Of a stretch of 64,000 nucleotides of DNA, positions 1-64,000 are shown piece after piece. A program made the translations under genes and the position numbers. The notes below the pieces were generated by a model that saw only the letters and a list, made by a program, of their open reading frames with translations, had not been told where the DNA came from and did not search any database. This DNA comes from Pseudomonadales bacterium (GTDB lineage Bacteria; Pseudomonadota; Gammaproteobacteria; Pseudomonadales; IMCC2047): positions 3,251,012 through 3,315,011 of the forward strand of contig OZ246007.1 in the NCBI GenBank assembly GCA_965230515.1, read 5' to 3'. Position 1 is the stretch's first letter. Every line of letters starts with the position of its first letter.

Positions 1-300
1 CCGGATTGCCAGCTATACAGAATCGATGGGATCGAACGCTTGCAAACCGAATGGTCACAAGGACTGCCGAACGATCCGGCGCAAGCCAAGCAGGTCGCGT
101 TATCGTACTTACAATCGCTGAATCCAAAGCGATATCGATCGCTCGAAAATGCGGCCAAAGGTTTGCTCAAGGCCCTGGAGTATGGTCTGAATCGTTATCC
201 CGCTATGGTTTTTGACAACCGTGCCGTGGTCTACGGCGTTCGGGATGTGGAACAGGCCAGTGGTTATTATCGGCAATGGCGTTCTAAGGTAAATGACTGA
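1..300 (+). CDS. ICE protein, PFL_4709-like, C-terminal part (5' end outside the window)
   Basis: Frame 1 is open from base 1 (PDCQLYRIDGIERLQTEWSQ...). The C-terminus ...YPAMVFDNRAVVYGVRDVEQA... recalls the small ICE protein that precedes the TraU-like gene. The stop overlaps the next ATG by 1 nt. Confidence 0.5.
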   Translation, partial: PDCQLYRIDGIERLQTEWSQGLPNDPAQAKQVALSYLQSLNPKRYRSLENAAKGLLKALEYGLNRYPAMVFDNRAVVYGVRDVEQASGYYRQWRSKVND

Positions 301-1322
301 TGCGCCAAAGCCCCAAACACCTGTTGCTCAGCTTGATGCTGCTGGTTCCGTTATCCGGTTATAGCGGGTCGATCACCACACCGCAGATTGTGATTCAAAC
401 CAGCACGGCAGCACTGAGTTGCATGCGCTGGATGCCGGTGGGTATCTGCTTTTGGCTGAAATGCTCCTTATCTGGCTGTCGCATCCGAACTTCAATTAAG
501 GTGGGACATTACCAACCGGATGCGGTGGTGAGCAGCTACAACGAACTCGGTGGCAACCCCTGGATTGAAATTCGATCGACGCTGGGTTTAGCGCAAAAAA
601 CAGCCGCCAATGGGCTACTTGGCCGTTTACTATCGGTACCTGTAGACAGTGCCGGCAATCGAACGGAAGGCGGGCGGGGCAACAAGGACCACCGTAATCT
701 GATCTTTCGGGAAACGGATGTGATCGGCCATCCGGTCAGTTCCTTGTCGCGCATTGTTGCCAGTACCGGTTATCTTTGCCGTTCACAAACCCGATCCTTC
801 TATCCCTACTTTTTATCCGGTCTGGATGCGCTCTCCTGGCGGATGGAAATCCCTGAAATGTTTTATCCCGCGAGCCTGATACCGGGATTACGGGAGATCG
901 GCACCTGGCCTCTACAGACCTGGGGTGGTGTCTACCCGCGTACCGGCTGGACCACCCAGGCCGAAGAACCCAAAGCCGCAGCCATTAATGCGCAAAGGGC
1001 AGGGGATATCGTCACCCGCACCGGCCAACCCCATATCTACGTGCCCATCACTGGTGGATCCAGTTCCCGGCAAAGAGTCTGGCCACCGGGCCCGCTCGTT
1101 GAAGATAACCGGCGTACCGGCTATTGGCAGATGCTATTACCCAAAGCCCAGAACAGCTGCGCTGTGTTTGGCACCAACGATCTGGCCAGTTTGCGCGGCT
1201 GGGGCGGTGGGCGTGTGGACGGTGGTGGTGATTATGTTTGGAACCTATGGCGTCCCTACCGTTGTTGCCGGGATCGCGGCATCTTTCTGTTTGACATCAA
1301 TTGGATCAATTACCCGCCATGA
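300..1322 (+). CDS. ICE protein, TraU-like (PFL_4710 family)
   Basis: 340 aa with a signal peptide, then the Cys-rich motif CMRWMPVGICFWLKCSLSGC typical of TraU-like ICE proteins. Tightly coupled to both neighbours. Confidence 0.7.
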   Translation: MRQSPKHLLLSLMLLVPLSGYSGSITTPQIVIQTSTAALSCMRWMPVGICFWLKCSLSGCRIRTSIKVGHYQPDAVVSSYNELGGNPWIEIRSTLGLAQKTAANGLLGRLLSVPVDSAGNRTEGGRGNKDHRNLIFRETDVIGHPVSSLSRIVASTGYLCRSQTRSFYPYFLSGLDALSWRMEIPEMFYPASLIPGLREIGTWPLQTWGGVYPRTGWTTQAEEPKAAAINAQRAGDIVTRTGQPHIYVPITGGSSSRQRVWPPGPLVEDNRRTGYWQMLLPKAQNSCAVFGTNDLASLRGWGGGRVDGGGDYVWNLWRPYRCCRDRGIFLFDINWINYPP

Positions 1323-2659
1323 TCAAACGATACGTTGTCTATATGCTGCTCATCGCCTCAGTCTTATCCGTCAGTGAAAAGATCAATGCGGCCAAAGCAC
1401 CTACCGAAGATGGGTTGTGGTATTACGAAATTGGCGGTGCTGAACCGGTTTCAGTGCCTGCCAACCCGTCGGTGGTTTCTGTCACCTTGGGTGGATCCGC
1501 CCAATTGGGGTTGGGATACAGCTGTGGCAAGTTTGATCCGGTGGCCGCAGTTACCCATACCCTGAACGATATCGGTTCGGGGTTAGACAATATGGTCAAT
1601 GCCATGACCGCGGCGGCTACTAGCGCTATTGCGTCATTGCCAGCACTCATTCTGCAACGCGCCAATCCCGGCCTGTACGATCTGTTTCAAAACGCACTGC
1701 TGAAAGCTGAAGAAACCATGCAACTGGCGACCAAGTCCTGCGAGCAGATGGAGGCGGAGATTGCCCAGGGCAAGAATCCCTACGCCGATCTGATCACCTT
1801 GTCCAAGGGTAACGACTGGAAGGTGCAAATGGGTATTGGTGGAAACGATGCGGTGACCGCCAAAGACACGGTGGAATCTTCCAACGGCGATAACGGTGTG
1901 CCCTGGATCGGCGGGCAGGCCGGGGGAACCGGGCAGCCGGTGCTGGAATTTACCGGCGACATCGTCGAGGCCGGTTACAACATCAATATGAATCGACCTG
2001 TTACGGATACCAGTCCGGTACCGGCGGCGGCATCGACACGCTTGTCAGAAATCTGGACTTCACCCTTGGAGGCCAGAGATTGGACCGTGGATGTGGTGGG
2101 CGAGAACATTGTCACCACCTGCGATACCTGCCGCAAGGATAGCATTCCCGGCACGGGATTGTTACCCAAGCTCTACCAGGAGTCCGCCACCGTCACTACC
2201 GAGATCCAGAACCTGGTCAGTGGCGCCACATCGCCCACGTTGGCCAATCTCGATCAGATCACCGCCCCCGGCGTGGCCATCACCCGGCAGGTGATTGAAG
2301 CCATCCGCGAGATGCCGGTTTCGGAGCAGAGCCTGATTATGGGGCGCCTGGTATCCGAGATCAGCACCGCGCGCACTGTTGAAAAGGCACTGTACGCCCG
2401 ACGTCTGCTGCTATCAGGGCGACAGGTGCCCGAAGTCTATGCCACCGAAGTGGCCCGCGAACACGCGGACAATTCCATCGCCGAGCTTGATAAAGAGATC
2501 GAAAACCTGCTGTTTGAAACCCGGGTACGCAAGGAGGTAGTCTCTGATACCGTTGCCACTTTACTCGAACGAGCAGCAGCTCGGCGACAGAGTTCTTTGA
2601 CGGTACCAGAAGTACCGACCCTCGATCCCAATCCGTTACGAGGCGGGCGTGTTCAATAA
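1319..2659 (+). CDS. ICE secreted protein (PFL_4711-like family)
   Basis: The ATG at 1319 overlaps the previous stop (ATGA) and gives a clean signal peptide MIKRYVVYMLLIASVLSVSEKINA. The position after the TraU-like gene fits this family (from memory). The ORF track's TTG start at 1301 is less likely. Confidence 0.6.
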   Translation: MIKRYVVYMLLIASVLSVSEKINAAKAPTEDGLWYYEIGGAEPVSVPANPSVVSVTLGGSAQLGLGYSCGKFDPVAAVTHTLNDIGSGLDNMVNAMTAAATSAIASLPALILQRANPGLYDLFQNALLKAEETMQLATKSCEQMEAEIAQGKNPYADLITLSKGNDWKVQMGIGGNDAVTAKDTVESSNGDNGVPWIGGQAGGTGQPVLEFTGDIVEAGYNINMNRPVTDTSPVPAAASTRLSEIWTSPLEARDWTVDVVGENIVTTCDTCRKDSIPGTGLLPKLYQESATVTTEIQNLVSGATSPTLANLDQITAPGVAITRQVIEAIREMPVSEQSLIMGRLVSEISTARTVEKALYARRLLLSGRQVPEVYATEVAREHADNSIAELDKEIENLLFETRVRKEVVSDTVATLLERAAARRQSSLTVPEVPTLDPNPLRGGRVQ

Positions 2660-3017
2660 CATCCGATCAAGGCGAAAAAACTTTCTGCTATTAACCACCA
2701 TGGCCGTGTTGCTGACAGCACTGGTGGGGTATCTCCTGATGCATCGATTACAAACGGATTCCGTGCAATCCGTCCAACAAAGTATCGATACCTGGCGGAC
2801 GGCGCTAACAGCCATGCGCTGGATAGTGATCGCGGTCGTTGCCCTTGGCTGGAATCATCTGGTTGGGTGGCTGGCTGATGCAAAAATCCTGAGCCGGGCC
2901 AAAGCAAACCGACTAACAGGCTTACGCTTGCGCGTCGTCACTTGGCTGGTTTTGCTTGAATGGGTGCTAGGGCAGGGTGTGTGGGTCAATGTCATTGGCT
3001 TGATGGTTAGAGCTTGA
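2649..3017 (+). CDS. small integral membrane protein of the ICE transfer region
   Basis: 122 aa with hydrophobic helices (LLLTTMAVLLTALVGYLL; WIVIAVVALGW; VVTWLVLLEWVLG). Overlaps the end of the upstream gene. Alternative start at ATG 2700. Confidence 0.4.
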   Translation: MFNNIRSRRKNFLLLTTMAVLLTALVGYLLMHRLQTDSVQSVQQSIDTWRTALTAMRWIVIAVVALGWNHLVGWLADAKILSRAKANRLTGLRLRVVTWLVLLEWVLGQGVWVNVIGLMVRA

Positions 3018-3033
3018 TCATTGGAGCAAGGCA

Positions 3034-4599
3034 ATGAGTGTCGATAGCTATCTGGAGCTCTTTACTTCCCTTTTTGGATGGACCTTCTACGGCATTCTGT
3101 GGGATGTGCTGGTCAGTACCGGCATCGTCTATCTCCCGTTTCTGGGGATCCTGATCGACAACTGGCGCGAACCCGCGCAGGGTGGTGAAGTGGGCCATGC
3201 CAGCGGTCTTTCACTGCGGCGCATGGAGATCGAGCTGTTCATTGCACTACTGGTAGTGGTGCTGGCCGGGCAACCCGCTGTCCTCACGCCCCTCAATGCA
3301 GGGACCTTGGCCTATTCGCCACCGCCGACCTTGCTGGATCCAATACCCGCCACCGCGACAGTCGCAGCTCCCCAGAGCACCTATGGCACGACCGGGTTCA
3401 CGGGTTCTGCTGCAACCGTCAATGTGCCGGTGTGGTGGTACGGTGTCATCGCACTCAGTTCTGGCCTGAATCACGCCATTGTCGCAGGCCTGCCAACGGT
3501 GGCGGATATGCGCACGTTTGAGCAGCAAGCACGCCTGGCCACCATTGCCGATCCGCGCCTGCGGCAGGAAGTGAGTGATTTCTTCAGCCAGTGTTACATT
3601 CCGGCGCGTTCCAAATACCAGGCAGAGCGACCAAACACCGCGGCCATCAATGGCATTCTCACCACCTACGGTACTGATGACCCCGATTGGATGGGCTCTC
3701 ACGTCTATCGTGATATAGCGGGCTATTACGATACGCTACGCCCAGCCAACCAAATCAGTGGCTGGGCTTACAACGCGGCCAGGGATACGGAATACGATTC
3801 GACTACTCCGCCAGCCTGGGGTAAACCTTACTGCAAACAGTGGTGGGAGGATGGGGCCATCGGCTTACGTGAAAAGCTGATCAATGAGGCGGATGCCACC
3901 TCGGCCGGCTTCTCCGGACTGGTGGTCGCCATCGCGCCGGTACTTGCCAGCGAACAGCAAAATGATGCGGTCGCCAAAACCGTTCTCACCAATGCACCAC
4001 CCTCGTGGTCGAGCAATGAATTGATCGCCAATAATGCATCCGGCTCGGGTTTATTCAATACCGCAGGAAATATTATCAAAGGCGGTCTAGCGACCGGTGG
4101 CGTGGTCACTGCATCGGCTCTGTTCTCCGTGACCATGACCGCCGTGCTTCAATCGCTGCCCATGGTGCAGGGCATTATGCTTTTGGGTATCTACGCGCTG
4201 CTGCCGCTGGTGGTGATACTGTCCCGGTATTCCATCACTATGATGGTGGTGGGAGGCATGGCCATCTTCACCATCAAGTTCTGGACAGTGCTCTGGTACC
4301 TGGCCATGTGGGTGGATCAGAACCTGATTTTATCCATGTACCCGGATGTGAATGTGTTCCTGCAGATCTTTGCTAACCCTGGCGAACACGATGCCAAACG
4401 CATGCTGCTGAATATGATCACCACCAGCCTTTATCTGGGGCTGCCGCTGCTGTGGAGTGGAATGATGGCGTGGGCGGGGGTAAAAGTAGGGCGATCGCTT
4501 GATCATTCTACTAATCCATTGATTAGGCCAGCAAACGACGCAGGTCAGAAAGGTGGGACATTAGGAAAGGCTGCGATAGGTAAGGGGGTCAAGAAATAG
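3034..4599 (+). CDS. conjugal transfer protein with TraG N-terminal domain (TraG_N-like)
   Basis: 521-aa polytopic membrane protein with an N-terminal TM pair, a large soluble middle and a C-terminal TM bundle. It sits in the position that TraG_N proteins occupy in this ICE family. Confidence 0.65.
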   Translation: MSVDSYLELFTSLFGWTFYGILWDVLVSTGIVYLPFLGILIDNWREPAQGGEVGHASGLSLRRMEIELFIALLVVVLAGQPAVLTPLNAGTLAYSPPPTLLDPIPATATVAAPQSTYGTTGFTGSAATVNVPVWWYGVIALSSGLNHAIVAGLPTVADMRTFEQQARLATIADPRLRQEVSDFFSQCYIPARSKYQAERPNTAAINGILTTYGTDDPDWMGSHVYRDIAGYYDTLRPANQISGWAYNAARDTEYDSTTPPAWGKPYCKQWWEDGAIGLREKLINEADATSAGFSGLVVAIAPVLASEQQNDAVAKTVLTNAPPSWSSNELIANNASGSGLFNTAGNIIKGGLATGGVVTASALFSVTMTAVLQSLPMVQGIMLLGIYALLPLVVILSRYSITMMVVGGMAIFTIKFWTVLWYLAMWVDQNLILSMYPDVNVFLQIFANPGEHDAKRMLLNMITTSLYLGLPLLWSGMMAWAGVKVGRSLDHSTNPLIRPANDAGQKGGTLGKAAIGKGVKK

Positions 4600-4610
4600 G
4601 GCCTTAGACC

Positions 4611-4835
4611 TCACTCGTGGTCGTACCAGCCATATGGGTCTGTGCTGTCGTCGAGCTCGCCTGTTCTGTAATTCAAAGCTCCCGTCCGATCAGAATTGCT
4701 CAAGGCTTTGTCAGAATTGGGAGTTTCAGCGCTGATGGCAAGCAACGAGATCATTTTTACAGAAATTACCCACAACGACATGGCCGTAACCACGAGGCAT
4801 TTCCAGGCTCTTTTGATAAGGTTTTTGTTATCCAT
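4611..4835 (-). CDS. hypothetical small membrane-anchored protein
   Basis: 74-aa ORF with one hydrophobic helix (LVVTAMSLWVISVKMISLLAISA). The ribosome-binding site is weak and no family was recognised. Confidence 0.25.
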   Translation of the reverse strand: MDNKNLIKRAWKCLVVTAMSLWVISVKMISLLAISAETPNSDKALSNSDRTGALNYRTGELDDSTDPYGWYDHE

Positions 4836-4989
4836 AACTCAATGACTCTATCGCATTTTGTAACAGTAGCCAATATTAAATTGTCGTGGCAAGTGAATGT
4901 TGTTTCAAGGGGTGGTAATTGGTTTGTAGGCTGGGCCTGGCTGAGCAAGAAATATCTATACCCATTGTATGGTTATTTACGGGCGGGAG

Positions 4990-5126
4990 TTATGAGTATT
5001 GGCAATAGCGGGCGCGTTGTAATCGAGATGGAGCCTGAACTGAAAAAGCAGCTCCACGCGGTTTTACGGTTAGAAGCCCAGCCTATACGAGCAGAAGAAT
5101 CATTGCTTTTATCGTTTGTATGTTGA
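4990..5126 (+). pseudogene. possible remnant of a ribbon-helix-helix (ParG/Arc-like) gene
   Basis: 45 codons. MSIGNSGRVVIEMEPELKKQLHAVLRLE looks like an RHH beta-strand plus helix 1. The rest does not continue the fold pattern. Confidence 0.2.
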
Positions 5127-5404
5127 TGCATGAATGGCTGATCCTACAAAATTTCCAGGAGTAATGAAAAATTCTAAGTGATTAGGTATATATTTGTGTG
5201 AGTTGGATATAATCACAGATTCTTTTTTTGATGTTTTCTAAGCAACAAGTTAGCTGTTTCTCAGCTTCTTCTTTGGTAGTGAGCGGACCTATATTTTCTC
5301 CCTCTCTCACTAAAAAATACCATTGGCCATTTGCGCAACTAATCCGGTGTGTTCTGAAATAAAACTGCTCTTAGGTATCGCCTTCTTGTCGCATTATTAG
5401 GATC

Positions 5405-5452
5405 CTCAAAAATAGCACACCTAAAAATAGCTGTTTGTATCTTAGGTGTGCT
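5405..5452 (-). terminator. rho-independent terminator of the minus-strand czc operon
   Basis: Perfect 11-bp inverted repeat AGCACACCTAA (5414-5424) / TTAGGTGTGCT (5442-5452) with a 17-nt loop. On the minus strand it is followed by ATTTTTGAGG, 27 nt after the PII-like stop. Confidence 0.6.
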
Positions 5453-5478
5453 GTTATGCCGAAAGATAAACTGAGAGC

Positions 5479-5799
5479 TTAACTGCCAGCGCCTCCAATC
5501 GGTAACGCTTGCTCTACGGGGCTGACATAAACCCAGCCTGAGATGTTCGGCCCAATTCGTCCTGCTTTGCGAATAATGCCGGTGACCTCATCAACTTGCG
5601 AATCTTCGCAGACCAATGATATTCGAACCTCTGATATAACGACGCCGGCATCAGTAGAATAATCCTGTTCAGACTCGTTTAGAGGTTTTAAGGTGCCTTT
5701 TACATCAAGCAAAGTAATATTTTTATAACCGGCGTCACGCAATGCTTCGATGACAGTGGCGGAACGGACATGGTGTATAAACGCTTTAATTTGTTTCAT
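5479..5799 (-). CDS. PII (GlnB)-like small protein associated with the HME-RND pump
   Basis: 106 aa. The N-terminus MKQIKAFIHHVRSATVIEALRDAGYKNITLLDVKG aligns by eye with GlnB (MKKIEAIIKPFKLDDVREAL..G..GMTVTEVKG). Last gene after czcA. Confidence 0.8.
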   Translation of the reverse strand: MKQIKAFIHHVRSATVIEALRDAGYKNITLLDVKGTLKPLNESEQDYSTDAGVVISEVRISLVCEDSQVDEVTGIIRKAGRIGPNISGWVYVSPVEQALPIGGAGS

Positions 5800-5890
5800 G
5801 ATCTTACTCCAAGACTTGAGTCTTTATTTGTGTCTGAAAAGTTGGTTTGGCTGCATAAGGGAGGCCCCTCTGCAGCCAATGCATCAACCA

Positions 5891-8800
5891 TTAAGAAGCC
5901 GCAATATCCTCGTTATTTCCAACAAGGTTTTTTTGTTTGCGATAAGCCATGCGGTATAAGCCTGGTAGTACCAACAGCGTTAATAGTGTGGAGGATATAA
6001 TTCCCCCTATCACCACTGTCGCTAGTGGGCGCTGAACTTCTGCGCCGGTGCTGGTGTTAAGTGCCATCGGCAGAAAACCCAGTGCGGCAACCAGAGCGAC
6101 CATCAGTATTGGCCTTAACCGCAGCATCGCACCCTGTCGAATAGAGGTATCGATATCATCGCCTTGATTCAATCTATCTCTAAACGCGGAAACCATCATG
6201 ACGCCCGTCAGCACTGAGACTCCGCACAGTGTAATAAAACCAACGCCTGCGGTGATGGAGAGTGGGATATCTCGTAGCCATAGTGCGATAACGCCGCCGG
6301 TTAATGCCAAGGGCACGCCACTAAAAACCAGCGCCGCATCCTTGGCCGAACCAAAGGTCATCATCAGCAGGGCGAAAATCATGACTAATGTGATAGGTAC
6401 TAACAGGCTTAAACGCTCAGAAGCCGATTGCAACTGTTCAAATGTGCCGCCGAAATCCAGCCAATACCCTGGAGGTAAGGCAACCTGCTGCTCAATCTGT
6501 GTTTGCACATCGGCCACAAAGCTACCCAAATCACGCCCTCGTACATTGGCGCTCACCACCAGTCGACGCTTGCCATTTTCTCGGGAAATCTGATTCGGTC
6601 CTGGTGCAAGAGTGAGTGTTGCCACTTCACTGAGGGGGACGTAACCACCTTGCGGTAATGGAACTGGTAAGCGCTCAAGTGCACGCAAATCATTGCGGAT
6701 TTCCTCTGCCACTCTGACCACAATGGTGAAACGTCGATCTCCTTCAAATATCAGGCCTGCTTCCTCGCCGCCTGTTGCCGCCGCAATAATATCTTGCACA
6801 TCAGCGACATTGAGACCATAGCGATATAAAGCAGGGCGATTGGCTTCGATTGACAGGATGGGCAATCCGGAAACCTGCTCTACTTTAACGCCTTCCGCAC
6901 CTTCAATACCATTGAGAACGGCGGCAATCTCTGTGCCGGATTTCAGTAACTGATCGAGATCATCTCCATAAACTTTAACGCCCAGATCCGATCTAACACC
7001 GGAGATAAGTTCATTAAAACGAAGCTGGATCGGTTGGCTAATTTCGAAGGCATTACCAGGGATCAGTGCCAGTTTTTCCTGAATATCTTCCAGTAATTGC
7101 GCTTTGGATTTATCAGGGTTCGGCCAGTCTTTGTGGTCTTTTAACATTACATAACCGTCAGAGATATTGGGCCCCATGGGGTCACTGGCCACCTCTGCGG
7201 TGCCCACTCGCGAAAAGTAGGTTTTCACTTCGGGAATTTCCAGTACCGCACGTTCCAATTGAAACTGCATATCTAGCGATTGTGTAAGGCTGGTGCCGGG
7301 AATACGCAAAGCCTGAATGGCAATATCTCCCTCGTCCAGGTTTGGAATAAATTCAGCTCCCATTCTTGTAGCAAGTCCGCCAATGGCTATCACAAACAGC
7401 ACAGCCCCTGCGAGTACAGCTAGGCGAAACTTAAGTGCCCAGGCCAAGATGGGGGTGTACGCACGTTTTGATTGGCGAACAATAAGGTTGTCTTTTTCCT
7501 TAATATGACCGCTCAGTAAAAGTGCCACGGCTGCGGGAACAAAGGTGAGTGACAACACCAGTGCCGATAAAAGTGCCATAATCACCGCCATGGCCATAGG
7601 GGTAAACATTTTCCCCTCTACCCCGGTGAGCGCCAGGATGGGTATGTTAACTAGAATTACCACCAGAACACTGATTAAACTGGGGGTGAAGACCTCACGC
7701 GTTGCGGCGAACACCGTTTGAAAACGTTCGTCCAACTTCAGCGTTCGACCGAGTTGGTGCTGTCGGCCAGCCAATCTGAGAATACAGTTTTCCACAATGA
7801 TCACTGCGCCATCGACAATAAGACCAAAATCCAGTGCCCCCAAACTCATTAAGTTGGCACTGACCTTGGTTTGAACCATGCCTGTCATGAGCATCAGCAT
7901 GGATAGCGGAATAACCATCGCGGTAAGCAAGGCGGCCCGCACATTGCCAAGCATCACCAACAAAACGACGACCACTAATACCGCACCTTCAAGTAGGTTC
8001 TTCTGCACGGTAGCAATGGTCTTATCAACCAGTATGGTTCGGTCATACACTGGCTCGGCGATAACACCTTCCGGTAGTGTTTTGTTAATCTCAACCAGCT
8101 TGGCGGAAACAGCCTCTGAAACGCTGCGGCTATTGCCGCCCAGCAGCATGACGGCTGTGCCGAGGACAGTCTCTTCACCATCAAGGGTCGCAGCGCCAGT
8201 TCGAAGCTGTTTGCCAAAACTAACCTTAGCTACATCGGCTACAGTTATCGGAATACCGTCTTTATGGGCGACTATGACCCGTTGGATTGCAGCGATATCT
8301 GCCACTTGTCCCGGCGCACGGATCAGGTATTGCTCGCCGTTTTTCTCGATATAGCCAGCGCCGACATTGGCATTATTTTTTTCTACAGCGTCGACAATGT
8401 CATCAAAGGTCAGCTCAACTGCCAACAGTTGAGCGGGGTCAGGGGTGATATGAAATTCTTTTTCAAAGCCGCCGATGGTATTAATCTCGGTTACCCCTGG
8501 CACTAATCGTAGTTGAGGACGGATCACCCAGTCTTGCAGTGTACGCAATGCCGTGGCGTCGTATTTTTCACCATTGGCTTGTCGGGCATCGTCGTCTGCA
8601 TGTACCGCGTAGTGAAAAATCTCTCCGAGACCGGTTGCAACAGGCCCCATCACGGGCTCAATGCCTGATGGCATGTCACTTTTAGCCTGCTGCAGCCTTT
8701 CATTAATTAGGTTTCGTGCAAAGTAGATGTCCGTTCCCTTTTTAAATATGACCGTTACTTGTGAGAGTGCGTATCGTGATAGAGAGCGGGTACTTTCGAC

Positions 8801-9034
8801 GTAGGGCAAACCTGTGATCGCAAGCTCGACCAAGTAGGTGATACGTTGCTCCACTTCCAGCGGCGAATAGCCGGGCGCTTCAGTATTAATCTGCACCTGT
8901 ACGTTGGTGATGTCTGGAACGGCGTCGATGGGCAGTTTTTGGTAATTCCAAACACCGAGTGCGCCGACAACGAGCACAAAAAACATCACCAGCCAACGAC
9001 TGGCGATGGAAAATTGAATCAGTTTATCGATCAT
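5891..9034 (-). CDS. czcA: heavy-metal RND efflux pump, CzcA type (Co/Zn/Cd)
   Basis: 1047 aa with 12-TM RND architecture. The N-terminus MIDKLIQFSI..RWLV and FIPNLDEGDIAIQALRIPGTSLTQS are characteristic of the CzcA rather than the CusA subgroup. Confidence 0.92.
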   Translation of the reverse strand: MIDKLIQFSIASRWLVMFFVLVVGALGVWNYQKLPIDAVPDITNVQVQINTEAPGYSPLEVEQRITYLVELAITGLPYVESTRSLSRYALSQVTVIFKKGTDIYFARNLINERLQQAKSDMPSGIEPVMGPVATGLGEIFHYAVHADDDARQANGEKYDATALRTLQDWVIRPQLRLVPGVTEINTIGGFEKEFHITPDPAQLLAVELTFDDIVDAVEKNNANVGAGYIEKNGEQYLIRAPGQVADIAAIQRVIVAHKDGIPITVADVAKVSFGKQLRTGAATLDGEETVLGTAVMLLGGNSRSVSEAVSAKLVEINKTLPEGVIAEPVYDRTILVDKTIATVQKNLLEGAVLVVVVLLVMLGNVRAALLTAMVIPLSMLMLMTGMVQTKVSANLMSLGALDFGLIVDGAVIIVENCILRLAGRQHQLGRTLKLDERFQTVFAATREVFTPSLISVLVVILVNIPILALTGVEGKMFTPMAMAVIMALLSALVLSLTFVPAAVALLLSGHIKEKDNLIVRQSKRAYTPILAWALKFRLAVLAGAVLFVIAIGGLATRMGAEFIPNLDEGDIAIQALRIPGTSLTQSLDMQFQLERAVLEIPEVKTYFSRVGTAEVASDPMGPNISDGYVMLKDHKDWPNPDKSKAQLLEDIQEKLALIPGNAFEISQPIQLRFNELISGVRSDLGVKVYGDDLDQLLKSGTEIAAVLNGIEGAEGVKVEQVSGLPILSIEANRPALYRYGLNVADVQDIIAAATGGEEAGLIFEGDRRFTIVVRVAEEIRNDLRALERLPVPLPQGGYVPLSEVATLTLAPGPNQISRENGKRRLVVSANVRGRDLGSFVADVQTQIEQQVALPPGYWLDFGGTFEQLQSASERLSLLVPITLVMIFALLMMTFGSAKDAALVFSGVPLALTGGVIALWLRDIPLSITAGVGFITLCGVSVLTGVMMVSAFRDRLNQGDDIDTSIRQGAMLRLRPILMVALVAALGFLPMALNTSTGAEVQRPLATVVIGGIISSTLLTLLVLPGLYRMAYRKQKNLVGNNEDIAAS

Positions 9035-9124
9035 AGTGTGGCCCTTTTATGGTCTCGCACAACTAACTTACCTAGTGCTGATGGCAAACAATGACGCGTA
9101 TTCAACGTATTCGGGTGAATGCGG

Positions 9125-10060
9125 TTAATGGCCATGTTCAGCATCCTCTTTGCCCATCTCTGATTTCAGAACAAAGCTGTTTTTCGAGACATAGGTTTCG
9201 TCGACGTCCAGCCCTGCCAATACTTCGGTTGACTCGCCATCGGTGTGCCCCAAGGTAACTGGGCGCGGTTCAAAGCCTTCTTCTCCTTGAACAAAAACAA
9301 CATGTTCTCCTTCTACAAGCTGTACCGCTTCGTTATGAATAACCAATGGGGCGGCCGTTTCAGACAGGGTAATTTCAGCATTCACAAAAAGCCCTGGTTT
9401 CCACAAATTGTCTGTGTTGTTCATCAAAACCCGTGCAATAGTGGCTTGGTTGTTGCTATTCCCTAATGGAGCGATGTAGATAATCTGACCTTCGCCAGTG
9501 ATAGGGTTGTTGGCGTTTTTGATACGAACCGTTTGACCTATCTGCGCCTTGGCCACGTCTTTGGGAAACAGTGAGAGGTCGACCCAAACGGTGGAGAAAT
9601 CTTCAACAACAAAGAGAACTCGATCGGCAGTTTGTTCGCCAATATTGGCATGACGTTGAGTGATCACACCGTTAAGTGATGAAACAACAGAATAGGCTTT
9701 CAAGCTTTCATTGGCTTCAACCGTGACTAGCGTTTCACCTTTACGAACCTGGTCGCCAATTTTCTTGTTGACCGAGCGAATGACGCCATCAAAGCGGGCG
9801 CTGACCGACTGTATTTGTTCTGCGTTGCTGGTAATAACACCATACACGGGTAGCGTTTCTCGAATATTTCCGGCACCAACACGAGAGAGGCCAATACCTG
9901 CATGCTTGATTTGTTCCTGGGTGAGCTCGATGTGGCCTTCTTCGTGCTCTTCTTCATCGCCATGACCGGTTTCAGCGAATGCCAGAGTGGACATAAAACA
10001 GAATGTGAGATAATAAATAAACTTGATGGCGGGTGATGTATTTACGTTATTTGATTTCAT
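9125..10060 (-). CDS. czcB: RND periplasmic adaptor (CzcB-like) with His-rich termini
   Basis: 311 aa with a signal peptide, GHGDEEEHEEGH near the N-terminus and EDAEHGH at the C-terminus. Barrel-sandwich hybrid-like core. Overlaps czcC by 4 nt. Confidence 0.85.
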   Translation of the reverse strand: MKSNNVNTSPAIKFIYYLTFCFMSTLAFAETGHGDEEEHEEGHIELTQEQIKHAGIGLSRVGAGNIRETLPVYGVITSNAEQIQSVSARFDGVIRSVNKKIGDQVRKGETLVTVEANESLKAYSVVSSLNGVITQRHANIGEQTADRVLFVVEDFSTVWVDLSLFPKDVAKAQIGQTVRIKNANNPITGEGQIIYIAPLGNSNNQATIARVLMNNTDNLWKPGLFVNAEITLSETAAPLVIHNEAVQLVEGEHVVFVQGEEGFEPRPVTLGHTDGESTEVLAGLDVDETYVSKNSFVLKSEMGKEDAEHGH

Positions 10061-11466
10061 TGTGCTGATCCTGGTAATTCGGTTGATTCACCATATCGCG
10101 TGGCGGACAAAGGTTCTGCTGTGAGCTGTTCGATTTCGGCGCCATACGTTAATGCGGATGAGGCGGATTCGATCAGAGTGCGTTTGGCGCCTAGCAATTC
10201 CTGTCTGGCGGAAACGTATTCCAGGTAACCGTAACGGCCACGCTGATACGCTGTCTGTATTTCTTCGAGCGCTTCTTCTAGCGCAGGAATAATGGTGGTT
10301 TGGAGTTCCTTCGCGGTGAGAATGGCCTGTTTTCTATTGTGGAATGCCCGAAATAATTGCGTATGCATGTTGAGTAGCGCCACTTCCTTTCGAACGAAGA
10401 TTTCGTTGCGTTGGGCAAGTGCAGTAGAGACAGCGCCAGAGTTTCTTTTCGATGAAAAGAGCGGCATGCTAAAACCGGCGACCAGGGCTGAATTGTCGCT
10501 TTCCTGAAAACGGCGTACACCGACCGACCAGCTGATATCAGCCCTTGATTGAGTTTTGGCAAGACGCACTTCCGCCTCTTTGAGTCGCTCTTCAGCAGCA
10601 AAGACCTGGATAGCCGGGTTCTTCTCCATTTTGGCATAGAGCCTTTCAAAGTCGACATCCGTACCAAAGTGAAACAAATCACCGTCAATGGCGGAAAATT
10701 TCGGCGAAGTTTCTCCCCAAAGTGCCGCGAGTGACACTTTCAGATAAGCGAGTTGCCGTTGAGTGGAGAGCAGTGTGAGTTGTGCTTGCGAGGCCGAGGC
10801 TTGCGCGCGTTTTACTTCTGCATCTGGTGTCGCGCCTGCGTTAGCACGCTCTTTCACGATATTTAGAGTCTGGCTGGCAAGTTCATTTGCTTCTTTAGCC
10901 AGGGAAACCCGCTCTTGTGCGGCTAGTGCATCCACATAGCGCCGAGTAACTTCACCCAGTAACGCCAACGATTCCACCTGCCTCTGCGCATCGAGAACCG
11001 AGCGAGCGTTAGAAACGATGCCCCTGCGGGCAGCGCGTTTATCGCCCATTTCCAGTACAGAAGAGAGCGAAACGGTGAGTTCTACGCCACCAAAACCGCT
11101 GAGTTCATCGGAGCCAGAGAAGTTCTCAGCTTCCAGGCCGAGTTCATAAGCTGGTTTCAAGTTTGCTGTTTCCAACTGTCCAGCCAGGGCTGTGTTGCGA
11201 AAGTCAAAAACCTTAAGGGAAGGATTCCGCTCTAGAGCACGCTTAAGTGCGGTGTTGAGTGTGAGTGTATTGTCTGTGGCCTCAGCATGAGCAAAAGAGA
11301 GTTGTCCGCCGAAAATCAGACCGATAAATATCAGTTTTCTAAAGCTGATTCGTTTAAATTTTGCGTTTGTTATAGGCGCAGAATTGGGTGGTGCAGTAGC
11401 TGCTATCCAATTAAAGATGGATAAGCTACTCAACAGTAAAGTAGCGACAATATTTCGCGTTTGCAT
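10057..11466 (-). CDS. czcC: TolC-family outer membrane factor (CzcC-like)
   Basis: 469 aa with a two-repeat coiled-coil-rich OMF pattern, immediately upstream of and overlapping czcB. The N-terminal start choice is uncertain because there are two hydrophobic segments. Confidence 0.82.
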   Translation of the reverse strand: MQTRNIVATLLLSSLSIFNWIAATAPPNSAPITNAKFKRISFRKLIFIGLIFGGQLSFAHAEATDNTLTLNTALKRALERNPSLKVFDFRNTALAGQLETANLKPAYELGLEAENFSGSDELSGFGGVELTVSLSSVLEMGDKRAARRGIVSNARSVLDAQRQVESLALLGEVTRRYVDALAAQERVSLAKEANELASQTLNIVKERANAGATPDAEVKRAQASASQAQLTLLSTQRQLAYLKVSLAALWGETSPKFSAIDGDLFHFGTDVDFERLYAKMEKNPAIQVFAAEERLKEAEVRLAKTQSRADISWSVGVRRFQESDNSALVAGFSMPLFSSKRNSGAVSTALAQRNEIFVRKEVALLNMHTQLFRAFHNRKQAILTAKELQTTIIPALEEALEEIQTAYQRGRYGYLEYVSARQELLGAKRTLIESASSALTYGAEIEQLTAEPLSATRYGESTELPGSAQ

Positions 11467-11568
11467 AAATCAAATTCCGATTGTAATGAATGGTCGTACA
11501 CAGTGATTAGCCTGTTACCGCTAATGGTTTGCAGTAACAGGTGTGAGCTGATAGGTATCAGAAATGAT

Positions 11569-11889
11569 TTATGCGTTTGGAGGAGGAGTCGGCGGTGCCT
11601 GTGCGAAGTTAAGGATATGTGGCTGGTAAAAGGCAAACTGTTGATCGGACATATCGCATTTCAGAATAGTGATATTACCCTCAATGCTGCCGGTATGACC
11701 GTGACAGCAATGTGAGCAGTGGTTGCTATCAGCATCTGAATCTATTGACAGTGATTCATCGTTATCCAGTACATGCGCGTGATCGTCTCCGTGCGTGTGT
11801 TCACCGCCGCCCAAAGAATCGATAGCACCTTCGATACCCATAAAGAGTAGCGAAAATATAAATAGATAAAGAATGGAATATCTCTGCAT
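11569..11889 (-). CDS. CzcI/DUF2946-like small secreted Cys/His-rich protein (copy 1)
   Basis: Leader MQRYSILYLFIFSLLFMGIEGAIDS, a His/Asp-rich linker, the cluster HCSHCCHGH and the tail APPTPPPNA. The start was chosen by alignment with copy 2. Alternative starts at 11898 and 11931. Confidence 0.55.
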   Translation of the reverse strand: MQRYSILYLFIFSLLFMGIEGAIDSLGGGEHTHGDDHAHVLDNDESLSIDSDADSNHCSHCCHGHTGSIEGNITILKCDMSDQQFAFYQPHILNFAQAPPTPPPNA

Positions 11890-11973
11890 AGAACCCATAC
11901 TAGGCCATCCTGTTTTGATGGGAAAACACAATTAATACCTGGTAGTTCAGACTATATTGCCCGATCAGATATC

Positions 11974-12405
11974 TTAACGCGCAATGTTTGATTCGTGCTT
12001 CGGAGGTGAAGCTGCCTCTAACTGGTTTTGATGATAAGCGATCTTAATTACGGCATTTGTAGGAATAGCTTTAGGAACGCTCGCCGAGAATCGTACTCCT
12101 CCTTTGCGAAATGCTCGTTTTGAGGGTGACGGGGGAAAATAGTTGGTTGTAGTCTCATACATCAAATCGCCTTCATCCGACCAAACTGCGATATCTATAT
12201 GCCCTTTTGGCAGTCCGTATCGCGAGCTTGCAGTCAATCGTCCAGATACAATTGCATCGGATTTGTTTTCTTCGAATTGTAATCGGCTAAAATGCCAGCG
12301 CTGATAATCAGTTTTGATAATTTTTAACAGCGGGGAATGATTGTTCGCTGACGCAGGCGCAATAAATGTCGTACATAAAAGGAATGCGAGAATAGTAAAT
12401 CTCAT
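11974..12405 (-). CDS. unknown secreted protein, paralogue of 15449-15874
   Basis: 143 aa with signal peptide MRFTILAFLLCTTFIAPASA. The beta-rich-looking core GHIDIAVWSDEGDLMYE...VIKIAYH matches the second copy by eye. Confidence 0.6.
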   Translation of the reverse strand: MRFTILAFLLCTTFIAPASANNHSPLLKIIKTDYQRWHFSRLQFEENKSDAIVSGRLTASSRYGLPKGHIDIAVWSDEGDLMYETTTNYFPPSPSKRAFRKGGVRFSASVPKAIPTNAVIKIAYHQNQLEAASPPKHESNIAR

Positions 12406-12480
12406 ATTGTTTCACCTAATTTGAAATAGCTAAGTAGTTGCCACGATACTAAATCGTAGCTCTTTCTAAGTTATTAAAAA

Positions 12481-12843
12481 TCAGGCTATAGGCGGGCGAA
12501 ACAAAGAAAATACTGGGGCTATTGGCAAATTGGATCGGTAGTCCGGTTGCAGCAGTTTCGTATGAGTCACACATAGCTGCATAAGATTTTCAGTTAGGTA
12601 GCAATGACATCCATGATTATGACAGTGTAGAAAACTTCCACACGAATCTTCCTGGTTTAAAGGGTCAGTAACACTAGGGTTGTCATCCAAATCACCCGTA
12701 AAGCTATTGCTGAAATTGCTATCCAAAATATGTGTGTAGCTTCCCCCGCGATGCAGTTCTCCAGCAGCAGAATCGACAGCGCTTTCTATACCCGTAAAGA
12801 GCAGAGAAAAGATAAACAGGTAGCAGGTAAACGATTTGAACAT
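12481..12843 (-). CDS. CzcI/DUF2946-like small secreted Cys/His-rich protein (copy 2)
   Basis: 120 aa with leader MFKSFTCYLFIFSLLFTGIESAVDS (near identical to copy 1), cluster CGSFLHCHNHGCHC and tail FSLFRPPIA. Lies 11 nt after the CDF gene. Confidence 0.55.
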   Translation of the reverse strand: MFKSFTCYLFIFSLLFTGIESAVDSAAGELHRGGSYTHILDSNFSNSFTGDLDDNPSVTDPLNQEDSCGSFLHCHNHGCHCYLTENLMQLCVTHTKLLQPDYRSNLPIAPVFSLFRPPIA

Positions 12844-12854
12844 AATTAATCAGT

Positions 12855-13493
12855 CTATACGACTTCCAAGTGTTCTGCACGTATTTCGCTAAATGCCAAG
12901 CGTATGACGTGAATGGCCGCACTAAAATTGAGGCTGGCTATGATGGCCGCGACGGCAAGGTCGGGCCATCGCGAAGACGTTGCAAAGACACCCGCTGCAG
13001 CGATCATGACCGCGATATTGCCAATCGCATCGTTGCGGCTGCACAGCCAGATAGAACGCATATTGCTATCACCTGCACGGTAGCGGTAAAGCAACACCGT
13101 AACAGCAACATTGACGATGAGTGCGAGTATGGCCACTGTGCCCATAACCGACGCTTCAGGAGCACTGCCGGTCAGCGCGCGATAAATAGCATTGCCAATC
13201 ACCCATAGGCCAAAAGCAGCCATGGTCGCGCCCTTAATCAGCGAGGCGCGGGCGCGTAAATGTAGCGCCATTCCCAGTACAAACAGGCTAATCGCGTAGT
13301 TGGCTGAGTCACCAAAAAAATCCAACGCATCGGCTTGCAGGGAGATCGAATCACCAATCTGACTGGCGATGATCTCAACCAAAAACATAGCTGCATTCGC
13401 GATAAGTGCAATCCATAGTACGCGGCGAAATACAGGATCAACGTTATTGTCTGCCGTTACGGTATCAGATGGACAGTTTGTACACCCTGGCAT
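12855..13493 (-). CDS. short cation diffusion facilitator-like transporter (TM domain only)
   Basis: 212 aa with six hydrophobic helices and CDF-type metal-site helices SLQADALDFFGDSANY and RNDAIGNIAVMIAA. There is no cytoplasmic C-terminal domain. The start overlaps the arsR-family stop. Confidence 0.75.
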   Translation of the reverse strand: MPGCTNCPSDTVTADNNVDPVFRRVLWIALIANAAMFLVEIIASQIGDSISLQADALDFFGDSANYAISLFVLGMALHLRARASLIKGATMAAFGLWVIGNAIYRALTGSAPEASVMGTVAILALIVNVAVTVLLYRYRAGDSNMRSIWLCSRNDAIGNIAVMIAAAGVFATSSRWPDLAVAAIIASLNFSAAIHVIRLAFSEIRAEHLEVV

Positions 13494-13831
13494 TAGTCGT
13501 CCTCCTCGGATTGATCCGGCTCGCCGATATGCGCCACCATATCCTCAATCACGCATTGGATATGTTCATCTGCTGCGACGTAGAAAACCTGTTTACCACG
13601 ACGTTCTGAACGGGCGATTCTGGCGGCTCGCAACAAACGCAAATGGTGGCTGACAAGGGATTGCGATAGCTCTAGCTTCTCGGCGATGTCCGATACGCTA
13701 ATTGGAGCGTGCAAGCAGGTTAGAATAATGCGCAGCCTGCTGGTATCCCCCATAAGGCGGAATAAATCGGCTAACTGCGATATCTCCTCCTCTGAACCTA
13801 TCTTTTTAAGCGGGTGTCTTTTTGTCTTCAT
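13493..13831 (-). CDS. SmtB/ArsR-family metal-responsive repressor (alpha5-site type)
   Basis: Start chosen at MKTKRHPLKK. The wHTH is VSDIAEKLELSQSLVSHHLRLLR. ADEHIQCVIEDMVAHIGE fits the DxHx10Hx2E alpha5 metal site of SmtB/CzrA-type sensors. Confidence 0.85.
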   Translation of the reverse strand: MKTKRHPLKKIGSEEEISQLADLFRLMGDTSRLRIILTCLHAPISVSDIAEKLELSQSLVSHHLRLLRAARIARSERRGKQVFYVAADEHIQCVIEDMVAHIGEPDQSEEDD

Positions 13832-13836
13832 ATTGA

Positions 13837-13892
13837 TGAATAAACATATAAATATATATTCATATGTTTGCACGATATACTAATTATGTCAA
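13837..13892 (-). promoter_or_regulatory. candidate promoter and SmtB-type operator of the minus-strand operon
   Basis: Interleaved inverted repeats TGAATA(13837-42)/TATTCA(13857-62) and AAACATAT(13842-49)/ATATGTTT(13862-69). On the minus strand TTGACA (13892-13887) is followed after 17 nt by AAACAT, which overlaps the repeat. Confidence 0.45.
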
Positions 13893-13926
13893 CTCCGAGT
13901 CTTTTCCAATATGAAATGAGCCGGAA

Positions 13927-14585
13927 GTGGGGGGCGTATTTCCATTATCAAATGAGCCTGAAATAATCACTGAGTTTGTTAATGATCGGAGGATGAAAAC
14001 GACCATAAGCTTAGAACAACTAATAACCATTGAAGCCGTTAGCCAATTTCTTGAGGGTACACAGGCAGTCGCCTTTAACTTCGCCATGTACAAACAGGAT
14101 CGGTATAGCTGGATATAAAAAGACTTTGATAAAGTTTCAGTGTCGGCAACTGGGTAAGACGGATAAAGGGATCCTCACACGTTATCTGATGAAAGTCACG
14201 GGCTACTCCCGCGCCCAAATCAAACGTCTGATACAGCGGTACCGCCAAACCGACAAGCTGTCTTGCTCAAGACGGCTTGCCGTAATCGCTTTAAGCGCCT
14301 TTACACAGATGTAGACAGATGCAGATATACGTTTATTGGCAGCCATGGATGAACGCCACAACCAATCCAGCGGGCCGGTACTCAAAAAGCTCTGCGAACG
14401 CGCCTATCAGCGGTTTGGCCAATCCCAGTATCAGCGTCTGGCCGGGATCTCCATCTCTCACCTGTATAACCCACACCAAACCACCACCTACCAGTGGCAA
14501 CGCTATACCTTGACCACAACACGCCGCAAGGGGGTGTCATCAGTCCGCTACTGGTGAACCTGTTTACGCGACGAACGTATTCCAC
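13927..14585 (+). pseudogene. degraded DDE (rve-type) transposase, N-terminal fragments only
   Basis: Three consecutive frames carry ...SLEQLITIEAVSQFLEGTQAVAF..., ...KTLIKFQCRQLGKTDKGILTRYLMKVTGYSRAQIKRLIQRYRQT... and ...AAMDERHNQSSGPVLKKLCERAYQRFGQSQYQRLAGISISHLYN.... This matches remembered IS transposase N-termini. There are at least 2 frameshifts and the catalytic core is missing. Confidence 0.6.
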
Positions 14586-14947
14586 CAGTTCTGAGGAAAA
14601 TAAAAGCTAAGCATTATGACTTGGATCTAGAAATTGTACGCCGAGTACTGAGAAATCTTTTTGACTTCGAAATACTAGAGAGAGACAAGCACAATAATTA
14701 TAAGTTGGGGCTCAATTTCATAGCATGGCAGAGTGATAACTCGTGAACATTTTCAAATTTTGTCAATTAAGAGGTGCCCTGATATTTAACTTGGATTGAT
14801 GCGCGTATGATAAGAAAGGTGGTTAAAAAATGTAATGAAAACTATATACTGCTATAATAGCTCCGATGAAGCGTTATTAAAATTGAACTTAATGCTAATT
14901 CGCAAATCGAAGCGGTAGATATTATTGAGTATGGCGATTTTATTTAG

Positions 14948-15367
14948 GTGAAGTTAAAAAACACAGCGATAATAATGGTTTTTATGTTGTTCTGCCAACA
15001 GGCGGGAGCAGTTGCTGTGAACCTTGTAAAGACAATTCCTTTTGAAAATGAAACTGAGTTGGCTGTGCAGACCGATGCTGCCTGTCATGGCAACTCTTTG
15101 ACAGAGAGCGCTTCCGACGTCAACGAACTTACACTTTTACATAGTCACAGCAATACCGCTCAGAAGGGTGAATCACAGTACTCAGCTTTAACCGAAAATT
15201 GTTGCGATGTAAGTTGTCAATGTTGTGTTAGTGGTTGCCAGTCAGTGTTAGGTGGTGGATCAGACCAAAATCAGCGTACGTCACCCACAGGCCCAGAAGA
15301 TAATTATTCATTTGTGGTTCCGAAACTGCTGCCCAGCTCATTTTTCCGCCCCCCCATTATTTCTTAA
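14948..15367 (+). CDS. CzcI/DUF2946-like small secreted Cys-rich protein (copy 3)
   Basis: 139 aa with a GTG start, leader KLKNTAIIMVFMLFCQQAGAVA, cluster CCDVSCQCCVSGC and tail SSFFRPPIIS. Confidence 0.5.
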   Translation: MKLKNTAIIMVFMLFCQQAGAVAVNLVKTIPFENETELAVQTDAACHGNSLTESASDVNELTLLHSHSNTAQKGESQYSALTENCCDVSCQCCVSGCQSVLGGGSDQNQRTSPTGPEDNYSFVVPKLLPSSFFRPPIIS

Positions 15368-15448
15368 TCCCTAGGGCAATTGCGCCCAACGAATTATTAG
15401 ATCTGTTGTTGCCAGCAGGTTTCTATTCCCGTATTTGAGGATTATGAG

Positions 15449-15874
15449 ATGAAAACTTCCTATATAAAAATTGGTTTTATCGCACTTTCCATGAGCGCCT
15501 TTTCTAACGTTGCTTTTGCCAATCATCCATTGGATACAAGTATCAAAATTGATCGTGATAGCATACGAGGAGTTCGCTTGGGTCAAGTTCAATTACGTCA
15601 TTTAGCTGATGGCGAGTATCGGCTGAGTGGTGAGGTCAGGCGACGTCAAAATAACCCGGTACCGATGGGGCATTTTGACTTGATGGTGTCTGATCAAAGT
15701 GATCATGTGATTTTTGAGGATTCAGAATTTTACTGGCCACGAATCGTAAATCGTCGATACCACCACCCTTCAAAATTTGTTTTTACTTTACCGGAATCGA
15801 TCGCTACCCAAGCTGAATTACAGCTGAGTTTCCATAAAGACAAGCTGGCTAAACGGCCTAAGCCAAACCACTGA
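15449..15874 (+). CDS. unknown secreted protein, paralogue of 11974-12405
   Basis: 141 aa with signal peptide MKTSYIKIGFIALSMSAFSNVAFA, GAGGA-like SD upstream and core GHFDLMVSDQSDHVIFE...ELQLSFH. Confidence 0.6.
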   Translation: MKTSYIKIGFIALSMSAFSNVAFANHPLDTSIKIDRDSIRGVRLGQVQLRHLADGEYRLSGEVRRRQNNPVPMGHFDLMVSDQSDHVIFEDSEFYWPRIVNRRYHHPSKFVFTLPESIATQAELQLSFHKDKLAKRPKPNH

Positions 15875-15939
15875 TTTAGGAAGTCAGAGGTTTCTCTAGC
15901 CCAACAAGCAAAACTAATATTGATATTTGAGGATCTATT

Positions 15940-16449
15940 ATGATCAATAAAACCATATTCCCATTTATGCTCGCCATACTGCTATCGGCAGCTACAAATA
16001 TTGTGAGTGCGGAATCAGCTATTGCCAAATCTGCCGTTGATCACGCCAAAAATAAAATAATGATGGTATACAAAAACCCAAAATGTGGTTGTTGTGATAA
16101 ATGGGTAAAGCATATCAACGACTTCGGGCTTTTGAGCCAAGTTGTTAGTGGTTCAAATGTAGCTACGATCAAATCCAATTTTGGCATTGAGCCACGTTAT
16201 CGCTCTTGCCATACCACGATTGCTGATGGCTACGCTTTTGAGGGTCATATCCCAGCGCACATTATTCAACAATTTCTTATTGAGAAACCCAAAGATGTTG
16301 TTGGTTTATCGGTACCCGGTATGCCGGCGGGTAGTCCAGGCATGGAAATGGGCGATCGGCACGATGACTATGATGTGCTGTTGTTAAAAAAAGATGGTAG
16401 CTCAGAGGTTTATGCTCATATAAGTGAGACACATAAGGCAGATCATTGA
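15940..16449 (+). CDS. copG: DUF411 / CopG-like periplasmic copper-resistance protein
   Basis: 169 aa with a signal peptide, the CxCC motif KCGCCDKW, conserved CHTT and the Met-rich loop PGMPAGSPGME typical of DUF411 proteins. Confidence 0.8.
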   Translation: MINKTIFPFMLAILLSAATNIVSAESAIAKSAVDHAKNKIMMVYKNPKCGCCDKWVKHINDFGLLSQVVSGSNVATIKSNFGIEPRYRSCHTTIADGYAFEGHIPAHIIQQFLIEKPKDVVGLSVPGMPAGSPGMEMGDRHDDYDVLLLKKDGSSEVYAHISETHKADH

Positions 16450-16476
16450 ATCTTTATCAACCAGGAGAACATACCT

Positions 16477-17022
16477 ATGTACAAATTCATTATTACGTTA
16501 ACAGCATCGACAGTTATCGCTTTGTCGGCCTTTGCCGAAGGAAAGCATAATGATAACGTGAGTGACCATAACAGCCATGCTAAATCTTCCCATGAAGGTC
16601 ATGGTGCCCATCTGCAAGCACATAATCATGAAACAAAAAAGGGAGCAGTGGGGTACCCTGCCAAACCTTCCAACTCTCAGCGCTCCATTGATGTCAGCTT
16701 GAGCGATAATATGCGGATTAGCTTTTCTGAGGATCTTACCGAGCTCAAATCAGGAACGGTGATTAACTTTGTGGTGACCAACGAAGGTGAAATTTCCCAT
16801 GAGTTTTCTATCGGCAACCAGGCTGAGCAGAAAGCACATGCAAAAATGATGCGGCAAATGCCAGGTATGGTGCACAACGATGGTAATACAGTTACGTTGG
16901 CACCAGGTGAAACCAAACGTTTGGCGTGGCACTTTGTCGGTGATGATCAGGTTGTATTTTCCTGTAATATCCCCGGCCATTTCGAGGCGGGCATGTTTCG
17001 AATAGCTTCGTTGAAACTGTAG
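16477..17022 (+). CDS. periplasmic cupredoxin (type-1 copper protein) with a His-rich N-terminal region
   Basis: 181 aa with a signal peptide, a His-rich stretch (SDHNSHAKSSHEGHGAHLQAHNHE) and the type-1 Cu ligand pattern HEF...CNIPGHFEAGM. Confidence 0.75.
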   Translation: MYKFIITLTASTVIALSAFAEGKHNDNVSDHNSHAKSSHEGHGAHLQAHNHETKKGAVGYPAKPSNSQRSIDVSLSDNMRISFSEDLTELKSGTVINFVVTNEGEISHEFSIGNQAEQKAHAKMMRQMPGMVHNDGNTVTLAPGETKRLAWHFVGDDQVVFSCNIPGHFEAGMFRIASLKL

Positions 17023-17452
17023 TGATATTGACATGGCAATGGCAACTAAAGTACATCGAAGTAGGGAAGTGGATAGCGAGCTAAAAATGATCGCCACGTG
17101 TGATTTCACTTCAACTCGAGACATGTTGTGTGTTACTGGTCGTCAATTACCACCGATAACCTGATTAGTTGAATTTCTAACCTGATCTAGAAGAGTAAGA
17201 AAGCTATCTGTTTGAAAACAAATAGTTTTTGACTGTATGAAAAAATACTTCGAAAGTGGTATTCGTAGAATAGAAGCTACTTTCATTATTTGAAAATATT
17301 GACTTATGTCAATCCTGGAGACAGATTTTTCTAATATGGTCATAATTCCTAAAAGCCGTAACGGCTATTGATCAAAACATAGAGAGAGCTAGTGTCTAAA
17401 TCGGGATAAAACTCAGACGTAGGCTGATTAATAGCTTAGAAGGAGTAAATAT

Positions 17453-17860
17453 ATGGTTCGTTTAGTGGGTACAGTATTAGTTATCTTGGGGTTGATTTTT
17501 CAACCGCTGATGGCTGCTATGCCTATTGAAATGGCCGATCACGGGACGGATACCATGGCAACTATTAATGTTGATGAGACAGCCCTTGTGGATGGGCATA
17601 CATACATACATGATCAAAAAGTCGGCAATAAAGCAGCTGAAGAACCCTGTCATGGGGGCGCTGCGGAAGACGGATCAACATCTGAAACTCATGACGGTTG
17701 CATCACTGTTGGAAACTGCTGTGGTGTTTGCGTGGCTTCAATTAGTCATAACCTGATTATTTCCTCTAATCCACAAATTAACATGCATATTGTTGAAAGA
17801 GCCGAACATCTTGTTCTTGGTATTCTTTCATCTATCTATCACCCTCCTAAACACGCCTAA
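17453..17860 (+). CDS. CzcI/DUF2946-like small secreted Cys/His protein (copy 4, most divergent)
   Basis: 135 aa. GGAG SD upstream, leader MVRLVGTVLVILGLIFQPLMAA, a His/Asp-rich linker, CHGG...CITVGNCCGVCV and tail SSIYHPPKHA. Confidence 0.45.
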   Translation: MVRLVGTVLVILGLIFQPLMAAMPIEMADHGTDTMATINVDETALVDGHTYIHDQKVGNKAAEEPCHGGAAEDGSTSETHDGCITVGNCCGVCVASISHNLIISSNPQINMHIVERAEHLVLGILSSIYHPPKHA

Positions 17861-18089
17861 TTTATCCGAAAAGGCGTTATTACGCCCAAAATTTCGGAAT
17901 CCCTAAACATTAATGTATTGATCTAGACCTTGTGTCTGGGTTTTAGGGCTTAGCCAAAATCCTCTGTCGTATGTAATGCGAGCGTCGTTAGCCTTTAAAC
18001 GGCCTGGTGCAAGATTAATGCAGAGATAACGAGTTGATTTTGACTAAAAATTGAGCGCCACACTTGGCGCAACACAATGGAGAGTCAAC

Positions 18090-19340
18090 ATGAATATTAA
18101 GAAGTTAGTGAAGGTTGTCACCTATGGAACTCTAGCGGCTGTTAGCACTGTGACTATAGCGGCAGAGACGGATGTAGAGGCATTAAGCAAGCGTCTCGAA
18201 ATGATGCAAAAAGAGATGGATGAACTGAAGCACCAGATACAAATGAGCGCTAGCAAAAAGGACGTTCAGGCGGTCAGGCAGGAAGTAGCCGTCGCCAGGG
18301 AATGGCGCCAACCAGATACGCTCATACACATGGCGGGTTATGCTGATGTAGGTTACGCAGATACGGAGTCGAAGGACGGTAGTTTTAATGTAGGGACATT
18401 CGCACCGATTTTCCATTATCAATATCGCGACTTAGTGATGCTGGAGTCTGAACTGGAACTTGAGGTCGGTGATGATGGCGAAACGGAAATTAATCTGGAA
18501 TACCTGACCATTGATTTAATTTTGAACGACTATATGACTTTGGTCGGTGGTAAGTTCCTCAGCCCAATTGGTCAATTTAGGCAAAACATACATCCTTCAT
18601 GGATAAACAAATTGGCTTCAGCACCGCCTGGGTTTGGCCATGATGGCGCAGCGCCGGTTTCTGACGTTGGCTTTCAACTGCGTGGTGGGTTTCCAATAGC
18701 AGGCATACGAACTAATTATGCAATTTTTGTCAGCAATGGCCCTGAATTAAAAGCTGAGATGGAGGAGGAAGAGGGCGAAATTGAGTTCGAATTGGATGGT
18801 GTAGAGGCAGAAGGCTTTGGCACAGATAGCGATGGTGAAAAAACCTTTGGCGGTCGTTTTGGAATCATCCCCTTCTCAGGTTTTGAACTTGGATTCTCAG
18901 CCGCGAGCGGTAAGGTCACAGTAACATCCATTGAGGATGGTGATAGTGAATTGCTGGAAGGTGAAGCCGCTAGGGACTACGACGTAATAGGTGCTGATTT
19001 TAGTTGGCAGTGGAACGCGTTCAGCCTGCGTGGTGAATATGTCAAAACTGAAGTAGGTGATGACAATGGCGTGGGCACCGCAGCGTCGGCTGGAGCCGAT
19101 TGGGAAACCTGGTACACACAGGCTAGCTATCAAATACCCAAAACAAAATTGGAGTTAGTGACACGCTACACGGACTTTGATTCCCCGCACGACAGCAGGG
19201 ATCAAGAGCAATGGGCGTTTGGCATTAACTATCTCTTTACCAACAATGTGATTGGTAAGCTCAGCTATGAGTTTAACGATGCATTGAATAGGGATATTGA
19301 CCAGGATCGACTGTTGATTCAAATGGCCTATGGCTTTTAA
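18090..19340 (+). CDS. outer-membrane porin-like beta-barrel with an N-terminal coiled coil and an acidic loop
   Basis: ATG 18090 lies 7 nt after GGAGA. Signal peptide, then the coiled coil EALSKRLEMMQKEMDELKHQIQ, alternating beta-strand pattern and a C-terminal aromatic ...QMAYGF. The acidic loop is EMEEEEGEIEFELDGVEAEGFGTDSDGE. Confidence 0.6.
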   Translation: MNIKKLVKVVTYGTLAAVSTVTIAAETDVEALSKRLEMMQKEMDELKHQIQMSASKKDVQAVRQEVAVAREWRQPDTLIHMAGYADVGYADTESKDGSFNVGTFAPIFHYQYRDLVMLESELELEVGDDGETEINLEYLTIDLILNDYMTLVGGKFLSPIGQFRQNIHPSWINKLASAPPGFGHDGAAPVSDVGFQLRGGFPIAGIRTNYAIFVSNGPELKAEMEEEEGEIEFELDGVEAEGFGTDSDGEKTFGGRFGIIPFSGFELGFSAASGKVTVTSIEDGDSELLEGEAARDYDVIGADFSWQWNAFSLRGEYVKTEVGDDNGVGTAASAGADWETWYTQASYQIPKTKLELVTRYTDFDSPHDSRDQEQWAFGINYLFTNNVIGKLSYEFNDALNRDIDQDRLLIQMAYGF

Positions 19341-19354
19341 TCGGGAGAACTATC

Positions 19355-19972
19355 ATGAAACACCCAGCTAAAAAATACATTTATGCGCATGGCTTAAAAA
19401 TGATTCTCTTGCTCTTGGCTGCGAGCGCGGCACAGTTTGGTTACGCGTTTGATTACCCGGAAAAAGGTGATTTCGCCAAGGGAAGCCAGGCGTGGGCAGA
19501 TAATTGCACGCGTTGCCATAACATGCGAAACCCCGCCGACCTTCGCGATGATCAATGGATTACCACGGCATTTCATATGCGGATACGTGCCGGGCTAACG
19601 GGCCAGGAGACGCGTGACATTCTTACTTTTTTGCAAGGTTCAAATACAAAACCGGAGAGTTATGAGGGCAAAGGTGAACTAGCAATTTCAGAAAGTTCCA
19701 GAGGTGCTGCTTCAGGAAAAGAAATCTATGACGGTACCTGTATTGCTTGTCATGGTGCTAACGGGAAAGGAAGCCTGCCAGGCGTACCGGATTTTACGGA
19801 TAGAAATGGCAGATTGAGCAAACCCGATGGTGAGTTGCTTACCAACATGATTAACGGATATCAAAGTAAAGGAAGCTTAATGGCAATGCCTGCAAAAGGT
19901 GGAAACCCAGCGCTTTCCCCGGCTGATATGGAATCTGTTTTGCAGTATATCAGAGACCAATTTGCCAATTAG
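19355..19972 (+). CDS. periplasmic dihaem c-type cytochrome
   Basis: 205 aa with a signal peptide and two CxxCH haem motifs (CTRCH and CIACH). Starts 14 nt after the porin gene. Confidence 0.75.
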   Translation: MKHPAKKYIYAHGLKMILLLLAASAAQFGYAFDYPEKGDFAKGSQAWADNCTRCHNMRNPADLRDDQWITTAFHMRIRAGLTGQETRDILTFLQGSNTKPESYEGKGELAISESSRGAASGKEIYDGTCIACHGANGKGSLPGVPDFTDRNGRLSKPDGELLTNMINGYQSKGSLMAMPAKGGNPALSPADMESVLQYIRDQFAN

Positions 19973-19985
19973 TGGATGCAGATAC

Positions 19986-20013
19986 GGCCCCGGATTAAAG
20001 AATATCCGGGGTC
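19986..20013 (+). terminator. possible attenuating or terminator hairpin after the cytochrome c gene
   Basis: 9-bp stem GGCCCCGGA / TCCGGGGTC (one G-T pair) with a 10-nt loop. The trailing sequence is A/T-rich but lacks a clean T-run. Confidence 0.35.
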
Positions 20014-20039
20014 ATAATTATGAGGCCTACTGATAATGA

Positions 20040-20480
20040 ATGAGGAAGATCATGGATAGTTATAGCAGTTTAGAATTGCGAGATGATCACGCAGAAACCT
20101 ATTTAGAAAATGATTGCTCTCGGAGGTTAAGAAAGATTGTCAAGTATGGTGCTGTAATTATTTTAATAGGACTTTTAGCCGGGTGCTCTGGGAATCAAAT
20201 GCTACATGAATATTTCTATAAAGGACAAGTCATCGGGATCGAAGGCGATGAAATTGTTCTCTGTATAGGCAGCCGTGATGGTGCTGAGACGGGTCAAAAT
20301 TTGAGCGTTTATAGGTATATATATGAAGGCTCAATTACGGAAGGAGAAGAAGCTTACGGTAAAGCATATATCGGTCAAATTACGGTTAATAAGATTGTCA
20401 ATACTCATTTTGCTAGAGCGAAAATTATAAGTGGAAAGATTAAAAAATATGATGTGGCTGAGCCAGTGAGAGACGATTAA
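20040..20480 (+). CDS. hypothetical lipoprotein
   Basis: 146 aa with lipobox LLAGC. The real start is uncertain, because a GGAGG at 20122-20126 suggests a later non-ATG start. No family recognised. Confidence 0.45.
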   Translation: MRKIMDSYSSLELRDDHAETYLENDCSRRLRKIVKYGAVIILIGLLAGCSGNQMLHEYFYKGQVIGIEGDEIVLCIGSRDGAETGQNLSVYRYIYEGSITEGEEAYGKAYIGQITVNKIVNTHFARAKIISGKIKKYDVAEPVRDD

Positions 20481-20499
20481 TAAGTATAAGGAGAATTGA

Positions 20500-21978
20500 A
20501 TGAACTGGAGATTAATGGGAAAAATACCGATGAATAATGCTAAGCGCAGGCGAATAAACAATAGGGTAATAGTTAGATGGACGATTGTACTACTGTTTAA
20601 CCTTTCCCCATTGGCAGTGATTGCCAATGAGATAACTACTTCGCAATCGAAGGGTATCGAACTTAAGGCGGCGGTACAGATTGCGTTAATAACAGACCCC
20701 TGGTTAGTCGGGAGTAGGCATTCTCAGGATGCGCTAGAAGCCTTGAGTACTGCGGCAGGCGCCCTGCCTGACCCAAAAGTATCGCTAGGCATTGCTAATC
20801 TGCCGACGGATACATTTGACGTACAACAGGAAGCGATGACGCAGTCCAAAATCTCTGTATCGCAACTATTTCCTCGCGGTAACAGCCGGGCGATCAAGAA
20901 AAAACAGCTGGAAGTCATGAGCACTCAATATCCCTATCAGCGCCAGGACAGGGAAGCAAAGGTTGTGACCACGGTCAGTCAGTTGTGGCTGGATGCATAC
21001 AAGGCGCAGGAGAGCATTACGCTAATTGAACAAGATCGTGCGCTGTTTGAACAGTTGGCGGATGTCGCTCAAGCGACTTACTCCTCGGCATTTGGACGGA
21101 CGCGGCAGCAAGATATCGTACGCGCCGATCTGGAACTGACCCAACTAGAAGATAGGCTAACCCTATTAAAGCAACAGCAGGAAATGTCCCAAGAGCGGCT
21201 TTCGGAATGGTTAAACGGCTATTTTGTGGATCAATATTTGAAGGATAAATCGAGCGCTGGCGGTAAGAATGTTTCTGGCATAACACTGGCTGGTAACTTA
21301 CCCGATATTGCGTTGCTTAAACCCGAACTTATCGAAAGAGTGACGGGAGTTAGCCAACGATTATTAGCTGAGAGTTTTATGGAACATCCATCCATAAAAG
21401 CTTTGGAACAAAAGATTCAGGCAACCGATATCGGAATTGAGCTGGCAAAACAAAAGTATAAACCTGAATGGAGTATTAATGCAGCTTATGGCTATCGCGA
21501 TGACGACCCATTGGGGCGCGATCGATCTGATTTGTTTTCTATTGGGATCACTTTTGATCTGCCTATATTTACTGCAAACCGGCAAGACAAAGAGTTGCGA
21601 GCAGCGACCTCCCAAGCCGAATCTGTAAAAACGGAAAAGTGGTTGTTGCTCAGAAAGTTGATGGCGTCATATGAGTCCCTCAGAGTGCAGCTTGAGCGGC
21701 TTAATGACCGTCAAAAACTCTATCGATCGGAACTGCTACCGCAAATGCACATGCAGGCTGAAGCATCACTTACCGCCTATACCAACGATGATGGTGATTT
21801 TGCAGAGGCAGTTAGAGCACGTATCGCGGTATTAAATGCGGAAATTGAAGCACTGAGTATCGAAGTAGATAGGCAAAAAGTGATTACTCAACTGAATTAC
21901 CTTTTCGTTAGTCAACAGCAGAGCGCCGAGGCAATGCTAATTGAACGTTCTATGGTGCTGAAGGGGAAAAAACAATGA
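20500..21978 (+). CDS. cusC: TolC-family outer membrane factor (CusC-like)
   Basis: 492 aa. AAGGAG SD lies 7 nt upstream. OMF two-repeat pattern, directly upstream of cusBA. Confidence 0.82.
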   Translation: MNWRLMGKIPMNNAKRRRINNRVIVRWTIVLLFNLSPLAVIANEITTSQSKGIELKAAVQIALITDPWLVGSRHSQDALEALSTAAGALPDPKVSLGIANLPTDTFDVQQEAMTQSKISVSQLFPRGNSRAIKKKQLEVMSTQYPYQRQDREAKVVTTVSQLWLDAYKAQESITLIEQDRALFEQLADVAQATYSSAFGRTRQQDIVRADLELTQLEDRLTLLKQQQEMSQERLSEWLNGYFVDQYLKDKSSAGGKNVSGITLAGNLPDIALLKPELIERVTGVSQRLLAESFMEHPSIKALEQKIQATDIGIELAKQKYKPEWSINAAYGYRDDDPLGRDRSDLFSIGITFDLPIFTANRQDKELRAATSQAESVKTEKWLLLRKLMASYESLRVQLERLNDRQKLYRSELLPQMHMQAEASLTAYTNDDGDFAEAVRARIAVLNAEIEALSIEVDRQKVITQLNYLFVSQQQSAEAMLIERSMVLKGKKQ

Positions 21979-22012
21979 ATCAGAAATTAATTTCAATCAG
22001 GGGTTATTCATA

Positions 22013-23719
22013 ATGAGTAGATCCAACATTATTACCGCAATTATTTTAGCGCTGGTTGCTGGCGGTATAGGTCATTGGCTCGGGTTGAGCCGTTCATCCA
22101 CGCCAGTAGACGGGGTGGTGCAGGAAAAGGTCCCGCTGTACTGGGTCGCGCCAATGAACCCGAATTATAAACGCGATAAACCGGGGAAATCTCCGATGGG
22201 TATGGATCTTATTCCGGTTTATGAGGAAGGTGGTGATGATGCCGGGCCAGGAGCTATAAAAATATCCCCTGATGTGGTCAACAATCTCGGCGTGAGAACC
22301 GCTGTGGTAGAGCGTAAAGCGCTTCACTCGGCAATCAAAACCGTCGGATATGTGGCATACGATGAAGACCAGCTTATTCACATTCATCCACGGATAGAGG
22401 GTTGGATTGAAAAACTGTATGTAAAGGCTGCGGGGGATCCGGTTAAGCAGGGGCAGCCCCTTTATGAAATATATTCTCCGGAGTTGGTGAATGCGCAGGA
22501 GGAACTGGTGCTGGCAATTGATCGAAAAAACCAACGCTTGATGAGAGCTGCAGAAGATCGACTCACAGCGTTACAGCTACCCAAACAGGCGATTGAAAAA
22601 CTGAAGAAAACTAAAAAAGTGCAACAAACGGTGACCTTTTTTTCACCGCAAAGTGGCGTAGTGGACAACCTGAATATTCGGGAAGGGTTTTATGTAAAAC
22701 CTGGCACCACGTTGATGTCGATAGGTACGCTTGATGAGGTCTGGGTCGAGGCTGAAGTGTTTGAGCGTCAAGCGTCGGAAGTCAAGATAGGCTTGCCCGT
22801 TACCATGTCTCTGGACTATCTGCCCGGAACCGAATGGTTGGGGGAAGTCGACTATATCTACCCAACACTGGACAGTAAAACGCGAACCGTGAAAGTTCGG
22901 TTACGTTTTGATAACAAAAGGCAGATATTAAAACCCAACATGTTTGCTCAAGTGGTGATTCACACAGAGAATTCAGAAGAAGCTTTACTTGTTCCTCGCG
23001 AGGCGGTGATTCGTACCGGGAGCAGCAATCGTGTGGTGCTTGCACTCGGCGATGGTCGCTTTAAGTCGATCGATGTCAAGGTCGGTCGATTTGATGGGTC
23101 TTCAGCTGAAATACTCGCCGGCTTGAAGGAAGGTGATCAAATTGTAAGCTCAGCGCAGTTCCTGATTGATTCCGAATCAAGCAAGACCTCTGATTTTAAA
23201 AGAATGAATCATGGTAGTGGCGATGAGGCTGTGGCAGCAAGTGTCTGGGTTGAAGCGACCATCAATAGCCTGATGGCAGGACACCGAATGGTTAATGTCA
23301 CTCACAAGGCGATAAGTGAATGGGATTGGCCTGAAATGACAATGGATTTTATCGTCACTGAAGGGGTTGATTTCTCGAGTCTTGAAAAAGGTTTGAGGTT
23401 GCATATCGAAGTGACAAAAAATGAAGATCAGTACCAAATCTCTAATGTTCATATACCGGACAGTAAAACCCCTGCACAGACTAAGAGTGAAGCGGGAATG
23501 GACCACAGCGAGCATCAGACTGCAGGCCCGGAAAATATGGACCATAGCCAACATCAGAACATGAGTCATGAAAGGATGGATTATGATCAGCATCAGTCAA
23601 TGGAGCCAGGGAGCACAGATCATAGCCAACACCAGGGTATGAATCATGATGGAATGGATCATAACCAAATGAAGAGTATGGGCCATGAAAATATGGATCA
23701 TACCCAACATAACGAATAG
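22013..23719 (+). CDS. cusB: RND periplasmic adaptor CusB-like, fused to a CusF-like domain and a Met/His repeat tail
   Basis: 568 aa with the N-terminal Met motif YWVAPMNPNYKRDKPGKSPMGMDLIPV (CusB-like), the adaptor core, then WDWPEMTMDF (CusF signature WPEMTM) and MDHSxHQ repeats. Confidence 0.85.
   Translation: MSRSNIITAIILALVAGGIGHWLGLSRSSTPVDGVVQEKVPLYWVAPMNPNYKRDKPGKSPMGMDLIPVYEEGGDDAGPGAIKISPDVVNNLGVRTAVVERKALHSAIKTVGYVAYDEDQLIHIHPRIEGWIEKLYVKAAGDPVKQGQPLYEIYSPELVNAQEELVLAIDRKNQRLMRAAEDRLTALQLPKQAIEKLKKTKKVQQTVTFFSPQSGVVDNLNIREGFYVKPGTTLMSIGTLDEVWVEAEVFERQASEVKIGLPVTMSLDYLPGTEWLGEVDYIYPTLDSKTRTVKVRLRFDNKRQILKPNMFAQVVIHTENSEEALLVPREAVIRTGSSNRVVLALGDGRFKSIDVKVGRFDGSSAEILAGLKEGDQIVSSAQFLIDSESSKTSDFKRMNHGSGDEAVAASVWVEATINSLMAGHRMVNVTHKAISEWDWPEMTMDFIVTEGVDFSSLEKGLRLHIEVTKNEDQYQISNVHIPDSKTPAQTKSEAGMDHSEHQTAGPENMDHSQHQNMSHERMDYDQHQSMEPGSTDHSQHQGMNHDGMDHNQMKSMGHENMDHTQHNE
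23498..23716 (+). repeat. in-frame degenerate tandem repeats encoding M-D-H-S-x-H-Q units (CusB C-terminal tail)
   Basis: Repeated ATGGACCA(C/T)AGC(G/C)A(G/A)CATCAG-like units. Peptide: MDHSEHQ..MDHSQHQNMSHERMDYDQHQ..TDHSQHQGMNHDGMDHNQMKSMGHENMDHTQHNE. Confidence 0.8.
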
Positions 23720-23730
23720 AAGGGAATGAG

Positions 23731-26700
23731 ATGATTGAATCTATTATTCGTTGGTCGGTTGGCAATCGCTTTTTTGTTTTGCTGGCTACATCCATTGTCG
23801 TTGGTGTGGGGCTGTTTTCACTTAGAAATACGCCGGTAGATGCGATACCTGACCTGTCTGATGTACAGGTCATTATTAAAACGACCTATCCGGGGCAAGC
23901 ACCTCAAGTGGTGGAGGATCAGGTTACCTATCCGTTGACGACAGCCATGTTGTCCGTGCCTGGCGCAGTGACGGTCCGTGGCTACTCCTTTTTTGGAGAC
24001 TCCTACGTCTATGTAATTTTTGATGAAAAAACCGATATGTATTGGGCTCGCTCGCGGGTGCTTGAATATCTGAGTCAGGTTGCGCCAACTCTTCCTCAAA
24101 ATGCCAAACCGCAATTGGGTCCGGATGCCACCGGAGTGGGTTGGGTGTATTTATACGCGCTGGTTGACAAAACCGGACAACATGATATTGGTCAGTTAAG
24201 GAGCCTACAAGACTGGTTTTTGAAGTATGAGCTGCAGACTGTGCCAGGAGTTTCTGAGGTAACAGCCCTGGGTGGCATGGTTAAACAGTATCAGGTGAAG
24301 GTGGATCCTGAAAAACTCAGGGCTTTTGGTATGCCGCTTTCTCACATCCAGATGGCCATCAAGCGGGGTAACCAGGAGATTGGTGCTTCAGTGGTAGAAA
24401 TGGCTGAAGCTGAATATATGTTACGAGCTACCGGGTATCTGCAGAGTATTCAGGAATTGGAGAATATTCCGTTGGGCGTTAATCAAAATGGAACACCCTT
24501 GTTACTGAAGGATGTAGCAGACATTGATCTCGGCCCGCAAATGCGTAGAGGGGTGGCGGAACTCAACGGCGAAGGGGAAACCGTGGGTGGTATTGTCGTC
24601 ATGCGCTTTGGTGAAAATGCACAAAAAACCATCGATGGTGTAAAAGCCAAGCTGGAACAATTGCAGCAAGGACTGCCTGAAGGCGTTGAAGTGGTGACGG
24701 TTTATGATCGTAGCGCTTTGATTGAGCGAGCAGTGAATAATTTGGCCATTAAGTTGTTAGAAGAGTTTGGGGTTGTCGCTCTCGTCTGCATGGTGTTTTT
24801 GTTCCATGTTCGTTCTTCGCTGGTGGCTATTATCAGCTTGCCTGTAGGCATTCTCACGGCATTTATCATAATGTACGCGCAAGGTCTGAACGCCAACATC
24901 ATGTCCCTTGGTGGCATTGCCATTGCTATTGGCGCCATGATTGATGGCGCCATCGTCATGATTGAAAATATGCATAAGCATATGGAGCGCACCCCCCTCA
25001 CCAAGGAAAACCGCTGGCAAATCGTTGCGGAATCAGCAAGTGAAGTGGGGCCAGCATTATTTTTTAGTTTGCTTATTATTACCGTCAGTTTTGTTCCTGT
25101 ATTTACACTAGAAGCCCAGGAAGGGCGGATGTTCTCACCACTCGCCTTCACCAAGACCTATGCGATGGCAGCATCGGCAGCTTTGGCGATCACCCTGGTG
25201 CCGATACTGATGGGTTATTTTATTCGGGGAAAAGTACTGCCTGAACATAAAAACCCGGTTAACCGATTATTAACGGTTACATATTTACCGGTGCTAAAAA
25301 CGGTTTTGAAATTCCCGAAAACAACGCTACTCGCGGCGTTATTAATACTTGCGGTTGGGTTATGGCCGCTCGATAAAATTGGCAGTGAATTTATTCCTCC
25401 GCTGGATGAGGGCGACCTGATGTATATGCCAACGACCTATCCCGGGATTTCCATCGGTAAAGCAAGGGAGTTACTGCAGCAGATGGACAAGCTGATCTAC
25501 AGCGTACCTGAAGTGAAAACGGTCTTTGGTAAGGTCGGCCGCGCGGAAACCGCAACTGATCCGGCACCGCTGACCATGGTGGAAACCTTTATTCAGCTAA
25601 AACCCAGAGACCAGTGGCGTAAAGGCCTGACCACGGAAGAGCTCATCAAAGAGCTGGATAACCTGGTGAAACTTCCCGGTGTCACCAATGCCTGGGTGAT
25701 GCCAATCAAGACTCGAATCGACATGCTGGCCACCGGGATTAAAACACCGGTCGGCATCAAGGTTGCCGGGCCTGAGCTTGGAAAAATCCAGGAAATCGGT
25801 CAGCAACTGGAACAAATCCTGAAGGAGGTCCCCGGAACAGCTTCGGTGTATGCAGAACGTGTTGCTGGAGGCCGCTATATCAAGGTGGATATACGGCGAG
25901 AAAAAGCAGCACGCTACGGCCTTAATATAGATGATGTGCAGCAGGTCGTTGCTACAGCCATTGGCGGTATGAACGTAGCGCAGACGGTGGAAGGGCTGGA
26001 ACGTTATCCCGTCAATATCCGTTATCCACAGGATTATCGGAATTCGCCCGAGCAATTATCCCTTCTTCCCATTGTTACACCCAGTGGTCACCGTATTTCG
26101 TTAGCGGATGTTGCGCATATCTTTGTTGAGGATGGCCCCCCGGCAATAAAAAGCGAAAATGCCCGGTTAAATGGGTGGGCCTATGTAGATATAGCAGATG
26201 TGGATGTCGGTAGTTACGTGGTTGAGGCGCAAAAAGTGGTCAGTGAACAACTGGATTTGCCCGCTGGGTATTCTGTCAGTTGGTCAGGACAGTACGAGTA
26301 TATGCAGCGTGCAAAAGCAAAACTCACCTATGTAGTACCACTGACGCTGGCCATCATTATTGTGCTGTTGTTTATGAATTTTGGTAACTTCATCGAAGTA
26401 GCCATCATCATGGGTACTCTGCCATTGGCGATGGTAGGCAGTATCTGGCTGATGTACCTGCAGGGGTATAACTTTTCGGTGGCGGTAAGTGTCGGGTTTA
26501 TTGCACTTGCTGGGGTCGCCGTCGAGATTGGCGTCATTATGCTGGTTTACCTCAATCAGGCGTATCGCCAAATGTTGGACGAGTGTAATGCGCAGGGAAC
26601 ATCACCAACGATCACTAAACTATCCGAAGCGGTACTTCATGGTGCGGGCATGCGGGTGCGGCCAGTCATGATGACAGCCGCTGCAATCATTGCAGGTTTA

Positions 26701-26850
26701 TTACCTATTTTGTATGGCACCGGTACTGGTTCTGAGGTGATGAGTCGCATTGCGGCACCGATGGTTGGAGGGATGGTGAGTGCGGTTCTTCTCACATTAT
26801 TGGTGGTGCCTGCCGTTTTCTTTATATGGCGACGGAGATCATTTGATTAG
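23731..26850 (+). CDS. cusA: Cu(I)/Ag(I) RND efflux pump CusA
   Basis: 1039 aa. DEGDLMYMPTTYPGIS and AWVMPIKTRIDMLATGIKTPVGIKV match remembered E. coli CusA Met-triad regions. Confidence 0.92.
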   Translation: MIESIIRWSVGNRFFVLLATSIVVGVGLFSLRNTPVDAIPDLSDVQVIIKTTYPGQAPQVVEDQVTYPLTTAMLSVPGAVTVRGYSFFGDSYVYVIFDEKTDMYWARSRVLEYLSQVAPTLPQNAKPQLGPDATGVGWVYLYALVDKTGQHDIGQLRSLQDWFLKYELQTVPGVSEVTALGGMVKQYQVKVDPEKLRAFGMPLSHIQMAIKRGNQEIGASVVEMAEAEYMLRATGYLQSIQELENIPLGVNQNGTPLLLKDVADIDLGPQMRRGVAELNGEGETVGGIVVMRFGENAQKTIDGVKAKLEQLQQGLPEGVEVVTVYDRSALIERAVNNLAIKLLEEFGVVALVCMVFLFHVRSSLVAIISLPVGILTAFIIMYAQGLNANIMSLGGIAIAIGAMIDGAIVMIENMHKHMERTPLTKENRWQIVAESASEVGPALFFSLLIITVSFVPVFTLEAQEGRMFSPLAFTKTYAMAASAALAITLVPILMGYFIRGKVLPEHKNPVNRLLTVTYLPVLKTVLKFPKTTLLAALLILAVGLWPLDKIGSEFIPPLDEGDLMYMPTTYPGISIGKARELLQQMDKLIYSVPEVKTVFGKVGRAETATDPAPLTMVETFIQLKPRDQWRKGLTTEELIKELDNLVKLPGVTNAWVMPIKTRIDMLATGIKTPVGIKVAGPELGKIQEIGQQLEQILKEVPGTASVYAERVAGGRYIKVDIRREKAARYGLNIDDVQQVVATAIGGMNVAQTVEGLERYPVNIRYPQDYRNSPEQLSLLPIVTPSGHRISLADVAHIFVEDGPPAIKSENARLNGWAYVDIADVDVGSYVVEAQKVVSEQLDLPAGYSVSWSGQYEYMQRAKAKLTYVVPLTLAIIIVLLFMNFGNFIEVAIIMGTLPLAMVGSIWLMYLQGYNFSVAVSVGFIALAGVAVEIGVIMLVYLNQAYRQMLDECNAQGTSPTITKLSEAVLHGAGMRVRPVMMTAAAIIAGLLPILYGTGTGSEVMSRIAAPMVGGMVSAVLLTLLVVPAVFFIWRRRSFD

Positions 26851-26876
26851 AGTGAAAAAGTTATATGAAAGCGGAC

Positions 26877-26907
26877 TTGACCTGTGTCTTAGACGCAGGT
26901 GTAGGCT
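26877..26907 (+). promoter_or_regulatory. MerR-type promoter/operator (19-bp spacer with a centred dyad)
   Basis: TTGACC (26877-82), a 19-bp spacer, then TAGGCT (26902-07). The dyad ACCTGTGTCT-T-AGACGCAGGT (26880-26900) matches 9/10. It lies 50 nt upstream of the MerR-family gene. Confidence 0.6.
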
Positions 26908-26957
26908 TTGGATATGCGGGATAGTCCTAGGTGTGAGTCCGAAAATGAGAGGTGTTT

Positions 26958-27362
26958 ATGAGAGTTAATCAATTAGCCGCCGCATTGGATGTTAGCGCCG
27001 ACACTGTCCGTTATTACACCCGGATAGGCATGTTGGCGCCGAAAAAGAATCCTAATAATGGCTACAAAGAGTATACGGCTGCAGACAGGCAAAGATTAGG
27101 CTTTATTCTGGCGGCCCGGCAACTGGGATTTTCAGTGAAGGATATAGACATTATTTTAGCGCAAGCCAAAACCGGGAAAACAGCCTGCCCTCTGGTCAGA
27201 GAGTTGATTGAAGAACGGTTAAAGGAAACTGAGAAAAAGTTTGCTGGAACCAAGGTGCTCAGAGCACGCATGCAGGCAGCTGTAGAAGACTGGCAATCAA
27301 AGCCCGATAAAGCGCCGACCGGGCATATGATTTGCCACTTGATTGAAAGCTTTTCTAGCTAA
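26958..27362 (+). CDS. MerR-family metal-responsive transcriptional activator (CueR/CadR-like)
   Basis: MRVNQLAAALDVSADTVRYYTRIGML is a classic MerR HTH. Followed by a coiled-coil dimerisation helix and a C-terminal ligand region GHMICH, plus a Cys in TACPLV. Confidence 0.85.
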   Translation: MRVNQLAAALDVSADTVRYYTRIGMLAPKKNPNNGYKEYTAADRQRLGFILAARQLGFSVKDIDIILAQAKTGKTACPLVRELIEERLKETEKKFAGTKVLRARMQAAVEDWQSKPDKAPTGHMICHLIESFSS

Positions 27363-27422
27363 AGCAGGGGATAAGACAGTGAATAGTTATCAATTAATCC
27401 AATCAGGAGAAAGGGCCTCGTT

Positions 27423-29729
27423 ATGAATCAGATTACAAAGGATCAGCAGGCAAGCCAGGATAAATGCCATCAAGACGATCAGCAATCGTCAGCGGATTCC
27501 GCGAGCCTGGAGTTAATCATTGAGGGAGCGAGCTGCGCCAGCTGCGTCGGGAAAATAGAGGCGGCCCTAAATAATGTGCCGGGCGTTGAGAAGGCCGAAA
27601 TGAATTTTGCGCAAAGAACAGCCACTGTCATTGGAGCAGTAAATTCAGGTGACCTGATTAAAGCAGTGGAAAAGGCCGGTTACAACGCGAAAGTACAGGA
27701 GGAGGGGACGGAGCAGGACTCATTGGATGAAAAGGAACAGGCAGACTGGGCCTACTACAAGCGTTTAATGCGTGAAATGACTATCGCCTTAACCTTGGGT
27801 GTTCCTTTGATGGCCTATAGCGTCATTGTCGGGGAGATGACGGTGACCACTAACACCGAACGCTCGGTCTGGCTGGTTATCGGGTTAATGACTCTTGGCG
27901 TGATGGTCTTTTCCGGCAAGCACTTCTTTGTCGGTGCCTGGAAATCCTTTGCGAATCACAGCGCAAACATGGATACGCTTATTGCCTTGGGTACCGGCAC
28001 CGCCTGGCTTTATTCCATGGTGGTGGTGTTTTTCCCTTATGCCGTGCCGGAGATGGCGCGACATGTGTATTTCGAAGCGACCGCCATGATTATCGGCCTG
28101 ATTGACCTGGGCCTGGCTTTGGAAATTAAAGCGCGTGGCAGAACCTCGGAAGCGATCAAGCGTTTAATCGGTTTACAGGCGAAAACCGCACGGGTCATTC
28201 GTGATGACAAAGAGATTGATATTCTGATTGAGCAGGTGCTGTTGAATGACAAAGTGCGGGTGCGGCCAGGCGAAAAGATACCTGTTGATGGAGTAGTGCT
28301 GGATGGCCATACGTCGGTCGACGAATCGATGCTGACCGGCGAACCCATGCCAGTAGAGAAGAAACAAGATGATGAGGTGGTGGGCGGCACGATCAATAAA
28401 ACTGGTTCAATCGTGTTTAAGGCCACGCGGGTTGGAAAAGATACTGCACTGGCACAAATCATTAATATGGTTAAACGAGCGCAGAACTCCAAACCACCAA
28501 TTGGCCGCCTGGCGGATGCGATCTCGGCATATTTCGTTCCGGTGGTGATGATAATTGCCGTAGTCAGCGCGCTGATCTGGTTGAATTTCGGCCCCGAACC
28601 AGCGGTAGCCTTTGCTATCGTTTCCGCTACCACCGTTTTAATCATTGCATGCCCCTGTGCCTTGGGATTGGCAACTCCGATGTCGGTGATGGTCGGTGTG
28701 GGCAAAGCGGCCGAGGCTGGGGTGCTGATTCGTAATGGCGAAGCCTTGCAAACTTCCTCCAAAATAACCGCCATGATCCTGGATAAAACCGGCACCATTA
28801 CACTGGGTTCGCCCAAAGTCACCAATATTCATCTCGCGCATGCCGAGAGCGAAGATGAGGTGTTGCGCCTGGCGGCGAGCCTGGAAGCAGGTTCCGAGCA
28901 CCCCTTGGCGGTTTCTATTGTGGAGTCCGCAACCGAACGCGATCTATCGCTCGATAAAGTCGAAAAGTTTTCCGCCATTGCCGGACATGGCGTAGAGGGT
29001 TTTGTCGGTGAGCAACAGTTGCTGTTCGGCAATGAAAAGCTGATGCGCGATAAAAACATCACCGTGGACAATCACGTGGATGTTGCCCAAAAAATGGCGG
29101 AGGAAGCCAAAACACCCATGTATTTTGCCGTGAATGGGGAGTTAGCGGCGATTATTGCCGTTGCAGACCCGATTAAAGAAGACTCCCTGTCAGCCATCAA
29201 ACGCCTGCAAAAAAATGGTATACGCGTGGTGATGCTAACCGGCGACAACCGCGCTACGGCAAAAGCGGTGGCAACCAAAGTTGGGATCAACGAGTTCTTT
29301 GCTGAAGTGCTCCCGGAGCAAAAAGCTGAAAAAGTCGCTGAGCTGCAAATGCAAAATGAAATTGTTGGCATGACCGGCGACGGGATTAACGATGCGCCAG
29401 CACTCGCCCTGGCGAACGTTGGTTTTGCCATTGGTACCGGAACGGATGTCGCCATCGAGAGCGCCGATATTACACTGATGCGCGGCTCCTTGCATGGCCT
29501 GGCCGATGCGATCGCCGTCAGCAAAGCAACATTACGGAATATCAAACAGAATCTGTTTGGCGCCTTTATCTATAACGTCGCAGGTATACCTTTTGCGGCC
29601 GGAATTTTATATCCGTTTTTTGGGTTATTGCTCAGTCCTGTGATCGCGGGCGCGGCCATGGCCTTTTCATCGCTCACCGTGGTCAGCAATGCTAATCGTT
29701 TGCGCTTTTTTAAAGCGCAGGAACACTAA
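27423..29729 (+). CDS. copA: copper-translocating P1B-type ATPase
   Basis: 768 aa with an N-terminal HMA domain ([12 protein letters not shown]), CPC in [26 protein letters not shown] and HP in SEHPLA. Confidence 0.93.
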
Positions 29730-29741
29730 GAGGCTCTCGTT

Positions 29742-30095
29742 ATGATGATCATTAATATTATCGGATTGTTACTGATAGCACTAATCGTCTGGTGGTTTTG
29801 GCTCTATAAGCCCCGTGAAGTCGCTGTCAGCGAGGGAGCGATCACGGTGACGGTTGAAGACGGTACCTATCAGCCGTCGCGGATAAAACTGGCGGCCGGC
29901 CAGCCGGCGACTATCCGGTTTATGCGTAAAGATGCCTCGCCCTGCGCCGGCACAGTGTTATTTTCCGATTTTGATATCAGTGAGGAGTTGCCATTGAATC
30001 AATTTAAATCCATCGTTTTGCCCGCGATGGAGAAAGGTGAGTATGCCTTCAGCTGCCAGATGCAAATGTATCGTGGCACGTTGCTGGTGGAGTAA
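29742..30095 (+). CDS. membrane-anchored cupredoxin-like protein
   Basis: 117 aa with an N-terminal TM helix, then the beta-sandwich-like ITVTVEDGTYQPSRIKLAAGQPATIRF..C..FSCQMQMYRGTLLVE. This type is commonly found after copA. Confidence 0.6.
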   Translation: MMIINIIGLLLIALIVWWFWLYKPREVAVSEGAITVTVEDGTYQPSRIKLAAGQPATIRFMRKDASPCAGTVLFSDFDISEELPLNQFKSIVLPAMEKGEYAFSCQMQMYRGTLLVE

Positions 30096-30119
30096 TCCAT
30101 TTTTCAATAGGAGGTTGAT

Positions 30120-30470
30120 ATGACGGTTAAGAAGATAACGGCCATCATTGATGAGTTGCAACTGGCTGCAGTTGAAACCGCTTTGGAATTGCGGGGGGTA
30201 AAGGGTTTTACGGTTCATCCGGTCCAGGGGCGTGGAGATTATTGCAATACTTATTCGCGAAACCAGCTTGTGAATCACGTCCAAATTGAAATTTACACTA
30301 GCGGAAAGTATGCCCACAGAATCGCGAAGTTAATCATACGGACAGCGGATGTCGGTGCGCAGAGCGAAGGATTAGTGGCAATTACCGCTGTTGATCAATT
30401 GTATTGGGTTTGTGGCGGAGATACGGCTGCGGCAAATGAATTTAAATATTACGAGGTGAAGCATGGCTAG
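30120..30470 (+). CDS. PII (GlnB)-like small protein, second copy
   Basis: 116 aa. MTVKKITAIIDELQLAAVETALELRGVKGFTVHPVQGRG follows the PII beta-alpha-beta pattern. AGGAGG SD upstream. Confidence 0.72.
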   Translation: MTVKKITAIIDELQLAAVETALELRGVKGFTVHPVQGRGDYCNTYSRNQLVNHVQIEIYTSGKYAHRIAKLIIRTADVGAQSEGLVAITAVDQLYWVCGGDTAAANEFKYYEVKHG

Positions 30471-30747
30471 TAAACAAGGTTCTTTTTGGTTTACCCCGAA
30501 AGGCTTAGCGTCTCTGGGTCTGATCGGTGCCGCCAGCTATTTTCTGTTGATTGAGCATCGACAACATTTAACTCAATGGCTGCCGTTTTTAATCCTGGCA
30601 CTCTGCCCTTTGATGCACATTTTTATGCACCGGGGGCACGGCGGGCATGAGCATGAAGATGCTCATATGACCGAAGAATCGGAAGAAAAAGCGTATCGCC
30701 GCGGTTACGAAGCAGGCAAAAAAGACTCGGGTCAACACCCGCATTAA
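30463..30747 (+). CDS. DUF2933-like small membrane protein with a His-rich tail
   Basis: 94 aa with two TM helices and CPLMHIFMHRGHGGHEHEDAH. Overlaps the PII-like gene by 8 nt. Confidence 0.6.
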   Translation: MASKQGSFWFTPKGLASLGLIGAASYFLLIEHRQHLTQWLPFLILALCPLMHIFMHRGHGGHEHEDAHMTEESEEKAYRRGYEAGKKDSGQHPH

Positions 30748-30759
30748 AGGAGATAAATC

Positions 30760-31410
30760 ATGCATGGCGAATCAGGTTACGGTCTTTGGACCCTGGTGAT
30801 ATTAAATTCAGCGATATTTATCTTCTTTGCGTTCAGTTTTACCAAGCCGCAAACGAAAACCGACTGGCGTAGCTTTGGCGCTTTCTCGGCGTTTATTATT
30901 GCCCTGTTTACCGAGATGTACGGTTTTCCGTTAACCATCTATTTCCTCTCCGGCTGGCTGGCGGAAAAGTATCCGGGCATCGATTTTCTGTCCCACGAGA
31001 ACGGCCATCTTCTGCATACCGTTTTTGGATTTGAAGGCAATCCCCATTTCGACCCGCTGCACATTGCCAGCAATGTGCTGATCGTGTTGGGTTTCTTCCT
31101 ACTTGCCTCAGCCTGGAATGTGCTACACAAGGCGCAGCAAACACGGTCGCTGGCGACCACCGGATGGTATGCCCGCTGCCGTCACCCCCAGTACATCGCC
31201 TTTATTTTAATCATGTTCGGTTTCCTGTTGCAGTGGCCGACCTTACCCACTGTGGTGATGTTTCCGATACTGGTGGTCGTCTATGTTCGATTGGCGAAAC
31301 GTGAAGAACGAATGGCATTGGAAGAATTCGGCGATGACTATCGCCGCTATATGGAAACTACGCCGGCGTGGTTTCCGAAATTCAGCGTTAATAAAACAGT
31401 TTCAACTTGA
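30760..31410 (+). CDS. ICMT/PEMT-family membrane methyltransferase (copy 1)
   Basis: 216 aa polytopic protein. RCRHPQYIAFILIMFG...REERMALEEFGDDYRRYMETTP is the ICMT-type SAM-binding C-terminal region. Confidence 0.72.
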   Translation: MHGESGYGLWTLVILNSAIFIFFAFSFTKPQTKTDWRSFGAFSAFIIALFTEMYGFPLTIYFLSGWLAEKYPGIDFLSHENGHLLHTVFGFEGNPHFDPLHIASNVLIVLGFFLLASAWNVLHKAQQTRSLATTGWYARCRHPQYIAFILIMFGFLLQWPTLPTVVMFPILVVVYVRLAKREERMALEEFGDDYRRYMETTPAWFPKFSVNKTVST

Positions 31411-31423
31411 TGAGGATAGTCCA

Positions 31424-31906
31424 ATGAAAAAACAAATCTCCACAGTGGTAATAGCAGCCGCACTTGCTACTCCGGTCTTCGCCGCAGGCGACCATCAACA
31501 TGGCGCGAGTCAGCAAGATAAGAAAATGGAAGGCGGGATGATGATGGACAAGATGGACCATAGCAAAATGGGCATGATGGATCACAGCAAGATGGGTGGC
31601 ATGCATGAACAGATGCAGAAAATGCATCAGCTCATGGGGCAGATCACCAAGGAGGATGACCCGAAAAAACGTGAGCAATTGATGCAACAACACATGGAAA
31701 GCATGCAACAGGGTATGAAATCCATAAAGGAGTCCATGGGCGAAATGAGAAGCAATAAGGGTAAAAGCAAGGCCGCACCGGCCATGAACATGGAGCAGCG
31801 AATGGATGTGATGCAACAGCGCATCGATATGATGGAAATGATGATGGATCAAATGGTGTCGCACAGTGCAGAAGAGAAGAAACTGCACCGGCATAAAAAA
31901 CGTTAA
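31424..31906 (+). CDS. Met/His-rich periplasmic protein
   Basis: The ATG at 31424 follows GAGGA. Signal peptide MKKQISTVVIAAALATPVFA, then MEGGMMMDKMDHSKMGMMDHSKMGGMHEQMQKMHQLM and further Met-rich helices. Confidence 0.6.
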   Translation: MKKQISTVVIAAALATPVFAAGDHQHGASQQDKKMEGGMMMDKMDHSKMGMMDHSKMGGMHEQMQKMHQLMGQITKEDDPKKREQLMQQHMESMQQGMKSIKESMGEMRSNKGKSKAAPAMNMEQRMDVMQQRIDMMEMMMDQMVSHSAEEKKLHRHKKR

Positions 31907-32014
31907 CGGAAAATTGAGTGGCGTGTCAATCGCACCGCTCAATCTGGCCTGAGAGCGATAAGCTGGCTTATATCAGTGATAGCAACAGAAGTGAGAAATG
32001 AAAGGAGTAATGTC

Positions 32015-32359
32015 ATGACAAAGAAAGAACACAGACTGGGTGTTTCTGAAGCCAATCTGGTTAACAGGCATCTGAAAATTGAGACTGCACCCGCAGAATC
32101 TATTCGAGCGGCAGTCGCTGAAATCGATGAGATCTACGGGATGGATTCGGTTGCCTTCGACGAAAAACATTACCGGTTAGATCTGGCCTATGACGCTTCA
32201 AGGTTGTCGATAGAGGATGTGGAAAAGGTGATGACGACACATGGACTGGAGCTGAGCCATGGTTGGTGGACCCAACACAAGGAAAGTAACTACCGTTTTG
32301 TCGACCAGAACGTAAAAGACAACGCCAAGCATGAGCCATGGAGTTGCCATAAAAAGTAA
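32015..32359 (+). CDS. hypothetical protein with an HMA-like (ferredoxin-fold-looking) domain and a C-terminal CH motif
   Basis: GGAG lies 7 nt before ATG 32015. 114 aa. The region LDLAYDASRLSIEDVEKVMTTHGLEL...SCHKK is paralogous by eye to the C-terminal half of 48872-49369. Confidence 0.45.
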   Translation: MTKKEHRLGVSEANLVNRHLKIETAPAESIRAAVAEIDEIYGMDSVAFDEKHYRLDLAYDASRLSIEDVEKVMTTHGLELSHGWWTQHKESNYRFVDQNVKDNAKHEPWSCHKK

Positions 32360-32419
32360 CGTCATGTGTGCATGCACCAGCAACACCTCCAAGAGGCATG
32401 AAATGATGGGGATATCAGG

Positions 32420-33925
32420 GTGAGCAGACATATTCTACAAGCGGTGGCGATGGGCATTGACACCCATCAGGAGCCAGTTGTGTATATGCAGGAGGACTGC
32501 CATATCTGCCGCGCAGAGGGCTTTAACGCGAACACGCGCTTGTCAATCAGCACCAGAACTGAGCAGTTGATTGCGACGCTTAATGTGGTTAGAAACGATA
32601 AGCTATTAGTGGGACAAATCGGGTTGTCCAAGATTACGCAGCAACGTCTAGATATTAAGGATGGCGAGTCGGTAAGTGTCAGCCATGCACAGGTTGTGAG
32701 GTCATTAAGCGCAGTACGTAAAAAAATTTACGGTCATAAACTCAGTGATCAGGAGATTGCCGATATCGTCGAGGACATCAGCGCCCATCGCTATTCAGAT
32801 ATCGAAATCGCGAGTTTTCTTAGCGTATGTGCAGGCAGTCGCTTGGACGTGGATGAAATCATCGGGCTCACTCAGGCCATGGTAGCGTGCGGTAAACGAT
32901 TGAAATGGGCGGATCAAACAAAAGTTCTCGATAAACATTGCATTGGAGGATTGCCGGGCAACCGCACCACGCCTTTGGTGGTTTCCATAGTCAGCGCGGC
33001 GGGACTGACGATTCCCAAAACCTCGTCGCGAGCAATCACCTCTCCGGCGGGTACTGCGGATACCATGGAAGCACTGACTACCGTCAATCTGGAAATTACC
33101 GACATTCAACGTGTTGTAGCACAAACCCATGCCTGTCTCGTCTGGGGCGGGGCGGTGAATCTGAGTCCAGCTGATGATTTGTTGATTCGCATTGAACGGG
33201 CCCTGGACTTAGACGGCGAAGGACAGTTGATCGCCTCAGTGCTATCCAAAAAAATCGCCGCCGGTTCCACTCATGCGGTGATTGATATTCCCGTCGGCTC
33301 CACAGCTAAGGTGCGCTCGCAAAAAGATGCCGAGCGACTCTCTTCACTTTTTACCCAAGTGGGGGCTGCCTGTGGTATTCAAATTCGCTGCCTCATTACG
33401 GATGGTAGTCAACCGGTGGGACGAGGTATCGGCCCGGTAGAAGAAGCGCGCGATGTGTTGGCGGTATTGCAATGCGAGCACAATGCGCCACAGGATTTAC
33501 GAGAGCGCGCTTTATTTTTAGCGGCACATCTATTTTCACTCGCTTATTCAGAGCGTTATGAACAAGGGTTGGAAAGAGCAATCGCAATTTTGGATGAAGG
33601 TAAAGCCTGGCAGCAGTTTCAGCACATTTTGGCTGCACAGGGTGGGATGAAAGCCCTGCCTGACCCCAGCTACCAACATACCGAAGCGGCCACAACTGCG
33701 GGCACACTTACCGCTATCGATAATCGTCAACTCGCGCGCTTGGCGAAGCTGGCAGGTGCTCCGGCGACAGAGGCTGCGGGGATGCGTCTTCATACACGTG
33801 TCGGCGAAAAGATTGAGGCTGGACAGTCTTTATTTACCCTCTATTCCGATACGATCGGAGAGCAACAATACGCGATGGAGTTTTATCGTCAATCGATGAT
33901 TTTTACTATCGAGGAGGCGCAATGA
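32420..33925 (+). CDS. thymidine phosphorylase-family protein of the long AMP-phosphorylase-like type
   Basis: 501 aa. An N-terminal extension of about 85 aa (GIDTHQEPVVYMQEDCHICRAEGF...ATLNVV...GESVSVSHAQ) precedes the glycosyltransferase-3 core (DKHCIGGLPGNRTT; SSRAITSPAGTADTME). Confidence 0.82.
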   Translation: MSRHILQAVAMGIDTHQEPVVYMQEDCHICRAEGFNANTRLSISTRTEQLIATLNVVRNDKLLVGQIGLSKITQQRLDIKDGESVSVSHAQVVRSLSAVRKKIYGHKLSDQEIADIVEDISAHRYSDIEIASFLSVCAGSRLDVDEIIGLTQAMVACGKRLKWADQTKVLDKHCIGGLPGNRTTPLVVSIVSAAGLTIPKTSSRAITSPAGTADTMEALTTVNLEITDIQRVVAQTHACLVWGGAVNLSPADDLLIRIERALDLDGEGQLIASVLSKKIAAGSTHAVIDIPVGSTAKVRSQKDAERLSSLFTQVGAACGIQIRCLITDGSQPVGRGIGPVEEARDVLAVLQCEHNAPQDLRERALFLAAHLFSLAYSERYEQGLERAIAILDEGKAWQQFQHILAAQGGMKALPDPSYQHTEAATTAGTLTAIDNRQLARLAKLAGAPATEAAGMRLHTRVGEKIEAGQSLFTLYSDTIGEQQYAMEFYRQSMIFTIEEAQ

Positions 33926-34848
33926 GCGAAGCGACGGCTGTGAACGATAAATCTCCGCTGATATTTTCCCTGCACAATCATCCGTTGGTTGAATCTCTCG
34001 CTACTGCGATTGGTGGTCAGCGAGGCGACTTCAATGCCCGAAGGTTTCCCGATGGGGAGTCCTATCTGCGTATTCATTCTGCTGTAGAAAATCGCGCCTG
34101 TATTGTGGTGGCTGACCTGTCACACCCAAACACCAAATATCTACCGTTGTTGTTTTTATTGGAAACACTGCGGGAGCTGGGAGCAACGCAAGTGGGGTTA
34201 GTGGCGCCTTACCTCAGTTATATGCGTCAGGATCGCCGTTTTGTCGATGGGGAAGCGGTTACTTCACGTATTTTTGCCAAGTGCCTTTCTCAACATGCTG
34301 ATTGGCTGGTCACCGTCGATCCACATTTGCATCGCTATCATTCCCTGGATGAAATCTATTCCATACCCAGTCGTGTTGTGCAAGGGGCTCCGGCATTGGC
34401 GCACTGGCTCAAAACGCAAAGCAACCTATTGTTGGTTGGGCCGGACAGCGAAAGCGAGCAATGGGTTTCTGAGATTGCTGCCTTTAGTCAACATCCTTTT
34501 GAGATTGGAGAAAAACAGCGCTTCGGGGATCGCCATGTCGAAGTGATGCTGCCCGACATCAACGAATTCAGGGATAGAACGGCTGTGATTATCGACGACG
34601 TAATCTCCAGTGGGCAGACGATTTTGGAATGTGTTAAAACACTTCAGTCCAAAGGAATCGACAAGATTCAGTGTGTGGCGGTACACGGCATATTTGCCGA
34701 TCACTCCGATAAAACCTTACTGGCCTCAGGCCTGAGCCAGCTGGTCACGTCCAATACCATCCCCCATCCCTCCAATGCTATCGATATTACGTCGCAACTG
34801 ATTGCGCCCGTGATCAGCATGCTTAAATTGCCAGGACAATCATTATGA
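33922..34848 (+). CDS. ribose-phosphate diphosphokinase (PRPP synthetase)-like protein, divergent
   Basis: 308 aa with the PRPP-binding loop AVIIDDVISSGQTI. The R5P region reads VTVDPHLHRY, whereas E. coli Prs reads TVDLHAEQ. ATGA overlap with the upstream gene, and a GAGGAGG SD. Confidence 0.8.
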   Translation: MSEATAVNDKSPLIFSLHNHPLVESLATAIGGQRGDFNARRFPDGESYLRIHSAVENRACIVVADLSHPNTKYLPLLFLLETLRELGATQVGLVAPYLSYMRQDRRFVDGEAVTSRIFAKCLSQHADWLVTVDPHLHRYHSLDEIYSIPSRVVQGAPALAHWLKTQSNLLLVGPDSESEQWVSEIAAFSQHPFEIGEKQRFGDRHVEVMLPDINEFRDRTAVIIDDVISSGQTILECVKTLQSKGIDKIQCVAVHGIFADHSDKTLLASGLSQLVTSNTIPHPSNAIDITSQLIAPVISMLKLPGQSL

Positions 34849-36200
34849 AAATCACCTTTATCGGCGGTACCGAGACCGTTACCGGTTCAAAATTTCTGCT
34901 GGAAACCGACACGACAACTGTATTAGTCGATTGCGGTTTGTTCCAGGGCTACAAGTGGCTGCGGGAGCGCAATTGGCAAACCTTGCCTCTGGACATCGAC
35001 AAACTGGATGCGGTGCTGCTCACTCACGCACATCTGGATCACTCCGGCTATATCCCGGTGCTATACAAGTGTGGCTTTCGCGGCCCGGTGTTTACCCATC
35101 ACGCCACCAAGGCCCTGTGTCAGATCTTATTGGCCGACAGCGGCCATATCCAGGAGGAAGACACCAGGTATTACAGCAAACATAAACTGGGCAAGCACGC
35201 TCACCCTGAGTCGCTTTACGACCGCCAAACGGCGGAAGCCAGCATGACGCTATTTCAGTCCGTGGAGTTTGATGAACAGATCGAAGTCGGAGATATCCGT
35301 TTTTATCTGCAGCCCGCCGGGCATATTCTCGGTGCCGCCAGCATTATCGTGGAAGCGGAAGGGAAACGAATCGGCTTTTCTGGTGATGTCGGTCGCTTCG
35401 ATGATGTGCTGATGAACCCCCCTCGGCTATTGCCGGAGCTGGATCTGCTGTTGATGGAGTCCACTTACGGCAACCGCCGGCACGACACCCAAGATCCGTT
35501 TCAGCAGTTGGCGGAAATTGTTAACCGTGTCGCTAAAAGCGGCGGCGTGCTGCTGGTCCCGGCCTTTGCGGTAGGGCGGGCGCAGGCCTTGCAACATCTG
35601 TTGGCGACCCTGATGGATCAGGACGATATCCCCAAAATGCCGATCTATCTCGACAGCCCCATGGCGATCAAAGTATCGGATATTTTTTGCCAGTTCAGTG
35701 ACCAGCATCGGTTAAACCACGAGCAATGCTACCGCATGTGCGACTCCATCACTTATACCCGTACGGTGGATGATTCCAAGGCGATTGCGGGACAGGCTTT
35801 CCCCCATATTGTTATCGCTGGCAGCGGTATGGCTACCGGGGGTCGTATTCTCCACCATTTTAAACGCCTGTTAGGCAGCTCTAAAACCACGGTGCTGTTT
35901 ACCGGTTATCAGGCGGGCGGCACTCGCGGCGCAAAAATGCTGGAGGGTGTCGAGAGCATCAAAATTCACGGTGAGTGGATTTCAAATAATGCGCAGGTGG
36001 CGGTCTTGCACGGTTTGTCCGGACACGGCGATTACATGGAGATCGAGCAATGGCTCAAACAATCCGCATTACAAAAAAACATGTCGATTCAACTGGTTCA
36101 TGGTGATCCCGATGCCCTGGAAGGCATGCGCGATCATTTGCGACGCACCACGGCCTTCGATGTAGAGGTCGCCGGCTATCAAACAATACTCAAACTGTAG
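34845..36200 (+). CDS. MBL-fold beta-CASP nuclease (RNA-specificity-domain type)
   Basis: 451 aa with the HxHxDH motif LLTHAHLDHSGYIP, later GHILGAA, ESTYG and a C-terminal SGHGD typical of beta-CASP enzymes. ATGA overlap with the upstream gene. Confidence 0.82.
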   Translation: MKITFIGGTETVTGSKFLLETDTTTVLVDCGLFQGYKWLRERNWQTLPLDIDKLDAVLLTHAHLDHSGYIPVLYKCGFRGPVFTHHATKALCQILLADSGHIQEEDTRYYSKHKLGKHAHPESLYDRQTAEASMTLFQSVEFDEQIEVGDIRFYLQPAGHILGAASIIVEAEGKRIGFSGDVGRFDDVLMNPPRLLPELDLLLMESTYGNRRHDTQDPFQQLAEIVNRVAKSGGVLLVPAFAVGRAQALQHLLATLMDQDDIPKMPIYLDSPMAIKVSDIFCQFSDQHRLNHEQCYRMCDSITYTRTVDDSKAIAGQAFPHIVIAGSGMATGGRILHHFKRLLGSSKTTVLFTGYQAGGTRGAKMLEGVESIKIHGEWISNNAQVAVLHGLSGHGDYMEIEQWLKQSALQKNMSIQLVHGDPDALEGMRDHLRRTTAFDVEVAGYQTILKL

Positions 36201-36209
36201 GAGCCTGTT

Positions 36210-36668
36210 ATGCAAATTGAAACCTTAAAGGATGTGCTGAACTGGACCCGCGATTTTCATCAGCATTTGGCGAGCTGTTTACACCACTGCGACGACCGGA
36301 ATCAAAGTGAACGTGCACGACTTTTGCTGGAGTACCTTGCTGAGCATGAACAAAAACTGGTTGCGGTGCTTGACAGCTTTGCACAAAGCGCGGGCGTTAA
36401 TGCATTGAACACTTGGTGTTACGAATATCTCGATAAACACCCCATTGTTCGTCATGTCCAATGCGATCAGCCTTTCACGCAAATGAACACCGAGGAAATC
36501 ATTTCGGAAATAACAGGGCAGCACAGCCAGGTGGTAGACCTTTACCGCTATTTGTACAGCCGGGCGGAAACCGATTCAGCGCGAAACTTATTGGCTCAGT
36601 TATTGGACTTGGAGGAACATGAAACGATGCGTATGACGCAAAGCGCCAACCGCCTGGAAGATATATAA
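36210..36668 (+). CDS. hypothetical helical protein (His/Cys-containing), last gene of the four-gene operon
   Basis: 152 aa. GGAG SD lies 9 nt after the upstream stop. All-helical-looking, with FHQHLASCLHHCDD. No family recognised. Confidence 0.5.
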   Translation: MQIETLKDVLNWTRDFHQHLASCLHHCDDRNQSERARLLLEYLAEHEQKLVAVLDSFAQSAGVNALNTWCYEYLDKHPIVRHVQCDQPFTQMNTEEIISEITGQHSQVVDLYRYLYSRAETDSARNLLAQLLDLEEHETMRMTQSANRLEDI

Positions 36669-36750
36669 ATCGCAAGTTTTATTGCTGTTGTTTTAACACA
36701 AAGAGTATCTGTCATTGCAATTATTTATTACCAAGTAAAGGGGATACCCC

Positions 36751-37005
36751 ATGAATCTTAATACCTACAAATTTTGTTTGGCGTCAGCATTCAGTTTTTC
36801 AGTTATTTGGATTGTTTGCAGTCTATTGGTCTGGCTCTTTCCGGAAATGATGATGAGTATGGCGGGTGATATGTTGCACGGCGACCTGTCGTCAATTGAC
36901 TGGCAGCTTTCTTTTAAGGGTGTTTTGACAGGTCTGGCGGCATGGGCCGTAACTGCAGGCGTTATCGGATGGCTGTTGGCATTTTTTTACAACAGGCTCT
37001 TATAA
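36751..37005 (+). CDS. small two-TM membrane protein (DUF5676-like)
   Basis: 84 aa with two hydrophobic helices. AAAGGGGA SD upstream. Confidence 0.45.
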   Translation: MNLNTYKFCLASAFSFSVIWIVCSLLVWLFPEMMMSMAGDMLHGDLSSIDWQLSFKGVLTGLAAWAVTAGVIGWLLAFFYNRLL

Positions 37006-37107
37006 GTAGAGCTGGATGCCACAAATTAAAGGCTAGGGTGCTATGCCGGGGTATCCGGAAGTACAGCATGAGATTAACTTAAGATTACGGATGAGACAGG
37101 CGTAATT

Positions 37108-38427
37108 ATGACAGAGCATTCGCATCACGAAAGATCGGCACAATATCGAGAAAATAGCCTGACATTAGTGGGTGCCGTGTCGATGGGTACCGGTGTAATG
37201 ATCGGCGCCGGCATATTGGCATTAACGGGGCAAATAGCCGAGCTGGCCGGTGCGCTATTTCCCTTGGCCTTTCTTGCCGCTGCGATAGTGACGGCTTTTA
37301 GTGCGTATTCCTACGTGAAAATGTCAAATGCCTTTCCTTCCGCGGGAGGAATTGCGATGTTTCTGGAAAAAGCCTATGGCCGAGGCGTAATAACGGCTGC
37401 CGGTGCATTGTTCATGTATTTTTCGATGGTTATCAATGAAAGTCTTGTCGCTCGTACATTTGGCGCATACAGTACTCAGTTGTTCGACATTGATCCGGGC
37501 AGCTGGATCGTACCGGCCCTGGGTGTAGGGCTACTGTCGTTTGCTTTTCTGATCAATATCTCCGGCAATCGCCTGATCGGAATATTTTCTCTGTTGATGG
37601 CTTTTATCAAGGTTGGCGGTATTGCCATTTTTGCCATTGCCGGATTGTCGCTGGCCGGGTTTTCACTGGAAATTAACGCTATCGAAATCAGGGAAACCTC
37701 TGCCGAAGGGTTTCTGGCGGCAATGGCGCTAGCGATCCTGGCCTATAAGGGATTTACCACCATCACCAATAGCGGTTCGGAGATTGTTGAGCCACACCGT
37801 AATGTCGGACGGGCAATCATTATTTCGATTGTTATCTGCGTACTCGTATATTTTTTGGTGGCATTGGCGGTAGCAGGCAATCTTAGCTTAGACGAAATTA
37901 TCGCTGCAAAGGATTTTGCACTGGCGCAAGCTGCTCGTCCTGCTTTCGGTGATTATGGCTTATGGTTTACCGTGGTGCTGGCCATTATAGCCACGGTTTC
38001 CGGCGTCATTGCCAGCGTGTTTGCGGTATCGCGCATGCTGGCCATGCTGACCGATATGAAGCTGGTTCCGCACAGCCATTTAGGCATGCCCGGCGATATC
38101 CAGAAACACACACTGGTCTACACCATCGTATTGGCGATGTGCCTGACGGTATTTTTTGATTTAAGTCGTATCGCTTCATTGGGAGCAATTTTTTACCTGA
38201 CGATGGATATCGCTGTGCATTGGGGCATATGGCGCTACTTGCGCAAGGAGATTAATGCCAACGCTTTTATTCTTATGGCTGCGATCATTTGCGATCTGAT
38301 GGTGCTGGGCGCATTTCTGATGGTCAAGGCTAAAACCGACATGTTGGTTATCTATGCCGCCCTAATCGGTATGCTGTTTATCCTCATTGGTGAGCGATTT
38401 TTTATACGGTCAAAAAATGAAAACTAA
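37108..38427 (+). CDS. APC-superfamily amino acid/polyamine permease
   Basis: 439 aa with about 12 TM helices and an N-terminal GAVSMGTGVMIGAGILALTG typical of APC transporters. Confidence 0.78.
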   Translation: MTEHSHHERSAQYRENSLTLVGAVSMGTGVMIGAGILALTGQIAELAGALFPLAFLAAAIVTAFSAYSYVKMSNAFPSAGGIAMFLEKAYGRGVITAAGALFMYFSMVINESLVARTFGAYSTQLFDIDPGSWIVPALGVGLLSFAFLINISGNRLIGIFSLLMAFIKVGGIAIFAIAGLSLAGFSLEINAIEIRETSAEGFLAAMALAILAYKGFTTITNSGSEIVEPHRNVGRAIIISIVICVLVYFLVALAVAGNLSLDEIIAAKDFALAQAARPAFGDYGLWFTVVLAIIATVSGVIASVFAVSRMLAMLTDMKLVPHSHLGMPGDIQKHTLVYTIVLAMCLTVFFDLSRIASLGAIFYLTMDIAVHWGIWRYLRKEINANAFILMAAIICDLMVLGAFLMVKAKTDMLVIYAALIGMLFILIGERFFIRSKNEN

Positions 38428-38539
38428 GGTTATTAAGGATAGAAATCCCCACAGTGCTTGGCCCTAGATAGGCACAGCAGCCATGTGTCTATTGAACCAG
38501 GATCTGACAACCCATTGGAGTAGAAAAAGGTAATCCATT

Positions 38540-40366
38540 ATGAAAGATAAAAAGGCAGAAAAAAAAGGCAAAGCGCACTGCGAAAATACTGAAATATGTG
38601 TGTTTTGCGGACAGCGAAAGCATTTGCCGGCGTTCGAACATGATACGCAAAAGATTTCCGCATTCGATCGTTTTCTGCACACCTCCATGGCAAAAATTTT
38701 TGGTCTATCACCGGCTTCGCTGGCGGTAGCTTATTTTGACTGGCTGACTCATTTGGCCATCGCCCCCGGTAAGCAGGTGGAACTGGCGCAAAGCGCCGGG
38801 GAAAAAACCGTGCTATTAGCTAATTATGTCGCGCAGCAGCTGCAGCATGGCGAAGAGGAACCCGAATGTTGCGTGTATCCGCTACCGCAGGATCGGCGCT
38901 TCAAGGATGAAGGTTGGGAGAGCTGGCCCTACAATCTGTATCAGCAGGCGTTTTTGCTGACCGAGCAATGGTGGCAGGAAGCGACTTGTAGTGTACGAGG
39001 CGTCACGCGGCATCATTCGGATGTCATGCCATTCCTCACCCGCCAGCTGCTGGATATGTTTTCCCCGCTGAACTTCCCCATGACTAATCCGTGCGTGGTA
39101 AAAGCAACCCGGAAAGAGAGGGGGATGAATTTCGTCAAAGGGGCGCAGAATTTTCTTGAGGATTTGTCACGGCAAATCACCCAGGCGCCGCCGGCCGGTA
39201 CGGAAGACTACAGAGTAGGTGAAAATATTGCCGTCACCAAGGGCAAGGTCGTTTATCGAAACCGGCTGATCGAGCTAATTCAGTATGCACCAGCGACCGA
39301 AGAGGTGTATGCCGAGCCAATACTCATCGTGCCTGCCTGGATCATGAAATATTATATCCTGGATTTGTCACCGGAAAATTCCCTGGTGAAATACCTGGTC
39401 GATCAGGGCCATACCGTGTTTATGATCTCGTGGAAAAACCCCGATGCGGATGACCGCGAACTGGGCTTTGAGGATTATCTCAACCTGGGTGTGATGGAAG
39501 CATTAAAGGCGGTCACCACTATCCTACCGAAGCAGCAGGTGCATACGGTTGGTTACTGTCTTGGCGGCACGCTGCTCGCGGTGGCGGCAGCGGCAATGGC
39601 GCGCGATGCGGATGAACGCTTAAAAAGCATAACGCTGTTTGCCGCACAGGTGGATTTTGAAGAGGCTGGGGAATTGCTGCTGTTTATCGATGAGAGCCAG
39701 TTGGCCTTTCTGGAAGATACCATGTGGGAGCAGGGCTATCTTGATGCCACCCGTATGGCTGGCGCCTTCTATATGTTGCGCTCGCATGACCTGATCTGGT
39801 CGCGTATCGTCGAACAGTACCTGTTGGGCAATCCCGCTGATCTAAACGATCTGATGGCATGGAACGCTGATGCGACCCGTATGCCGTACCGGATGCACTC
39901 GGAATATCTACGCAGTCTGTTTTTGAATAACGACCTGTCCGAGGGGCGGTTTAGCGTTAGTGGTAATCCGATTGCCCTGACGGATATCCGGGCACCTATC
40001 TTTGCCGTCGGCACCCAGCGTGATCATGTCGCTCCCTGGCAGTCTGTCTATAAGATTCGCCATTTTACCGATACTGATGTCACCTTTCTGTTAGCCAGCG
40101 GCGGGCATAATGCGGGGATCGTCAGCGAACCGGGGCATCCTCATCGCAGCTATCAGCTGGCTAAGTCCAACAGTACTGATAAATATATCGGGCCCGATGC
40201 ATGGTGTGATCATACGCCGCTACAGGAAGGTTCGTGGTGGCCGGCCTGGTGTCAGTGGCTGGCTGAGCAGTCTGGGGGGAAAATGAAACCGCCGAAAATG
40301 GGGGCGCCGCAGCAGGGTTATAAAGTCTTGGGGGATGCACCCGGTGAATATGTGATGCTGAAGTAG
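38540..40366 (+). CDS. phaC: class I poly(R)-hydroxyalkanoate synthase
   Basis: 608 aa with the N-terminal PhaC pattern GLSPASLAVAYFDWLTHLAIAPGKQ, the lipase-box with catalytic Cys GYCLGG, and an alpha/beta-hydrolase core. Confidence 0.87.
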   Translation: MKDKKAEKKGKAHCENTEICVFCGQRKHLPAFEHDTQKISAFDRFLHTSMAKIFGLSPASLAVAYFDWLTHLAIAPGKQVELAQSAGEKTVLLANYVAQQLQHGEEEPECCVYPLPQDRRFKDEGWESWPYNLYQQAFLLTEQWWQEATCSVRGVTRHHSDVMPFLTRQLLDMFSPLNFPMTNPCVVKATRKERGMNFVKGAQNFLEDLSRQITQAPPAGTEDYRVGENIAVTKGKVVYRNRLIELIQYAPATEEVYAEPILIVPAWIMKYYILDLSPENSLVKYLVDQGHTVFMISWKNPDADDRELGFEDYLNLGVMEALKAVTTILPKQQVHTVGYCLGGTLLAVAAAAMARDADERLKSITLFAAQVDFEEAGELLLFIDESQLAFLEDTMWEQGYLDATRMAGAFYMLRSHDLIWSRIVEQYLLGNPADLNDLMAWNADATRMPYRMHSEYLRSLFLNNDLSEGRFSVSGNPIALTDIRAPIFAVGTQRDHVAPWQSVYKIRHFTDTDVTFLLASGGHNAGIVSEPGHPHRSYQLAKSNSTDKYIGPDAWCDHTPLQEGSWWPAWCQWLAEQSGGKMKPPKMGAPQQGYKVLGDAPGEYVMLK

Positions 40367-40377
40367 GAGAAAGGTAC

Positions 40378-41148
40378 ATGAACGATACATTGCAAGGGAA
40401 GAAAGGGCTGGTGGTCGGCATCGCCAACGCGCATTCGATCGCCTGGGGCTGTGCCAAGGCGTTTCATGCCGCCGGGGCGGAACTGGCGATTACTTATCTG
40501 AACGCAAAGGCCGAGCCCCATGTACGGCCGCTGGCGGAGAAGGTGAACGCGCCCATTGTTGCAGCACTGGATGTGACGGACGATGCACAGATGGAGGGGT
40601 TGTTTGAGGTTATCGATAATACCTGGGGCAAACTGGACTTTCTATTGCATGCCATCGCCTTCGCGCCGCAGCAGGATTTGCATGGGCGGGTAACGGATTC
40701 CTCCCGTCAGGGCTTTTTGCAGGCGATGGATATTTCTTGCCATTCCCTCGTCCGCCTGGCGCGCCTGGCTCAGCCGCTGATGCGGGATGGCGGTTGTTTG
40801 CTGACCACGACCTACTATGGTGGTGAAAAGGTGGTTGAACATTACGGGGTGATGGGGCCGGTCAAAGCCGCTCTGGAAGGTACAGTCAAATATTTGGCGG
40901 CGGAGTTAGGCGCCAATAAAATACGGGTCAATGCGCTATCGCCTGGACCCATTGCTACCCGCGCCGCCAGTGGTATCGCTCATTTCGATCAACTGCTGGC
41001 AATCGCTCGCGAAAAATCACCGAATCATGAATTGATCTGTATCGATTGTGTCGGTGCTTATGCCCGGTTTCTGGTCAGTGACGAGGCGCGGCTGGTCACC
41101 GGCAGTACGGCCTACATCGATGCCGGATTTAATATTATGGCGACCTAA
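40378..41148 (+). CDS. fabI: enoyl-[acyl-carrier-protein] reductase (NADH), FabI type
   Basis: 256 aa. GKKGLVVGIANAHSIAWGCAKAFHAAGAELAITY matches the FabI N-terminus pattern. SDR Tyr/Lys region present. Confidence 0.85.
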   Translation: MNDTLQGKKGLVVGIANAHSIAWGCAKAFHAAGAELAITYLNAKAEPHVRPLAEKVNAPIVAALDVTDDAQMEGLFEVIDNTWGKLDFLLHAIAFAPQQDLHGRVTDSSRQGFLQAMDISCHSLVRLARLAQPLMRDGGCLLTTTYYGGEKVVEHYGVMGPVKAALEGTVKYLAAELGANKIRVNALSPGPIATRAASGIAHFDQLLAIAREKSPNHELICIDCVGAYARFLVSDEARLVTGSTAYIDAGFNIMAT

Positions 41149-41197
41149 GGAGGCGCACCGTGAATCAATTGAGTGGAGAGATTGCCGGTATTTTGGC

Positions 41198-41219
41198 GAT
41201 CACTGTGATCGTAATCACG
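41198..41219 (+). promoter_or_regulatory. candidate CRP/FNR-family binding site upstream of the pta-ackA-xfp block
   Basis: TGTGA-TCGTAA-TCACG (41204-41219) contains the perfect palindrome GTGAT-CGTA-ATCAC. An overlapping palindrome GATCAC-T-GTGATC lies at 41198-41210. No clear -10 at the canonical distance. Confidence 0.3.
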
Positions 41220-41278
41220 CCGTTACAGTATGACCACTGTGCGCACTGCAAGGAGATAATCGATGGGAGCAGTCAGGT

Positions 41279-42703
41279 ATGGATGGACTAATTGAAAACA
41301 AGGTTTTCAATGAAATAGATATTGGGGATACCGCCAGTGTCGAGCATATGCTGACGCAAAGGGATATCCAACTGTTTGCCCTGATGTCGGGTGATGTGAA
41401 CCCGGCCTATATGGATGAAGGATTCGCCAAAAGCGATATGTTTCACAAGATAATCGCCCACGGCATGTGGGGTGGCTCATTGATTTCAACCGTGCTAGGC
41501 ACCCAGTTACCGGGGCCGGGCACCATTTATCTCGGCCAGACGTTACGGTTTTTAAAGCCTGTCGGCATCGGTGACAGGATCACTGCGCGAATTACGGTTA
41601 GCGGGAAAGACGACAGTACCCAGCGGCTGATTCTGACGTGCGTCTGTCTTAATCAGGACGGCAAGGAAGTGATTACTGGTGAGGCAGAGGTGATTGCGCC
41701 CACTGATAAAGTCAAACGTAAGCGGGTCAGGTTGCCGGAGCTGGAGTTTAAGTTTAAGGAAGAGAAATGCCCTAATCACCACCGCGTGATCTGTATGGCC
41801 GACGGACTGCCACCGGTCAGGACGGCGATTGTGCATCCGGTTGATCGTTATTCTTTGCGTGGTGCGATTGCCGCTGCGGAGGCAGGGATCATTGAAGCCA
41901 TACTGGTGGGGCCGGAAGATAAAATCCGCGCTATGGCGCAGGCAGAAGATATTGACCTGTCACCCTATGCCATCGTTGCAACACCACACAGCCATGCAGC
42001 GGCGGAAACCGCTGTGCAGTTGGCGCGTGAAGGCAAAGTCGAAGCCCTGATGAAGGGCCATCTGCGCACCGATGAGCTGATGTCTGCCGTAATCAATAAA
42101 ACCAAGGGTTTGTGTACGGGGCGGCGCATGAGCCATATCTTCATGGCTGATGTGCCCGCCTATCCCCGGCCACTTTTTGTGACCGATGCGGCTATTAACA
42201 TCAATCCGAGGTTAGCGCAGAAGAAGGATATCGTACAAAACGCGATTGACCTGTTTCTATGTGTTGAGCAATTCACCCCACGGGTAGCGCTGTTGTCGGC
42301 GGTGGAGACGGTCAATGAGGAAATACCCTCTACCCTGGATGCCACGGCACTGTGCAAAATGGCCGAGCGCGGACAAATTACCGGTGCATTGCTTGATGGC
42401 CCGCTGGCGTTTGACAATGCAATTTCCGAGAAAGCCGCTGCGATCAAAGGTATCCAATCACAGGTCGCCGGCAAGGCGGATATTCTGGTAGTGCCCGATC
42501 TGGTGTCGGGCAATATCCTGCTCAAGCAGCTGACCCTGCTTTCCGGCGCTTATACGGCGGGTATCGTGATGGGGGCACAGGTGCCGATTATTCTGACCAG
42601 CCGCGCCAGCACGGAACTGGCGCGCAAAGCGTCCTGCGCCTTGGCACTGCTCACGGTGCGTGGTGGCAAAGCCGAGTGTCAACATGGCAAGGAAAGCACA
42701 TGA
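41279..42703 (+). CDS. pta: bifunctional MaoC-like (R)-specific enoyl-CoA hydratase / phosphate acetyltransferase
   Basis: 474 aa. An N-terminal hot-dog MaoC region (FALMSGDVNPAYMDEGFAKS...IAHGMW) is fused to a PTA_PTB domain (GKADILVVPDLVSGNILLKQL). Confidence 0.85.
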   Translation: MDGLIENKVFNEIDIGDTASVEHMLTQRDIQLFALMSGDVNPAYMDEGFAKSDMFHKIIAHGMWGGSLISTVLGTQLPGPGTIYLGQTLRFLKPVGIGDRITARITVSGKDDSTQRLILTCVCLNQDGKEVITGEAEVIAPTDKVKRKRVRLPELEFKFKEEKCPNHHRVICMADGLPPVRTAIVHPVDRYSLRGAIAAAEAGIIEAILVGPEDKIRAMAQAEDIDLSPYAIVATPHSHAAAETAVQLAREGKVEALMKGHLRTDELMSAVINKTKGLCTGRRMSHIFMADVPAYPRPLFVTDAAININPRLAQKKDIVQNAIDLFLCVEQFTPRVALLSAVETVNEEIPSTLDATALCKMAERGQITGALLDGPLAFDNAISEKAAAIKGIQSQVAGKADILVVPDLVSGNILLKQLTLLSGAYTAGIVMGAQVPIILTSRASTELARKASCALALLTVRGGKAECQHGKEST

Positions 42704-43890
42704 GTGACAGCATTATCGTATTTAATGCTGGATCGTCCAGCCTAAAATTCTCGTTGTTCGATGCGACCACCAGCGATCTGCAATTCCATGGTGAAGTGGA
42801 GGATATAGCGAGTAAACCCAGTTTGACCGTCTATGACGCGAGTAAAACAACCGTCTTTGAAAAAGCCGGACTTTACTGTAGCCATGAAGCGGCCTTGTCC
42901 GCGTTGCTCAGATGGCATGCAGACCATGAGGACACCGCCGAAATTGTGGCCGTTGGCCATCGAGTGGTGCACGGGGGCAAGGAGTTTGCCGAATCCGTCC
43001 TTATTACCGCAACGATCATCGAAAAACTGGAAACACTTATCCCGCTCGCACCCTTGCACCAGCCGCACAACCTGGAAATTATTAAAGTCTTTGCGGCGTT
43101 GCACCCAACTATCCCGCAAATAGCCTGTTTCGATACCGCCTTTCACCGTACCCAGCCACGCACAGCGGAACTGTTTGCGCTGCCGTGTCGCTACAGCGAT
43201 GAAGGCGTACTCCGTTATGGTTTTCACGGATTATCCTATGAATATATTGCCTCCGTGCTGCCCGGCTATGCCGGTAAAAAAGCGCAAGGTCGGGTGATCG
43301 TTGCTCATCTGGGTAACGGCGCCAGCATGTGTGCGATGAAACAGCGCAGGAGTGTAGCCACTACCATGGGTTTTACCGCGCTTGACGGACTGATGATGGG
43401 GACACGCTGCGGTGCGCTTGACCCCGGTGTGGTGCTGTATCTAATGCAGGGAAAAGGCCTGACGGTAGAGGAGGTTACCCGGTTGCTCTATCAGGAATCG
43501 GGGCTAAAGGGCGTATCGGCAATGAGTCACGATATGCGGGACCTGTTGGCAAGCGATGCGCTTGCGGCAAAAGAAGCGATCGAATTATTTTGCTACCAGG
43601 CAGCCAGACAACTGGCCGGACTGATCCCCGCACTTGGCGGACTCGACACACTGGTCTTTACCGCCGGGATCGGCGCGGGTTCGCCCGAGATTCGCAAAAA
43701 CATCTGCGCGCGGTTGTCTTGGCTAGGACTGCGGTTGGATAACCAGGCTAACCAAGCACAAGGGCACAGCATCCACTCACCGGAAAGTACGGTGGATCTG
43801 TATGTCATTCCAACCAATGAAGAACGCACCATTGCCCGCGCGACGATGAAAATGGTCGCCGCCAAAGGAGGTTGTAATGAGAAACGGTGA
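42700..43890 (+). CDS. ackA: acetate kinase
   Basis: The ATG at 42700 overlaps the pta stop (ATGA). MSDSIIVFNAGSSSLKFSLF, GHRVVHGG and FHGLSYEY are hallmark AckA motifs. Confidence 0.92.
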   Translation: MSDSIIVFNAGSSSLKFSLFDATTSDLQFHGEVEDIASKPSLTVYDASKTTVFEKAGLYCSHEAALSALLRWHADHEDTAEIVAVGHRVVHGGKEFAESVLITATIIEKLETLIPLAPLHQPHNLEIIKVFAALHPTIPQIACFDTAFHRTQPRTAELFALPCRYSDEGVLRYGFHGLSYEYIASVLPGYAGKKAQGRVIVAHLGNGASMCAMKQRRSVATTMGFTALDGLMMGTRCGALDPGVVLYLMQGKGLTVEEVTRLLYQESGLKGVSAMSHDMRDLLASDALAAKEAIELFCYQAARQLAGLIPALGGLDTLVFTAGIGAGSPEIRKNICARLSWLGLRLDNQANQAQGHSIHSPESTVDLYVIPTNEERTIARATMKMVAAKGGCNEKR

Positions 43891-43923
43891 AGGTCAAAAA
43901 GCGGTTGATAACGGGAGATAAAG

Positions 43924-46299
43924 ATGTTTCCGACAAATGATGAAGATTTACACCGCATCCGGCAGCGAGCGTCCCTGTACCGGGAGCGCTATCCGGCGTT
44001 CGCCCACTGGGCCGAGGGTTACGGCGTCATAAAACATAGTGACGAAACTCAGATCCGGGTGTTTGATTTGTGCCAGCAATTGTTGTGTAAGGACCGCTAT
44101 GATCAGCTTGATGGCCCGCTGGCTATTTTTTGTGCGGCGGACCGCCTGACCAGCGCCGCGATGTGGTTGGTGGCACACATGACATACGCTTCTAGGGTTT
44201 ATCTCGACGGTCGCGCATTGACGGCTGAGGACTTCAAGGCCAACCCGCAGGGACATACCGGTGGCTCGCTGAATATGGCGCCAGCCTATGTCGGCTATAT
44301 GGTCGCCAATACATTGGCTGGCACAACCCGCAGCTGGTTGATGGGGCAGGGGCACTGTGTCGCCGCAATCGACTCGGTCAACGTGCTGTTGGGCAATTTA
44401 TTGCCAGAACAGGCCGCTCGATATGGTTTGACGAATCAGGGTTTATCGCATCTGATCGAGGACTTTTACAGCTATGCCATTAACCAGGAAGGCCGCCCCG
44501 GCGTGCCCTTAGGCAGCCATGTCAATCCCCACACGGCTGGGGGTCTTATCGAAGGGGGGTATCTGGGTTTTGCCGAATTGCAGTATGTGCATATGCCGCT
44601 GCCGGGTGAACATCTGGTGGCGTTTCTCAGCGACGGTGCGTTCGAAGAACAACGCGGCAGCGACTGGGCCAGCCGCTGGTGGCGAGCGGAGGACTGTGGT
44701 CTGGTGACGCCGGTAATGATCGCCAATGGTCGTCGTATAGACCAGCGATCCATCATGTATCAACAAGGTGGTTTGGAATGGTTTTTTCAGCACCTGCAAC
44801 TGAATGGGTTCTATCCGATCGCCATTGATGGCAGGGATCCGGCGGCGTTTATTTGGGGAGTTTTTGAATCCGAAGCCCGTTTGCAGGCCTGCAGCGCACA
44901 GGTTCAGGCTGGCCATATGAGTTATCCGGTGAAATTACCTTACTTGATTGCCGAAACGATAAAAGGCTATGGTTTTTATGGTGAGGGAACCAATGCCGCA
45001 CATGGTGCGCCGCTACCTGAAAATCCTAAGTATGACCTTTCATCCCGTGGCTTGTTTAATGAGTCTGTAGCAGGTTTATTTGTATCTGAAAAAAAGCTCA
45101 GGCAGGCCGTATCGCAATTAAACACGCATGATAAAGATGCCCGGCTGCCGGAGAAGGATCATCCACTCTGCCGGAGGAATATTTCTCTTAGCTCAATCCC
45201 GGCATTTCAATGGGTAACCGTGGGTGCCGAATATTCCCCCATGGAAGCGATTGACAGGCAGTTCATTGCTCTAGTGTATGCTAATCCTCAATTGAGGGTA
45301 AGGGTTGGCAATCCCGATGAATTGCGCAGTAACCGTATGGGACATACGCTTGATAAGCTGAAACACCGTGTGCTGAAACAGGAAGACGGCGTGGCCGAGT
45401 CGATTCAGGGTGCTGTTATCACAGCCCTGAATGAAGAAGCTGTGGTGAGCGCAGCGCTAGGTAATAAAGGCGGAATTAACCTCGTGGTTTCCTATGAAGC
45501 CTTTGCCGTGAAAATGCTGGGAGCGATCCGTCAGGAGATCATTTTTGCACGTCACCAGAAAGAGTTAGGCCGTGCCCCTCAGTGGTTGTCGGTACCGGTA
45601 ATCGCTACATCGCATCTCTGGGAGAACGGTAAAAACGAACAGTCACACCAGGATTCATTATTTGGCGAGGCCTTAATGGGTGAAATGAGCGATGTAGCGC
45701 GTGTGGTATATCCCGCCGATGCGAATAGCGGCATCGCCTGTTTAAACGCCTGTTATCGGACACAGGGACAAATCTGGGCGCTCACGGTACCGAAACAACA
45801 GGTGAAGACCATTTTTAGCAAACAACAGGCGCAGCTCCTGGTGAGCCAGGGTGCTATAACCCTGGGGGAGAGCAACAATGCCGAAGTGCAGCTGGTTGCG
45901 GTGGGGGCTTATCAGCTCGATCTTTGTATCCAGATCCAACAAGAGCTTAGCGAAAATGGTATTTCTAGCTTTGTCACCTATTTGATGGAACCCGGCCGTT
46001 TTCGTAAGCCCAGAGATCGATCGGAACAGGCCTTTGTTAGCAGCGTTTCAGCTAAAGAAGCGCTGTTTCCTTCGAACATAGCCCTGCGTGTGTTTGTCGC
46101 TCACTTGCGCCCGGAAACCCTGCTTGGTGTGTGCAGGCCTTTGGACCTGGGACCGCAGCGCTGTATTGCCTTCGGCTACACCAACCAGGGCGGCACGTTG
46201 GACACCAACGGGCTGTTTAAGGCCAATGGCTGTGAACTTGAAACTGTAGCAGTTGCTGCGATACGGAAGTTAGTCCTTCTAAAAAAGAGTGAGTTATGA
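43924..46299 (+). CDS. xfp: phosphoketolase (xylulose-5-P/fructose-6-P)
   Basis: 791 aa, the typical Xfp length. TPP-enzyme motifs include GHTGGSLNMAPAYVGY and EGGYLGFAE. Confidence 0.9.
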   Translation: MFPTNDEDLHRIRQRASLYRERYPAFAHWAEGYGVIKHSDETQIRVFDLCQQLLCKDRYDQLDGPLAIFCAADRLTSAAMWLVAHMTYASRVYLDGRALTAEDFKANPQGHTGGSLNMAPAYVGYMVANTLAGTTRSWLMGQGHCVAAIDSVNVLLGNLLPEQAARYGLTNQGLSHLIEDFYSYAINQEGRPGVPLGSHVNPHTAGGLIEGGYLGFAELQYVHMPLPGEHLVAFLSDGAFEEQRGSDWASRWWRAEDCGLVTPVMIANGRRIDQRSIMYQQGGLEWFFQHLQLNGFYPIAIDGRDPAAFIWGVFESEARLQACSAQVQAGHMSYPVKLPYLIAETIKGYGFYGEGTNAAHGAPLPENPKYDLSSRGLFNESVAGLFVSEKKLRQAVSQLNTHDKDARLPEKDHPLCRRNISLSSIPAFQWVTVGAEYSPMEAIDRQFIALVYANPQLRVRVGNPDELRSNRMGHTLDKLKHRVLKQEDGVAESIQGAVITALNEEAVVSAALGNKGGINLVVSYEAFAVKMLGAIRQEIIFARHQKELGRAPQWLSVPVIATSHLWENGKNEQSHQDSLFGEALMGEMSDVARVVYPADANSGIACLNACYRTQGQIWALTVPKQQVKTIFSKQQAQLLVSQGAITLGESNNAEVQLVAVGAYQLDLCIQIQQELSENGISSFVTYLMEPGRFRKPRDRSEQAFVSSVSAKEALFPSNIALRVFVAHLRPETLLGVCRPLDLGPQRCIAFGYTNQGGTLDTNGLFKANGCELETVAVAAIRKLVLLKKSEL

Positions 46300-46877
46300 A
46301 AAGTTTTAATGATAATCGACGCAGATTTTTAACCGTTGCCACCTCCTTTGTCGCTGGTGCTGGCGCAGTGGGCCTGGCGATACCCTTTGTGCAATCCTGG
46401 ACTCCCAGTGCAAAAGTCAGGTCTTCGGGGGCGCCGGTTAAGGTGGATGTCTCGAAAATTGATCCTGGAGCCATTATCACCGTGGAATGGCAGCGCAAAC
46501 CGGTCTGGGTGTTGCGACGTACCAAAGATAACATTGAAGAACTTAAAGAGCCTGCCCACAAGAGCCTACTCAGGGATGCGGACTCCGAGATGAATCAGCA
46601 GCCGGATTATGCAAAAAACGCCTACCGCAGTATCCGTGGCGATATCTTTGTGGTGGTAGGTATTTGTACGCACCTGGGTTGTGTGCCGAACTATAAACCC
46701 GAGGGGATAGCGGGTGTTGATCACGCATTATTTTACTGCCCCTGTCACGGCTCCAAGTTCGATCTGGCCGGGCGGGTATTTAAAGGGGTGCCGGCCCCTA
46801 CCAACCTGATTATTCCTCCGCATCAGTACTTGGGAAACAACGTATTGGAGATCGGTTCCGATGCCACCACCAGCTAG
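46296..46877 (+). CDS. petA: Rieske [2Fe-2S] subunit of the ubiquinol-cytochrome c reductase type (orphan PetA paralogue)
   Basis: 193 aa with Tat signal NRRRFLTVATS, Rieske boxes CTHLGCVP and CPCHGSKFDLAGR, and bc1-type KPVWVLRRT. ATGA overlap with xfp. No cytochrome b or c1 gene follows. Confidence 0.85.
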   Translation: MKSFNDNRRRFLTVATSFVAGAGAVGLAIPFVQSWTPSAKVRSSGAPVKVDVSKIDPGAIITVEWQRKPVWVLRRTKDNIEELKEPAHKSLLRDADSEMNQQPDYAKNAYRSIRGDIFVVVGICTHLGCVPNYKPEGIAGVDHALFYCPCHGSKFDLAGRVFKGVPAPTNLIIPPHQYLGNNVLEIGSDATTS

Positions 46878-46930
46878 CGCCATTCAGCCAAAACCGCGCC
46901 ACCTAAGCAATCAAAGAAAAGGAAACAGCC

Positions 46931-47911
46931 ATGAACGATAAGTTTGAACAATCATTGCCGGACATACCCATTTCACCGCGTCAGATTGCTTTGGGTATTG
47001 TCATCGCGCTCGCGGTGTATCTGGGCTACAGCAGTTTTTACACAGTCTCGGCGGAATCCGTCGGCGTCGTACAGCGCTTTGGTCACTACCACTATGTCGT
47101 CGATCCTGGCCTGCATTTCAAAATTCCCTTCGGTGTTGATCAGGTGGTTCAGGTCCCAGTGAAACGTCAGCTCAAAGAAGAATTTGGCTTCGGTACACCC
47201 GGCGCGACGTTTACGCGACAGATGTCCGATCCCAGGGAATGGGAGCTGGAAACCACCATCGTTACCGGAGACTTGAATGCGGCGCTGGTGGAGTGGGTGA
47301 TTCAGTTTCGCATTGAGAACGCCTTCGACTTCCTATTCAAAGTGCGCGATCCGGGGGATGCCCTGCGGGACATTTCCGAATCGGTGATGCGCGAAGTTGT
47401 CGGTGATCGTACGGTAGATGAAGTGTTGACCATCGGTCGTCAGGACATTGAGGCCAATGCCCAGACCAAGATGCAGGAGGTGGTTAACCTCTATGAAATG
47501 GGCTTGCGCATAGATCAGGTGCAGCTCAAGAACGTCAATCCGCCGAAACCGGTAAAGGCTTCCTTTGATGAAGTCAACGAAGCGCAGCAGGAACGTGAGC
47601 GCATGATTAATGTAGCCCGCGGCGAGTACAACAAGGCCGTACCCCAAGCCAGGGGTACGGCGGAACGCTCCATCCAGGCAGGGGAAGGGTATGCGATCCA
47701 GCGTGTCAATCAGGCGGAAGGGGACGCGGCCAAATTTAACGCGCTGCTGGCTGAATATATCAAGGCACCGGGGGTTACCAAGCGGCGACTCTACCTGGAA
47801 ACCCTGCAGGAGGTATTGCCAGTCGTGAAAAACAAAATTGTGCTCGACGATAAAGCAGCGTCCGTTTTGCCGTTGCTGCAACTCAACGCCATGCAAGGAG
47901 AACCCCGATGA
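46931..47911 (+). CDS. hflK: SPFH/band-7 protein, HflK-like FtsH modulator
   Basis: 326 aa with an N-terminal TM, then FYTVSAESVGVVQRFGHYHYVVDPGLHFKIPFGVDQV (HflK pattern). Confidence 0.8.
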   Translation: MNDKFEQSLPDIPISPRQIALGIVIALAVYLGYSSFYTVSAESVGVVQRFGHYHYVVDPGLHFKIPFGVDQVVQVPVKRQLKEEFGFGTPGATFTRQMSDPREWELETTIVTGDLNAALVEWVIQFRIENAFDFLFKVRDPGDALRDISESVMREVVGDRTVDEVLTIGRQDIEANAQTKMQEVVNLYEMGLRIDQVQLKNVNPPKPVKASFDEVNEAQQERERMINVARGEYNKAVPQARGTAERSIQAGEGYAIQRVNQAEGDAAKFNALLAEYIKAPGVTKRRLYLETLQEVLPVVKNKIVLDDKAASVLPLLQLNAMQGEPR

Positions 47912-48861
47912 ACAGATTCATCTACATCGCGCTGGCGGTATTATTTCCGCTACTGATCGTTGCCTATGAAGCGTTCTATACCGTGAACGAAACCGAGCAG
48001 GTGATCATGACGCAGTTCGGTAAACCCGTGGGCGGAATTGTTAATGAAGCCGGCCTGAAATTAAAGATTCCCTTTATCCAGAAAGTCAATCGTATCGAAA
48101 AACGGATATTGCTTTGGGATGGTTCCGCCAACGATATGCCGACCAAGGACAAGCTTTATATCACGGTTGATACCTTCGGCCGCTGGCGCATCAAAGATCC
48201 GCTGCAGTACTTCCTGCGGTTACGGGACGAGCGCAGTGCCCAGTCCCGGCTGGAGGATATTCTCGGCAGTGAAACCCGCAATGCCGTCGCCAAACACGAA
48301 TTGATTGAAATTGTCCGAACCACCAAAGACAGAACGCCTGCTGTTGATCCCCTGCTGGCAGAAGCGGACGTTGGAAAATTGCTACCGATTAAGCGCGGCA
48401 GGCGGCAAATTGAAGAGGATATTTTTTCCGCCGCGTCCGTAAAACTGGCGGAATTCGGTATTGAGTTGCTCGATATCCGGTTTAAGCGGATTAACTATAA
48501 CGAAAGCGTCCGGCAGAAAATCTACGCCAGAATGATCAGTGAACGCCAGCAGATTGCTGAGCGGTTTCGTTCCGAAGGTGCCGGTGAGGCCGCCAAAATT
48601 ATCGGCAACAAGGAAAAAGACCTGCAGCGTATTGAGTCCGAAGCGTACCGAAAAATTCAATCTATTCAAGGTGTGGCCGATGCCAAAGCCACAGAAATCT
48701 ATGCGGCGGCCTACAACCAAACCAAGTCGTCACGTGAACTGTATGACCTTGTGAAGACATTGGAAACCTACAAGCAGGTGATTGATCCTTCCACCACGCT
48801 GGTATTAACCACCGAAAGCGAGTTGTACCAGTTGTTGAATGGCGTGGGCCAGCAACCCTGA
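47908..48861 (+). CDS. hflC: SPFH/band-7 protein, HflC-like FtsH modulator
   Basis: 317 aa. FYTVNETEQVIMTQFGKPV...GLKLKIPFIQKV. 4-nt overlap with hflK. Confidence 0.8.
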   Translation: MNRFIYIALAVLFPLLIVAYEAFYTVNETEQVIMTQFGKPVGGIVNEAGLKLKIPFIQKVNRIEKRILLWDGSANDMPTKDKLYITVDTFGRWRIKDPLQYFLRLRDERSAQSRLEDILGSETRNAVAKHELIEIVRTTKDRTPAVDPLLAEADVGKLLPIKRGRRQIEEDIFSAASVKLAEFGIELLDIRFKRINYNESVRQKIYARMISERQQIAERFRSEGAGEAAKIIGNKEKDLQRIESEAYRKIQSIQGVADAKATEIYAAAYNQTKSSRELYDLVKTLETYKQVIDPSTTLVLTTESELYQLLNGVGQQP

Positions 48862-48871
48862 GGAGGTTTTG

Positions 48872-49369
48872 ATGAACAAACTGGAATTCACGATTCACTG
48901 CCCTGTTTGTTATATGACAAAAATCAACCGATCACTGTTGGTGAACTATCAGGGCGTTGATCACTATTTTTGTTCGACCCAGTGTCTGGAGCGATTTAAG
49001 TCCCATCCACATCTGTTTGTGGGTGACCCCCAACATGGCAAGTCACCCAAGCAGAAAGACCAGGTGGTGTTAAAGAAGCGTCGCATTCGATTTTGCGAAG
49101 CCATCAGCGATCCCCTTAAAGCAGAACTGGAAGCCTCACTGCAGATGCTGATGGGTGTTGAAGCAATTGTGTTTGAAGGTGAAGACTTGTACGTGACTTA
49201 CGACCTCATTCAAGTCTCTCTGGAGGATATTGAAAAAGCCATCGAGAAAGCGGCAGTTGGGTTTCGCAAAGGTGTGTTGGATCAGGTTAAACGGGGACTG
49301 ATTCATTACAGCGAGGAGTGTGAACTCGACAACCTTGCACACCTGACCAAGGACGGTGGTTGTCACTGA
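48872..49369 (+). CDS. YHS/TRASH-type zinc-finger protein fused to an HMA-like domain with a C-terminal CH
   Basis: AGGAGG lies 5 nt before the ATG. CPVCYM...YQGVDHYFCSTQCLERFKSHPHLF is a YHS/TRASH motif. The C-terminal half is paralogous to 32015-32359 and ends GGCH. Confidence 0.6.
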   Translation: MNKLEFTIHCPVCYMTKINRSLLVNYQGVDHYFCSTQCLERFKSHPHLFVGDPQHGKSPKQKDQVVLKKRRIRFCEAISDPLKAELEASLQMLMGVEAIVFEGEDLYVTYDLIQVSLEDIEKAIEKAAVGFRKGVLDQVKRGLIHYSEECELDNLAHLTKDGGCH

Positions 49370-49379
49370 GGAAAATGCA

Positions 49380-51242
49380 ATGAATAAAAAGCAGCAATTG
49401 AATCTGGTCTACCTGTTTGTGGCGCTGTGGGGGGTTGTGCTGTTTCAGAGCTTCTGGGGACACACAGCTAGTCAGGCTCAACTGAGTTACAGCGAGTTTG
49501 AGCGCTACCTGCAACAGGGCTGGTTAAAAGACCTGGTGGTTGATCAGCAAACCATTCGCGGCAGCTTCAAGGAGCCGATTGAGGGCAAAGACCACTTCGT
49601 TACACCCCGGGTCGATATCGACCTGGCGGAAAAACTCGCCCCCTATAACGTGGACTACAAGGGTGTTGTCTCCGGTGGGCCGCTTGCCACATTAATCGGC
49701 TGGATCGCTCCGGCACTGGTGTTTTTCCTGGTGTGGTTTTTGATGTTCCGTAAATTTGCCGACAAGCAGGGCATGGGCGGCATGATGAATATCGGTAAGA
49801 GCAAAGCCAAGGTGTTGGTTGAGAAAGATACGGGCGTCACGTTTGATGACGTGGCTGGGGTGGATGAGGCCAAGGAAGAATTGGTGGAAGTGGTGCAGTT
49901 CTTAAAAGAACCGGGGAGATATAGCCGATTGGGTGCCCATATTCCCAAGGGGGTATTACTGGTTGGCCCGCCGGGTACCGGTAAAACACTGATCGCCCGC
50001 GCCGTGGCGGGGGAGGCCGGAGTGGCGTTCTTTTCCATTAGCGGCTCGGAATTTATCGAAATGTTTGTCGGTGTTGGTGCCGCCAGAGTGCGGGATCTGT
50101 TTGAACAGGCCAAGCAACATGCCCCCGCCATTATTTTTATCGACGAACTGGATGCCTTGGGTCGTGTGCGCGGTGTAGGCCCCATGTCCGGGGGCCACGA
50201 TGAGCGTGAACAAACCCTGAATCAGTTACTCAGCGAACTGGATGGTTTTAATCCCTCTGAAGGCGTGATCATTCTCGCAGCCACCAACCGGCCCGAAATC
50301 CTCGACCCGGCCTTACTACGCGCTGGCCGCTTTGACCGTCAGGTATTGGTCGACCGCCCGGATAAAGTCGGCCGTGGACAGATACTTCGCGTCCATATGG
50401 TAAAGATACAGGCCGATGATACGGTCAGCATAGAAGCAGTTGCGTCGCTAACCACCGGATTCAGTGGCGCGGACCTGGCGAACCTGGTTAATGAAGCGGC
50501 GCTGCTCGCCACCCGGCGCGGTGCCGACAGTGTCTCCATGGAGGATTTTGTCAATGCCATCGAGCGCATCATTGCTGGCTTGGAGAAGAAAAACAAACTG
50601 ATCAATCCACAGGAAAAGGCCGTCGTCGCGCATCACGAAATGGGTCATGCCCTGGTGGGCATGGCGCTCAGCCCGGAACAGCCGATTCAAAAAGTCTCCA
50701 TAATCCCCCGTGGTGTGGGAGCGCTTGGCTACACCATCCAGCGCCCCTCGGAAGATCGCTATTTAATGAGCAAAAAAGATTTGCAGAATCGTATCGCCGT
50801 GCTGTTGGCGGGGAGAGCGGCGGAGCAACTGATCTTCGACGAAGTGACCACCGGCGCCGCCGACGATTTGGTGAAAGCCACGGATATTGCCCGAGCCATG
50901 GTGACCCAGTATGGCATGTCGGACGAGATCGGCATGCTGTCCATTGATACGCCAAAATCGCCGTTTCTCGATCCATCCATCACTGATTCCAGCCTGCGTT
51001 TCGGCCCCGATATGGCACAGCGGGTATCGGCAGCCGTCAGCCAACTGTTGAATGACGCTTTTGCCCTGGCGACGGATATCCTCACGCTCAATCAGTCGTT
51101 ACTGGAAGAAACCGCCCAACGGTTGCTGGCGGAGGAAACCCTGGACGATCAACATCTGTCTGGCATCAAACAGAAAATCACTGTGTCCAGGGCGATTCAA
51201 CAAGTGGCTTTTTCCGCCTTCACGTCTGCGGAGAACCATTAA
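49380..51242 (+). CDS. ftsH: ATP-dependent zinc metalloprotease FtsH (accessory copy)
   Basis: Two N-terminal TM helices, Walker A GPPGTGKT, a second region of homology and the Zn site HEMGHA. Confidence 0.92.
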
Positions 51243-51323
51243 TGCAGGCGAGAGTAAGGCGCATCAATCAGATCGTCTTCAGTCGCCACGGCATTATGGG
51301 CCGTGGAGGATGTAATACGTGCT

Positions 51324-52583
51324 ATGAATGACTACCAAACGCAACTTTCCCATCTGATGCTGTTCGCCCAAAGCATCGGCATCGGCTTTCTGATCGGGCT
51401 CGAACGGGAGCGCCACAATAACGCCATTGCCGGGGTGCGCACGTTTACCCTGATTGCGCTCGCCGGCAGTCTGGCCGGCTATATTGCTACACCTGAACAG
51501 AATGTGGGGCTGGCCATTGCGATTGGTCTGTTGGTTGGTCTTTCATTGGTCGTTGCGCAGGCAAAATCAACATCCGAAGAGTCGGATACGACGACGGTGA
51601 TGGCCGGGTTAATCGCTTTTGCGCTTGGCTACAGTCTGTGGCTGGGACATCCGTTGTTGCCGGCGACTTTAGCCATCGCTATCACCGCTATTTTGTATTT
51701 CCGCGAGCAATTGCGGCAGGTGCCGCAGCAGTTGACGGATAAGGATATCCGGTCGTTCTTCCAGTTTGCGGCGGTCGCGTTTATTTTGCTGCCCATCCTG
51801 CCTGATACCACCTATGGTCCCTATGCGGTGTTTAACCCGTATCAAACCGGTTGGCTGGTGGTGTTGATCAGCGGTATCAGTCTCGCCGGTTACGTAGCGC
51901 TACGCTGTCTGGACGGCAAGGCAGGGCTGCTGATTCTCGGCTTGTTTGGTGGCCTGGTTTCCACCACCGCGACGACCCTCGTCTATGCGCGACACAGTAA
52001 GAGCCTACGGGGATTTTCCACCGTTGCCAGCACCATCATCCTGCTCTCGCACATTGTCCTGTTCATTCGCGTTGGTATCCTGGTTTCAGTGGTAGAGCCT
52101 TCGATGTTGCGGCCCATGTTGCCTTGGTTATTAGGCGGCGGTTTAGTGGGTGGTGTTTATGGGCTTTGGGCTTATCGTCGTGCTGTCAGTGCACAAAAAG
52201 CCCTCCCGGATCTGGAGGTCAGAAATCCGGCGGAGCTGAAAACGGCGCTGGGCTTTGCGGCGGCATTCGCTGTGGTATTGCTACTGGTATCGTGGATGAA
52301 CGACAACTTCGCCGATACCGGTGTTTATGTCGTGGCCTTTATCTCAGGTTTGACGGACCTGGATGCCATTACCATTTCCAATCTTAAATTGGTATCGAGC
52401 CAGACACTCAGTTCACCAGTGGCGGTAACCGCCATCGTTATCGCCTTCGTAGCCAACCTGATTTTTAAGTACGCGATTGTCCTGACGGCGGGGGCTAAGA
52501 CGTTGCGTCTTCCGGTGGCCATGGGCTTTTTAACCTTGTTGATCGGCATCGCGTTGGGTCTCGCTGCGGATCGTTTCTTGTAA
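51324..52583 (+). CDS. MgtC/SapB-family membrane protein with a DUF4010-like C-terminal half
   Basis: About 419 aa. The N-terminus IGIGFLIGLERERHNNAIAGVRTFTLIALAG is the MgtC motif. Polytopic throughout. Confidence 0.72.
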   Translation: MNDYQTQLSHLMLFAQSIGIGFLIGLERERHNNAIAGVRTFTLIALAGSLAGYIATPEQNVGLAIAIGLLVGLSLVVAQAKSTSEESDTTTVMAGLIAFALGYSLWLGHPLLPATLAIAITAILYFREQLRQVPQQLTDKDIRSFFQFAAVAFILLPILPDTTYGPYAVFNPYQTGWLVVLISGISLAGYVALRCLDGKAGLLILGLFGGLVSTTATTLVYARHSKSLRGFSTVASTIILLSHIVLFIRVGILVSVVEPSMLRPMLPWLLGGGLVGGVYGLWAYRRAVSAQKALPDLEVRNPAELKTALGFAAAFAVVLLLVSWMNDNFADTGVYVVAFISGLTDLDAITISNLKLVSSQTLSSPVAVTAIVIAFVANLIFKYAIVLTAGAKTLRLPVAMGFLTLLIGIALGLAADRFL

Positions 52584-52612
52584 CCCCTATAACCCTGACG
52601 ATGGAGAAGATT

Positions 52613-53245
52613 ATGACAACGTTGATAAACGCTCGATGGAAACTCAGACCATTATTCCCCCGCGCTCTGCTGGTTCTGTTATTTACGCTGCCGTGGTTAA
52701 GCGGCTGCGGCGTTAACAACATCCCCACCTACGATGAGCAGGCGAAAGCTGCCTGGGCCCAGGTGGAGAATCAGTACCAGCGGCGTGCGGATCTGGTTCC
52801 CAATCTAGTCGCCACCGTCAAAGGTTATGCCGCCCATGAACAGGAAACGCTGATAGCGGTGACTGAGGCCCGCGCCAAAGTCGGTTCCATTCAGGCGGGC
52901 AAAGATCTACTTGATAATCCACAGAAGCTACAGCAGTTTCAGGCAGCTCAGAGCGAGCTGGGAAGTGCGCTACAGCGTCTTATGGTCGTCGTTGAGCGCT
53001 ATCCCGATTTGAAAGCCAATCAAAATTTTCTGGCGTTGCAATCCCAGTTGGAAGGCACTGAGAACCGAATCAGCGTCGCCCGTCGCGATTTTATTCAGGC
53101 AGTCAACCAATACAACAGGGAGATAAGAACCTTTCCCGGCAGGATCTGGCACTGGATTCTTTACAGTGATATGCCGCTACGGGAAACCTATGAGGCTACG
53201 AACCAGAATGCAGAACAGGCGCCCAAGGTAGATTTCAATGACTAG
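52613..53245 (+). CDS. lemA: LemA-family lipoprotein
   Basis: GGAGAAG SD before ATG 52613 and lipobox LSGC. YDEQAKAAWAQVENQYQRRADLVPNLV is the LemA signature. Confidence 0.85.
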   Translation: MTTLINARWKLRPLFPRALLVLLFTLPWLSGCGVNNIPTYDEQAKAAWAQVENQYQRRADLVPNLVATVKGYAAHEQETLIAVTEARAKVGSIQAGKDLLDNPQKLQQFQAAQSELGSALQRLMVVVERYPDLKANQNFLALQSQLEGTENRISVARRDFIQAVNQYNREIRTFPGRIWHWILYSDMPLRETYEATNQNAEQAPKVDFND

Positions 53246-53927
53246 CGTATGGCGAATCAGTACCTGCCTACTGCTGCTCTGGGCCAGTCTGCCGCTCTTC
53301 GCGGCGGTCTCCTTCCCCCCGCTCAGCGGTCGGGTGGTCGATCAGGCCGGGTTGCTGGATTCCGGCACGGCACAACAGCTTGAGCAGCAGTTGCAGGCCC
53401 ACGAGGCCGCGACTGGCAATCAACTGGTGGTGGTTACGCTGAAGGACCTGCAAGGGCTGGCAATCGAGGACTACGGCTACCAGCTGGGACGGGCGTGGGG
53501 TATCGGACAGAAAGGTAAGGACAATGGCGCCTTGCTGATCGTGGTGCCAGGTCTTCGCAAGGTACGTATCGAAGTGGGATATGGCCTGGAAGGCGAGCTG
53601 ACCGATGCGCTGTCTGCCAACATTATACAGGCGGTGATCCTGCCGCAGTTTCGTGATAGCAACTTCGCCCAGGGTATTACCGAAGGTGTGGATGCCATTA
53701 TTCAGGCCATGGGTGGACAATACCGTTTCAGATCGCCCCAGAATCAATCCAATGAATTGCCACCCTGGTGGGTGATTTTCTTTCTTCCCCTGATCTTTCT
53801 ACGGCGCTTTGGCATGGGGGGATTTTATGGCCACCATGGTGGCCATTACGGTGGTTCGCGCCGGGGCGGTGGATTCGGCGGCGGTGGCGGTGGTTTTGGT
53901 GGCGGCGGCGCCTCGGGAGGTTGGTGA
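53238..53927 (+). CDS. TPM-domain protein (YgcG-like) with a Gly-rich C-terminal tail
   Basis: Signal peptide, then the TPM pattern GRVVDQAGLL...QLVVVTL...GALLIVVPGLRKVRIEVGYGLEG, one TM helix, and the tail GGGFGGGGGGFGGGGASGGW. Confidence 0.8.
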   Translation: MTSVWRISTCLLLLWASLPLFAAVSFPPLSGRVVDQAGLLDSGTAQQLEQQLQAHEAATGNQLVVVTLKDLQGLAIEDYGYQLGRAWGIGQKGKDNGALLIVVPGLRKVRIEVGYGLEGELTDALSANIIQAVILPQFRDSNFAQGITEGVDAIIQAMGGQYRFRSPQNQSNELPPWWVIFFLPLIFLRRFGMGGFYGHHGGHYGGSRRGGGFGGGGGGFGGGGASGGW

Positions 53928-54544
53928 TGCAGTATTCAAAACGGTTACAGCAACAGATCAGTCAGGCCATCAGTGACGTCGAACAACTCACCGATGCGGA
54001 AGTGGTGTGCGTGCTTGCGCCACGCAGCGATGATTATTATTACATTCCAGCCCTTTGGGCAGCGTTGCTCGCGTTGGTGTCACCTCTGCTGTTGGTATTA
54101 ACACCCTGGTGGGGACACAGTAGCGCAGTGTCACTGTTGCAGTTGCTGGTCTTCGTCGCGTCCTGGCTGCTATTTCGCTGGCAGCCATTTTTTCAGCGGA
54201 TTATTCCCCAACCGGTTCGCTACTGGCGCGCTGCCAATATGGCGAGGCGGCAGTTTCTGGAGAACGGTCTGCATCATACGCGGGAAGGGATGGGCCTACT
54301 GATTTTTGTGTCAGCGCAGGAACGCTATGTGGAAATCCTTACCGACCGGGGTATCGCCCAAAAAATAGCGGATGAGCAATGGCAGGACATTGTTTCTGCC
54401 TTTGTCCAACAGGTAAAGCGCAAGCAAATTGCTGAGGGATTTATTCAGTGCATTCAATCCTGTGGTCGCTTACTGGCAGAGCATTACCCGGCAACGCAAG
54501 AGAAAAATGAGTTGCCCAACAAGCTGGTGGTACTGCCCGATTGA
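53927..54544 (+). CDS. TPM-domain-like membrane protein (third member of the LemA-TPM-TPM triad)
   Basis: The ATG at 53927 overlaps the upstream stop (TGATG). AEVVCVLAPRSDDYYYIP, two TM helices, then GLLIFVSAQERYVEILTDRGI. Confidence 0.6.
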   Translation: MQYSKRLQQQISQAISDVEQLTDAEVVCVLAPRSDDYYYIPALWAALLALVSPLLLVLTPWWGHSSAVSLLQLLVFVASWLLFRWQPFFQRIIPQPVRYWRAANMARRQFLENGLHHTREGMGLLIFVSAQERYVEILTDRGIAQKIADEQWQDIVSAFVQQVKRKQIAEGFIQCIQSCGRLLAEHYPATQEKNELPNKLVVLPD

Positions 54545-54590
54545 ATCAGTACCACTAACTGACATTCATACGCAAACAGGGAGAAGAGCC

Positions 54591-55586
54591 ATGAAACGAT
54601 TTGCAATCAATGGCGCCGGCAGAATCGGCCGGTTAGTTATTCGCGAATACCTGCGACGCATGCCTGAAAACCTGCAACTGGTTGCGCTTAATGATTTGAC
54701 CGACTGCGAGACGCTGGCCTATTTGCTGGAATATGACTCGGTCCATGGTCGTCTCGCGGCGCCTGTTGAAATCAGTGGTGATCAGTTGCGCGTGTCCGGT
54801 GTGTCCATTCCGGTGTGTCATCAGCCTGATCCCGGGCAGTTGCCCTGGTCGGATTTGGCGGTGGACTGGGTGCTTGAAGCCACGGGCGTTTTCAGAAAGC
54901 GCAACGATGCGGCGAAGCACTTGGCGGCAGGGGCGGGAAGGGTGTTAATCAGCGCCCCGTCTGAATCGGCTGATCTAACCATTATCTATGGCGTTAACCA
55001 GGGTGCATTTAACCCGGAGCAACACCAGATCATTTCCAGCGGCTCCTGCACCACCAATTCCCTGGTGCCGCCGCTGGCTGTGCTACTGGAGGCCTGGGGT
55101 ATTGAGACGGCGTCGGCCACCACCATTCATGCCTACACCTCCTCTCAGGGGCTGGTGGATGTCGCCTCCCGAAAGCGCATTCGCGGTCGCGCGGCGGCCC
55201 TCAACCTGGTGCCCACTTCCACCGGTGCGGACAAGGTGGTCGCGGCTGTGCTGCCCGATCTTGCCGGGAAGTTTTCCGCCCTGGCGGTCAGGGCACCAAT
55301 AGCCGATGGCGGTTTGACCGATATTACGGTGCGATTGCAACAACCAGTGACGGTTGATGAAGTCAATCAGCGTTTGTTGGATGCCTGTAAAAATGCCCTT
55401 AGTGGGGTCATGGATTTTACCCTGCAGGAGTGGGTGAGCAGCGATATTGTCGGCAACGCCCATTCCGCCATCGTACACGGGCTGTCCACGCGGGTCATCG
55501 GTGACCGAACCGTAAAGCTTCAAGTGTGGTACGACAACGAGTATGCCTATGCCTGTCGTCTACTGGATTTGTTGGAAACACTGTGA
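54591..55586 (+). CDS. gap: glyceraldehyde-3-phosphate dehydrogenase (type I)
   Basis: MKRFAINGAGRIGR NAD-binding N-terminus, catalytic SCTTNS and C-terminal WYDNEYAY. Confidence 0.9.
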   Translation: MKRFAINGAGRIGRLVIREYLRRMPENLQLVALNDLTDCETLAYLLEYDSVHGRLAAPVEISGDQLRVSGVSIPVCHQPDPGQLPWSDLAVDWVLEATGVFRKRNDAAKHLAAGAGRVLISAPSESADLTIIYGVNQGAFNPEQHQIISSGSCTTNSLVPPLAVLLEAWGIETASATTIHAYTSSQGLVDVASRKRIRGRAAALNLVPTSTGADKVVAAVLPDLAGKFSALAVRAPIADGGLTDITVRLQQPVTVDEVNQRLLDACKNALSGVMDFTLQEWVSSDIVGNAHSAIVHGLSTRVIGDRTVKLQVWYDNEYAYACRLLDLLETL

Positions 55587-56836
55587 TGAAGGGACGCATG
55601 GACAAAGCATATTTTTCCGAAAACAGTGAATCTGAGATACCAGAAACAAGAAAAGGAAAAGTGAGCAATATCCACCAGAAGCTTTTCTTGCAGGCTTTGA
55701 AGTCGCTTCAGTTCGGATCTTTGTCGCTTACCTGGCCCAATGGTCAGACAACACACCATGGAGGGAAAACTGCCTGTGTCAATGCTGAAATGACCCTGTT
55801 TCACTGGGATGTGATTGATCGTCTGATCACCCACGGTGACGTGGGCCTGGGGGAAGACTACATGGCGGGGAAATGGTCCACGCCCGATCTGCTGGCGCTC
55901 ATGCGTTTAGTCGCCGCCAATCTGACCGTTTTCGACCGGTATTTACAGACCAACCTGTGGCTAAAACTACTGTACTGGTGCAAACACCACCTGTTCCCCA
56001 ACACGCTCAAACGCAGCCGTCAAAACGTGCATGAGCATTATGACCTGGGCAACGACTTCTACCGGCTCTGGCTGGATAAGAGCATGACCTATTCCAGCGC
56101 TCTGTTTAACGGTGATGCCTCCGTCTCACTTTTTGATGCGCAAAAAGCCAAATACCAACGGATCCTTCAGCGATTGGCCCCGTCACCGGGAAGCCGCATG
56201 CTGGAAATCGGTTGTGGCTGGGGCGGTTTTATGGAAGTCGCGGCTGCACGTGATTGCCATGTCACGGGTGTGACTCTGTCAAAAGAGCAGGCGCAATATG
56301 CTGCTGAACGACTGCAATCCGCCGGACTGGACTCGAATACCGAGGTTCGATTGCAGGATTACCGCGAACTGACGGGATCGTTCGATTACGTGGTATCGAT
56401 CGGGATGTTTGAACACGTTGGCGAGTCGTATTGGTCTACGTATATGAGGGATGTGTACAACTACCTAAGACCTGCGGGCAAGGCAATGATACAGACGATT
56501 ACCATCGCAGAAGAGCGGTTTGACTGGTATCGAGCCGGCAGTGATTTTCTCAGAGAGCATATTTTCCCCGGCGGGATGCTGCCCTCCAGGGAACGCTTTG
56601 AAACGATTGCCGTGGACAGCGGGCTGGTGGTGAATGATGTTTTTGAATTCGGCCAGGACTATGCCATTACGTTGGAAAAATGGCTGGCAAACGTTGATAA
56701 ACAAATTCCGGCAATACAGGCGCTAGGCTACAGCGAAATATTTATACGCAAATGGCGGTTCTACCTGGCCAGTTGTGCCGGCATGTTCCGTACCGGAGGG
56801 ATCAATGTAATGCAAGTGGAGTTGGGCCGACCGTAG
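55586..56836 (+). CDS. cfa: cyclopropane-fatty-acyl-phospholipid synthase-like SAM methyltransferase
   Basis: The ATG overlaps the gap stop (TGATG). HYDLGNDFYRLWLDKSMTYSSALF and LEIGCGWGGF are CFA-synthase motifs. Confidence 0.87.
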   Translation: MKGRMDKAYFSENSESEIPETRKGKVSNIHQKLFLQALKSLQFGSLSLTWPNGQTTHHGGKTACVNAEMTLFHWDVIDRLITHGDVGLGEDYMAGKWSTPDLLALMRLVAANLTVFDRYLQTNLWLKLLYWCKHHLFPNTLKRSRQNVHEHYDLGNDFYRLWLDKSMTYSSALFNGDASVSLFDAQKAKYQRILQRLAPSPGSRMLEIGCGWGGFMEVAAARDCHVTGVTLSKEQAQYAAERLQSAGLDSNTEVRLQDYRELTGSFDYVVSIGMFEHVGESYWSTYMRDVYNYLRPAGKAMIQTITIAEERFDWYRAGSDFLREHIFPGGMLPSRERFETIAVDSGLVVNDVFEFGQDYAITLEKWLANVDKQIPAIQALGYSEIFIRKWRFYLASCAGMFRTGGINVMQVELGRP

Positions 56837-57033
56837 TAGCACGGTTCTGCCTCGGTCGTTGGTAGATAAGGTCTATGCAATTTACGACATAAGTAAAGCG
56901 CATGAAGAAAAGACATCTCAAGCGTTCAGCTATCAACGTCACCGGCGATATTACCGCTTGTCTGGTGCTGGACAGGCTATTGTCGAACAAATATGAAATT
57001 TACCATAACAGCACGTGAGTTGGAGGATTAAAG

Positions 57034-57693
57034 ATGGAACAAACGATACAACATTCAGGCGCGTGGGCACTCGCGATCATTATGATCGTAGTGATTTCCT
57101 GGCTTTTTTATCGCTACCTGGCACCCAAATCCTGGCATGAATGGGCCAGTGCGGGCGTGGTGCAGGCATTTATTATCGCGCTATACGCTGAAATGTATGG
57201 ATTCCCATTAACCATATATTTGCTGTCACGGTTCTTTGGCCTTGATCGGTACGATCTGAATGCCAGCCTATGGTCCACCTTATTGGGCGTGGGGGAGACG
57301 GGCATGATGATTTCGATGATTCTGGGCTACGCCTTGGCTTTTCTCGGGATTGGCATTTTTTTCCAGGGTTGGAGGCAGGTACATAGCTCACGCCAGCAAA
57401 ACACCCTGGTGACCGATGGTTTGTATCGCTTTGTTCGACATCCCCAATACACTGGCCTGTTTATCGCGCTGTTTGGTGAGGGTGTGGTGCACTGGCCCAC
57501 TCTGTTTTCTGTGGGACTTTTCCCGGTGATCGTATTTGCCTATTACATGCTGGCCCGAAAGGAAGAGCGCCAGGTGCTGGCGGAATTTGGCGAGACCTAT
57601 CGCGCCTACCAGCAACGGGTGCCTATGTTTATTCCTAGGCGGGCCCAATGGCGGGCGTTTGCCGGTAGTTCCAGCTTGAATTCCGATGATTGA
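57034..57693 (+). CDS. ICMT/PEMT-family membrane methyltransferase (copy 2)
   Basis: 219 aa. FIIALYAEMYGFPLTIYLLS and FVRHPQYTGLFIALFG...KEERQVLAEFGETYRAYQQRVP parallel copy 1 at 30760-31410. Confidence 0.72.
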   Translation: MEQTIQHSGAWALAIIMIVVISWLFYRYLAPKSWHEWASAGVVQAFIIALYAEMYGFPLTIYLLSRFFGLDRYDLNASLWSTLLGVGETGMMISMILGYALAFLGIGIFFQGWRQVHSSRQQNTLVTDGLYRFVRHPQYTGLFIALFGEGVVHWPTLFSVGLFPVIVFAYYMLARKEERQVLAEFGETYRAYQQRVPMFIPRRAQWRAFAGSSSLNSDD

Positions 57694-58840
57694 ATATTGC
57701 TCTGGGGCGAGCGTGACTCCTGACGGGCGGGAAAATCGATTTAACGGCAGCGAATGCGTTATGTTATCCGATCATGCTTCGGAAACGTTTCAGCTGTTTA
57801 CCGAGGGCGATACTTTATATACATCCATGCTTTCGGCGATAGCGGGTGCTAAAGAGAGTATTCGACTGGAATGCTATATCTTTGCCGATGACGCGGTAGG
57901 CAAACGGTTTTGTCAGGCGCTTATTGAACGGGCGCAGGCGGGTATTGCGGTAAGGGTGCATGTTGATGCGGCGGGTTCGCTGTTCTGGTTTTCGCGCAAG
58001 ATGCAAAATCACTTGCGTTGCAACGGTGTGAAATTGCGCTGGTTTCACCGCTGGAGCTGGCGCAGGCCCTGGCGCTATAACCGTCGTAATCATCGCAAGT
58101 TGCTAATTGTGGATGATCGAGTCGTCTTTCTCGGTGGCTTCAATATTCATCAGGAAAATTCTAGGGAGTGTTACGGGGATGCGCGCTGGCGTGATACTCA
58201 TGTGAGTTTTGGCGGCTCACTTGTCAACGTGGCCACCCAGTTGTTTGACGCATTCTGGCGAGGTCGTCTGCGTTGGCAGCCCGTGCGAAAGGAAGCGGGT
58301 AGCAGACTGCTACACAATCATACGCTGTCCTGCCGCCACCGCTTGCGATGTGTGTACGGCGCAGCATTCGACAAGGCGAAGACGTTTATTTACCTGACCA
58401 CCCCTTATTTTGTCCCCGATAGTCATACCCTCAGGCAATTGTGTCAGGCCGCTGAGCGCGGTGTGGATGTCAGACTACTGGTTCCCGGTAAGAGTGACGT
58501 GCATATCGCGCGCTGGGCTGCCCGTCATATTTATGCCTCCTTGCTCGATTCTGGTGTGCGCATTTATGAGTACCTGCCGAGAATGCTGCACGCAAAGACG
58601 GTTGTGATCGATGGTAACTGGTCGATGGTGGGAACGGCCAATCTGGATTACCGCAGTTTATTTATTAACTACGAACTCAATCTGGCGACAGCCGATAGCG
58701 GGTTGGCCGCCGAACTTAAAGAACAATTCATGCAGGATTTATCGTTGTCGGAGGGCATACTGTCGCAGGACTGGGAGCGGCGCGAAGGGGTATCGCGATG
58801 GTTGGAACGGATTGCCATGATGGTTAAACGCTGGCTGTGA
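57686..58840 (+). CDS. phospholipase D-family cardiolipin synthase (ClsB-like)
   Basis: Two HKD motifs, HRKLLIVDD and HAKTVVIDGNWSMVGTANLD. The start could instead be ATG 57761. Confidence 0.83.
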   Translation: MIEYCSGASVTPDGRENRFNGSECVMLSDHASETFQLFTEGDTLYTSMLSAIAGAKESIRLECYIFADDAVGKRFCQALIERAQAGIAVRVHVDAAGSLFWFSRKMQNHLRCNGVKLRWFHRWSWRRPWRYNRRNHRKLLIVDDRVVFLGGFNIHQENSRECYGDARWRDTHVSFGGSLVNVATQLFDAFWRGRLRWQPVRKEAGSRLLHNHTLSCRHRLRCVYGAAFDKAKTFIYLTTPYFVPDSHTLRQLCQAAERGVDVRLLVPGKSDVHIARWAARHIYASLLDSGVRIYEYLPRMLHAKTVVIDGNWSMVGTANLDYRSLFINYELNLATADSGLAAELKEQFMQDLSLSEGILSQDWERREGVSRWLERIAMMVKRWL

Positions 58841-61149
58841 ATAGATTGGTGCCAATGATTCCAATACAAACAATAGCCATATTGGCCGCCGCCTTTCTGT
58901 TGATGATCGGCAATGGTTGGGCTGGCGCCACCCAGTATTCGGAAAGTAGCAACGTAAAGCGAATCCTGGATACACGCTGCGTGGTGTGCCATGGCTGTTA
59001 TGACGCACCCTGTCAGTTAAAACTTGGTGCTTACGAGGGGCTCCTGCGCGGAGCGACGCCACAAACTATCTACAACCCCTCCAGGTTCTCAGAAGACGTC
59101 ACCACAAGGCTGTTTATTGACGGCCGTTCCATCACCGACTGGCGTAAGCTAGGCTTTCACGAGGTGATTACCGCCACCTCAGCTTCGCCCAAAAATACCG
59201 ACTATCTGGACGACGTGCTATACCGACTTGTTACACGCAAACCCGAGAATACCTTTCCCTCTAGAGGAAGATTGTCCACTGACTTTCCGTTGGATATTAA
59301 CCGTGAATTGTCCTGTGCGGCAACAATCGAAGAAGTTGATGATTTTCTTGCTAAACAGCCGATGGCCGCCATGCCCTATGGCATGGCGGCCTTACCGCGC
59401 CAGGAACAACTGCAGTTGGAAAACTGGATAAAACAGGGCTATCCGGATTTTGATACACCTCTTGATCTGCCATCCAGCGTGATCGCGCAAGTCGACCGGT
59501 GGGAGGAGTTTTTCAACCAAGCAACACCCCGGCATAAACTGGTTGCCCGCTATTTGTATGAACATTTGTTTCTGGGACATTTGGCGATTACTGAGCAGAG
59601 ACAAGCCTTTTACTTTCGGCTGATCCGGTCTTCGACACCGACGGCTGTTACGCCGAATGAAATCGCAACCCGTCGCCCTAACAGTGACCCCGGGGAAAAG
59701 CCGTTTTACTATCGACTCATTCCTGTCAGGGAAACACTCCTGGATAAAACACATATCGGCTATTCACTTGACCAGCGTCGTATGGCTCGCTGGAACTACC
59801 TGTTTTTCTCCAGTGACTGGAAGGTGTCTGAGTCGGCTGGCTACACCACGAAAAATGCGACCAATCCGTTCTTGACGTTCAGTGATATTCCCGCCGATGC
59901 CCGTTATCGATTCATGCTGGATAACGTCCAATTTTTTGTTGAATCCTTTATCAAAGGTCCGGTCTGTCGCGGGCAGGTCGCGTTGAATGTGATCAACGAT
60001 TATTTCTTTGTGGCCTTCCTGTCGCCGGAGTATGACTTGTCGGTGGTCGATAACGCCTATCTTTCTAACGCGATCCCCCTTCTGTACCTTCCGCCGACAT
60101 CCGCCGGATCTCTGGAATTTGCGGCGTTGTGGCACGAGGGGCTTCACGGCCACCGGCGCTACCTGGAATACCGTGACAATGCCTACCGGATCCACGCACT
60201 CACCCGGCAGGGTTTGCCGACAACAGCCATCTGGAATGGCGACAATCAATCGACACCGGTGCTCACCGTGTTCAGGCATTTTGACAGCGCTTCTGTGTCC
60301 AAGGGGGTGATTGGCGAGAGTCCTAACACCGTATGGGTTATTGATTACCCGACGCTGGAACGTATTTACTACGACCTGGTGGTGAACTTCGATGTGTTTG
60401 GCAGCGTGTCCCACCAAATACTGACCCGGATGTACATGGACTATCTGCGCATGGAAAGCGAAGGATTGTTTCTATCCTTCCTGCCCATCGCAGACAGAGA
60501 GCCCATTCTTAAACGTTGGTATCGGGGGGCGTTGGCGCAGGCTAAGGTATTTTATGGCCATTCCAAGTTGTTGATTGATACCCCTGCGGCGATCCGGTAT
60601 GCCGGTCATGATGTCAAAGGTGAACTGATCGAGATGATCCGTGATCGATCTTCATTCACGCGGGATAAAGCCGTTCCCATCGGTGGTCGCGTACCTACAG
60701 CCCTTAATCCTCTGGATCACCTGTCAGCAAAGCAGTCGGTCTTGATACGCAACCTGCCCGAACTGAGTTATGTGGTGATTCATAACGAAGACAGTGAGAT
60801 TGAGCAGGTGGTATCGATGATCATCAACAAGGCTCACACGAATGTGTCATTTATTTTCGGGGAAGACAATCGTCGTAAACCTGAAGAAGATACGATGATG
60901 TTGGTGGGCGGGGCTATCGGTAGTTATCCGAATTTTATTTTTTGGGTGGATCGTAAAGATCTGGAAAAGTTTACCCGCGAAGCAAATAACATTACCGGTC
61001 AGGTGAGTATGGAGCGATGGATCGGGCGCTATGGTGTCCGCAGAACCGACCGTCGAATTTGGTCGGTCCTAGATAATCTTCACCATTATCGACGACGTGT
61101 GGGTGGAGACGAGGGTCTCCTGGATGTGAGTCGTTATGACAATTTATAA
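58837..61149 (+). CDS. cti: fatty acid cis/trans isomerase (haem c-containing Cti)
   Basis: 770 aa with a signal peptide. The N-terminal haem motif RCVVCHGCYDAPCQLKL is characteristic of Cti. The GTG start overlaps the upstream stop. Alternative ATG at 58855. Confidence 0.87.
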   Translation: MNRLVPMIPIQTIAILAAAFLLMIGNGWAGATQYSESSNVKRILDTRCVVCHGCYDAPCQLKLGAYEGLLRGATPQTIYNPSRFSEDVTTRLFIDGRSITDWRKLGFHEVITATSASPKNTDYLDDVLYRLVTRKPENTFPSRGRLSTDFPLDINRELSCAATIEEVDDFLAKQPMAAMPYGMAALPRQEQLQLENWIKQGYPDFDTPLDLPSSVIAQVDRWEEFFNQATPRHKLVARYLYEHLFLGHLAITEQRQAFYFRLIRSSTPTAVTPNEIATRRPNSDPGEKPFYYRLIPVRETLLDKTHIGYSLDQRRMARWNYLFFSSDWKVSESAGYTTKNATNPFLTFSDIPADARYRFMLDNVQFFVESFIKGPVCRGQVALNVINDYFFVAFLSPEYDLSVVDNAYLSNAIPLLYLPPTSAGSLEFAALWHEGLHGHRRYLEYRDNAYRIHALTRQGLPTTAIWNGDNQSTPVLTVFRHFDSASVSKGVIGESPNTVWVIDYPTLERIYYDLVVNFDVFGSVSHQILTRMYMDYLRMESEGLFLSFLPIADREPILKRWYRGALAQAKVFYGHSKLLIDTPAAIRYAGHDVKGELIEMIRDRSSFTRDKAVPIGGRVPTALNPLDHLSAKQSVLIRNLPELSYVVIHNEDSEIEQVVSMIINKAHTNVSFIFGEDNRRKPEEDTMMLVGGAIGSYPNFIFWVDRKDLEKFTREANNITGQVSMERWIGRYGVRRTDRRIWSVLDNLHHYRRRVGGDEGLLDVSRYDNL

Positions 61150-61166
61150 CAGATTAATTCTAAAAG

Positions 61167-62333
61167 GTGCTGAGTTTGCTTTTTAATACGGCCTTATTTT
61201 TGACGGCGACAATCCTGCTTATTTCCTGTGATGGGATATTTAAAAGATTTAAATTGCCTACTGCGGCGGTTACTATTTTAATGGGTATGTTGATTGGTCC
61301 CTCTGGTCTTAATGTTATAGGCTACGATCAGCCGGTAAAACTGCTTGCGGAGTTGGCCGTCGTGATCATTCTTTTTTCAGCAGGCTATGAAATTCGCTGG
61401 TCACAATTTGTTGCCGCCATTCGGCCAGGTTTGTTAGTGGGGGTTGCGGGAATTGTATTGAGTGTCTTGCTGGGTTTCTTGGCCAGCTATTCACAGACAG
61501 AGCGCCTTGATGAGGCTCTCTATATCGGTATTGCCTTGGCGGCTACTAGCATCGGTCTCAGTGTGCCGATGTTACATAAAGCAGGAATGCTTGATTCTAA
61601 AGTTGGTCAGATATTACTGGCTGCGGCAATAGTCGATGATATTTTAGCGCTGTACTTATTATCGGCAGCGCATCTCGGGTTAACTACTAATAATGGGCTG
61701 GGGCATATTCTTTATTCCCTGGTCTTGAGTTTATTGATGCTATCTGTTTTATGTGGGGCTGTGTGGTGTCTAAAAGCATTGCTCTATAAAACGATTATCG
61801 TTGAGATGGCGTGGGCTAGAAGATTAGTAGCGCTGATTATGGCGATGATCTCCGCCTGGATAAGTGATCGGCTTGGTCTTTCTCCGGTTGTCGGAGGGTT
61901 CTCGGCCGGGATGATGTTTTCTCTCTCCCGAGATGAGAGTCGGGACAAGGATAGCCGGTATTTTGACAATATAGCCGATGGGGTCGCGCCACTTTTTTTC
62001 CTAAGTGTCGGAATTCAGATCACCGGAATCGATTTTGGCAAGGGAGAAGTGTTAACGTATTCAATATTGGTTGTTGCTGCGGCCATTGTAGGGAAGCTCT
62101 TTTGCCCCTGGGTTATATCTTCCATGCTCCCATTAAGGGAGAAGTATTTGCTGGGCGTTTCATTGTTGCCTCGTGGCGAAGTAGGGCTGGTCGTCGCTAG
62201 CATTGGCTTGCAGCAAGCACATATTTCACACCACGGAATGATTGCGCTGGTGTCCATGACGTTAGTAACAGCGTTGATTTCCTCTGTCTTTATTCCGGTA
62301 TTGTCCAAACAAATCGGCACCGGCCGGAGATAG
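61167..62333 (+). CDS. cation:proton antiporter (CPA/KefB-NhaP-like membrane domain)
   Basis: 388 aa with about 11-12 TM helices. LFSAGYEI and AATSIG..V..L motifs resemble Na_H_exchanger-family proteins. Confidence 0.7.
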   Translation: MLSLLFNTALFLTATILLISCDGIFKRFKLPTAAVTILMGMLIGPSGLNVIGYDQPVKLLAELAVVIILFSAGYEIRWSQFVAAIRPGLLVGVAGIVLSVLLGFLASYSQTERLDEALYIGIALAATSIGLSVPMLHKAGMLDSKVGQILLAAAIVDDILALYLLSAAHLGLTTNNGLGHILYSLVLSLLMLSVLCGAVWCLKALLYKTIIVEMAWARRLVALIMAMISAWISDRLGLSPVVGGFSAGMMFSLSRDESRDKDSRYFDNIADGVAPLFFLSVGIQITGIDFGKGEVLTYSILVVAAAIVGKLFCPWVISSMLPLREKYLLGVSLLPRGEVGLVVASIGLQQAHISHHGMIALVSMTLVTALISSVFIPVLSKQIGTGRR

Positions 62334-62339
62334 CTTCTG

Positions 62340-63038
62340 ATGGATATGCAATATACTTACTTCGTCTGGAGTCTCATTCTGTTGCTGATTTGGCTGGTCG
62401 TTTTTATTGCGCAAAGGACTCGGCGAGTAAAGATGATGACGATGAGTATCTGGACGGCGCCGCTGGGCCTGTCTGAACCGCTGTTTTATCCGGACTATTG
62501 GTTTCCACCGACCTTGTTTCGTTTGGGTGAAGCTACTGGCTTCGATATCGAAAGCCTGATTTTTTCATTTGCGGTGGGTGGTTTGGCGAGTAGTCTCTTT
62601 GGCGTGTCGAATAAATACATGCTCAAGCCGCTGCCCGATTGCGATAAATCCAGCAAACGTCATCGATATCATAAGTTCCTGCTTAGTTCGCCGGTGTGGC
62701 TGTTTCTCGGGCTTGAGGGACTTACAACATGGAATGCCATTTATACCGCTTCACTGGGTTTGCTGGGAGGTGCGATAGCGACGGTAGTTTGTCGGCCAGA
62801 TTTGTTATCTAAGGCAATAAAAGGTGCCCTGATGTTTACGGGATTTTATTTTCTGTTTTTTAGTGCCATGACGGCTTCACATCCGGGCTTTGTGGCGCTG
62901 TATTGGAATCATGCCAATATTAGCGGTATACAAGTTGCCGGTATTCCAGTGGAAGAATTGTTATTTGCATTCTCCCTTGGCGCGATGTGGAGTGCGTTCT
63001 ATGAACACCGATACTGGTTGCGTGTGAAAATACCGTAA
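62340..63038 (+). CDS. polytopic membrane protein, possibly lycopene-cyclase-domain family
   Basis: 232 aa with about 6 TM helices. GIPVEELLFAFSLGAMW resembles the PxEE..FF motif of lycopene cyclase domains. Weak assignment. Confidence 0.35.
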   Translation: MDMQYTYFVWSLILLLIWLVVFIAQRTRRVKMMTMSIWTAPLGLSEPLFYPDYWFPPTLFRLGEATGFDIESLIFSFAVGGLASSLFGVSNKYMLKPLPDCDKSSKRHRYHKFLLSSPVWLFLGLEGLTTWNAIYTASLGLLGGAIATVVCRPDLLSKAIKGALMFTGFYFLFFSAMTASHPGFVALYWNHANISGIQVAGIPVEELLFAFSLGAMWSAFYEHRYWLRVKIP

Positions 63039-63063
63039 GCCAAATTGTTAACGATAAGGTGAT

Positions 63064-63513
63064 GTGATGATTCTGATAATTTTATTTCCTTTTCTATTGG
63101 TATTAACCGTGACTGTGCATTATGGGTTTTTGACACGATTGATGGTTATTCTTGATACCGGTTGGGCGCAGGCAATTAAATTGATCGCCATTATTTGCGG
63201 GTTATTTGTTGCCCATGTCGCCGAAGTAGTGGTTTATACGTTTGTGTATCATTTTTCGCATCTGATTCCCGGGATTGGCAAACTACCGGGGATTAATTTC
63301 GATGACTGGATCAATGCCCTGTATTTTTCATTTGCAGCCTACAGTTCGTTGGGTGCCGGTGACTTATCTACCGCGGGATGGTTAAAAATTCTCTATGGTT
63401 TGGAGGCCATTAATGGCCTGGTGCTAATCACTTGGTCAGCCTCTTTTTCGCTACTGGCGATGAACCGAATGAAATTTTGCCAATCCTGTTCAGAGAGTAG
63501 TTCAACGGGATGA
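63064..63513 (+). CDS. small ion-channel protein (two-TM pore-loop type)
   Basis: 149 aa. ALYFSFAAYSSLGAGDLS resembles a degenerate K-channel pore/selectivity loop (T-x-G-Y-G-D) flanked by TM helices. Confidence 0.45.
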   Translation: MMILIILFPFLLVLTVTVHYGFLTRLMVILDTGWAQAIKLIAIICGLFVAHVAEVVVYTFVYHFSHLIPGIGKLPGINFDDWINALYFSFAAYSSLGAGDLSTAGWLKILYGLEAINGLVLITWSASFSLLAMNRMKFCQSCSESSSTG

Positions 63514-64000
63514 GTATTTGCGTGGTGAGTTATTGCATATTGATATGAACGTTATTGGCTGCCGAATGAGTTGATGCACGAGCCAAAGTAAAAATGATGA
63601 AAAACTTTCCTGGATCTGGCCGTTAATTGTCAGAGCACTGGTTACCGTATTATACGGATACCAATTTTTAATGTTCTTCCACAATAGTGATAGCCAATAC
63701 CGGACTGTAGCAGGGACATCTGGGTATGTGCCGCATGACATTTTATTGATTGCCCCAGGTGTCTTTAAAACAGTTACGCTTGTATGGTGCTTATCGCCTC
63801 GATATTGGATGATATAGAGGTGCAGGGGTTATTAGGTTGTGCGCTGTTGATGCTATTACTACTTTTTGTGGTGTTCCGGCCAATACCAGTTTTACATAGT
63901 TGATATATGATGGGATAGATATTTATGCGAACAAGTACGCTAGAGTCTATGGACGTATTTTGGAGAGGACGAATAAGGGTTGTTGCTCATTAATCGGTAT

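Follow-up and report, generated by a model that had tools for sequence, protein, structure and literature searches.

Leader ORFs related to CopL and CutF precede metal-export genes in a metal-resistance island of a Pseudomonadales bacterium

Work from 2019 to 2025 has shown or proposed that CutF, CruR and CopL sense metal in cis while being exported co-translationally, and that they operate through ribosome stalling (PMC9973294; bioRxiv 10.1101/2025.02.05.636593; PMC12992588). In light of this work on the same superfamily, the view that CzcI-type proteins have no settled function, taken in a first-pass annotation of the DNA studied here, is outdated. CutF combines a Sec signal peptide with a CxxxC motif and the C-terminal sequence PEPEGPPPRL, 45 aa lying between motif and tail, and CutF-like genes are found most often upstream of OEP/RND genes (PMC9973294; bioRxiv 10.1101/2025.02.05.636593). 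The CutF tail alone was no strong staller in a reporter (PMC9973294), and arrest by CruR has been demonstrated in vitro (PMC12992588). CzcI has been assigned to the CutF-like superfamily and lacks the C-terminal proline motif (PMC9973294).

Here we describe four relatives of the CopL/CutF leader peptides, real and conserved, in a metal-resistance island within 64,000 nt of Pseudomonadales DNA (the window, meaning the whole stretch analysed). All four ORFs lie where the first-pass annotation had placed them:

11569-11889, minus strand: M1 leader ORF, 106 aa
12481-12843, minus strand: M2 chimeric leader ORF, 120 aa
14948-15367, plus strand: M3 CopL-type leader ORF, 139 aa
17453-17860, plus strand: M4 CopL-type leader ORF, 135 aa

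The annotation had credited them with one architecture, and each does carry a Cys/His cluster between a signal-peptide-like leader and a PP tail. By a heuristic assessment, the leaders have one or two K/R ahead of a hydrophobic stretch that spans 12 residues or more (mean Kyte-Doolittle 2.2-2.9), with cleavage-like small-residue sites at positions 21-28. Net charge ranges from -6 to -12. The Cys/His cluster occupies residues 57-65 in M1, 73-81 in M2, 85-93 in M3 and 83-93 in M4, and two (M1, M2) or three (M3, M4) residues separate the last PP from the stop codon. Coding conservation, on which the annotation had made its proposal depend, was observed as well, with dN/dS values of 0.07-0.36 that indicate purifying selection.

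The label "CzcI/DUF2946-like" did not hold, as neither Pfam DUF2946 nor the CzcI models of NCBIfam match any of the four; a search of M1-M4 against Pfam gave no matches. The NCBIfam model CopL_fam, matched by 132 of 149 relatives, gave sub-threshold matches to M3 (E 1.1e-4), M4 (0.0075) and M2 (0.011), scoring 16-23 bits against a curated cut-off of 40. M2, M3 and M4 are homologous along their full length (hhalign 97.5% for M2-M3 and 91.8% for M3-M4). A profile from the four ORFs and their homologues retrieved 159 proteins, whose lengths span 83-187 aa (mostly 95-160) and which nearly all terminate in SL[FY]RPPIxx or [FY]HPPKHx. Furthermore, a family HMM of 121 relatives, from which the four window proteins were left out, was run against 788 window ORFs and recovered M3 (1.7e-31, a score inflated by the two M3 orthologues included in the HMM), M2 (2.1e-13) and M4 (2.5e-12), with the next match at E 0.09; no fifth copy was found among these ORFs by the HMM, which also missed M1. 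By profile, M2-M4 are CopL-family relatives. M1 has no match to CopL_fam, is undetected by any family model, and is tied to M2-M4 only via a short match in the Cys cluster and via its N-terminal half, which the chimeric M2 has as well. Judged from its sequence, M1 is a member of an uncatalogued subfamily (HCxHCCHGH, APPTPPPNA-stop). The idea of four copies of one family thus stands in part: they are modular, metal-related and in the leader position of export units, but unequally related.

The placements were as annotated, but what counts is the gene downstream of each ORF, and the leader position is invariant. The neighbouring genes are:

5891-11466, minus strand: czcC-czcB-czcA, Czc-type RND efflux (Pfam OEP, BSH_CzcB/CzcB_C, ACR_tran), the unit behind M1
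11974-12405, minus strand: P143, secreted, 143 aa, paralogue of P141
12855-13873, minus strand: ArsR/SmtB repressor and CDF transporter genes, head of the minus-strand unit
15449-15874, plus strand: P141, secreted, 141 aa, paralogue of P143
15940-17022, plus strand: CopG (DUF411, 3e-23) and CopI cupredoxin (4e-45) genes, behind M3-P141
17861-18089, plus strand: M4-porin spacer, 229 nt, structured, with four hairpins
18090-26850, plus strand: porin-like gene, dihaem-type cytochrome c, 146-aa lipoprotein-like ORF and cusC-cusB-cusA, behind M4

M1 comprises the leader YLFIFSLLFMGIEGA, the His motif GEHTHGDDHAH, the cluster HCSHCCHGH and the tail APPTPPPNA-stop, and adjoins czcC on the upstream side. 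Its start may instead be at 11898, 9 nt upstream (MGSMQRYS..., 109 aa), where AGGA lies 9 nt ahead of the ATG; in a related MAG the M1 gene is called at 109 aa. H-C-x-H-C-C-H-G-H and APPTPPP are invariant among more than 30 homologues, dN/dS is 0.07-0.19, and a second His motif, GEHPHGDxYAH, is kept in the family far from the tail. Pfam and NCBIfam models gave zero matches among 15 M1-family members, and AlphaFold predicted no fold past the leader helix (pTM 0.20). In every M1 locus with a readable downstream gene, that gene lies 71-118 nt downstream. It belongs to an OEP-CzcB-CzcA unit by Pfam in gene-called loci; other M1-type loci have a secreted-looking ORF there.

The near-identical leaders reported for M1 and M2 were recovered by BLASTP (E 5e-12), the match being limited to the N-terminal half. 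Residues 1-43 of M2 are M1-type (74% identity to the M1-family N-terminus, E 5e-19), and residues 42-120 are CopL-type (HCHNHGCHC ... LFRPPIA-stop), matching the protein P0022 (E 1e-12). On these alignments, M2 is a chimera, M1-type in its N-terminal half and CopL-type in its C-terminal half. It starts 11 nt past the CDF stop codon, and P143, downstream of it, would be the gene directly controlled by M2 under the leader-peptide model. M3 starts with GTG and reads CCDVSCQCCVSGC ... FFRPPIIS-stop; its dN/dS is 0.26-0.28 against diverged orthologues and 0.9 against the nearly identical locus L001, the latter from only 23 substitutions. P141 follows, then CopG and CopI, and the order is M3-P14x-DUF411-CopI-M4 in locus L009 and M3-P14x-OEP-CusB-CusA in L021. 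P141 (paralogy with P143 at E 6e-10; dN/dS 0.18-0.20) is modelled as a seven-strand beta sandwich (predicted, pLDDT 64.5) with conserved His26, Gly-His75-x-Asp and a C-terminal His, and had neither a Foldseek match at E <= 0.001 nor a sequence match in the PDB. M4 reads CHGG ... GNCCGVCV ... SSIYHPPKHA-stop, with a strong Shine-Dalgarno sequence (AAGGAG) and a dN/dS of 0.36.

Two features recur among the leaders and their relatives. One is a fixed distance between cluster and tail: among 181 proteins, the first cluster C/H lies a median of 50 aa from the PP (IQR 50-52), and the distance from the last cluster C/H varies with an SD of 4 aa, versus 15 for N-terminal length. Two or three residues follow the PP in 171 of these proteins, and conservation is strongest in the last 7-9 residues. 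The other, at M1, M2 and M3, is a predicted helix (the clamp) joining the leader's stop region to the next start:

11557-11574, minus strand: 5' arm of the M1-czcC clamp, GCA-UAA-AUCAUUUCUGAU (from the final sense codon through the stop codon to 12 nt past it)
11463-11481, minus strand: 3' arm of the M1-czcC clamp, AUCGGAAUUUGAUUU-AUG-C (czcC start codon and the preceding 15 nt)
12407-12504, minus strand: M2-P143 clamp, by fold and duplex
15357-15452, plus strand: M3-P141 clamp, by fold and duplex

The M1-czcC clamp is present in both the MFE and the centroid folds (z -5.45), forms a duplex of -19.8 kcal/mol (z -7.9; 0 of 1000 shuffles as good) and was also obtained by Alifold on 5 loci. Over 16 loci, 86.8% of cells in the M1-type clamp are paired versus 29-43% with the partner slid, and identity is 73-77% in the non-coding arm segments versus 49% in the spacer centre. 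It is kept mainly through invariance, with double changes in only 2 of 17 pairs; two of the divergent loci, L035 and L044, build the same pairing from different sequences. At the M2-P143 junction, one side of the helix is made up of the L-F-R codons and of A-stop plus UUU (12477-12504), and the other of AAAUUAGGUGAAACAA (12407-12422), which comprises P143's Shine-Dalgarno sequence and spacer; a small hairpin is enclosed (fold z -3.85; duplex z -2.9, 13 of 1000 shuffles as good). An M2-type locus before an OEP gene, L003, has the same topology (duplex z -2.0). The 5' arm at M3-P141, UUAUUUC-U-UAAUCC (15357-15370), runs from the final codons of M3 through its stop codon to 3 nt past it, and its partner, GGAUUA-U-GAGAUGA (15439-15452), contains P141's Shine-Dalgarno sequence and start codon (fold z -2.70; duplex z -2.8, equalled by 9 of 1000 shuffles); the M3-type duplexes of L009 and L021 have z -3.6 and -3.5, the latter with pairing-preserving changes. 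At p about 0.01, the clamps of M2 and M3 are modest.

MFE linking pairs number 17, 8 and 13 for M1, M2 and M3. Among 12 control junctions taken from the window, 10 show no such pairs, and the other two show 1 and 9. A clamp of 11-17 linking pairs occurs at 20 of 22 related junctions (19 M1-type, 1 M2-type and 2 M3-type, from 13 to 22 loci) and is weak, with 5 pairs, in L042; five of the loci may duplicate others and several M1-type arms are near-identical, so independent support is smaller. No intrinsic terminators were found on the coding strand of the four spacers.

Compared with CutF (Rhodobacter capsulatus, cutFOG, DUF2946 family), the window proteins share a length below 150 aa, a Sec-type leader, a Cys motif some 45 aa ahead of a proline run at the C terminus, two residues short of the stop (GPPPRL; PPPNA in M1), a position directly upstream of a metal-detoxification gene, and an RNA helix shielding the downstream ribosome-binding site, for which opening by a stalled ribosome has been proposed. 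They differ in having no detectable Pfam DUF2946 match, in far denser clusters (up to 7 Cys, or mixed His/Cys, versus CxxxC), in their targets (RND efflux and small secreted proteins rather than a Tat-exported multicopper oxidase) and in a 5' arm that, in the three clamps, overlaps the leader's own stop codon. CopL (Xanthomonas/Stenotrophomonas, copLAB; NCBIfam NF033807) is the best-matching curated model, short of its cut-off and unmatched by M1, and is likewise a Cys/His-rich leader ORF, needed in cis for Cu-induced expression of the next gene (PMC9973294); that gene is the copA oxidase, whereas other genes follow here. CruR (Bordetella pertussis) belongs to the same superfamily and is likewise an upstream ORF; it has a proline arrest motif at its C terminus and exerts post-transcriptional control that depends on copper, but it uses RAPP, acts independently of its signal peptide and through Rho-dependent termination, and regulates, in the opposite sense, a TonB-dependent importer (PMC9973294; PMC12992588). 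Like M1, CzcI of Cupriavidus metallidurans is a small protein encoded directly upstream of czcCBA; since neither M1-M4 nor the 15 M1-family members match its NCBIfam models, M1 occupies CzcI's position without being a demonstrable homologue. SecM, VemP, MifM and ApdA/ApdP, too, are nascent chains undergoing export. Pulling force at the translocon modulates their C-terminal arrest, which unmasks a downstream start site, but they monitor the secretion machinery rather than a ligand, use other arrest motifs and have no Cys/His cluster. None of the PP contexts in M1-M4 (F-R-P-P-I, Y-H-P-P-K, P-P-P-N-A) is the arresting RAPP/RGPP, and none is identical to CutF's GPPPRL.

We think it probable that M1-M4 are CopL/CutF-like leader peptides that act in cis as metal sensors during translation and not as finished proteins. 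From the first-pass proposal of a "metal-sensing, chaperone or pump-gating" element, sensing fits the family and anatomy, and a free chaperone or pump gate is probably not what they are: the invariant PP tail, the fixed 36-50-aa ruler, the lack of a predicted fold in the M1 family and the stop-start helix argue for a nascent-chain sensor over a mature chaperone. It is accordingly unlikely, in our view, that the cleaved peptides are themselves functional, buffering or passing metal in the periplasm or binding a sensor or pump, although the dense, conserved clusters and signal-peptide-like leaders would suit this, as would the GEHPHGDxYAH motif, superfluous to a ruler, and the inclusion of tail-less CzcI in the superfamily (PMC9973294). 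Moreover, the leader-peptide model does not account for the N-terminal His motif and unusually conserved leader of M1. However, end conservation, a set number of residues to the stop and a fixed cluster distance would be pointless for a free binder, M1 has no predicted fold, the clamp links translation of the leader ORF to the next gene, and secreted CutF is quickly degraded and acts in cis only (PMC9973294). The mature-peptide reading is the annotation basis of CzcI and of "CopL family metal-binding regulatory protein", and also of the chaperone and pump-gating idea. Less probable still is plain translational coupling, in which any ribosome at the stop codon opens the clamp and the peptide senses no metal. 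The clamp geometry would suffice by itself, M2 is itself coupled to the CDF gene across its 11-nt spacer, and the nearby ArsR and MerR regulators could supply all metal input; yet purifying selection on cluster, leader and PP tail, the fixed cluster-to-PP distance and the family's tie to metal genes would be left unexplained.

For M4 only, it is possible, and we put it forward tentatively, that a ribosome at the stop codon sets RNA structure or Rho access in the spacer and thereby porin-cusCBA transcription, not translation initiation, as with CruR, whose 162-nt spacer resembles that of M4 and which uses Rho (PMC9973294). The M4 spacer has no clamp (0 linking pairs; duplex z -0.6), its first hairpin lies 7 nt past the stop codon, within reach of a terminating ribosome, its last stops 9 nt short of the GGAG in the Shine-Dalgarno sequence, and it is nearly invariant across 4 loci despite an M4 dS of 0.49. 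On the other hand, a search for a Rho-utilisation site or attenuator identified none, compensatory change affects just 2 of 73 predicted pairs, and the spacer, which has no Rfam match, could instead carry the porin-operon promoter. Chance or decaying frames in mobile-island spacer DNA, a reading favoured by the nil Pfam matches, the few database homologues of M2 and M3 in word-based searches and the dN/dS of M3 against L001, are refuted by the 159 family representatives, with full-length matches reaching the C terminus, and by dN/dS of 0.07-0.36 against diverged orthologues; conserved synteny also speaks against them.

Under the leader-peptide model, modelled on CutF and CruR for export-coupled stalling, metal dependence, direction of regulation and metal specificity, SecYEG would export each peptide co-translationally via its hydrophobic leader. 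With the ribosome at the C-terminal PP/PPP codons, 2-3 codons before the stop, the Cys/His cluster would lie 36-50 residues back, a length close to that of the exit tunnel plus the SecY channel, so that it would be just emerging on the periplasmic side. By the same analogy, metal bound to the cluster would lengthen the pause at the proline codons. In free mRNA of M1, M2 and M3, the leader end and stop codon (in M1 also the next 12 nt) would pair with the start regions of czcC, P143 and P141; a paused or terminating ribosome would occupy the 5' arm, exposing the next gene's start site and raising translation of the export gene. M4, with the sensor anatomy and no clamp, would probably use another route via its long structured leader, for example a CruR-like, Rho-dependent one. 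The metal-specific clusters proposed earlier are borne out in their distribution, with His+Cys clusters (M1, M2) before Czc-type units and Cys-only clusters (M3, M4) before Cu units, and the cluster differences track the likely metal. The clusters of M1 and M2 would report Zn/Cd/Co for the Czc-type units, and Cu(I) would be what M3 and M4 report, for CopG/CopI and for the porin-cusCBA unit respectively.

All four ORFs of common architecture that the first-pass annotation had described within 6.3 kb were recovered at the same positions and on the same strands:

11569-11889, minus strand, M1, 106 aa
12481-12843, minus strand, M2, 120 aa
14948-15367, plus strand, M3, 139 aa
17453-17860, plus strand, M4, 135 aa

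An alternative start of M1 at 11898 would give 109 aa; it has AGGA 9 nt 5' of the ATG and is the start called in a related MAG. By a heuristic check, each N-terminus carries one or two K/R residues, then a strongly hydrophobic core 12 or more residues long (mean KD 2.2-2.9) and an AXA-like or small-residue cleavage-like site at positions 21-28. An acidic His-containing linker, a Cys/His cluster, the last PP, 2-3 further residues and the stop follow in each, the C-terminal tails being APPTPPPNA (M1), FRPPIA (M2), FRPPIIS (M3) and YHPPKHA (M4). AlphaFold modelled M1 residues 2-23 as a helix and, on a 15-sequence M1 alignment, predicted this leader helix alone (pTM 0.20), which is weak evidence against a folded mature M1 protein.

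The minus-strand order is ArsR, CDF, M2, P143, M1 and czcC-czcB-czcA, with 11 nt between the CDF stop and M2. On the plus strand, M3 is followed by P141, CopG (DUF411), CopI, M4, a porin-like gene, cytochrome c, a 146-aa ORF and cusC-cusB-cusA, and beyond cusA by a MerR-type gene and then a P-type ATPase. The spacers from leader to next gene are 102 (M1), 75 (M2), 81 (M3) and 229 nt (M4). A conjugative element carries the metal island as cargo (window 300-4599, 27423-61149), with TraU and TraG_N genes at the 5' end; further cargo comprises a MerR gene with a CopA-type P-type ATPase behind it, PhaC, phosphoketolase, FtsH and a fatty-acid cis/trans isomerase. The island has a GC content of 42-49%, compared with 55-58% for the first 4 kb and 50-56% past position 40 kb. 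The 1.07-kb divergent region between the ArsR gene and M3 (window 13874-14947) holds short ORFs (e.g., 14030-14314) that, in translation, look like transposase or HTH-gene remnants. CusB (window 22013-23719, plus strand) has a long C-terminal extension of repeated His/Met-rich units (MDHSQHQ...), and the extension of its L001 orthologue matches a CusF-like domain.

Conservation as coding sequence, on which the first-pass annotation had staked its reading, was borne out by dN/dS values of 0.07-0.36 in diverged orthologous loci (M1, 0.07-0.19; M3, 0.26-0.28; M4, 0.36), and P141 gave 0.18-0.20. Diverged loci were used because the nearest one, L001 (Gammaproteobacteria MAG, OFTM196), is approximately 99.5% identical to the window over its central 6 kb and thus uninformative for dN/dS. 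An HMM was built from 121 relatives, leaving out the four window proteins. Against 788 window ORFs it recovered M3 (1.7e-31, a score inflated by two M3 orthologues left among the model sequences), M2 (2.1e-13) and M4 (2.5e-12); the next-best E value was 0.09, and no fifth family copy was found in the 64-kb window.

The first-pass annotation had called the four proteins CzcI/DUF2946-like, and the HMM searches it proposed did not sustain that label. None of M1-M4 matched any Pfam model, DUF2946 (PF11162) being absent even at E ≤ 1, and none matched the NCBIfam CzcI models (NF045614, NF045615). Matches to CopL_fam (NCBIfam NF033807) were found for M3 (22.8 bits, E 1.1e-4), M4 (16.9 bits, 0.0075) and M2 (16.3 bits, 0.011), all below the curated cut-off of 40 bits; M1 had none. 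Among 149 profile-recovered relatives, 132 matched CopL_fam at E ≤ 0.01 (best 2e-15), 2 matched DUF2946 at that threshold and 6 matched the CzcI models weakly. Profile-profile comparison gave 97.5% for M2-M3 and 91.8% for M3-M4, both over full length; M1-M2 reached 96.5% over 43 N-terminal columns only, M1 against the rest of the family 88.7% over 20 columns at the Cys cluster, and M1-M3 and M1-M4 were not significant. Homology of M2, M3 and M4 to the CopL family is supported by the matches of their relatives and by hhalign values of 92-99%, despite the sub-cut-off scores. Word-based homologue searches returned five relatives for M3 and one for M2, so that profile searches were needed; an exhaustive one gave 159 representatives at E ≤ 0.001, of 83-187 aa (most 95-160) and aligning end to end, nearly all of which end in SL[FY]RPPIxx or [FY]HPPKHx. 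A genome scan with M3 hit only the MAG of locus L001, twice. A first metagenome scan with M3 gave no match, nor did the plasmid collection by megablast of 11400-18000 or tblastn of M1 and M4.

The first-pass annotation also regarded the function of CzcI-type proteins as unsettled, a view outdated by the published mechanism of the CutF/CruR/CopL superfamily. In Rhodobacter capsulatus, CutF (DUF2946) combines a Sec signal peptide with a CxxxC motif and ends in the tail PEPEGPPPRL; copper bound to the exported nascent chain lengthens a PPP stall that EF-P otherwise resolves, and the stalled ribosome opens a stem-loop concealing the cutO Shine-Dalgarno sequence (PMC9973294; bioRxiv 10.1101/2025.02.05.636593). 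CutF works in cis only, its secreted form being degraded, and its authors emphasised the 45-aa distance from motif to tail (PMC9973294; bioRxiv 10.1101/2025.02.05.636593). The superfamily also takes in CopL, CruR, SilD/CusD and CzcI, the last without a proline tail (PMC9973294). CruR combines RAPP with Rho-dependent termination over a 162-nt spacer (PMC9973294), and its arrest was demonstrated in vitro (PMC12992588). The RAPP/RGPP arrest motif of ApdA, ApdP and CruR is absent from M1-M4, whose tails read F-R-P-P-I, Y-H-P-P-K and P-P-P-N-A; M2 and M3 have Arg directly next to PP, with no intervening Ala or Gly.

Across 181 family proteins, the distance between cluster and tail is nearly constant. 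From the first Cys/His of the cluster to PP, the median is 50 residues (IQR 50-52), and from the last it is 42 residues with an SD of 4, compared with an SD of 15 for the N-terminal part; 2-3 residues follow PP in 171 of the 181. The corresponding first/last distances are 46/38 in M1, 44/36 in M2, 50/42 in M3 and 48/38 in M4. This ruler roughly matches the combined length of exit tunnel and SecY channel, as was argued for CutF (PMC9973294; bioRxiv 10.1101/2025.02.05.636593).

In minimum free energy folds, the 3' ends of M1, M2 and M3 each pair with the start region of the following gene, forming a predicted stop-to-start clamp. The M1 clamp (GCA-UAA-AUCA.UUCUGAU with AUCGGAA..UGAUUU-AUG-C) has 17 bp including the czcC start codon and a fold z of -5.45. 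The M2 clamp joins the L-F-R codons and GCC-UGA-UUU to AAAUUAGGUGAAACAA, which covers the Shine-Dalgarno sequence and spacer of P143 (fold z -3.85); in M3, the partner of UUAUUUC.UAAUCC is GGAUUA.GAGAUGA, covering the Shine-Dalgarno sequence and start codon of P141 (fold z -2.70). Shuffled arms equalled the real duplex in 0 (M1), 13 (M2) and 9 (M3) of 1000 trials. The folds contain 17, 8 and 13 linking pairs, respectively; of 12 control same-strand junctions in the window, 10 lack such pairs and the other two have 1 and 9. The 9-pair control, the FtsH-like/MgtC-DUF4010 junction (51242-51303, plus strand; duplex -21 kcal/mol, z -2.2), may represent ordinary translational coupling. Judging from footprint size, the 5' arms would lie under a terminating ribosome, or under one whose P site is occupied by the second Pro codon.

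The clamp recurs with 11-17 linking pairs in 20 of 22 related junctions (19 M1-type, 1 M2-type in L003 and 2 M3-type in L009 and L021), which are not independent, since five loci are possibly duplicate contigs and several M1-type arms are near-identical; L042 has a weak 5-pair version. In two divergent M1-type loci, L035 and L044, it is formed by different sequences and different stop codons. Over the 16 M1-type junctions that could be aligned, paired cells make up 86.8%, compared with 29-43% with the partner slid, and double changes occur in only 2 of the 17 clamp pairs. Identity is 73-77% in the non-coding arm parts, and 49% both in the spacer centre and at nearby third-codon positions. There were no intrinsic terminators on the coding strand of the four spacers and no Rfam family match in 11000-18500, and terminator and promoter scans gave no more hits than in shuffled sequence. 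Judged by the CutF-like rule set (PMC9973294), all four proteins are shorter than 150 aa (106 or 109, 120, 139 and 135), with PP in the last 15 residues and a Cys/His motif approximately 45 aa before the tail; RNA structure shielding the next ribosome-binding site is predicted for M1, M2 and M3 and is lacking for M4.

The 229-nt M4 spacer shows 0 linking pairs and a duplex z of -0.6. It is nearly invariant across four loci, compared with a dS of 0.49 in M4 coding sequence:

window 17861-18089, plus strand, M4 spacer
L045 802-1048, M4 spacer
L046 715-943, M4 spacer
L009 6430-6648, M4 spacer

The spacer folds into four hairpins, the first starting 7 nt past the stop and the last reaching to 9 nt before the GGAG in the porin gene's Shine-Dalgarno sequence; in L045, extra tandem CTAGAC units in the second hairpin add 17 nt relative to the window. 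Two long-range pairings of M4 were considered and rejected as too weak: one of 4 bp between its Pro codons (CUCC) and the porin GGAG, and an AU-rich one of 7 bp joining its stop region to porin codons 5-7. It is possible that M4 acts by a CruR-like route, or that its spacer holds an internal promoter.

M1 belongs to a subfamily of more than 30 members, whose overall identity can drop to 30-40% without any change in H-C-x-H-C-C-H-G-H or A-P-P-T-P-P-P-N-[AV]-stop. None of 15 members scanned matched a Pfam or NCBIfam model, DUF2946 and the CzcI models included. The leader YLFIFSLLFMGIE[GS]A[VI]DS (residues 8-24; window 11818-11868, minus strand), with its invariant Glu, is much more strictly conserved than usual signal peptides, and the subfamily has a second conserved His motif, GEHPHGDxYAH; both are left unexplained by the ruler-and-stall model. 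Comparison confirmed that the leaders of M1 and M2 are nearly identical, as the first-pass annotation had noted. M2 residues 1-43 share 74% identity with the N-terminus of an M1-family protein (E 5e-19), and residues 42-120 align with P0022, a CopL-type protein with a different leader (E 1e-12). As judged from these alignments, M2 is chimeric, joining an M1-type N-terminal half (leader and His motif) to a CopL-type C-terminal half, with the breakpoint near residue 42. The usual arrangement elsewhere is ArsR-CDF-M1-czcCBA, with 10 nt from the CDF stop to the M1 start, and the window resembles a version of it in which the 5' half of M1 has received an M2'-P143 segment by recombination. The structure of M2 thus suggests that leader-gene subfamilies recombined when the M2-P143 segment entered the operon.

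P143 and P141, the secreted proteins of approximately 140 aa encoded directly behind M2 and M3, are paralogous, so that M2-P143 and M3-P141 represent one two-gene cassette in duplicate, a point absent from the first-pass annotation. The second genes of the cassette (P14x) lie at:

window 11974-12405, minus strand, P143
window 15449-15874, plus strand, P141
L009 4094-4516, P14x
L021 10510-10935, P14x

Neither protein had a match in Pfam, PDB or Foldseek; both are predicted seven-strand beta sandwiches with a conserved His26, G-H-x-D and a C-terminal His. P14x genes always lie directly behind a CopL-type leader, and in L021, a second locus of the MAG hit by the M3 genome scan, the M3-like and P141-like genes directly head OEP-CusB-CusA (cusCBA).

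In gene-called M1-family loci, OEP-CzcB-CzcA stands directly behind M1; the remaining fetched M1 loci have a downstream ORF called secreted on its appearance, and the spacer is 71-118 nt in all loci. Upstream of M1 are ArsR-CDF, a MerR-regulated CDF plus methyltransferase, or two CDFs. The M2-type P0022 gene is directly 5' of an OEP-CzcB-CzcA unit, the order M3-P14x-DUF411-CopI-M4 is conserved in L009, and M4-porin-cytochrome is conserved in L045 and L046. In M1- and M2-type loci with enough sequence (L001 471-791, L003 12022-12336, L005 12103-12318 and others), the gene after czcA encodes a small P-II-like protein (PF00543). The statistical association with metal exporters that the first-pass annotation anticipated is already published for the superfamily, OEP being the most frequent downstream neighbour of 5,334 CutF-like proteins (PMC9973294).

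On balance, we consider it probable that M1-M4 are CopL/CutF-like leader peptides that would be exported co-translationally and detect metal in the periplasm while still nascent; for M1, M2 and M3, opening of the clamp would control translation initiation of the next gene. We hold the family assignment and the M1 clamp with more confidence than this reading as a whole, and metal dependence and the role of M4 with less. Cluster chemistry follows cargo, with His and Cys before Czc-type units and Cys only before copper units. Given the tight junctions between the minus-strand genes from ArsR to czcA, it is plausible that in this operon ArsR senses metal in the cytoplasm and acts on transcription, and that M2 and M1 sense it in the periplasm and act on translation of P143 and the RND pump. 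More tentatively, the island might sense metals in series, cytoplasmic ArsR/MerR gating transcription and four exported nascent-chain sensors, each with its own Cys/His code, gating translation of the modules that export from the periplasm to the outside, with M2 and M1 successive in one operon. To our knowledge, experiments on transmembrane nascent-chain sensors of the CutF/CopL class have been done only with copper (CutF, CruR and Xanthomonas CopL). If serial sensing holds, the M1 subfamily, always before czcCBA, would represent the first exported arrest peptide responsive to Zn/Cd/Co, chimeric M2 would be evidence that recombination exchanges leader halves and sensor/arrest halves as modules, and the clamp and 50-residue ruler would be general design rules of the class.

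The kind of leader peptide and its link to RND pumps were already known. New are the four paralogues within 6.3 kb, two in series within one operon and one of them chimeric; the M1 subfamily in the CzcI position, without a Pfam or NCBIfam model; and the quantified ruler, the stop-overlapping clamp and the recurring leader-plus-P14x cassette. These 6.3 kb offer four natural paralogues that differ in both metal cluster and target, one subfamily being tied to Zn/Cd/Co efflux, and the M1-czcC RNA clamp provides a simple readout for testing. The role of CzcI-position leader genes, the determinants of metal specificity and the reach of the stalling mechanism are thereby opened to test, and the proposed sensors would account for many 'hypothetical' ORFs ahead of RND metal pumps in marine Gammaproteobacteria.

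Follow-up and report, generated by a model that had tools for sequence, protein, structure and literature searches.

A recurrent pair of leader-like gene and putative accessory gene in metal-resistance operons of marine Gammaproteobacteria, with features of a possible metal-responsive translational switch

Results

Two gene pairs on one metal-resistance island

The window, by which we mean the whole 64,000-nucleotide stretch of DNA that was analysed, carries in two places a short gene for a Cys/His-rich peptide (A) directly followed by a gene for a secreted protein of about 140 residues (B), a pairing that recurs in related loci far beyond chance. The reading that we favour, with slightly more belief than doubt, is that A is a metal-sensing arrest leader which acts in cis to gate the translation of B, a periplasmic metal-binding accessory protein. 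Gene anatomy, the B family, adjacency and spacing, predicted helices and codon bias are established in this analysis.

On the plus strand, the leader gene A1 (14948-15367) is a 139-residue ORF with a GTG start, a signal peptide seen by inspection, a Cys cluster (CCDVSCQCCVSGC) and the C-terminus FFRPPIIS, and is separated by 81 nt from B1 (15449-15874; 141 residues), which belongs to a family of uncharacterised proteins predicted to be periplasmic beta-sandwiches. The second pair lies on the minus strand, where A2 (12481-12843; 120 residues), also with a signal peptide by inspection, the cluster HCHNHGCHC and the C-terminus LFRPPIA, starts 11 nt past the stop codon of a CDF gene and is followed after 75 nt by B2 (11974-12405; 143 residues), a member of the B1 family. 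Both pairs, with these gaps, are in the ORF list where the initial annotation had placed them. It had also taken the two downstream proteins for secreted paralogs, and had set pairwise alignment beforehand as a possible refutation. The similarity is significant: B1 and B2 are 24% identical over 85 residues (BLASTP, E=6e-10), the aligned part spanning the motifs quoted in that annotation, and both begin with Sec signal peptides that are typical by inspection, with sites between AFA and N in B1 and between ASA and N in B2. A1 and A2 can hardly be aligned, the one match being confined to their C-termini (E=0.008).

Of the description as a duplicated cassette, the paralogy of B1 and B2 stands, but there is no local duplication, and a recent one is rejected since the two proteins share only 24% identity. 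The two cassettes are old, diverged copies from two anciently split subfamilies, united on one metal-resistance island. An ORF at 20040-20480, considered as a third copy of B, is an unrelated lipoprotein-like ORF to which the B profile gives no match.

The surroundings of the pairs are those of metal efflux and copper resistance. The gene string that includes A2-B2 is headed by genes for an ArsR/SmtB regulator and a CDF transporter (12855-13873, minus strand), and downstream of A2-B2-A3 lie czcC-, czcB- and czcA-like HME-RND efflux genes (5891-11466, minus strand; RND TM4 motif DFG-DGA-VEN). Downstream of A1-B1, genes for a DUF411 protein and a CopI-like cupredoxin (15940-17022, plus strand) give a copper context, and a related locus (L052) has the same A-B-DUF411 order as the window, followed by copA-copB.

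Loss of adjacency in other genomes had been named as a second way in which the pairing might fail, and here too order and spacing are kept. Among the 45 B-family genes of 44 related loci, 40 have upstream, on the same strand and at 51-99 nt, a Cys/His-rich ORF of 111-144 residues that ends in [FL]RPPI[AVI] or NPPPIG. With start codons refined, the A-B intergenic length is 75-84 nt in 16 of 19 unique regions, and further cases of the pair were found beyond the 44-locus set. OMF, MFP and RND genes follow B in most of the 44 loci; B stands directly before copA-copB in Ketobacter and before DUF411-copAB or CopI elsewhere. It also occurs without a leader, for instance after czcA or directly before copA, and it lies directly after czcA in two loci (L045, L054) and after an RND gene and a 99-residue ORF in another (L038). 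The pumps that accompany B fall into at least three classes by their TM4 motif, and B is found with Cop genes as well, so no metal specificity can be assigned to it. The cultured Thalassolituus maritimus DSM 24913 (locus L012) carries A-B-czcCBA, which makes genetics feasible.

We give practically no credence to the idea that chance in an AT-rich spacer produced these ORFs or their resemblance. A1 has a GTG start with no obvious SD, and one gene caller picked a 116-residue version, but its N-terminal region is conserved in the ortholog of a related locus (L001), and homologs that conserve the motifs occur in dozens of genomes, with B profile E-values down to 1e-54. The B1/B2 similarity, the B family and the conserved pairing together refute it.

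The leader genes

Two further leader-like genes, both with no B partner, lie in the window. A3 (11569-11898, minus strand), a paralog of A2 (E=5e-12), ends in PPTPPPNA and lies directly upstream of czcC; its longest ORF begins at 11931, but translation probably starts from an ATG further in, at 11898 or 11889 (about 106-109 residues). A4 (17453-17860, plus strand) ends in IYHPPKHA and lies upstream of porin-like and cytochrome c genes. The published rule for CutF-like leaders calls for fewer than 150 residues, a signal peptide, a PP among the final 15 residues and a same-strand neighbour, mostly less than 100 nt away (PMC9973294), and as judged from their sequences all four window leader ORFs appear to fit it. 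They are 139 (A1), 120 (A2), about 106-109 (A3) and 135 (A4) residues long, their N-termini show by inspection a basic n-region, a hydrophobic core and an A-x-A-like site (e.g. MKLKNTAIIMVFMLFCQQAGAVA in A1), and PP stands within the last 15 residues of each of the four tails given above. The short same-strand gap is found at A1-B1 and A2-B2 (81 and 75 nt), as in the 16 of 19 related regions. The Cys/His clusters of A1, A2 and relatives (DCHHCCHCH) are candidate metal ligands.

The name CzcI-like, given to these genes in the initial annotation, proves loose. The best profile is CopL_fam (NCBIfam NF033807), whose curated cut-off of 40 bits is missed by A1 (22.8 bits), A4 (16.9) and A2 (16.3), with no match for A3; none of the four window leader proteins matches the DUF2946 HMM (PF11162) at E<=1, and none matches the CzcI model (NF045614). 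Among 16 leader relatives the matches are weak but consistent, with 10 for CopL_fam (best E 1.3e-6), five for DUF2946 (best E 2e-4) and four for CzcI (all E>=0.002). Profile scores therefore make A1 and A2 only distant relatives of CopL, DUF2946 and CzcI, under every curated cut-off, and they carry a C-terminal proline motif, unlike CzcI; the leader genes appear to fit the CutF-like/DUF2946 leader class better than CzcI.

In all 17 leader proteins compared, PP stands 2-3 residues from the C-terminus, and the Cys/His cluster lies 36-43 residues before the first Pro across total lengths of 104-142 residues. This spacing parallels the ruler of DUF2946 proteins, in which CXXC and RAPP are 45 residues apart (PMC9426467). 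The residues R-P-P-I are invariant even though their codons vary (CGC, CGU or CGA for Arg, all four for the second Pro, and Ile also), which argues for selection on the peptide. The mature leader has a mean column identity of 31%, and apart from the two Pro a single Cys column is all that is invariant or nearly so; such an almost complete lack of a conserved core is what leaders or disordered peptides typically show, unlike a folded partner. The RPP of the leaders differs from the motifs that have been studied, RAPP in CruR and PPP in CutF. The CutF proline motif alone did not stall in a reporter (PMC9973294).

These features bear on whether A and B might instead be stable periplasmic proteins that act as a complex, for instance a CzcI/CopL-type regulator with a metal-presenting or metal-receiving partner. 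In favour of this, 40 of 45 cases keep a strict adjacency and order, and both proteins have putative signal peptides and candidate metal ligands. However, mature A is nearly devoid of a conserved core, the studied relative CutF is broken down as it is exported, with action in cis only (PMC9973294), B is present without A in several architectures, and leader-like genes also precede unrelated genes in the window, namely czcC and the porin-like gene. A complex of this kind seems to us distinctly improbable. The functional pair put forward in the initial annotation is indeed conserved as a pair, but cis-regulation is likelier than a protein complex, and the B family also occurs with no leader.

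Pairing between the leader 3' end and the start of B

The arrest leader that we prefer would need a means of reaching B, and RNA folding offers a candidate. In A1-B1 the predicted anti-SD arm (15357-15370, plus strand; UUAUUUC U UAAUCC) consists of the last three A1 codons, the stop codon and 3 nt beyond, and the opposite arm (15439-15452, plus strand; GGAUUA U GAGAUGA) takes in some of the SD (GAGGA, 15437-15441) together with the AUG at 15449. In the MFE structure 15357-15363 pairs with 15446-15452 and 15365-15370 with 15439-15444; the fold has a dG of -29.3 kcal/mol and a z of -3.4, with 0 of 200 shuffles as stable, and the helix is retained in two related loci (L001, L052) with a U-A to G.U change on both sides. 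In A2-B2 the predicted anti-SD arms (12478-12504, minus strand) are UUGUUUC (12504-12498), from the Leu-Phe-Arg codons, and GCCUGAUUU (12486-12478), the last codon and stop, and the SD arm AAAUUAGGUGAAACAA (12407-12422, minus strand) lies just upstream of the AUG at 12405. The z of this MFE fold is -2.3; in locus L009, of identical sequence to A2-B2, it is -3.5, with a cross-pairing of 9.4 against 2.0 in shuffles. Similar pairing is predicted for the leaders with no B partner: the last codon and stop of A3 (GCAUAAAUCA, 11574-11565) pair with the czcC start (UGAUUUAUGC, 11472-11463; z -5.9), and, as weak evidence from an MFE structure, CCUC of A4 pairs with GGAG of the porin-like gene across about 230 nt.

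Across the 19 unique regions, the summed pair probability between the leader 3' end and the B ribosome-binding site (RBS) is 5-14 in every one, compared to about 2 +/- 3 in dinucleotide shuffles, with the individual shuffle tests modest (the observed value is attained by 0-20 of 100 shuffles) and the sequences related, from about 12 lineages. Three further loci show the same pairing. In most of about 20 related loci the predicted anti-SD is formed by the Arg-Pro-Pro codons CGU CCU CC, and in the window pairs by the last codons and stop. Of 19 leaders, 15 use CCU for the first Pro, compared to 18% CCU among Pro codons of the same loci; CCU at this position creates CCUCC, complementary to the SD, and this bias, together with the pairing, points to selection on the RNA as well.

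RNAalifold returned an empty consensus structure on the mixed intergenic alignment, so we scored a hand-specified helix instead (alignment 'A4'), which was read off the same sequences that score it: 75% of its cells are paired compared to 36-45% when the helix is slid, five pairs change on both sides, and the covariation score is 0.141 versus 0.071, a score reached by 1 of 500 shuffles. Generic RBS occlusion does not differ significantly between B genes with a leader (0.62) and those without (0.55; Mann-Whitney p=0.10). On the coding strand no terminator-like site was found between A and B, and promoter and terminator counts are not above shuffles, so that simple intrinsic attenuation is unsupported; Rfam gives no family match anywhere in the window.

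The figures leave some room for plain translational coupling with no metal sensing, in which A would be a small periplasmic metal-binding protein and its RPPI tail would be used otherwise: any ribosome that crosses the 3' end of A would open the helix, the z-scores of the folds are moderate, and RBS occlusion is not significantly above that of leaderless loci. However, coupling of this kind accounts for none of the fixed spacing between metal cluster and PP, the R-P-P-I peptide that is kept across synonymous codon changes, and the PP that always stands 2-3 residues before the stop, and all three match the arrest-peptide rulers of CruR and CutF. We consider plain coupling unlikely and retain the arrest leader as the preferred reading.

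The B family and its candidate metal site

That the proteins of about 140 residues lie outside described families, as had been suspected, agrees with the searches: neither single sequences nor profiles of B find anything above threshold in Pfam, NCBIfam or the PDB. Word-indexed homolog searches gave only 5, 3 and 12 relatives of B, and an exhaustive profile search was needed; it yielded 161 clusters at 50% identity (E<=1e-3; best profile E 1e-54), in which all named members are annotated 'hypothetical protein'. DUF3426 (gathering score 27.7 bits) is matched by B1 below that score (17.2 bits, E=0.0057), not by B2, and by 1 of 80 family members, and CusF (PF11604) has no Pfam match among B1, B2 and 80 relatives. 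A recurrent weak match is the PDB entry 9ow2_A, an 'Exported protein' (E about 1e-3, 21-22 bits) that lacks the Asp, of which the literature search found no mention. A plasmid collection contained nothing that matched the region as DNA or B2 as protein.

We define the family, 'GHxD...FH', by a length of about 130-160 residues, a signal or lipoprotein signal, and the near-invariant motifs G-H-x-D, a central F and [FY]-H. B1 and B2 carry every defining motif, with conserved residues at G74-H75-F-D77, F128-H129 and the C-terminal H141 in B1 and at G68-H69-I-D71 and Y124-H125 in B2, whose C-terminal tail reads P-K-H137-ESNIAR. Over 162 members the conservation is 97% for H75, 94% for D77, 98% for F110 and 91% for H129; the C-terminal column, when present, holds only His (79) or Cys (31), and three of the four members that lack H75 also lack D77 and H129. 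An AF2 model of B is a predicted all-beta sandwich (pLDDT 85.7), for which the best Foldseek matches in the PDB are generic Ig-like lipoproteins (E 4e-3 to 3e-2, TM 0.33-0.47), none a metalloprotein. The matches also include carbohydrate-binding domains. As to the thought that B might be an enzyme or resemble a Cu,Zn-SOD, the best 50 contain no superoxide dismutase or obvious hydrolase. Sequence and predicted fold place B in a previously undescribed family of periplasmic beta-sandwich proteins. Metal is probably bound at a site that combines His and Asp from G-H-x-D with the [FY]-H histidine and the C-terminal His or Cys; conservation and co-loss of these ligands are the basis for the candidate site, and the strand order suggests that they cluster in space.

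The fold matches could also be taken to mean that B is a structural or envelope accessory, such as an Ig-like adaptor or lipoprotein which assembles or anchors tripartite pumps, with the His and Asp residues having structural roles. The folds nearest to B belong to carbohydrate-binding domains and to Ig-like lipoproteins of no metal function (Cj0090, YajI, DUF1425), a lipobox-like signal is found in 40 of the 162 members, about a quarter, and B associates with pumps of different metal classes. Against such a role stand the conserved set, which is made up of His, Asp, His and a C-terminal His or Cys only, and the tendency of these candidate ligands to be lost jointly; moreover, B lies beside copA-copB or DUF411/CopI in places with no adjacent RND pump genes, so pump assembly would not be its sole role. 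We therefore hold a structural role to be rather unlikely, and a metal-binding accessory remains our preferred reading of B.

Discussion

From these observations we infer stalling, its metal dependence, the binding of metal by B and the partners of B. In the mechanism that we propose, A would be a leader peptide of the CutF/CruR type, exported as it is translated, whose Cys/His cluster would reach the periplasmic side of the translocon with the ribosome still on the C-terminal Arg-Pro-Pro-Ile codons. Metal bound to the nascent peptide may then prolong the pause at Pro-Pro, and the paused ribosome would cover the mRNA segment that otherwise pairs with the SD and start of B, 75-81 nt downstream, this segment being the RPP codons in most relatives and the last codons and stop in the window. 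With the anti-SD masked, the ribosome-binding site of B would be freed and B would be made when periplasmic metal is high. B, exported by Sec, would most likely serve as a periplasmic chaperone or buffer for HME-RND pumps and Cop systems. A bolder reading, which we offer as speculative and on the whole doubtful, is that B represents a novel kind of periplasmic metallochaperone that serves HME-RND pumps, those of Czc type among them, and that a transmembrane arrest-peptide sensor gates its synthesis cistron by cistron, with the Arg-Pro-Pro arrest codons doubling as the anti-SD. We know of no CusF-like partner described for the Czc-type divalent-cation pumps.

The B family is conserved and unannotated, lies within operons for heavy-metal efflux and copper resistance in marine Gammaproteobacteria, and offers a concrete candidate metal site of four residues that can be mutated. 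The leaders would extend the principle of CutF and CruR, that a nascent exported peptide is an extracytoplasmic metal sensor, to operons of Czc type, beyond the copper oxidases and TonB transporters. The island has four leaders ahead of four different genes, which suggests translational control cistron by cistron, layered over the ArsR and MerR regulators. The design that we propose is simple and testable, with the putative arrest codons CGU CCU CC serving at once as the anti-SD; if the reading is correct, one short segment of mRNA encodes both a stalling peptide and an RNA switch.

Comparison with known systems

For B, the proposed analogy is to CusF, the metallochaperone of CusCFBA, a small periplasmic protein from an HME-RND operon that binds metal, as B is presumed to do. 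There is no sequence match between them, and B is predicted to be an all-beta sandwich with Ig-like matches in the PDB, whereas CusF is a beta-barrel with His/Met/Met ligands, compared to the candidate set His/Asp/His(+His/Cys) of B. The best resemblances to B, all weak, are Cj0090 (4gio), YajI (2jwy), DUF1425 (3o0l) and Pfam DUF3426, and these lack the G-H-x-D and F-H motifs.

Among possible relatives of the leaders, CopL of Xanthomonas and CzcI of Cupriavidus metallidurans are also small, exported and rich in Cys and His, and their genes come immediately before copAB or czcCBA. CzcI has no C-terminal proline motif (PMC9973294), which is invariant in the A leaders. A3 occupies exactly the position of CzcI, directly before czcC, but the window leaders fall below both curated cut-offs.

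A similar arrangement is found in SecM-secA, where arrest at the C-terminus of an exported leader holds the ribosome over a region that pairs with the downstream SD, as we propose for the A leader and its anti-SD segment. SecM senses translocon activity rather than a ligand, through the motif FxxxxWIxxxxGIRAGP, whereas ligand sensing is proposed for A.

CruR (Bp2923) of Bordetella pertussis, the prototype of DUF2946, is also encoded by an upstream ORF, and it combines an export signal and a metal motif with an arrest motif that ends up 3 residues from the C-terminus (PMC9426467), three features that are putative in A. There CXXC is followed after 45 residues by RAPP, compared to a spacing of 36-43 residues and RPP in the A leaders. 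The intergenic region of CruR is 162 nt long, termination is Rho-dependent and copper relieves the arrest, whereas that of A-B is 75-84 nt, with a predicted SD-sequestering helix and no terminator-like site.

A close parallel in design is CutF, from the cutFOG operon of Rhodobacter capsulatus (Ozturk et al. 2023 mBio PMC9973294; 2025 preprint 10.1101/2025.02.05.636593), a small protein that is exported by Sec, bears a metal motif of Cys and ends in a proline motif, and which acts in cis, as is proposed for A. Both are encoded directly upstream of a gene for periplasmic metal homeostasis, this being putative for B, and are followed by a short intergenic region with structure that masks the downstream SD, in A-B by prediction. 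The motifs differ, with GPPPRL in CutF and [FL]RPPI, or NPPPIG in some relatives, in the A leaders, and with CxxxC in CutF compared to Cys/His-rich clusters (DCHHCCHCH, CCDVSCQCC) in A; the window leaders, moreover, have no significant similarity to the DUF2946 HMM. The gene controlled by CutF encodes a multicopper oxidase, whereas that behind A encodes the uncharacterised B, upstream of Czc-type pumps. Finally, the intergenic stem-loop of CutF is melted by the ribosome acting as a helicase, whereas the anti-SD of A lies within the last codons of the leader itself, so a ribosome paused there would cover it directly.

Two A-B cassettes on one metal island

All four open reading frames proposed in the initial annotation are present, namely A1 (14948-15367, plus strand, 139 aa), which encodes a small exported leader-like protein and is followed after 81 nt by B1 (15449-15874, plus strand, 141 aa), and A2 (12481-12843, minus strand, 120 aa), followed after 75 nt by B2 (11974-12405, minus strand, 143 aa). 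The paralogy suspected for the two secreted B proteins also holds, with BLASTP giving 24% identity across 85 residues (E=6e-10), a stretch that includes the G-H-[IF]-D and [FY]-H motifs. A1 and A2 can be aligned at their C-termini only (E=0.008). Owing to this divergence, we regard the cassettes not as a local duplication, but as ancient paralogs that now lie on one island.

Roughly 700 bp of broken ORF fragments separate the two cassettes. The short broken ORFs at 13900-14600, between the divergent clusters, had no match in Pfam and could be a decayed mobile-element gene at the join of the two metal clusters. Conjugative-transfer genes (TraU, TraG_N) at 300-4599 immediately precede the metal-resistance cluster, which suggests that an integrative conjugative element or a plasmid-derived region carries it as cargo. 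No tRNA genes were found within the 64-kb window. The island joins Czc-, Cus- and Cop-type modules, and 26952-30470 encodes a MerR-type regulator, a P1B-type ATPase, a cupredoxin and a P-II-like protein, upstream of a gene for an ICMT-family membrane protein (30760-31410, plus strand), a family that includes CzcN/NccN. Just past the metal genes are three consecutive genes (32420-36200, plus strand) for glycosyltransferase-family-3 (thymidine-phosphorylase-like), PRPP-synthetase-like and beta-CASP metallo-beta-lactamase-fold products.

Two further A-like genes occur in the window, both CutF-like leaders without a B partner. A3 (11569-11898, minus strand), situated between B2 and czcC and paralogous to A2 (E=5e-12), ends in PPTPPPNA. 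A4 (17453-17860, plus strand) ends in IYHPPKHA; about 190-230 nt 3′ of it comes a porin-like gene and then one for cytochrome c. In total, the island carries four leaders, each before a different gene. No B-like gene beyond B1 and B2 was found in the window; a 146-aa lipoprotein-like ORF (LLAGCSG; 20040-20480, plus strand) directly upstream of a cusC-like gene, though at the position that B takes in other operons, is unrelated to B and had no match in Pfam.

B proteins form an apparently undescribed family

Searches of Pfam, NCBIfam and PDB sequences with B1 and B2 gave nothing above threshold, the single match being B1 to DUF3426 at 17.2 bits (cut-off 27.7). Word-indexed searches yielded few relatives. 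An exhaustive profile search, run against 1.84 billion representatives, yielded 161 clusters at E<=1e-3, of which 31 reach E<=1e-10, and the relatives among the matches listed are, with few exceptions, about 100-175 aa long (range 87-198). No Pfam family consistently matched 80 individually scanned members, every name given by the sources is “hypothetical protein”, and the PLSDB plasmids encode no relative of B2. The family appears to be undescribed. One recurrent borderline match of two B-family profiles is to residues ~148-237 of PDB 9ow2 chain A, a 275-aa “Exported protein” of solved structure (E 1.1e-3 and 1.6e-3, 21-22 bits), which has the GH without the Asp and may be a distant structural relative; a literature search on 9ow2 found no paper.

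Across 162 members (B1 numbering), the best conserved positions are F110 (98%), G61, G74 and H75 (97% each), D77 (94%), H129 (91%) and P97 (88%), and the C-terminal column (H141), where present, is exclusively His (79) or Cys (31). The His-Asp-His triad is whole in 142 members, and three of the four members without H75 also lack D77 and H129, a co-loss which argues that these residues probably form one functional site. In the B model H75 begins strand 4, Y95/P97 end strand 5 and H129 ends strand 7, which would put all of them at one pole of the predicted beta-sandwich if the strands alternate in direction. About a quarter of the members have a lipobox-like signal. The MAG of Gammaproteobacteria bacterium OFTM196, which is almost identical to the window, has a third A-B cassette (L001 10001-10426; GCA_021773395.1, JAJFKB010000011.1) ahead of cusCBA-like genes; its B is 87% identical to B1, with Arg in place of His129.

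Gene order and context across loci

The pair order is conserved elsewhere: in loci from a genome scan (36 loci) and contig look-ups, 40 of 45 B genes have a same-strand A-like ORF upstream (111-144 aa, Cys/His-rich, ending in [FL]RPPI[AVI] or NPPPIG), though the scan pattern was a B2-type peptide and the count therefore describes close subfamilies rather than the whole family. With start codons refined, 16 of 19 unique intergenic sequences measure 75-84 nt. Genes for an OMF-MFP-RND pump come next in most cases, with RND TM4 motifs DFG-DGA-VEN (9 loci), AIG-DGS-VEN (10 loci) and AIG-DGA-IEN (1 locus); with at least three motif classes, the unit is not bound to a single pump class. Cassettes of the B1 type occur in copper contexts, namely A-B-DUF411-CopI in the window, A-B-DUF411-copA-copB (L052), A-B-CopI (L051) and A-B-cusCBA (L001). 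Without A, B lies immediately 5′ of copA-copB in Ketobacter (three loci; L026, L027, L029), immediately 3′ of czcA (L045, L054), 3′ of an RND gene and a 99-aa ORF (L038) and, in one case, alone (L048). That B is a structural accessory with no role for metal is possible in view of its fold neighbours, but is unlikely, as it fits poorly with the conservation of ligand-type residues and with loci that place B beside Cop or DUF411 genes and lack neighbouring RND genes.

The A-B-czcCBA module of loci L010-L023 is 92-99.9% identical in DNA over 4-12 kb aligned in assemblies from different families and even classes, including Thalassolituus (e.g. T. maritimus DSM 24913, NZ_FTOH01000005.1), Pseudoteredinibacter, Ketobacter, Hahellaceae, Sedimenticolaceae, Immundisolibacteraceae, HTCC5015 and the alphaproteobacterium Sneathiella, reflecting either recent horizontal spread or some mis-binning of MAGs. 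On a metagenome contig (L051 1-4217) a B1-type cassette adjoins a CBASS-like defence cluster (DncV-like nucleotidyltransferase, patatin, E2/ThiF, JAB), consistent with a mobile island.

A proteins resemble nascent-chain metal sensors

CopL, CzcI and DUF2946 have been united in one “CutF-like” group, made up of small proteins that are exported, carry a Cys/His motif plus an arrest-like proline motif at the C-terminus, and sense metal in cis as nascent chains (PMC9973294, PMC9426467, 10.1101/2025.02.05.636593). In CutF, copper prolongs a stall at PPP so that a stem-loop covering the cutO SD can melt (PMC9973294, 10.1101/2025.02.05.636593); CruR has CXXC-45 aa-RAPP and Rho-dependent termination (PMC9426467); CzcI lacks the proline motif (PMC9973294). 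Profile matches of the A proteins are weak yet consistent, with 10 of 16 matching CopL_fam (best E=1.3e-6; A1 22.8 bits, cut-off 40), five DUF2946 and four CzcI, and at curated thresholds the window A genes are members of none of the three. All four nevertheless fit the published rule (<150 aa, signal peptide, here judged by inspection, PP in the last 15 residues, same-strand neighbour usually <100 nt away; PMC9973294). PP lies 2-3 residues from the C-terminus in every protein examined, and 36-43 residues separate the Cys/His cluster from the first Pro in 17 of 17 proteins, although total length varies (104-142 aa) and the intervening sequence is unconserved. This position and ruler support probable membership of the CutF-like class. 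A stable complex of A with B is quite improbable, because mature A lacks a conserved core, CutF is degraded and works in cis, some B genes have no A, and A-like genes also stand before unrelated genes.

A predicted helix joins the leader end to the next gene

In the window, three predicted helices join a leader's 3′ end to the start region of the next gene. For A1-B1, 15357-15370 (final three codons, stop codon and the next 3 nt) pairs with 15439-15452 (SD/AUG; dG -29.3 kcal/mol, z -3.4, 0/200 shuffles as good); for A2-B2, 12504-12498 (Leu-Phe-Arg codons) and 12486-12478 (last codon/stop) pair with 12422-12407 (AAAUUAGGUGAAACAA, just 5′ of the AUG; z -2.3 to -3.5); for A3-czcC, the last codon and stop make a perfect 10-bp helix with the start codon of czcC (z -5.9). 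Between A's 3′ end and B's RBS, pair probabilities sum to 5-14 in 19 unique regions, related to each other like all sequences in the RNA tests, against ~2 +/- 3 for dinucleotide shuffles, and three further loci behave likewise. Generic RBS pairedness did not differ significantly between loci with and without A (0.62 vs 0.55, p=0.10), RNAalifold found no consensus structure in a mixed A-B alignment, Rfam gave no match, and the coding strand showed no terminator-like site between A and B.

The anti-SD of most lineages consists of the arrest-motif codons themselves (CGU CCU CC with GAGGAU). The R-P-P-I peptide is invariant while its Arg, second-Pro and Ile codons differ synonymously, and CCU serves as the first Pro codon in 15 of 19 sequences (about 10 of 12 lineages), compared with 18% CCU among Pro codons of the same loci; these codon statistics show selection on the end of A at both the peptide and the RNA level. 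An 11-bp helix on one intergenic alignment (alignment A4, distinct from the leader gene), specified by hand from the very sequences scored, pairs 75% of cells vs 36-45% with one arm slid, and its covariation score is 0.141 against 0.071 (reached by 1/500 shuffles). Five pairs are altered on both sides, one example being a U-A to C-G change that connects the Arg wobble base with the SD; within the B1 lineage, L052 has G.U where the window has U-A, with both sides changed. In every lineage the anti-SD is within ~15 nt of the Pro-Pro codons and, from what is generally known of ribosome footprints, would fall inside that of a ribosome paused there. Plain translational coupling of A and B is improbable, as it leaves both the cluster-Pro ruler and the peptide-level conservation unexplained.

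From this observed and conserved anatomy we infer stalling, metal dependence and the chemistry of B, and consider it somewhat probable that A is a metal-sensing arrest leader gating B, a periplasmic metal-binding accessory. A would be exported co-translationally, so that its Cys/His cluster, lying 36-43 residues from the peptidyl-transferase centre, could meet metal at the translocon's periplasmic face; bound metal would lengthen the pause at Arg-Pro-Pro, and the ribosome paused over the anti-SD would expose the RBS for synthesis of B. The second leader A3, directly before czcC, suggests that each leader acts on the next cistron only. Exported B would bind metal through His75/Asp77/His129 and the C-terminal His or Cys, and might act as a chaperone or a buffer for adjoining pump or Cop proteins.

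By their sequence features, the A leaders would belong to a mechanism class described in 2022-2025. They vary on CutF and CruR in the RPPI motif, the Cys/His clusters and the Czc context, and may differ further in the overlap of arrest codons and anti-SD. Their cluster-Pro ruler has a counterpart in the 45 +/- 2 residues described for DUF2946 (PMC9426467).

What the first reader, a model, noticed from the sequence alone, without database searches (positions are those of the whole stretch)
32015..63513. A 31-kb, 29-gene one-strand island reads as an integrated dormancy/low-energy survival system carried by an ICE
All 29 genes are co-directional. Eight junctions overlap, most other gaps are under 115 bp, and no mobility or metal-resistance gene interrupts them. 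The functions fall into complementary layers. (a) Nucleic-acid/nucleotide breakdown: beta-CASP, AMP-phosphorylase-like and Prs-like enzymes. (b) Oxygen-independent ATP and redox balancing: phosphoketolase, AckA, Pta, GAPDH, PhaC, MaoC and FabI. (c) Respiratory-chain retuning: the orphan Rieske protein. (d) Membrane-protein quality control: HflKC and FtsH. (e) Ion and energy economy: MgtC, the antiporter, the channel and the permease. (f) Lipid rigidification: Cfa, Cls and Cti. Hypothesis: pentose phosphate released from RNA or nucleotides is cleaved by phosphoketolase to acetyl-P and GAP for substrate-level ATP while the envelope is sealed. As a unit this goes beyond what I recall of lxa-type loci, and no universal stress protein genes or cognate regulator are in the window. 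It may be an undescribed transferable persistence module.
Basis: inference. Interest (0 to 1): 0.75.

Follow-up and report, generated by a model that had tools for sequence, protein, structure and literature searches.

The report
Mobile low-energy and envelope survival array
This is a real block of about 29 same-strand genes carried next to conjugation and metal-resistance genes; most of it recurs in the same order in many marine bacteria, and it joins oxygen-independent ATP-making enzymes to membrane-repair and lipid-remodelling genes, but it is a modular variant of known low-oxygen and stress islands rather than a wholly new system.

Summary
In detail: 29 + strand ORFs with the stated functions lie at 31976-63513, with no mobility or efflux gene among them. 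Two points need correction. First, the conserved unit starts upstream, at a merR-copA-cupredoxin-PII-DUF2933-ICMT cluster (26952-31410). Second, that MerR is a candidate cognate regulator.

About 24 of the genes recur in the same order in Haliea, Alcanivorax and many metagenome contigs. The 10 kb from HflK to Cfa is about 100% identical to them in DNA. The APC-PhaC-FabI-MaoC/Pta-AckA block was found only in this genome. Around the divergent phosphoketolase, 39 of 50 species loci hold at least 3 other island families, in shuffled order, across gamma-, beta- and alphaproteobacteria.

Gene families with the same names are FixK2-dependent and microoxia-induced in Bradyrhizobium, and some lie in the Burkholderia lxa locus. 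FNR boxes precede the module in Marinobacter and in beta versions, but not here.

My reading is a modular, recombining ICE cargo array for survival when respiration fails, through low O2 and/or copper. It would make ATP by substrate-level phosphorylation through acetyl-P and maintain the envelope. The RNA-to-acetate route is plausible but untested. I rate it a new variant of a known kind, interest about 0.55.

The parts
300..4599 (+). ICE conjugation genes: a TraU-like TIGR03756 protein, a TIGR03755 protein, a small ORF, and a TraG_N protein
   Evidence: Pfam; NCBIfam (378.9 and 488.4 bits, both above cutoff)
26880..26900 (+). Imperfect dyad ACCTGTGTCTTAGACGCAGGT lying between TTGACC and TAGGCT upstream of merR. 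It is a candidate MerR-type operator/promoter.
   Evidence: Read from sequence. It occurs once in the window, against 0.04 matches expected by chance. Function is inferred.
26952..27362 (+). MerR-family regulator of a distinct subfamily (Cys in 'CPLVR', C-terminal 'PTGHMICHLIE'). Candidate cognate regulator.
   Evidence: Pfam. NCBIfam scores are below every equivalog cutoff. The same subfamily lies beside or inside the array in gamma and beta loci.
27423..31410 (+). CopA-like P1B ATPase with HMA domain (27423-29729), cupredoxin-like protein (29742-30095), P-II-like protein (30120-30470), DUF2933 (30463-30747), ICMT-like methyltransferase (30760-31410)
   Evidence: Pfam and NCBIfam. The order is the same upstream of TP-Prs in L010-L015, L022 and L097. 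The cluster is described as copper-induced and island-borne in Alteromonas (PMC8478169).
31283..32359 (+). Two conserved proteins with no family hit: h207 (31283-31906) and h127 (31976-32359; duplicated in relatives)
   Evidence: No Pfam or NCBIfam hit. Families f28 and f22 recur in 11 and 13 species loci.
32420..37005 (+). Nucleotide/RNA module: TP-family phosphorylase (32420-33925), Prs-like protein (33922-34848), beta-CASP RNase (34845-36200), ferritin-like h152 (36210-36668), DUF5676 (36751-37005)
   Evidence: TP: TIGR02645 at 577 bits is above cutoff, while AMP_phos at 479.7 is below its cutoff of 535; the best PDB match is 4GA5 AMP phosphorylase, E 5e-99. Prs: subfamily NF005537, with archaeal Prs as the best PDB match. 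h152: model pLDDT 85.7, ferritin-like/YciF/Dps fold with TM about 0.55-0.59. The module is 84-92% identical in protein to Haliea, Alcanivorax and a Methylophaga plasmid.
37108..43890 (+). Block found only in this genome: APC permease (37108-38427), class I-like PhaC (38540-40366), FabI (40378-41148), MaoC hydratase-phosphotransacylase fusion (41279-42703), acetate/propionate-family kinase (42676-43890)
   Evidence: Pfam and NCBIfam. There is no DNA match to the closest relative L097 across 36467-43988. PhaC and MaoC-Pta are singletons at 90% clustering. The nearest relatives found, at 49-58% protein identity, are in a USP-rich lxa-like cluster on Sphingopyxis plasmid pDB-2.
43924..46877 (+). 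Divergent phosphoketolase-family enzyme (43924-46299) and an orphan bc1-type Rieske subunit with TAT signal (46296-46877)
   Evidence: Xfp scores only 70-112 bits against phosphoketolase models and structures, where cutoffs are 777-1518 bits. Most catalytic His/Glu/Asn positions aligned with PDB phosphoketolases are kept; GDG reads SDG, and the first His of HNGFSHQD aligns with Lys. Rieske: TIGR01416 at 221 bits, above cutoff, with no cytochrome b/c1 gene adjacent.
46931..54544 (+). Membrane-protein quality-control module: HflK, HflC, YHS-domain protein, FtsH, MgtC-DUF4010, LemA, TPM, TPM
   Evidence: Pfam. About 100% DNA identity to contigs from many samples. The exact HflK and HflC sequences are on 250 and 264 contigs and are labelled MULTISPECIES Gammaproteobacteria.
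54429..63513 (+). GAPDH, Cfa, ICMT-like methyltransferase, cardiolipin synthase (PLD type), fatty-acid cis/trans isomerase, Na+/H+ exchanger, lycopene-cyclase-domain membrane protein, K+-type ion channel
   Evidence: Pfam. The order is the same in L085-L091, L096 and L097. DNA identity to the widespread variant is about 100% up to 56.9 kb, then 88-92%, then 68-85%.

Best explanation
The interval is the larger part of a modular cargo array that lies beside ICE conjugation genes and inside a metal-resistance region. The array really begins at merR-copA (26952). It is built from exchangeable modules.

(1) A copper-efflux head: MerR, P1B ATPase, cupredoxin, P-II, DUF2933, ICMT.

(2) A feeder module of archaeal-type enzymes: a beta-CASP RNase, an AMP-phosphorylase-like phosphorylase and a Prs-like kinase, plus a ferritin-like protein. 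I infer that these turn RNA or nucleotides into ribose phosphates.

(3) A core of a divergent phosphoketolase plus an acetate kinase, which I infer makes acetyl-phosphate and then ATP. GAPDH would take the triose.

(4) In this genome only, an inserted PhaC-FabI-MaoC/Pta-kinase block. I infer that it links PHA and acyl-CoA to acyl-phosphate, ATP and NADH re-oxidation.

(5) An alternative Rieske subunit.

(6) Envelope maintenance: HflKC-FtsH with YHS, MgtC, LemA-TPM; then Cfa, Cls, Cti, a cation/proton exchanger and a channel.

The most likely role is survival, not growth, when respiration fails. Low oxygen is one candidate cause. Copper(I) poisoning is another, and by established knowledge it is worst without oxygen. 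In alpha- and betaproteobacteria and in Marinobacter the same modules sit behind FNR/FixK/Anr boxes. In this marine lineage they have been fused downstream of a MerR-controlled copper operon and lack such boxes, so control has probably shifted to MerR or to read-through transcription.

What is shown: gene content, synteny, mobility, mosaic recombination and motif presence or absence. What is inferred: every flux, the regulator assignment and the phenotype.
For: Conserved, mobile unit. The order from AckA-Xfp to the channel is identical in 9 distinct contigs, and the left half is colinear in L004, L007, L009 and L020. Segment 46.8-56.9 kb is about 100% identical in DNA to them, while neighbouring segments are 70-92% identical. 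Exact HflK and HflC are on 250 and 264 contigs.

Association across classes. Of 50 species-representative loci with at least 20 kb held around the divergent Xfp, 39 hold at least 3 and 28 hold at least 5 other island families. Counts among all 80 loci are AckA 43, Prs 41, TP 37, bCASP 31, ICMT 23, Cfa 19, FtsH 18, DUF2933 18, MgtC 16 and MerR 13. Twenty-eight copies of a P1B ATPase at least 40% identical to the window's lie in about 27 of the loci held.

Interchangeable feeders. On the M. thalassica plasmid a glycogen module (glgP, isoamylase, pgm, pgi, tkt, FBA) sits in front of AckA-Xfp-Cfa-ICMT-Cls-Cti-NaH. On a Roseovarius plasmid an arginine deiminase pathway sits with AckA-MaoC/Pta-FabI, CopA-DUF2933-ICMT and petA.

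Low-oxygen link. FixK2 boxes and FixK2- or microoxia-dependent expression are reported for Xfp-AckA, TP-Prs-MBL and DUF2933-ICMT in Bradyrhizobium. The lxa locus is induced by low oxygen, is involved in anoxic persistence (PMC3721108; as summarised in PMC9104464), and contains AckA, PhaC, Pta and a metal-dependent RNase. Perfect FNR boxes lie upstream of h152-TP-Prs-bCASP-Xfp in Marinobacter and upstream of DUF2933 in beta loci.

Copper link. The head cluster is copper-induced in Alteromonas. CusRS and HMA genes sit beside the beta versions. Metal genes flank the array on both sides.

Enzyme identities.
Against: There are no expression or phenotype data for this array or its close relatives. 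No promoter, terminator, riboswitch or shared motif was found inside it, so operon structure and regulator are unknown.

Modules occur apart and in many combinations. The 29-gene set is unique, and the closest relative carries deletions of HflC, MgtC through Cfa and part of FtsH. This shows that the parts are dispensable individually.

The phosphoketolase is so divergent that its substrate is unknown. No R15P isomerase, Rpi or Rpe lies in the cluster, so the path from nucleotide to ketose phosphate is incomplete on paper. The role of the Prs-like enzyme is unclear, and it could serve nucleotide salvage instead.

Homology to the Bradyrhizobium and Burkholderia genes was matched by family name and through intermediates, not by direct sequence comparison.

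The 80 loci are the best tblastn hits, so they are biased towards relatives of this array.
Confidence: 0.55

Rival explanations
1. The array is a copper/metal-stress system and not a hypoxia or dormancy system. MerR senses metal and drives the whole array. Fe-S-free, respiration-independent ATP supply (phosphoketolase, kinases) powers the P-type ATPase while copper poisons dehydratases and the respiratory chain. The spare Rieske subunit replaces a periplasmic Fe-S protein damaged by copper. FtsH/HflKC, Cfa, Cls and Cti repair and stiffen a metal-damaged envelope.
For: Synteny with merR-copA-cupredoxin-DUF2933-ICMT is conserved in the close relatives that have enough upstream flank. A MerR of one subfamily is embedded next to TP-Prs or Xfp in gamma and beta loci (L001, L018, L028, L035, L055). 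CusRS and HMA genes sit beside the beta versions. A YHS metal-binding domain protein lies between HflC and FtsH. Metal genes lie on both sides. The head cluster is copper-induced in Alteromonas. No FNR box lies in the array.
Against: Gene families with the same names are FixK2- and low-oxygen-controlled where they have been studied. FNR boxes precede them in Marinobacter and in beta loci. The Alteromonas study does not mention the downstream modules (0 occurrences). MerR control beyond copA is untested, and only one operator-like dyad exists. The two signals need not exclude each other.
Confidence: 0.3
2. There is no integrated system. The interval is a pile-up of independent accessory operons in the cargo zone of an ICE. 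They are co-directional because of element architecture and leading-strand bias, and each has its own unrelated use.
For: Co-directionality runs from 14948 to 63513 with positive GC skew. Identity to relatives is mosaic, with sharp breakpoints. Modules occur separately and reshuffled. A 7.5 kb block is found only in this genome. The closest relative has lost several genes.
Against: The same families regroup around the divergent Xfp in gamma-, beta- and alphaproteobacteria despite rearrangement. Thirty-nine of 50 loci hold at least 3 of them. By my estimate this is far above the roughly 0.5% per family expected for single-copy genes in a 20 kb window of a 4 Mb genome. Colinear alleles only 70% identical in DNA keep the same order, which argues for selection on the arrangement. 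Dispersed homologous families share one regulator in Bradyrhizobium.
Confidence: 0.15
3. The TP-Prs-beta-CASP module serves nucleotide salvage or PRPP supply. It would keep the adenylate pool and repair capacity in non-growing cells rather than feed pentose to phosphoketolase. Its adjacency to Xfp-AckA would then reflect shared regulation only.
For: The Prs-like protein matches a PRPP-synthase subfamily above cutoff. The TP fold family also contains PRPP-using TrpD. The AMP-phosphorylase equivalog cutoff is not reached (479.7 against 535). No R15P isomerase, Rpi or Rpe is present in the array. In Bradyrhizobium TP-Prs-MBL and Xfp-AckA are separate operons.
Against: TP, Prs and bCASP lie within 10 kb of the divergent Xfp in 37, 41 and 31 of 80 loci, often directly upstream in one run. 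A glycogen-catabolic module occupies the equivalent position on a Methylophaga plasmid, which favours a catabolic feeder role.
Confidence: 0.25

Closest known systems
Low-oxygen-activated (lxa) locus of Burkholderia cenocepacia J2315 (BCAM0275a-0323; Sass et al. 2013, PMC3721108)
   Same: Both are large accessory clusters combining acetate kinase, phosphate acyltransferase, class I PHA synthase, a metal-dependent (beta-CASP type) RNase, a cation P-type ATPase and membrane/transport genes. The lxa locus is proposed to give limited ATP and redox balance without oxygen. A USP-rich lxa-like cluster on Sphingopyxis plasmid pDB-2 carries TP-Prs and PhaC-MaoC/Pta-AckA at 47-58% identity to the window proteins.
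   Different: The window has no USP genes, no alpha-crystallin, no alcohol dehydrogenases, no class II ribonucleotide reductase or ribokinase, no CRP/Anr regulator or two-component system, and no lxa/FNR motif. The lxa paper does not mention phosphoketolase, FtsH or HflK; Cfa, Cls and Cti were not searched for there. [quoted passage not shown]
FixK2 (CRP/FNR) microoxic regulon of Bradyrhizobium diazoefficiens (PMC9104804, PMC6515984) and the predicted alphaproteobacterial FixK regulon (PMC2908626)
   Same: It contains the operons phosphoketolase-acetate kinase (bll2518-2517), TP family-Prs-MBL hydrolase (bll3117-3115) and DUF2933-ICMT-hypothetical (bsl7992-bll7990). These are the same three gene sets that lie in one run here.
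   Different: There they are dispersed chromosomal operons, each with its own FixK2 box. Here they are fused into one co-directional array without such boxes, behind merR-copA and beside ICE genes. Orthology was matched by family names, not by direct alignment.
merR-copA-cupredoxin-DUF2933-ICMT cluster on genomic islands of Alteromonas and other marine bacteria (PMC8478169)
   Same: The gene order is the same as window 26952-31410. That cluster is island- or plasmid-borne and copper-induced.
   Different: That description ends at the methyltransferase. The downstream nucleotide, phosphoketolase and envelope modules are not part of it (0 mentions).
[quoted passage not shown]
   Same: It is a horizontally transmitted, modular stress island carrying extra copies (xenologs) of core genes: FtsH, cardiolipin synthase, a cation/proton antiporter (KefB) and a MerR-like regulator. 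It confers survival rather than growth.
   Different: The window has none of the sHsp20, ClpG/ClpK, YfdX, HdeD, Trx, HtpX-like or DegP genes that define tLST, and tLST has no metabolic modules. The resemblance is one of concept and a few families.
Archaeal AMP / pentose bisphosphate pathway (AMP phosphorylase, R15P isomerase, type III RuBisCO)
   Same: The TP-family protein is full length with the N-terminal domain. Its best solved relative is T. kodakarensis AMP phosphorylase (4GA5, E 5e-99). The Prs-like and beta-CASP partners are also closest to archaeal forms.
   Different: The score is below the AMP-phosphorylase equivalog cutoff (479.7 against 535). No R15P isomerase or RuBisCO is present. 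A divergent phosphoketolase and acetate kinase occupy the downstream position.

Membership tests
lxa-type low-oxygen locus | Several universal stress protein (USP) genes and an alpha-crystallin/Hsp20 gene | tested here: not met
   No Usp or HSP20 domain was found in any ORF scanned in the window (Pfam).
lxa-type low-oxygen locus | The lxa motif (TTGA-N6-TCAA, an FNR/Anr-type box) at many intergenic points, plus an Anr-like CRP regulator | tested here: not met
   TTGATN4ATCAA with up to 1 mismatch gives 5 hits against 3.0 expected, all intragenic. TTGAN6TCAA gives 2 hits against 1.5 expected, and neither is in an intergenic region of the array. No CRP-family gene was found.
lxa-type low-oxygen locus | Fermentative and storage-polymer genes: acetate kinase, phosphate acyltransferase, PHA synthase; plus a metal-dependent RNase | tested here: met
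   AckA, MaoC-Pta, PhaC and a beta-CASP RNase are present. They are 49-58% identical to those of a USP-rich plasmid cluster.
lxa-type low-oxygen locus | Strong, specific induction by low oxygen and a role in anoxic persistence | not testable with these tools
   This needs transcriptomics and mutants in a carrier strain.
FNR/FixK-controlled microoxic modules | An FNR/FixK box upstream of Xfp-AckA, TP-Prs-MBL and DUF2933-ICMT | tested here: not met
   Absent in the window. Present in relatives: Marinobacter L017 and L019, and beta loci L036-L039, L046 and L075.
ICE (PFGI-1/ICEclc-type) cargo | Conjugation genes of the ICE-specific TIGR037xx set next to the cargo | tested here: met
   TIGR03756 (378.9 bits) and TIGR03755 (488.4 bits) score above cutoff, and TraG_N is present, at 300-4599.
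ICE (PFGI-1/ICEclc-type) cargo | Integrase, relaxase and att/tRNA borders enclosing the array | tested here: inconclusive
   The window has no tRNA and no integrase was seen. The window ends 0.5 kb after the array, and L084 shows only metal genes for a further 3.3 kb.
tLST / TLPQC stress island | sHsp20-ClpG/ClpK protein-homeostasis core, plus YfdX/HdeD and Trx/DegP modules | tested here: not met
   None of these domains is present in the window. Only FtsH, Cls, an antiporter and a MerR-family gene are shared.
AMP phosphorylase (TIGR03327) | Score at or above the equivalog cutoff | tested here: not met
   479.7 bits against a cutoff of 535. The protein does pass the sister model TIGR02645, 'putative thymidine phosphorylase' (577.5 against 434.6).
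Xu5P/F6P phosphoketolase | Family-level score and catalytic residues | tested here: inconclusive
   Pfam XFP and XFP_N pass (141 and 42.7 bits). No XFP_C match was reported. NCBIfam phosphoketolase models give at most 112 bits against cutoffs of 777-1518. The aligned His/Glu/Asn positions are mostly kept, but GDG reads SDG and one His aligns with Lys. The acetate kinase gene is adjacent in 43 of 80 loci.
merR-copA-cupredoxin-DUF2933-ICMT copper cluster | The five genes in this order | tested here: met
   Window 26952-31410, with an extra P-II-like gene. Compared with PMC8478169.

The most novel reading that the evidence does not exclude
A horizontally mobile survival regulon for respiratory failure in which control has been moved from FNR/FixK to a copper-type MerR. 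Its core would be an undescribed bacterial route from RNA/nucleotides to ATP: a beta-CASP RNase, an archaeal-type NMP phosphorylase and a Prs-like enzyme feeding a divergent phosphoketolase clade (possibly with a non-canonical ketose phosphate substrate) and acetate kinase. Glycogen, PHA and arginine modules would be plug-in alternatives. An alternative Rieske subunit and an FtsH/HflKC-lipid module would keep the membrane alive.
Probability: 0.2. Interest if true: 0.8.

Novelty: new variant of a known kind. Interest (0 to 1): 0.55.

Why it matters
If the reading is right, oxygen- and respiration-independent energy maintenance is a transferable trait that spreads with metal resistance among marine bacteria, including hydrocarbon-degrading genera (Alcanivorax, Marinobacter, Thalassolituus, and probably Porticoccus). 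Copies of the exact HflK and HflC proteins were seen on 250 and 264 contigs. It would also give culturable organisms and a compact gene set for working out what the widespread TP-Prs-beta-CASP triad and the divergent phosphoketolase clade do. These genes are induced by low oxygen in Bradyrhizobium, and a related RNase lies in the Burkholderia lxa locus, yet none of the papers read here assigns them a biochemistry. The apparent swap of FNR boxes for a MerR/copper context is a concrete case of regulatory rewiring of a stress regulon on a mobile element. It would also tie together two stresses, copper(I) and anoxia, that are known to reinforce each other.

Tried and rejected
FNR/Anr/lxa motif in the array: searched in two forms. 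Hits were at chance level and none lies in an intergenic region of the array.

Shared operator: the MerR-type dyad at 26880 has no second copy. Short inverted repeats near other gaps were uninformative.

Sigma-70 promoter and terminator scans: promoter-like sites were fewer than in shuffles (13 against 21.6; 8 against 19.6). Terminator-like sites were 27 against 20.5 and 34 against 22.3, nearly all weak and inside genes. None is usable.

Rfam (riboswitches such as PRPP/ykkC or the Mg box) and tRNA searches: nothing found.

Plasmid megablast of 24 kb: only fragments matched. These nevertheless led to useful contexts.

Exact-protein look-ups of the channel and Cls failed, probably because the called starts differ.

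The lxa gene list could not be obtained. No supplement is held and later lxa papers lack the locus tags I sought, so TP, Prs or Xfp in lxa itself could not be checked.

Literature searches for this gene combination found no paper with 4 of the 5 or 5 of the 6 search terms.

The tLST identity was rejected on gene content.

The NCBI label 'ATPase' for h152 was rejected. The protein has no ATPase motif or family hit, and its model has a ferritin-like fold.

Full report
OBSERVATION. The ORF list and the Pfam/NCBIfam scans confirm 29 + strand ORFs between 31976 and 63513. In order they are hyp127, a thymidine-phosphorylase-family protein, a Prs-like protein, a beta-CASP MBL RNase, hyp152, DUF5676, an APC permease, PhaC, FabI, a MaoC-phosphotransacylase fusion, an acetate/propionate kinase, a phosphoketolase-family protein, a TAT-signal Rieske protein, HflK, HflC, a YHS protein, FtsH, MgtC-DUF4010, LemA, two TPM proteins, GAPDH, Cfa, an ICMT-like methyltransferase, a PLD-type cardiolipin synthase, Cti, a Na+/H+ exchanger, a lycopene-cyclase-domain protein and an ion channel. 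Junction overlaps number 13 with maximal ORFs, and I estimate about 8 with the starts called in relatives. Only two gaps exceed 115 bp. No mobility gene, efflux gene or USP gene lies inside. A Logan assembly from another run reproduces two stretches at 100% identity, so the junctions there are not assembly artefacts.

The co-directional run is wider than reported. It spans 14948-63513 with positive GC skew throughout.

SURROUNDINGS. ICE-specific conjugation proteins (TIGR03756, TIGR03755, TraG_N) lie at 300-4599. They are followed by a czcCBA-like set and a CDF transporter on the - strand, then a cusCBA-like set (20500-26850). Next come MerR (26952), a CopA-like P1B ATPase with HMA domain (27423), cupredoxin, a P-II-like protein, DUF2933 and an ICMT-like protein. 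Beyond the window end, the same strain's contig continues with a divergent MerR and HMA genes. The array is therefore sandwiched in metal-resistance cargo beside ICE genes. The ICE borders are not in view, and there is no tRNA.

The exact TPM protein carries the NCBI name 'Porticoccus sp.' and lies on a 3.58 Mb contig. That is the likely source, but it is a hint only.

COMPARATIVE GENOMICS. I scanned one genome per GTDB species with the phosphoketolase. I then mapped the window proteins onto the 80 loci and clustered all their ORFs.

In marine gammaproteobacteria (Haliea salexigens, Alcanivorax nanhaiticus, Kangiella, Thalassolituus, Microbulbifer, MAGs) the recurrent order is P1B, cupredoxin, P-II, DUF2933, ICMT, h207, h127, (APC), TP, Prs, bCASP, h152, AckA, Xfp. 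This is followed in several by Rieske, HflK, HflC, YHS, FtsH, MgtC, LemA, TPM, TPM, GAPDH and Cfa.

A look-up of the exact TPM protein returned 9 distinct contigs in which everything from AckA-Xfp to the ion channel is in the window's order. The only variation is a dicarboxylate symporter inserted between Cfa and ICMT. The flanks are PPK2 or an RND adaptor.

DNA identity to this widespread variant is 70-76% over 44-46.8 kb, about 100% over 46.8-56.9 kb, 88-92% over 57-61 kb, and 68-85% over 61-63.5 kb. The breakpoint near 46.8 kb is sharp.

The closest relative (Xfp at least 90% identical; MAG GCA_021773395.1) has the same head and tail at 91-98% DNA identity. It lacks any match to 36467-43988, and it carries deletions leaving an HflK fragment and a truncated FtsH. 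PhaC and MaoC-Pta are singletons at 90% clustering among about 15 billion proteins.

So about 24 genes form a colinear, recombining, widely transferred array. The APC-PhaC-FabI-MaoC/Pta-AckA block is an insertion or replacement found only in this genome. Its nearest relatives, at 49-58% protein identity, lie in a USP-rich lxa-like cluster on the conjugative Sphingopyxis plasmid pDB-2. That cluster also holds TP-Prs, MgtC and Hsp20.

ASSOCIATION BEYOND THE CLOSE RELATIVES. Among the 80 loci, the families most often found within 10 kb of the divergent Xfp are AckA 43, Prs 41, TP 37, P-type ATPase 31, bCASP 31, ICMT 23, Cfa 19, FtsH 18, DUF2933 18, MgtC 16, h152 14, MerR 13, APC 13, YHS 9 and Rieske 8. 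Twenty-eight P-type ATPase copies across all loci held are at least 40% identical to the window's P1B. Of the 50 loci with at least 20 kb held, 39 hold at least 3 and 28 hold at least 5 other island families, and 6 hold none.

The order differs by lineage. Achromobacter, Hydrogenophaga and Xylophilus have CusR, CusS, DUF2933, HMA, DUF3141, an unknown gene, AckA, further genes, Cfa, Xfp, TetR, an unknown gene, MgtC, a GAPDH-like gene, an ABC1 kinase, a 2-hydroxyacid dehydrogenase, DUF6629, Prs and TP. Maricaulis has MerR, P1B, APC, further genes, a porin-like gene, cytochrome c, Rieske, Xfp, P-II, Cfa and, on the opposite strand, AckA, Prs, TP, bCASP and FtsH.

Repeated regrouping after rearrangement is the classical signature of functional coupling. 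The caveat is that the 80 loci are the best tblastn hits, so they are enriched for relatives.

INTERCHANGEABLE FEEDERS. On the Methylophaga thalassica megaplasmid the run is MerR, several genes, a P-type ATPase, FBA, isoamylase, pgm, pgi, tkt, glgP, AckA, Xfp, Cfa, ICMT, Cls, Cti, NaH and LycCyc. Glycogen catabolism there occupies the place of the nucleotide module.

On a Roseovarius conjugative plasmid, DUF5676, DUF3141, AckA, MaoC/Pta, FabI, CopA, DUF2933 and ICMT are followed by arginine deiminase, ornithine carbamoyltransferase, carbamate kinase, cytochrome c and petA.

On the M. pinxianii plasmid, MerR, HMA, TP, Prs, bCASP, h152 and DUF5676 stand alone among copper genes.

The common theme is substrate-level ATP formation joined to a copper ATPase cluster on mobile DNA.

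ENZYME IDENTITIES. The TP-family protein passes TIGR02645 (577 bits) but not the AMP-phosphorylase equivalog (479.7 against 535). Its best solved relative is T. kodakarensis AMP phosphorylase, aligned from residue 63.

The Prs-like protein passes subfamily NF005537 and is closest to archaeal Prs structures. The beta-CASP protein resembles the aCPSF1/Cas14 core, far below cutoffs.

The phosphoketolase is very divergent, at 70-112 bits against cutoffs of 777-1518. In the alignment to PDB phosphoketolases it keeps most of the conserved His, Glu and Asn positions. GDG reads SDG, and the first His of the HNGFSHQD motif aligns with Lys. Its near-constant pairing with an acetate kinase argues that acetyl-phosphate is the product, but the sugar substrate is open.

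The Rieske protein passes the bc1 iron-sulfur-subunit equivalog (221 bits), and no cytochrome b/c1 gene lies nearby. MaoC-Pta passes the 'bifunctional enoyl-CoA hydratase/phosphate acetyltransferase' model and also resembles phosphate butyryltransferases.

h152 has no family and is labelled 'ATPase' in NCBI records. It has invariant or near-invariant His, Cys and Glu positions. Its model is confident (pLDDT 85.7), with a ferritin-like/YciF/Dps four-helix-bundle fold at modest TM scores of about 0.55-0.59. I read it as a metal-binding helper or sensor. This is inference.

REGULATION. The lxa locus and the Bradyrhizobium operons are controlled through TTGA-N6-TCAA boxes. In the window such boxes are at chance level and none lies in an intergenic region of the array. 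One box at 17299 lies upstream of an unknown ORF, a porin-like gene and a cytochrome c gene; homologues of the last two also lie near Xfp in Maricaulis.

By contrast, perfect boxes precede h152-TP-Prs-bCASP-Xfp in two Marinobacter species, and they precede DUF2933-HMA-DUF3141-AckA in six beta loci.

The window's MerR belongs to a subfamily with a Cys in 'CP.VR' and a C-terminal 'P.G.M(I/V)CHLIE'. This subfamily is found beside or inside the array in gamma and beta loci (L001, L018, L028, L035, L044/54, L055). An operator-like dyad sits between -35-like and -10-like hexamers upstream of merR. I therefore think control has shifted from FNR to MerR or to read-through in this lineage. This is inference, because promoter, terminator and Rfam scans gave nothing usable.

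LITERATURE. In B. diazoefficiens, phosphoketolase and the MBL-Prs-TP triad rise under microoxia at transcript and protein level (PMC6515984). The operons bll2518-2517, bll3117-3115 and bsl7992-bll7990 are FixK2-dependent and carry FixK2 boxes (PMC9104804).

A predicted pan-alphaproteobacterial FixK regulon includes a phosphoketolase, Hsp20, a CBS protein and a zinc alcohol dehydrogenase. The predicted FNR regulon includes a heavy-metal P-type ATPase (PMC2908626).

The lxa locus (PMC3721108) holds AckA, PhaC, Pta, a metal-dependent RNase and a cation ATPase, together with USPs and Anr-like regulators.

The merR-copA-cupredoxin-DUF2933-ICMT cluster is copper-induced and island-borne in Alteromonas (PMC8478169).

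tLST is the conceptual analogue for the envelope half (PMC8290217).

Full-text searches for the combination seen here found no paper with 4 of the 5 or 5 of the 6 search terms.

MECHANISM (commitment). I think the array supports non-growing survival when respiration fails.

Shown: gene content, conserved synteny, mobility and recombination, motif presence or absence, and family memberships.

Inferred, in decreasing confidence:
- Xfp plus AckA yield ATP through acetyl-phosphate, with GAPDH taking the triose.
- Endogenous polymers are the carbon source. Here that means RNA or nucleotides through the beta-CASP RNase and an NMP phosphorylase, and PHA through PhaC, MaoC/Pta, FabI and the kinase, with FabI re-oxidising NADH. 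Host Rpi/Rpe or an unknown step would supply the ketose phosphate.
- The spare Rieske subunit adapts or repairs the bc1 complex.
- HflKC-FtsH with YHS, MgtC and LemA-TPM manages membrane proteins and ATP use.
- Cfa, Cls, Cti, the exchanger and the channel stabilise the bilayer and ion gradients.

The trigger is unresolved between low oxygen and copper(I). Copper is more toxic without oxygen (established knowledge), so a joint role is reasonable.

VERDICT. The array is not an lxa locus (no USPs, no lxa motif, no Anr regulator) and not tLST. I class it as a new, apparently undescribed variant that fuses known low-oxygen modules, a copper-efflux head and envelope modules beside ICE genes. Interest is 0.55.

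Noticed in passing
window 17299-17312: This is the only intergenic perfect FNR-type box in the window (TTGACTTATGTCAA). It lies upstream of an unknown ORF (17453-17860), a porin-like gene (18051-19340) and a class I cytochrome c gene (19355-19972). Homologues of the porin-like and cytochrome c genes also lie next to the divergent Xfp in Maricaulis and other loci.
   Followed up: partly
window 46800 and 56900 (breakpoints): DNA identity to the widespread variant jumps from about 75% to 100% near 46.8 kb, between the Rieske gene and HflK. It drops to about 91% near 56.9 kb, in the Cfa-ICMT gap. That gap is also where some variants carry an inserted dicarboxylate symporter. This looks like recent allelic replacement of a 10 kb segment.
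   Followed up: yes
window 36210-36668 (h152): A conserved 152-aa protein with no Pfam or NCBIfam family, labelled 'ATPase' in NCBI records. It has invariant or near-invariant H17, C23, C27, H46, E47, C70, H82, C85, H105, E135, H137 and E138. Its confident model has a ferritin-like/YciF/Dps-like four-helix bundle; CopM is among the weaker matches.
   Followed up: partly
window 43924-46299: The phosphoketolase belongs to a very divergent clade, scoring at most 112 bits against curated phosphoketolase models. The ThDP-motif GDG reads SDG, and the first His of the HNGFSHQD motif aligns with Lys. Substrate specificity may differ from Xu5P/F6P.
   Followed up: partly
L096 (Methylophaga thalassica plasmid NZ_CP143310.1, 8.8-37 kb of the record): This variant array has a glycogen-breakdown and sugar-phosphate module (FBA, isoamylase, pgm, pgi, tkt, glgP) preceding AckA-Xfp, with PPK2 genes at both ends. 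HflKC-antiporter-channel is transcribed divergently.
   Followed up: partly
L094 (Roseovarius pelagicus plasmid NZ_CP106739.1, 93-108 kb of the record): One run holds DUF5676, DUF3141, AckA, MaoC/Pta, FabI, CopA, DUF2933, ICMT, YfcC, arginine deiminase, OTC, carbamate kinase, cytochrome c and petA. A second oxygen-independent ATP pathway is thus joined to the same copper head and to an orphan Rieske gene.
   Followed up: no
L097 (MAG GCA_021773395.1 contig JAJFKB010000002.1): This closest relative of the window array shows decay: an HflK fragment of 101 aa and FtsH truncated to 319 aa. HflC and the genes from MgtC to Cfa are absent. The head, the nucleotide module, Xfp-Rieske and the lipid/ion tail are intact.
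   Followed up: yes
window 30120-30470: A P-II-like small protein sits between the cupredoxin-like gene and DUF2933. It recurs in 12 species loci but is not part of the published five-gene copper cluster.
   Followed up: no
window 5891-13493 (- strand): A second heavy-metal set lies on the opposite strand: an RND pump of 1047 aa, an adaptor, an outer-membrane factor and a CDF transporter. It sits between the ICE conjugation genes and the co-directional run.
   Followed up: no
L084 2744-4166 (3.3 kb beyond the window end): Directly after the ion channel the source strain carries a divergently oriented MerR of another subfamily and an HMA-domain gene, so metal genes resume at once.
   Followed up: partly
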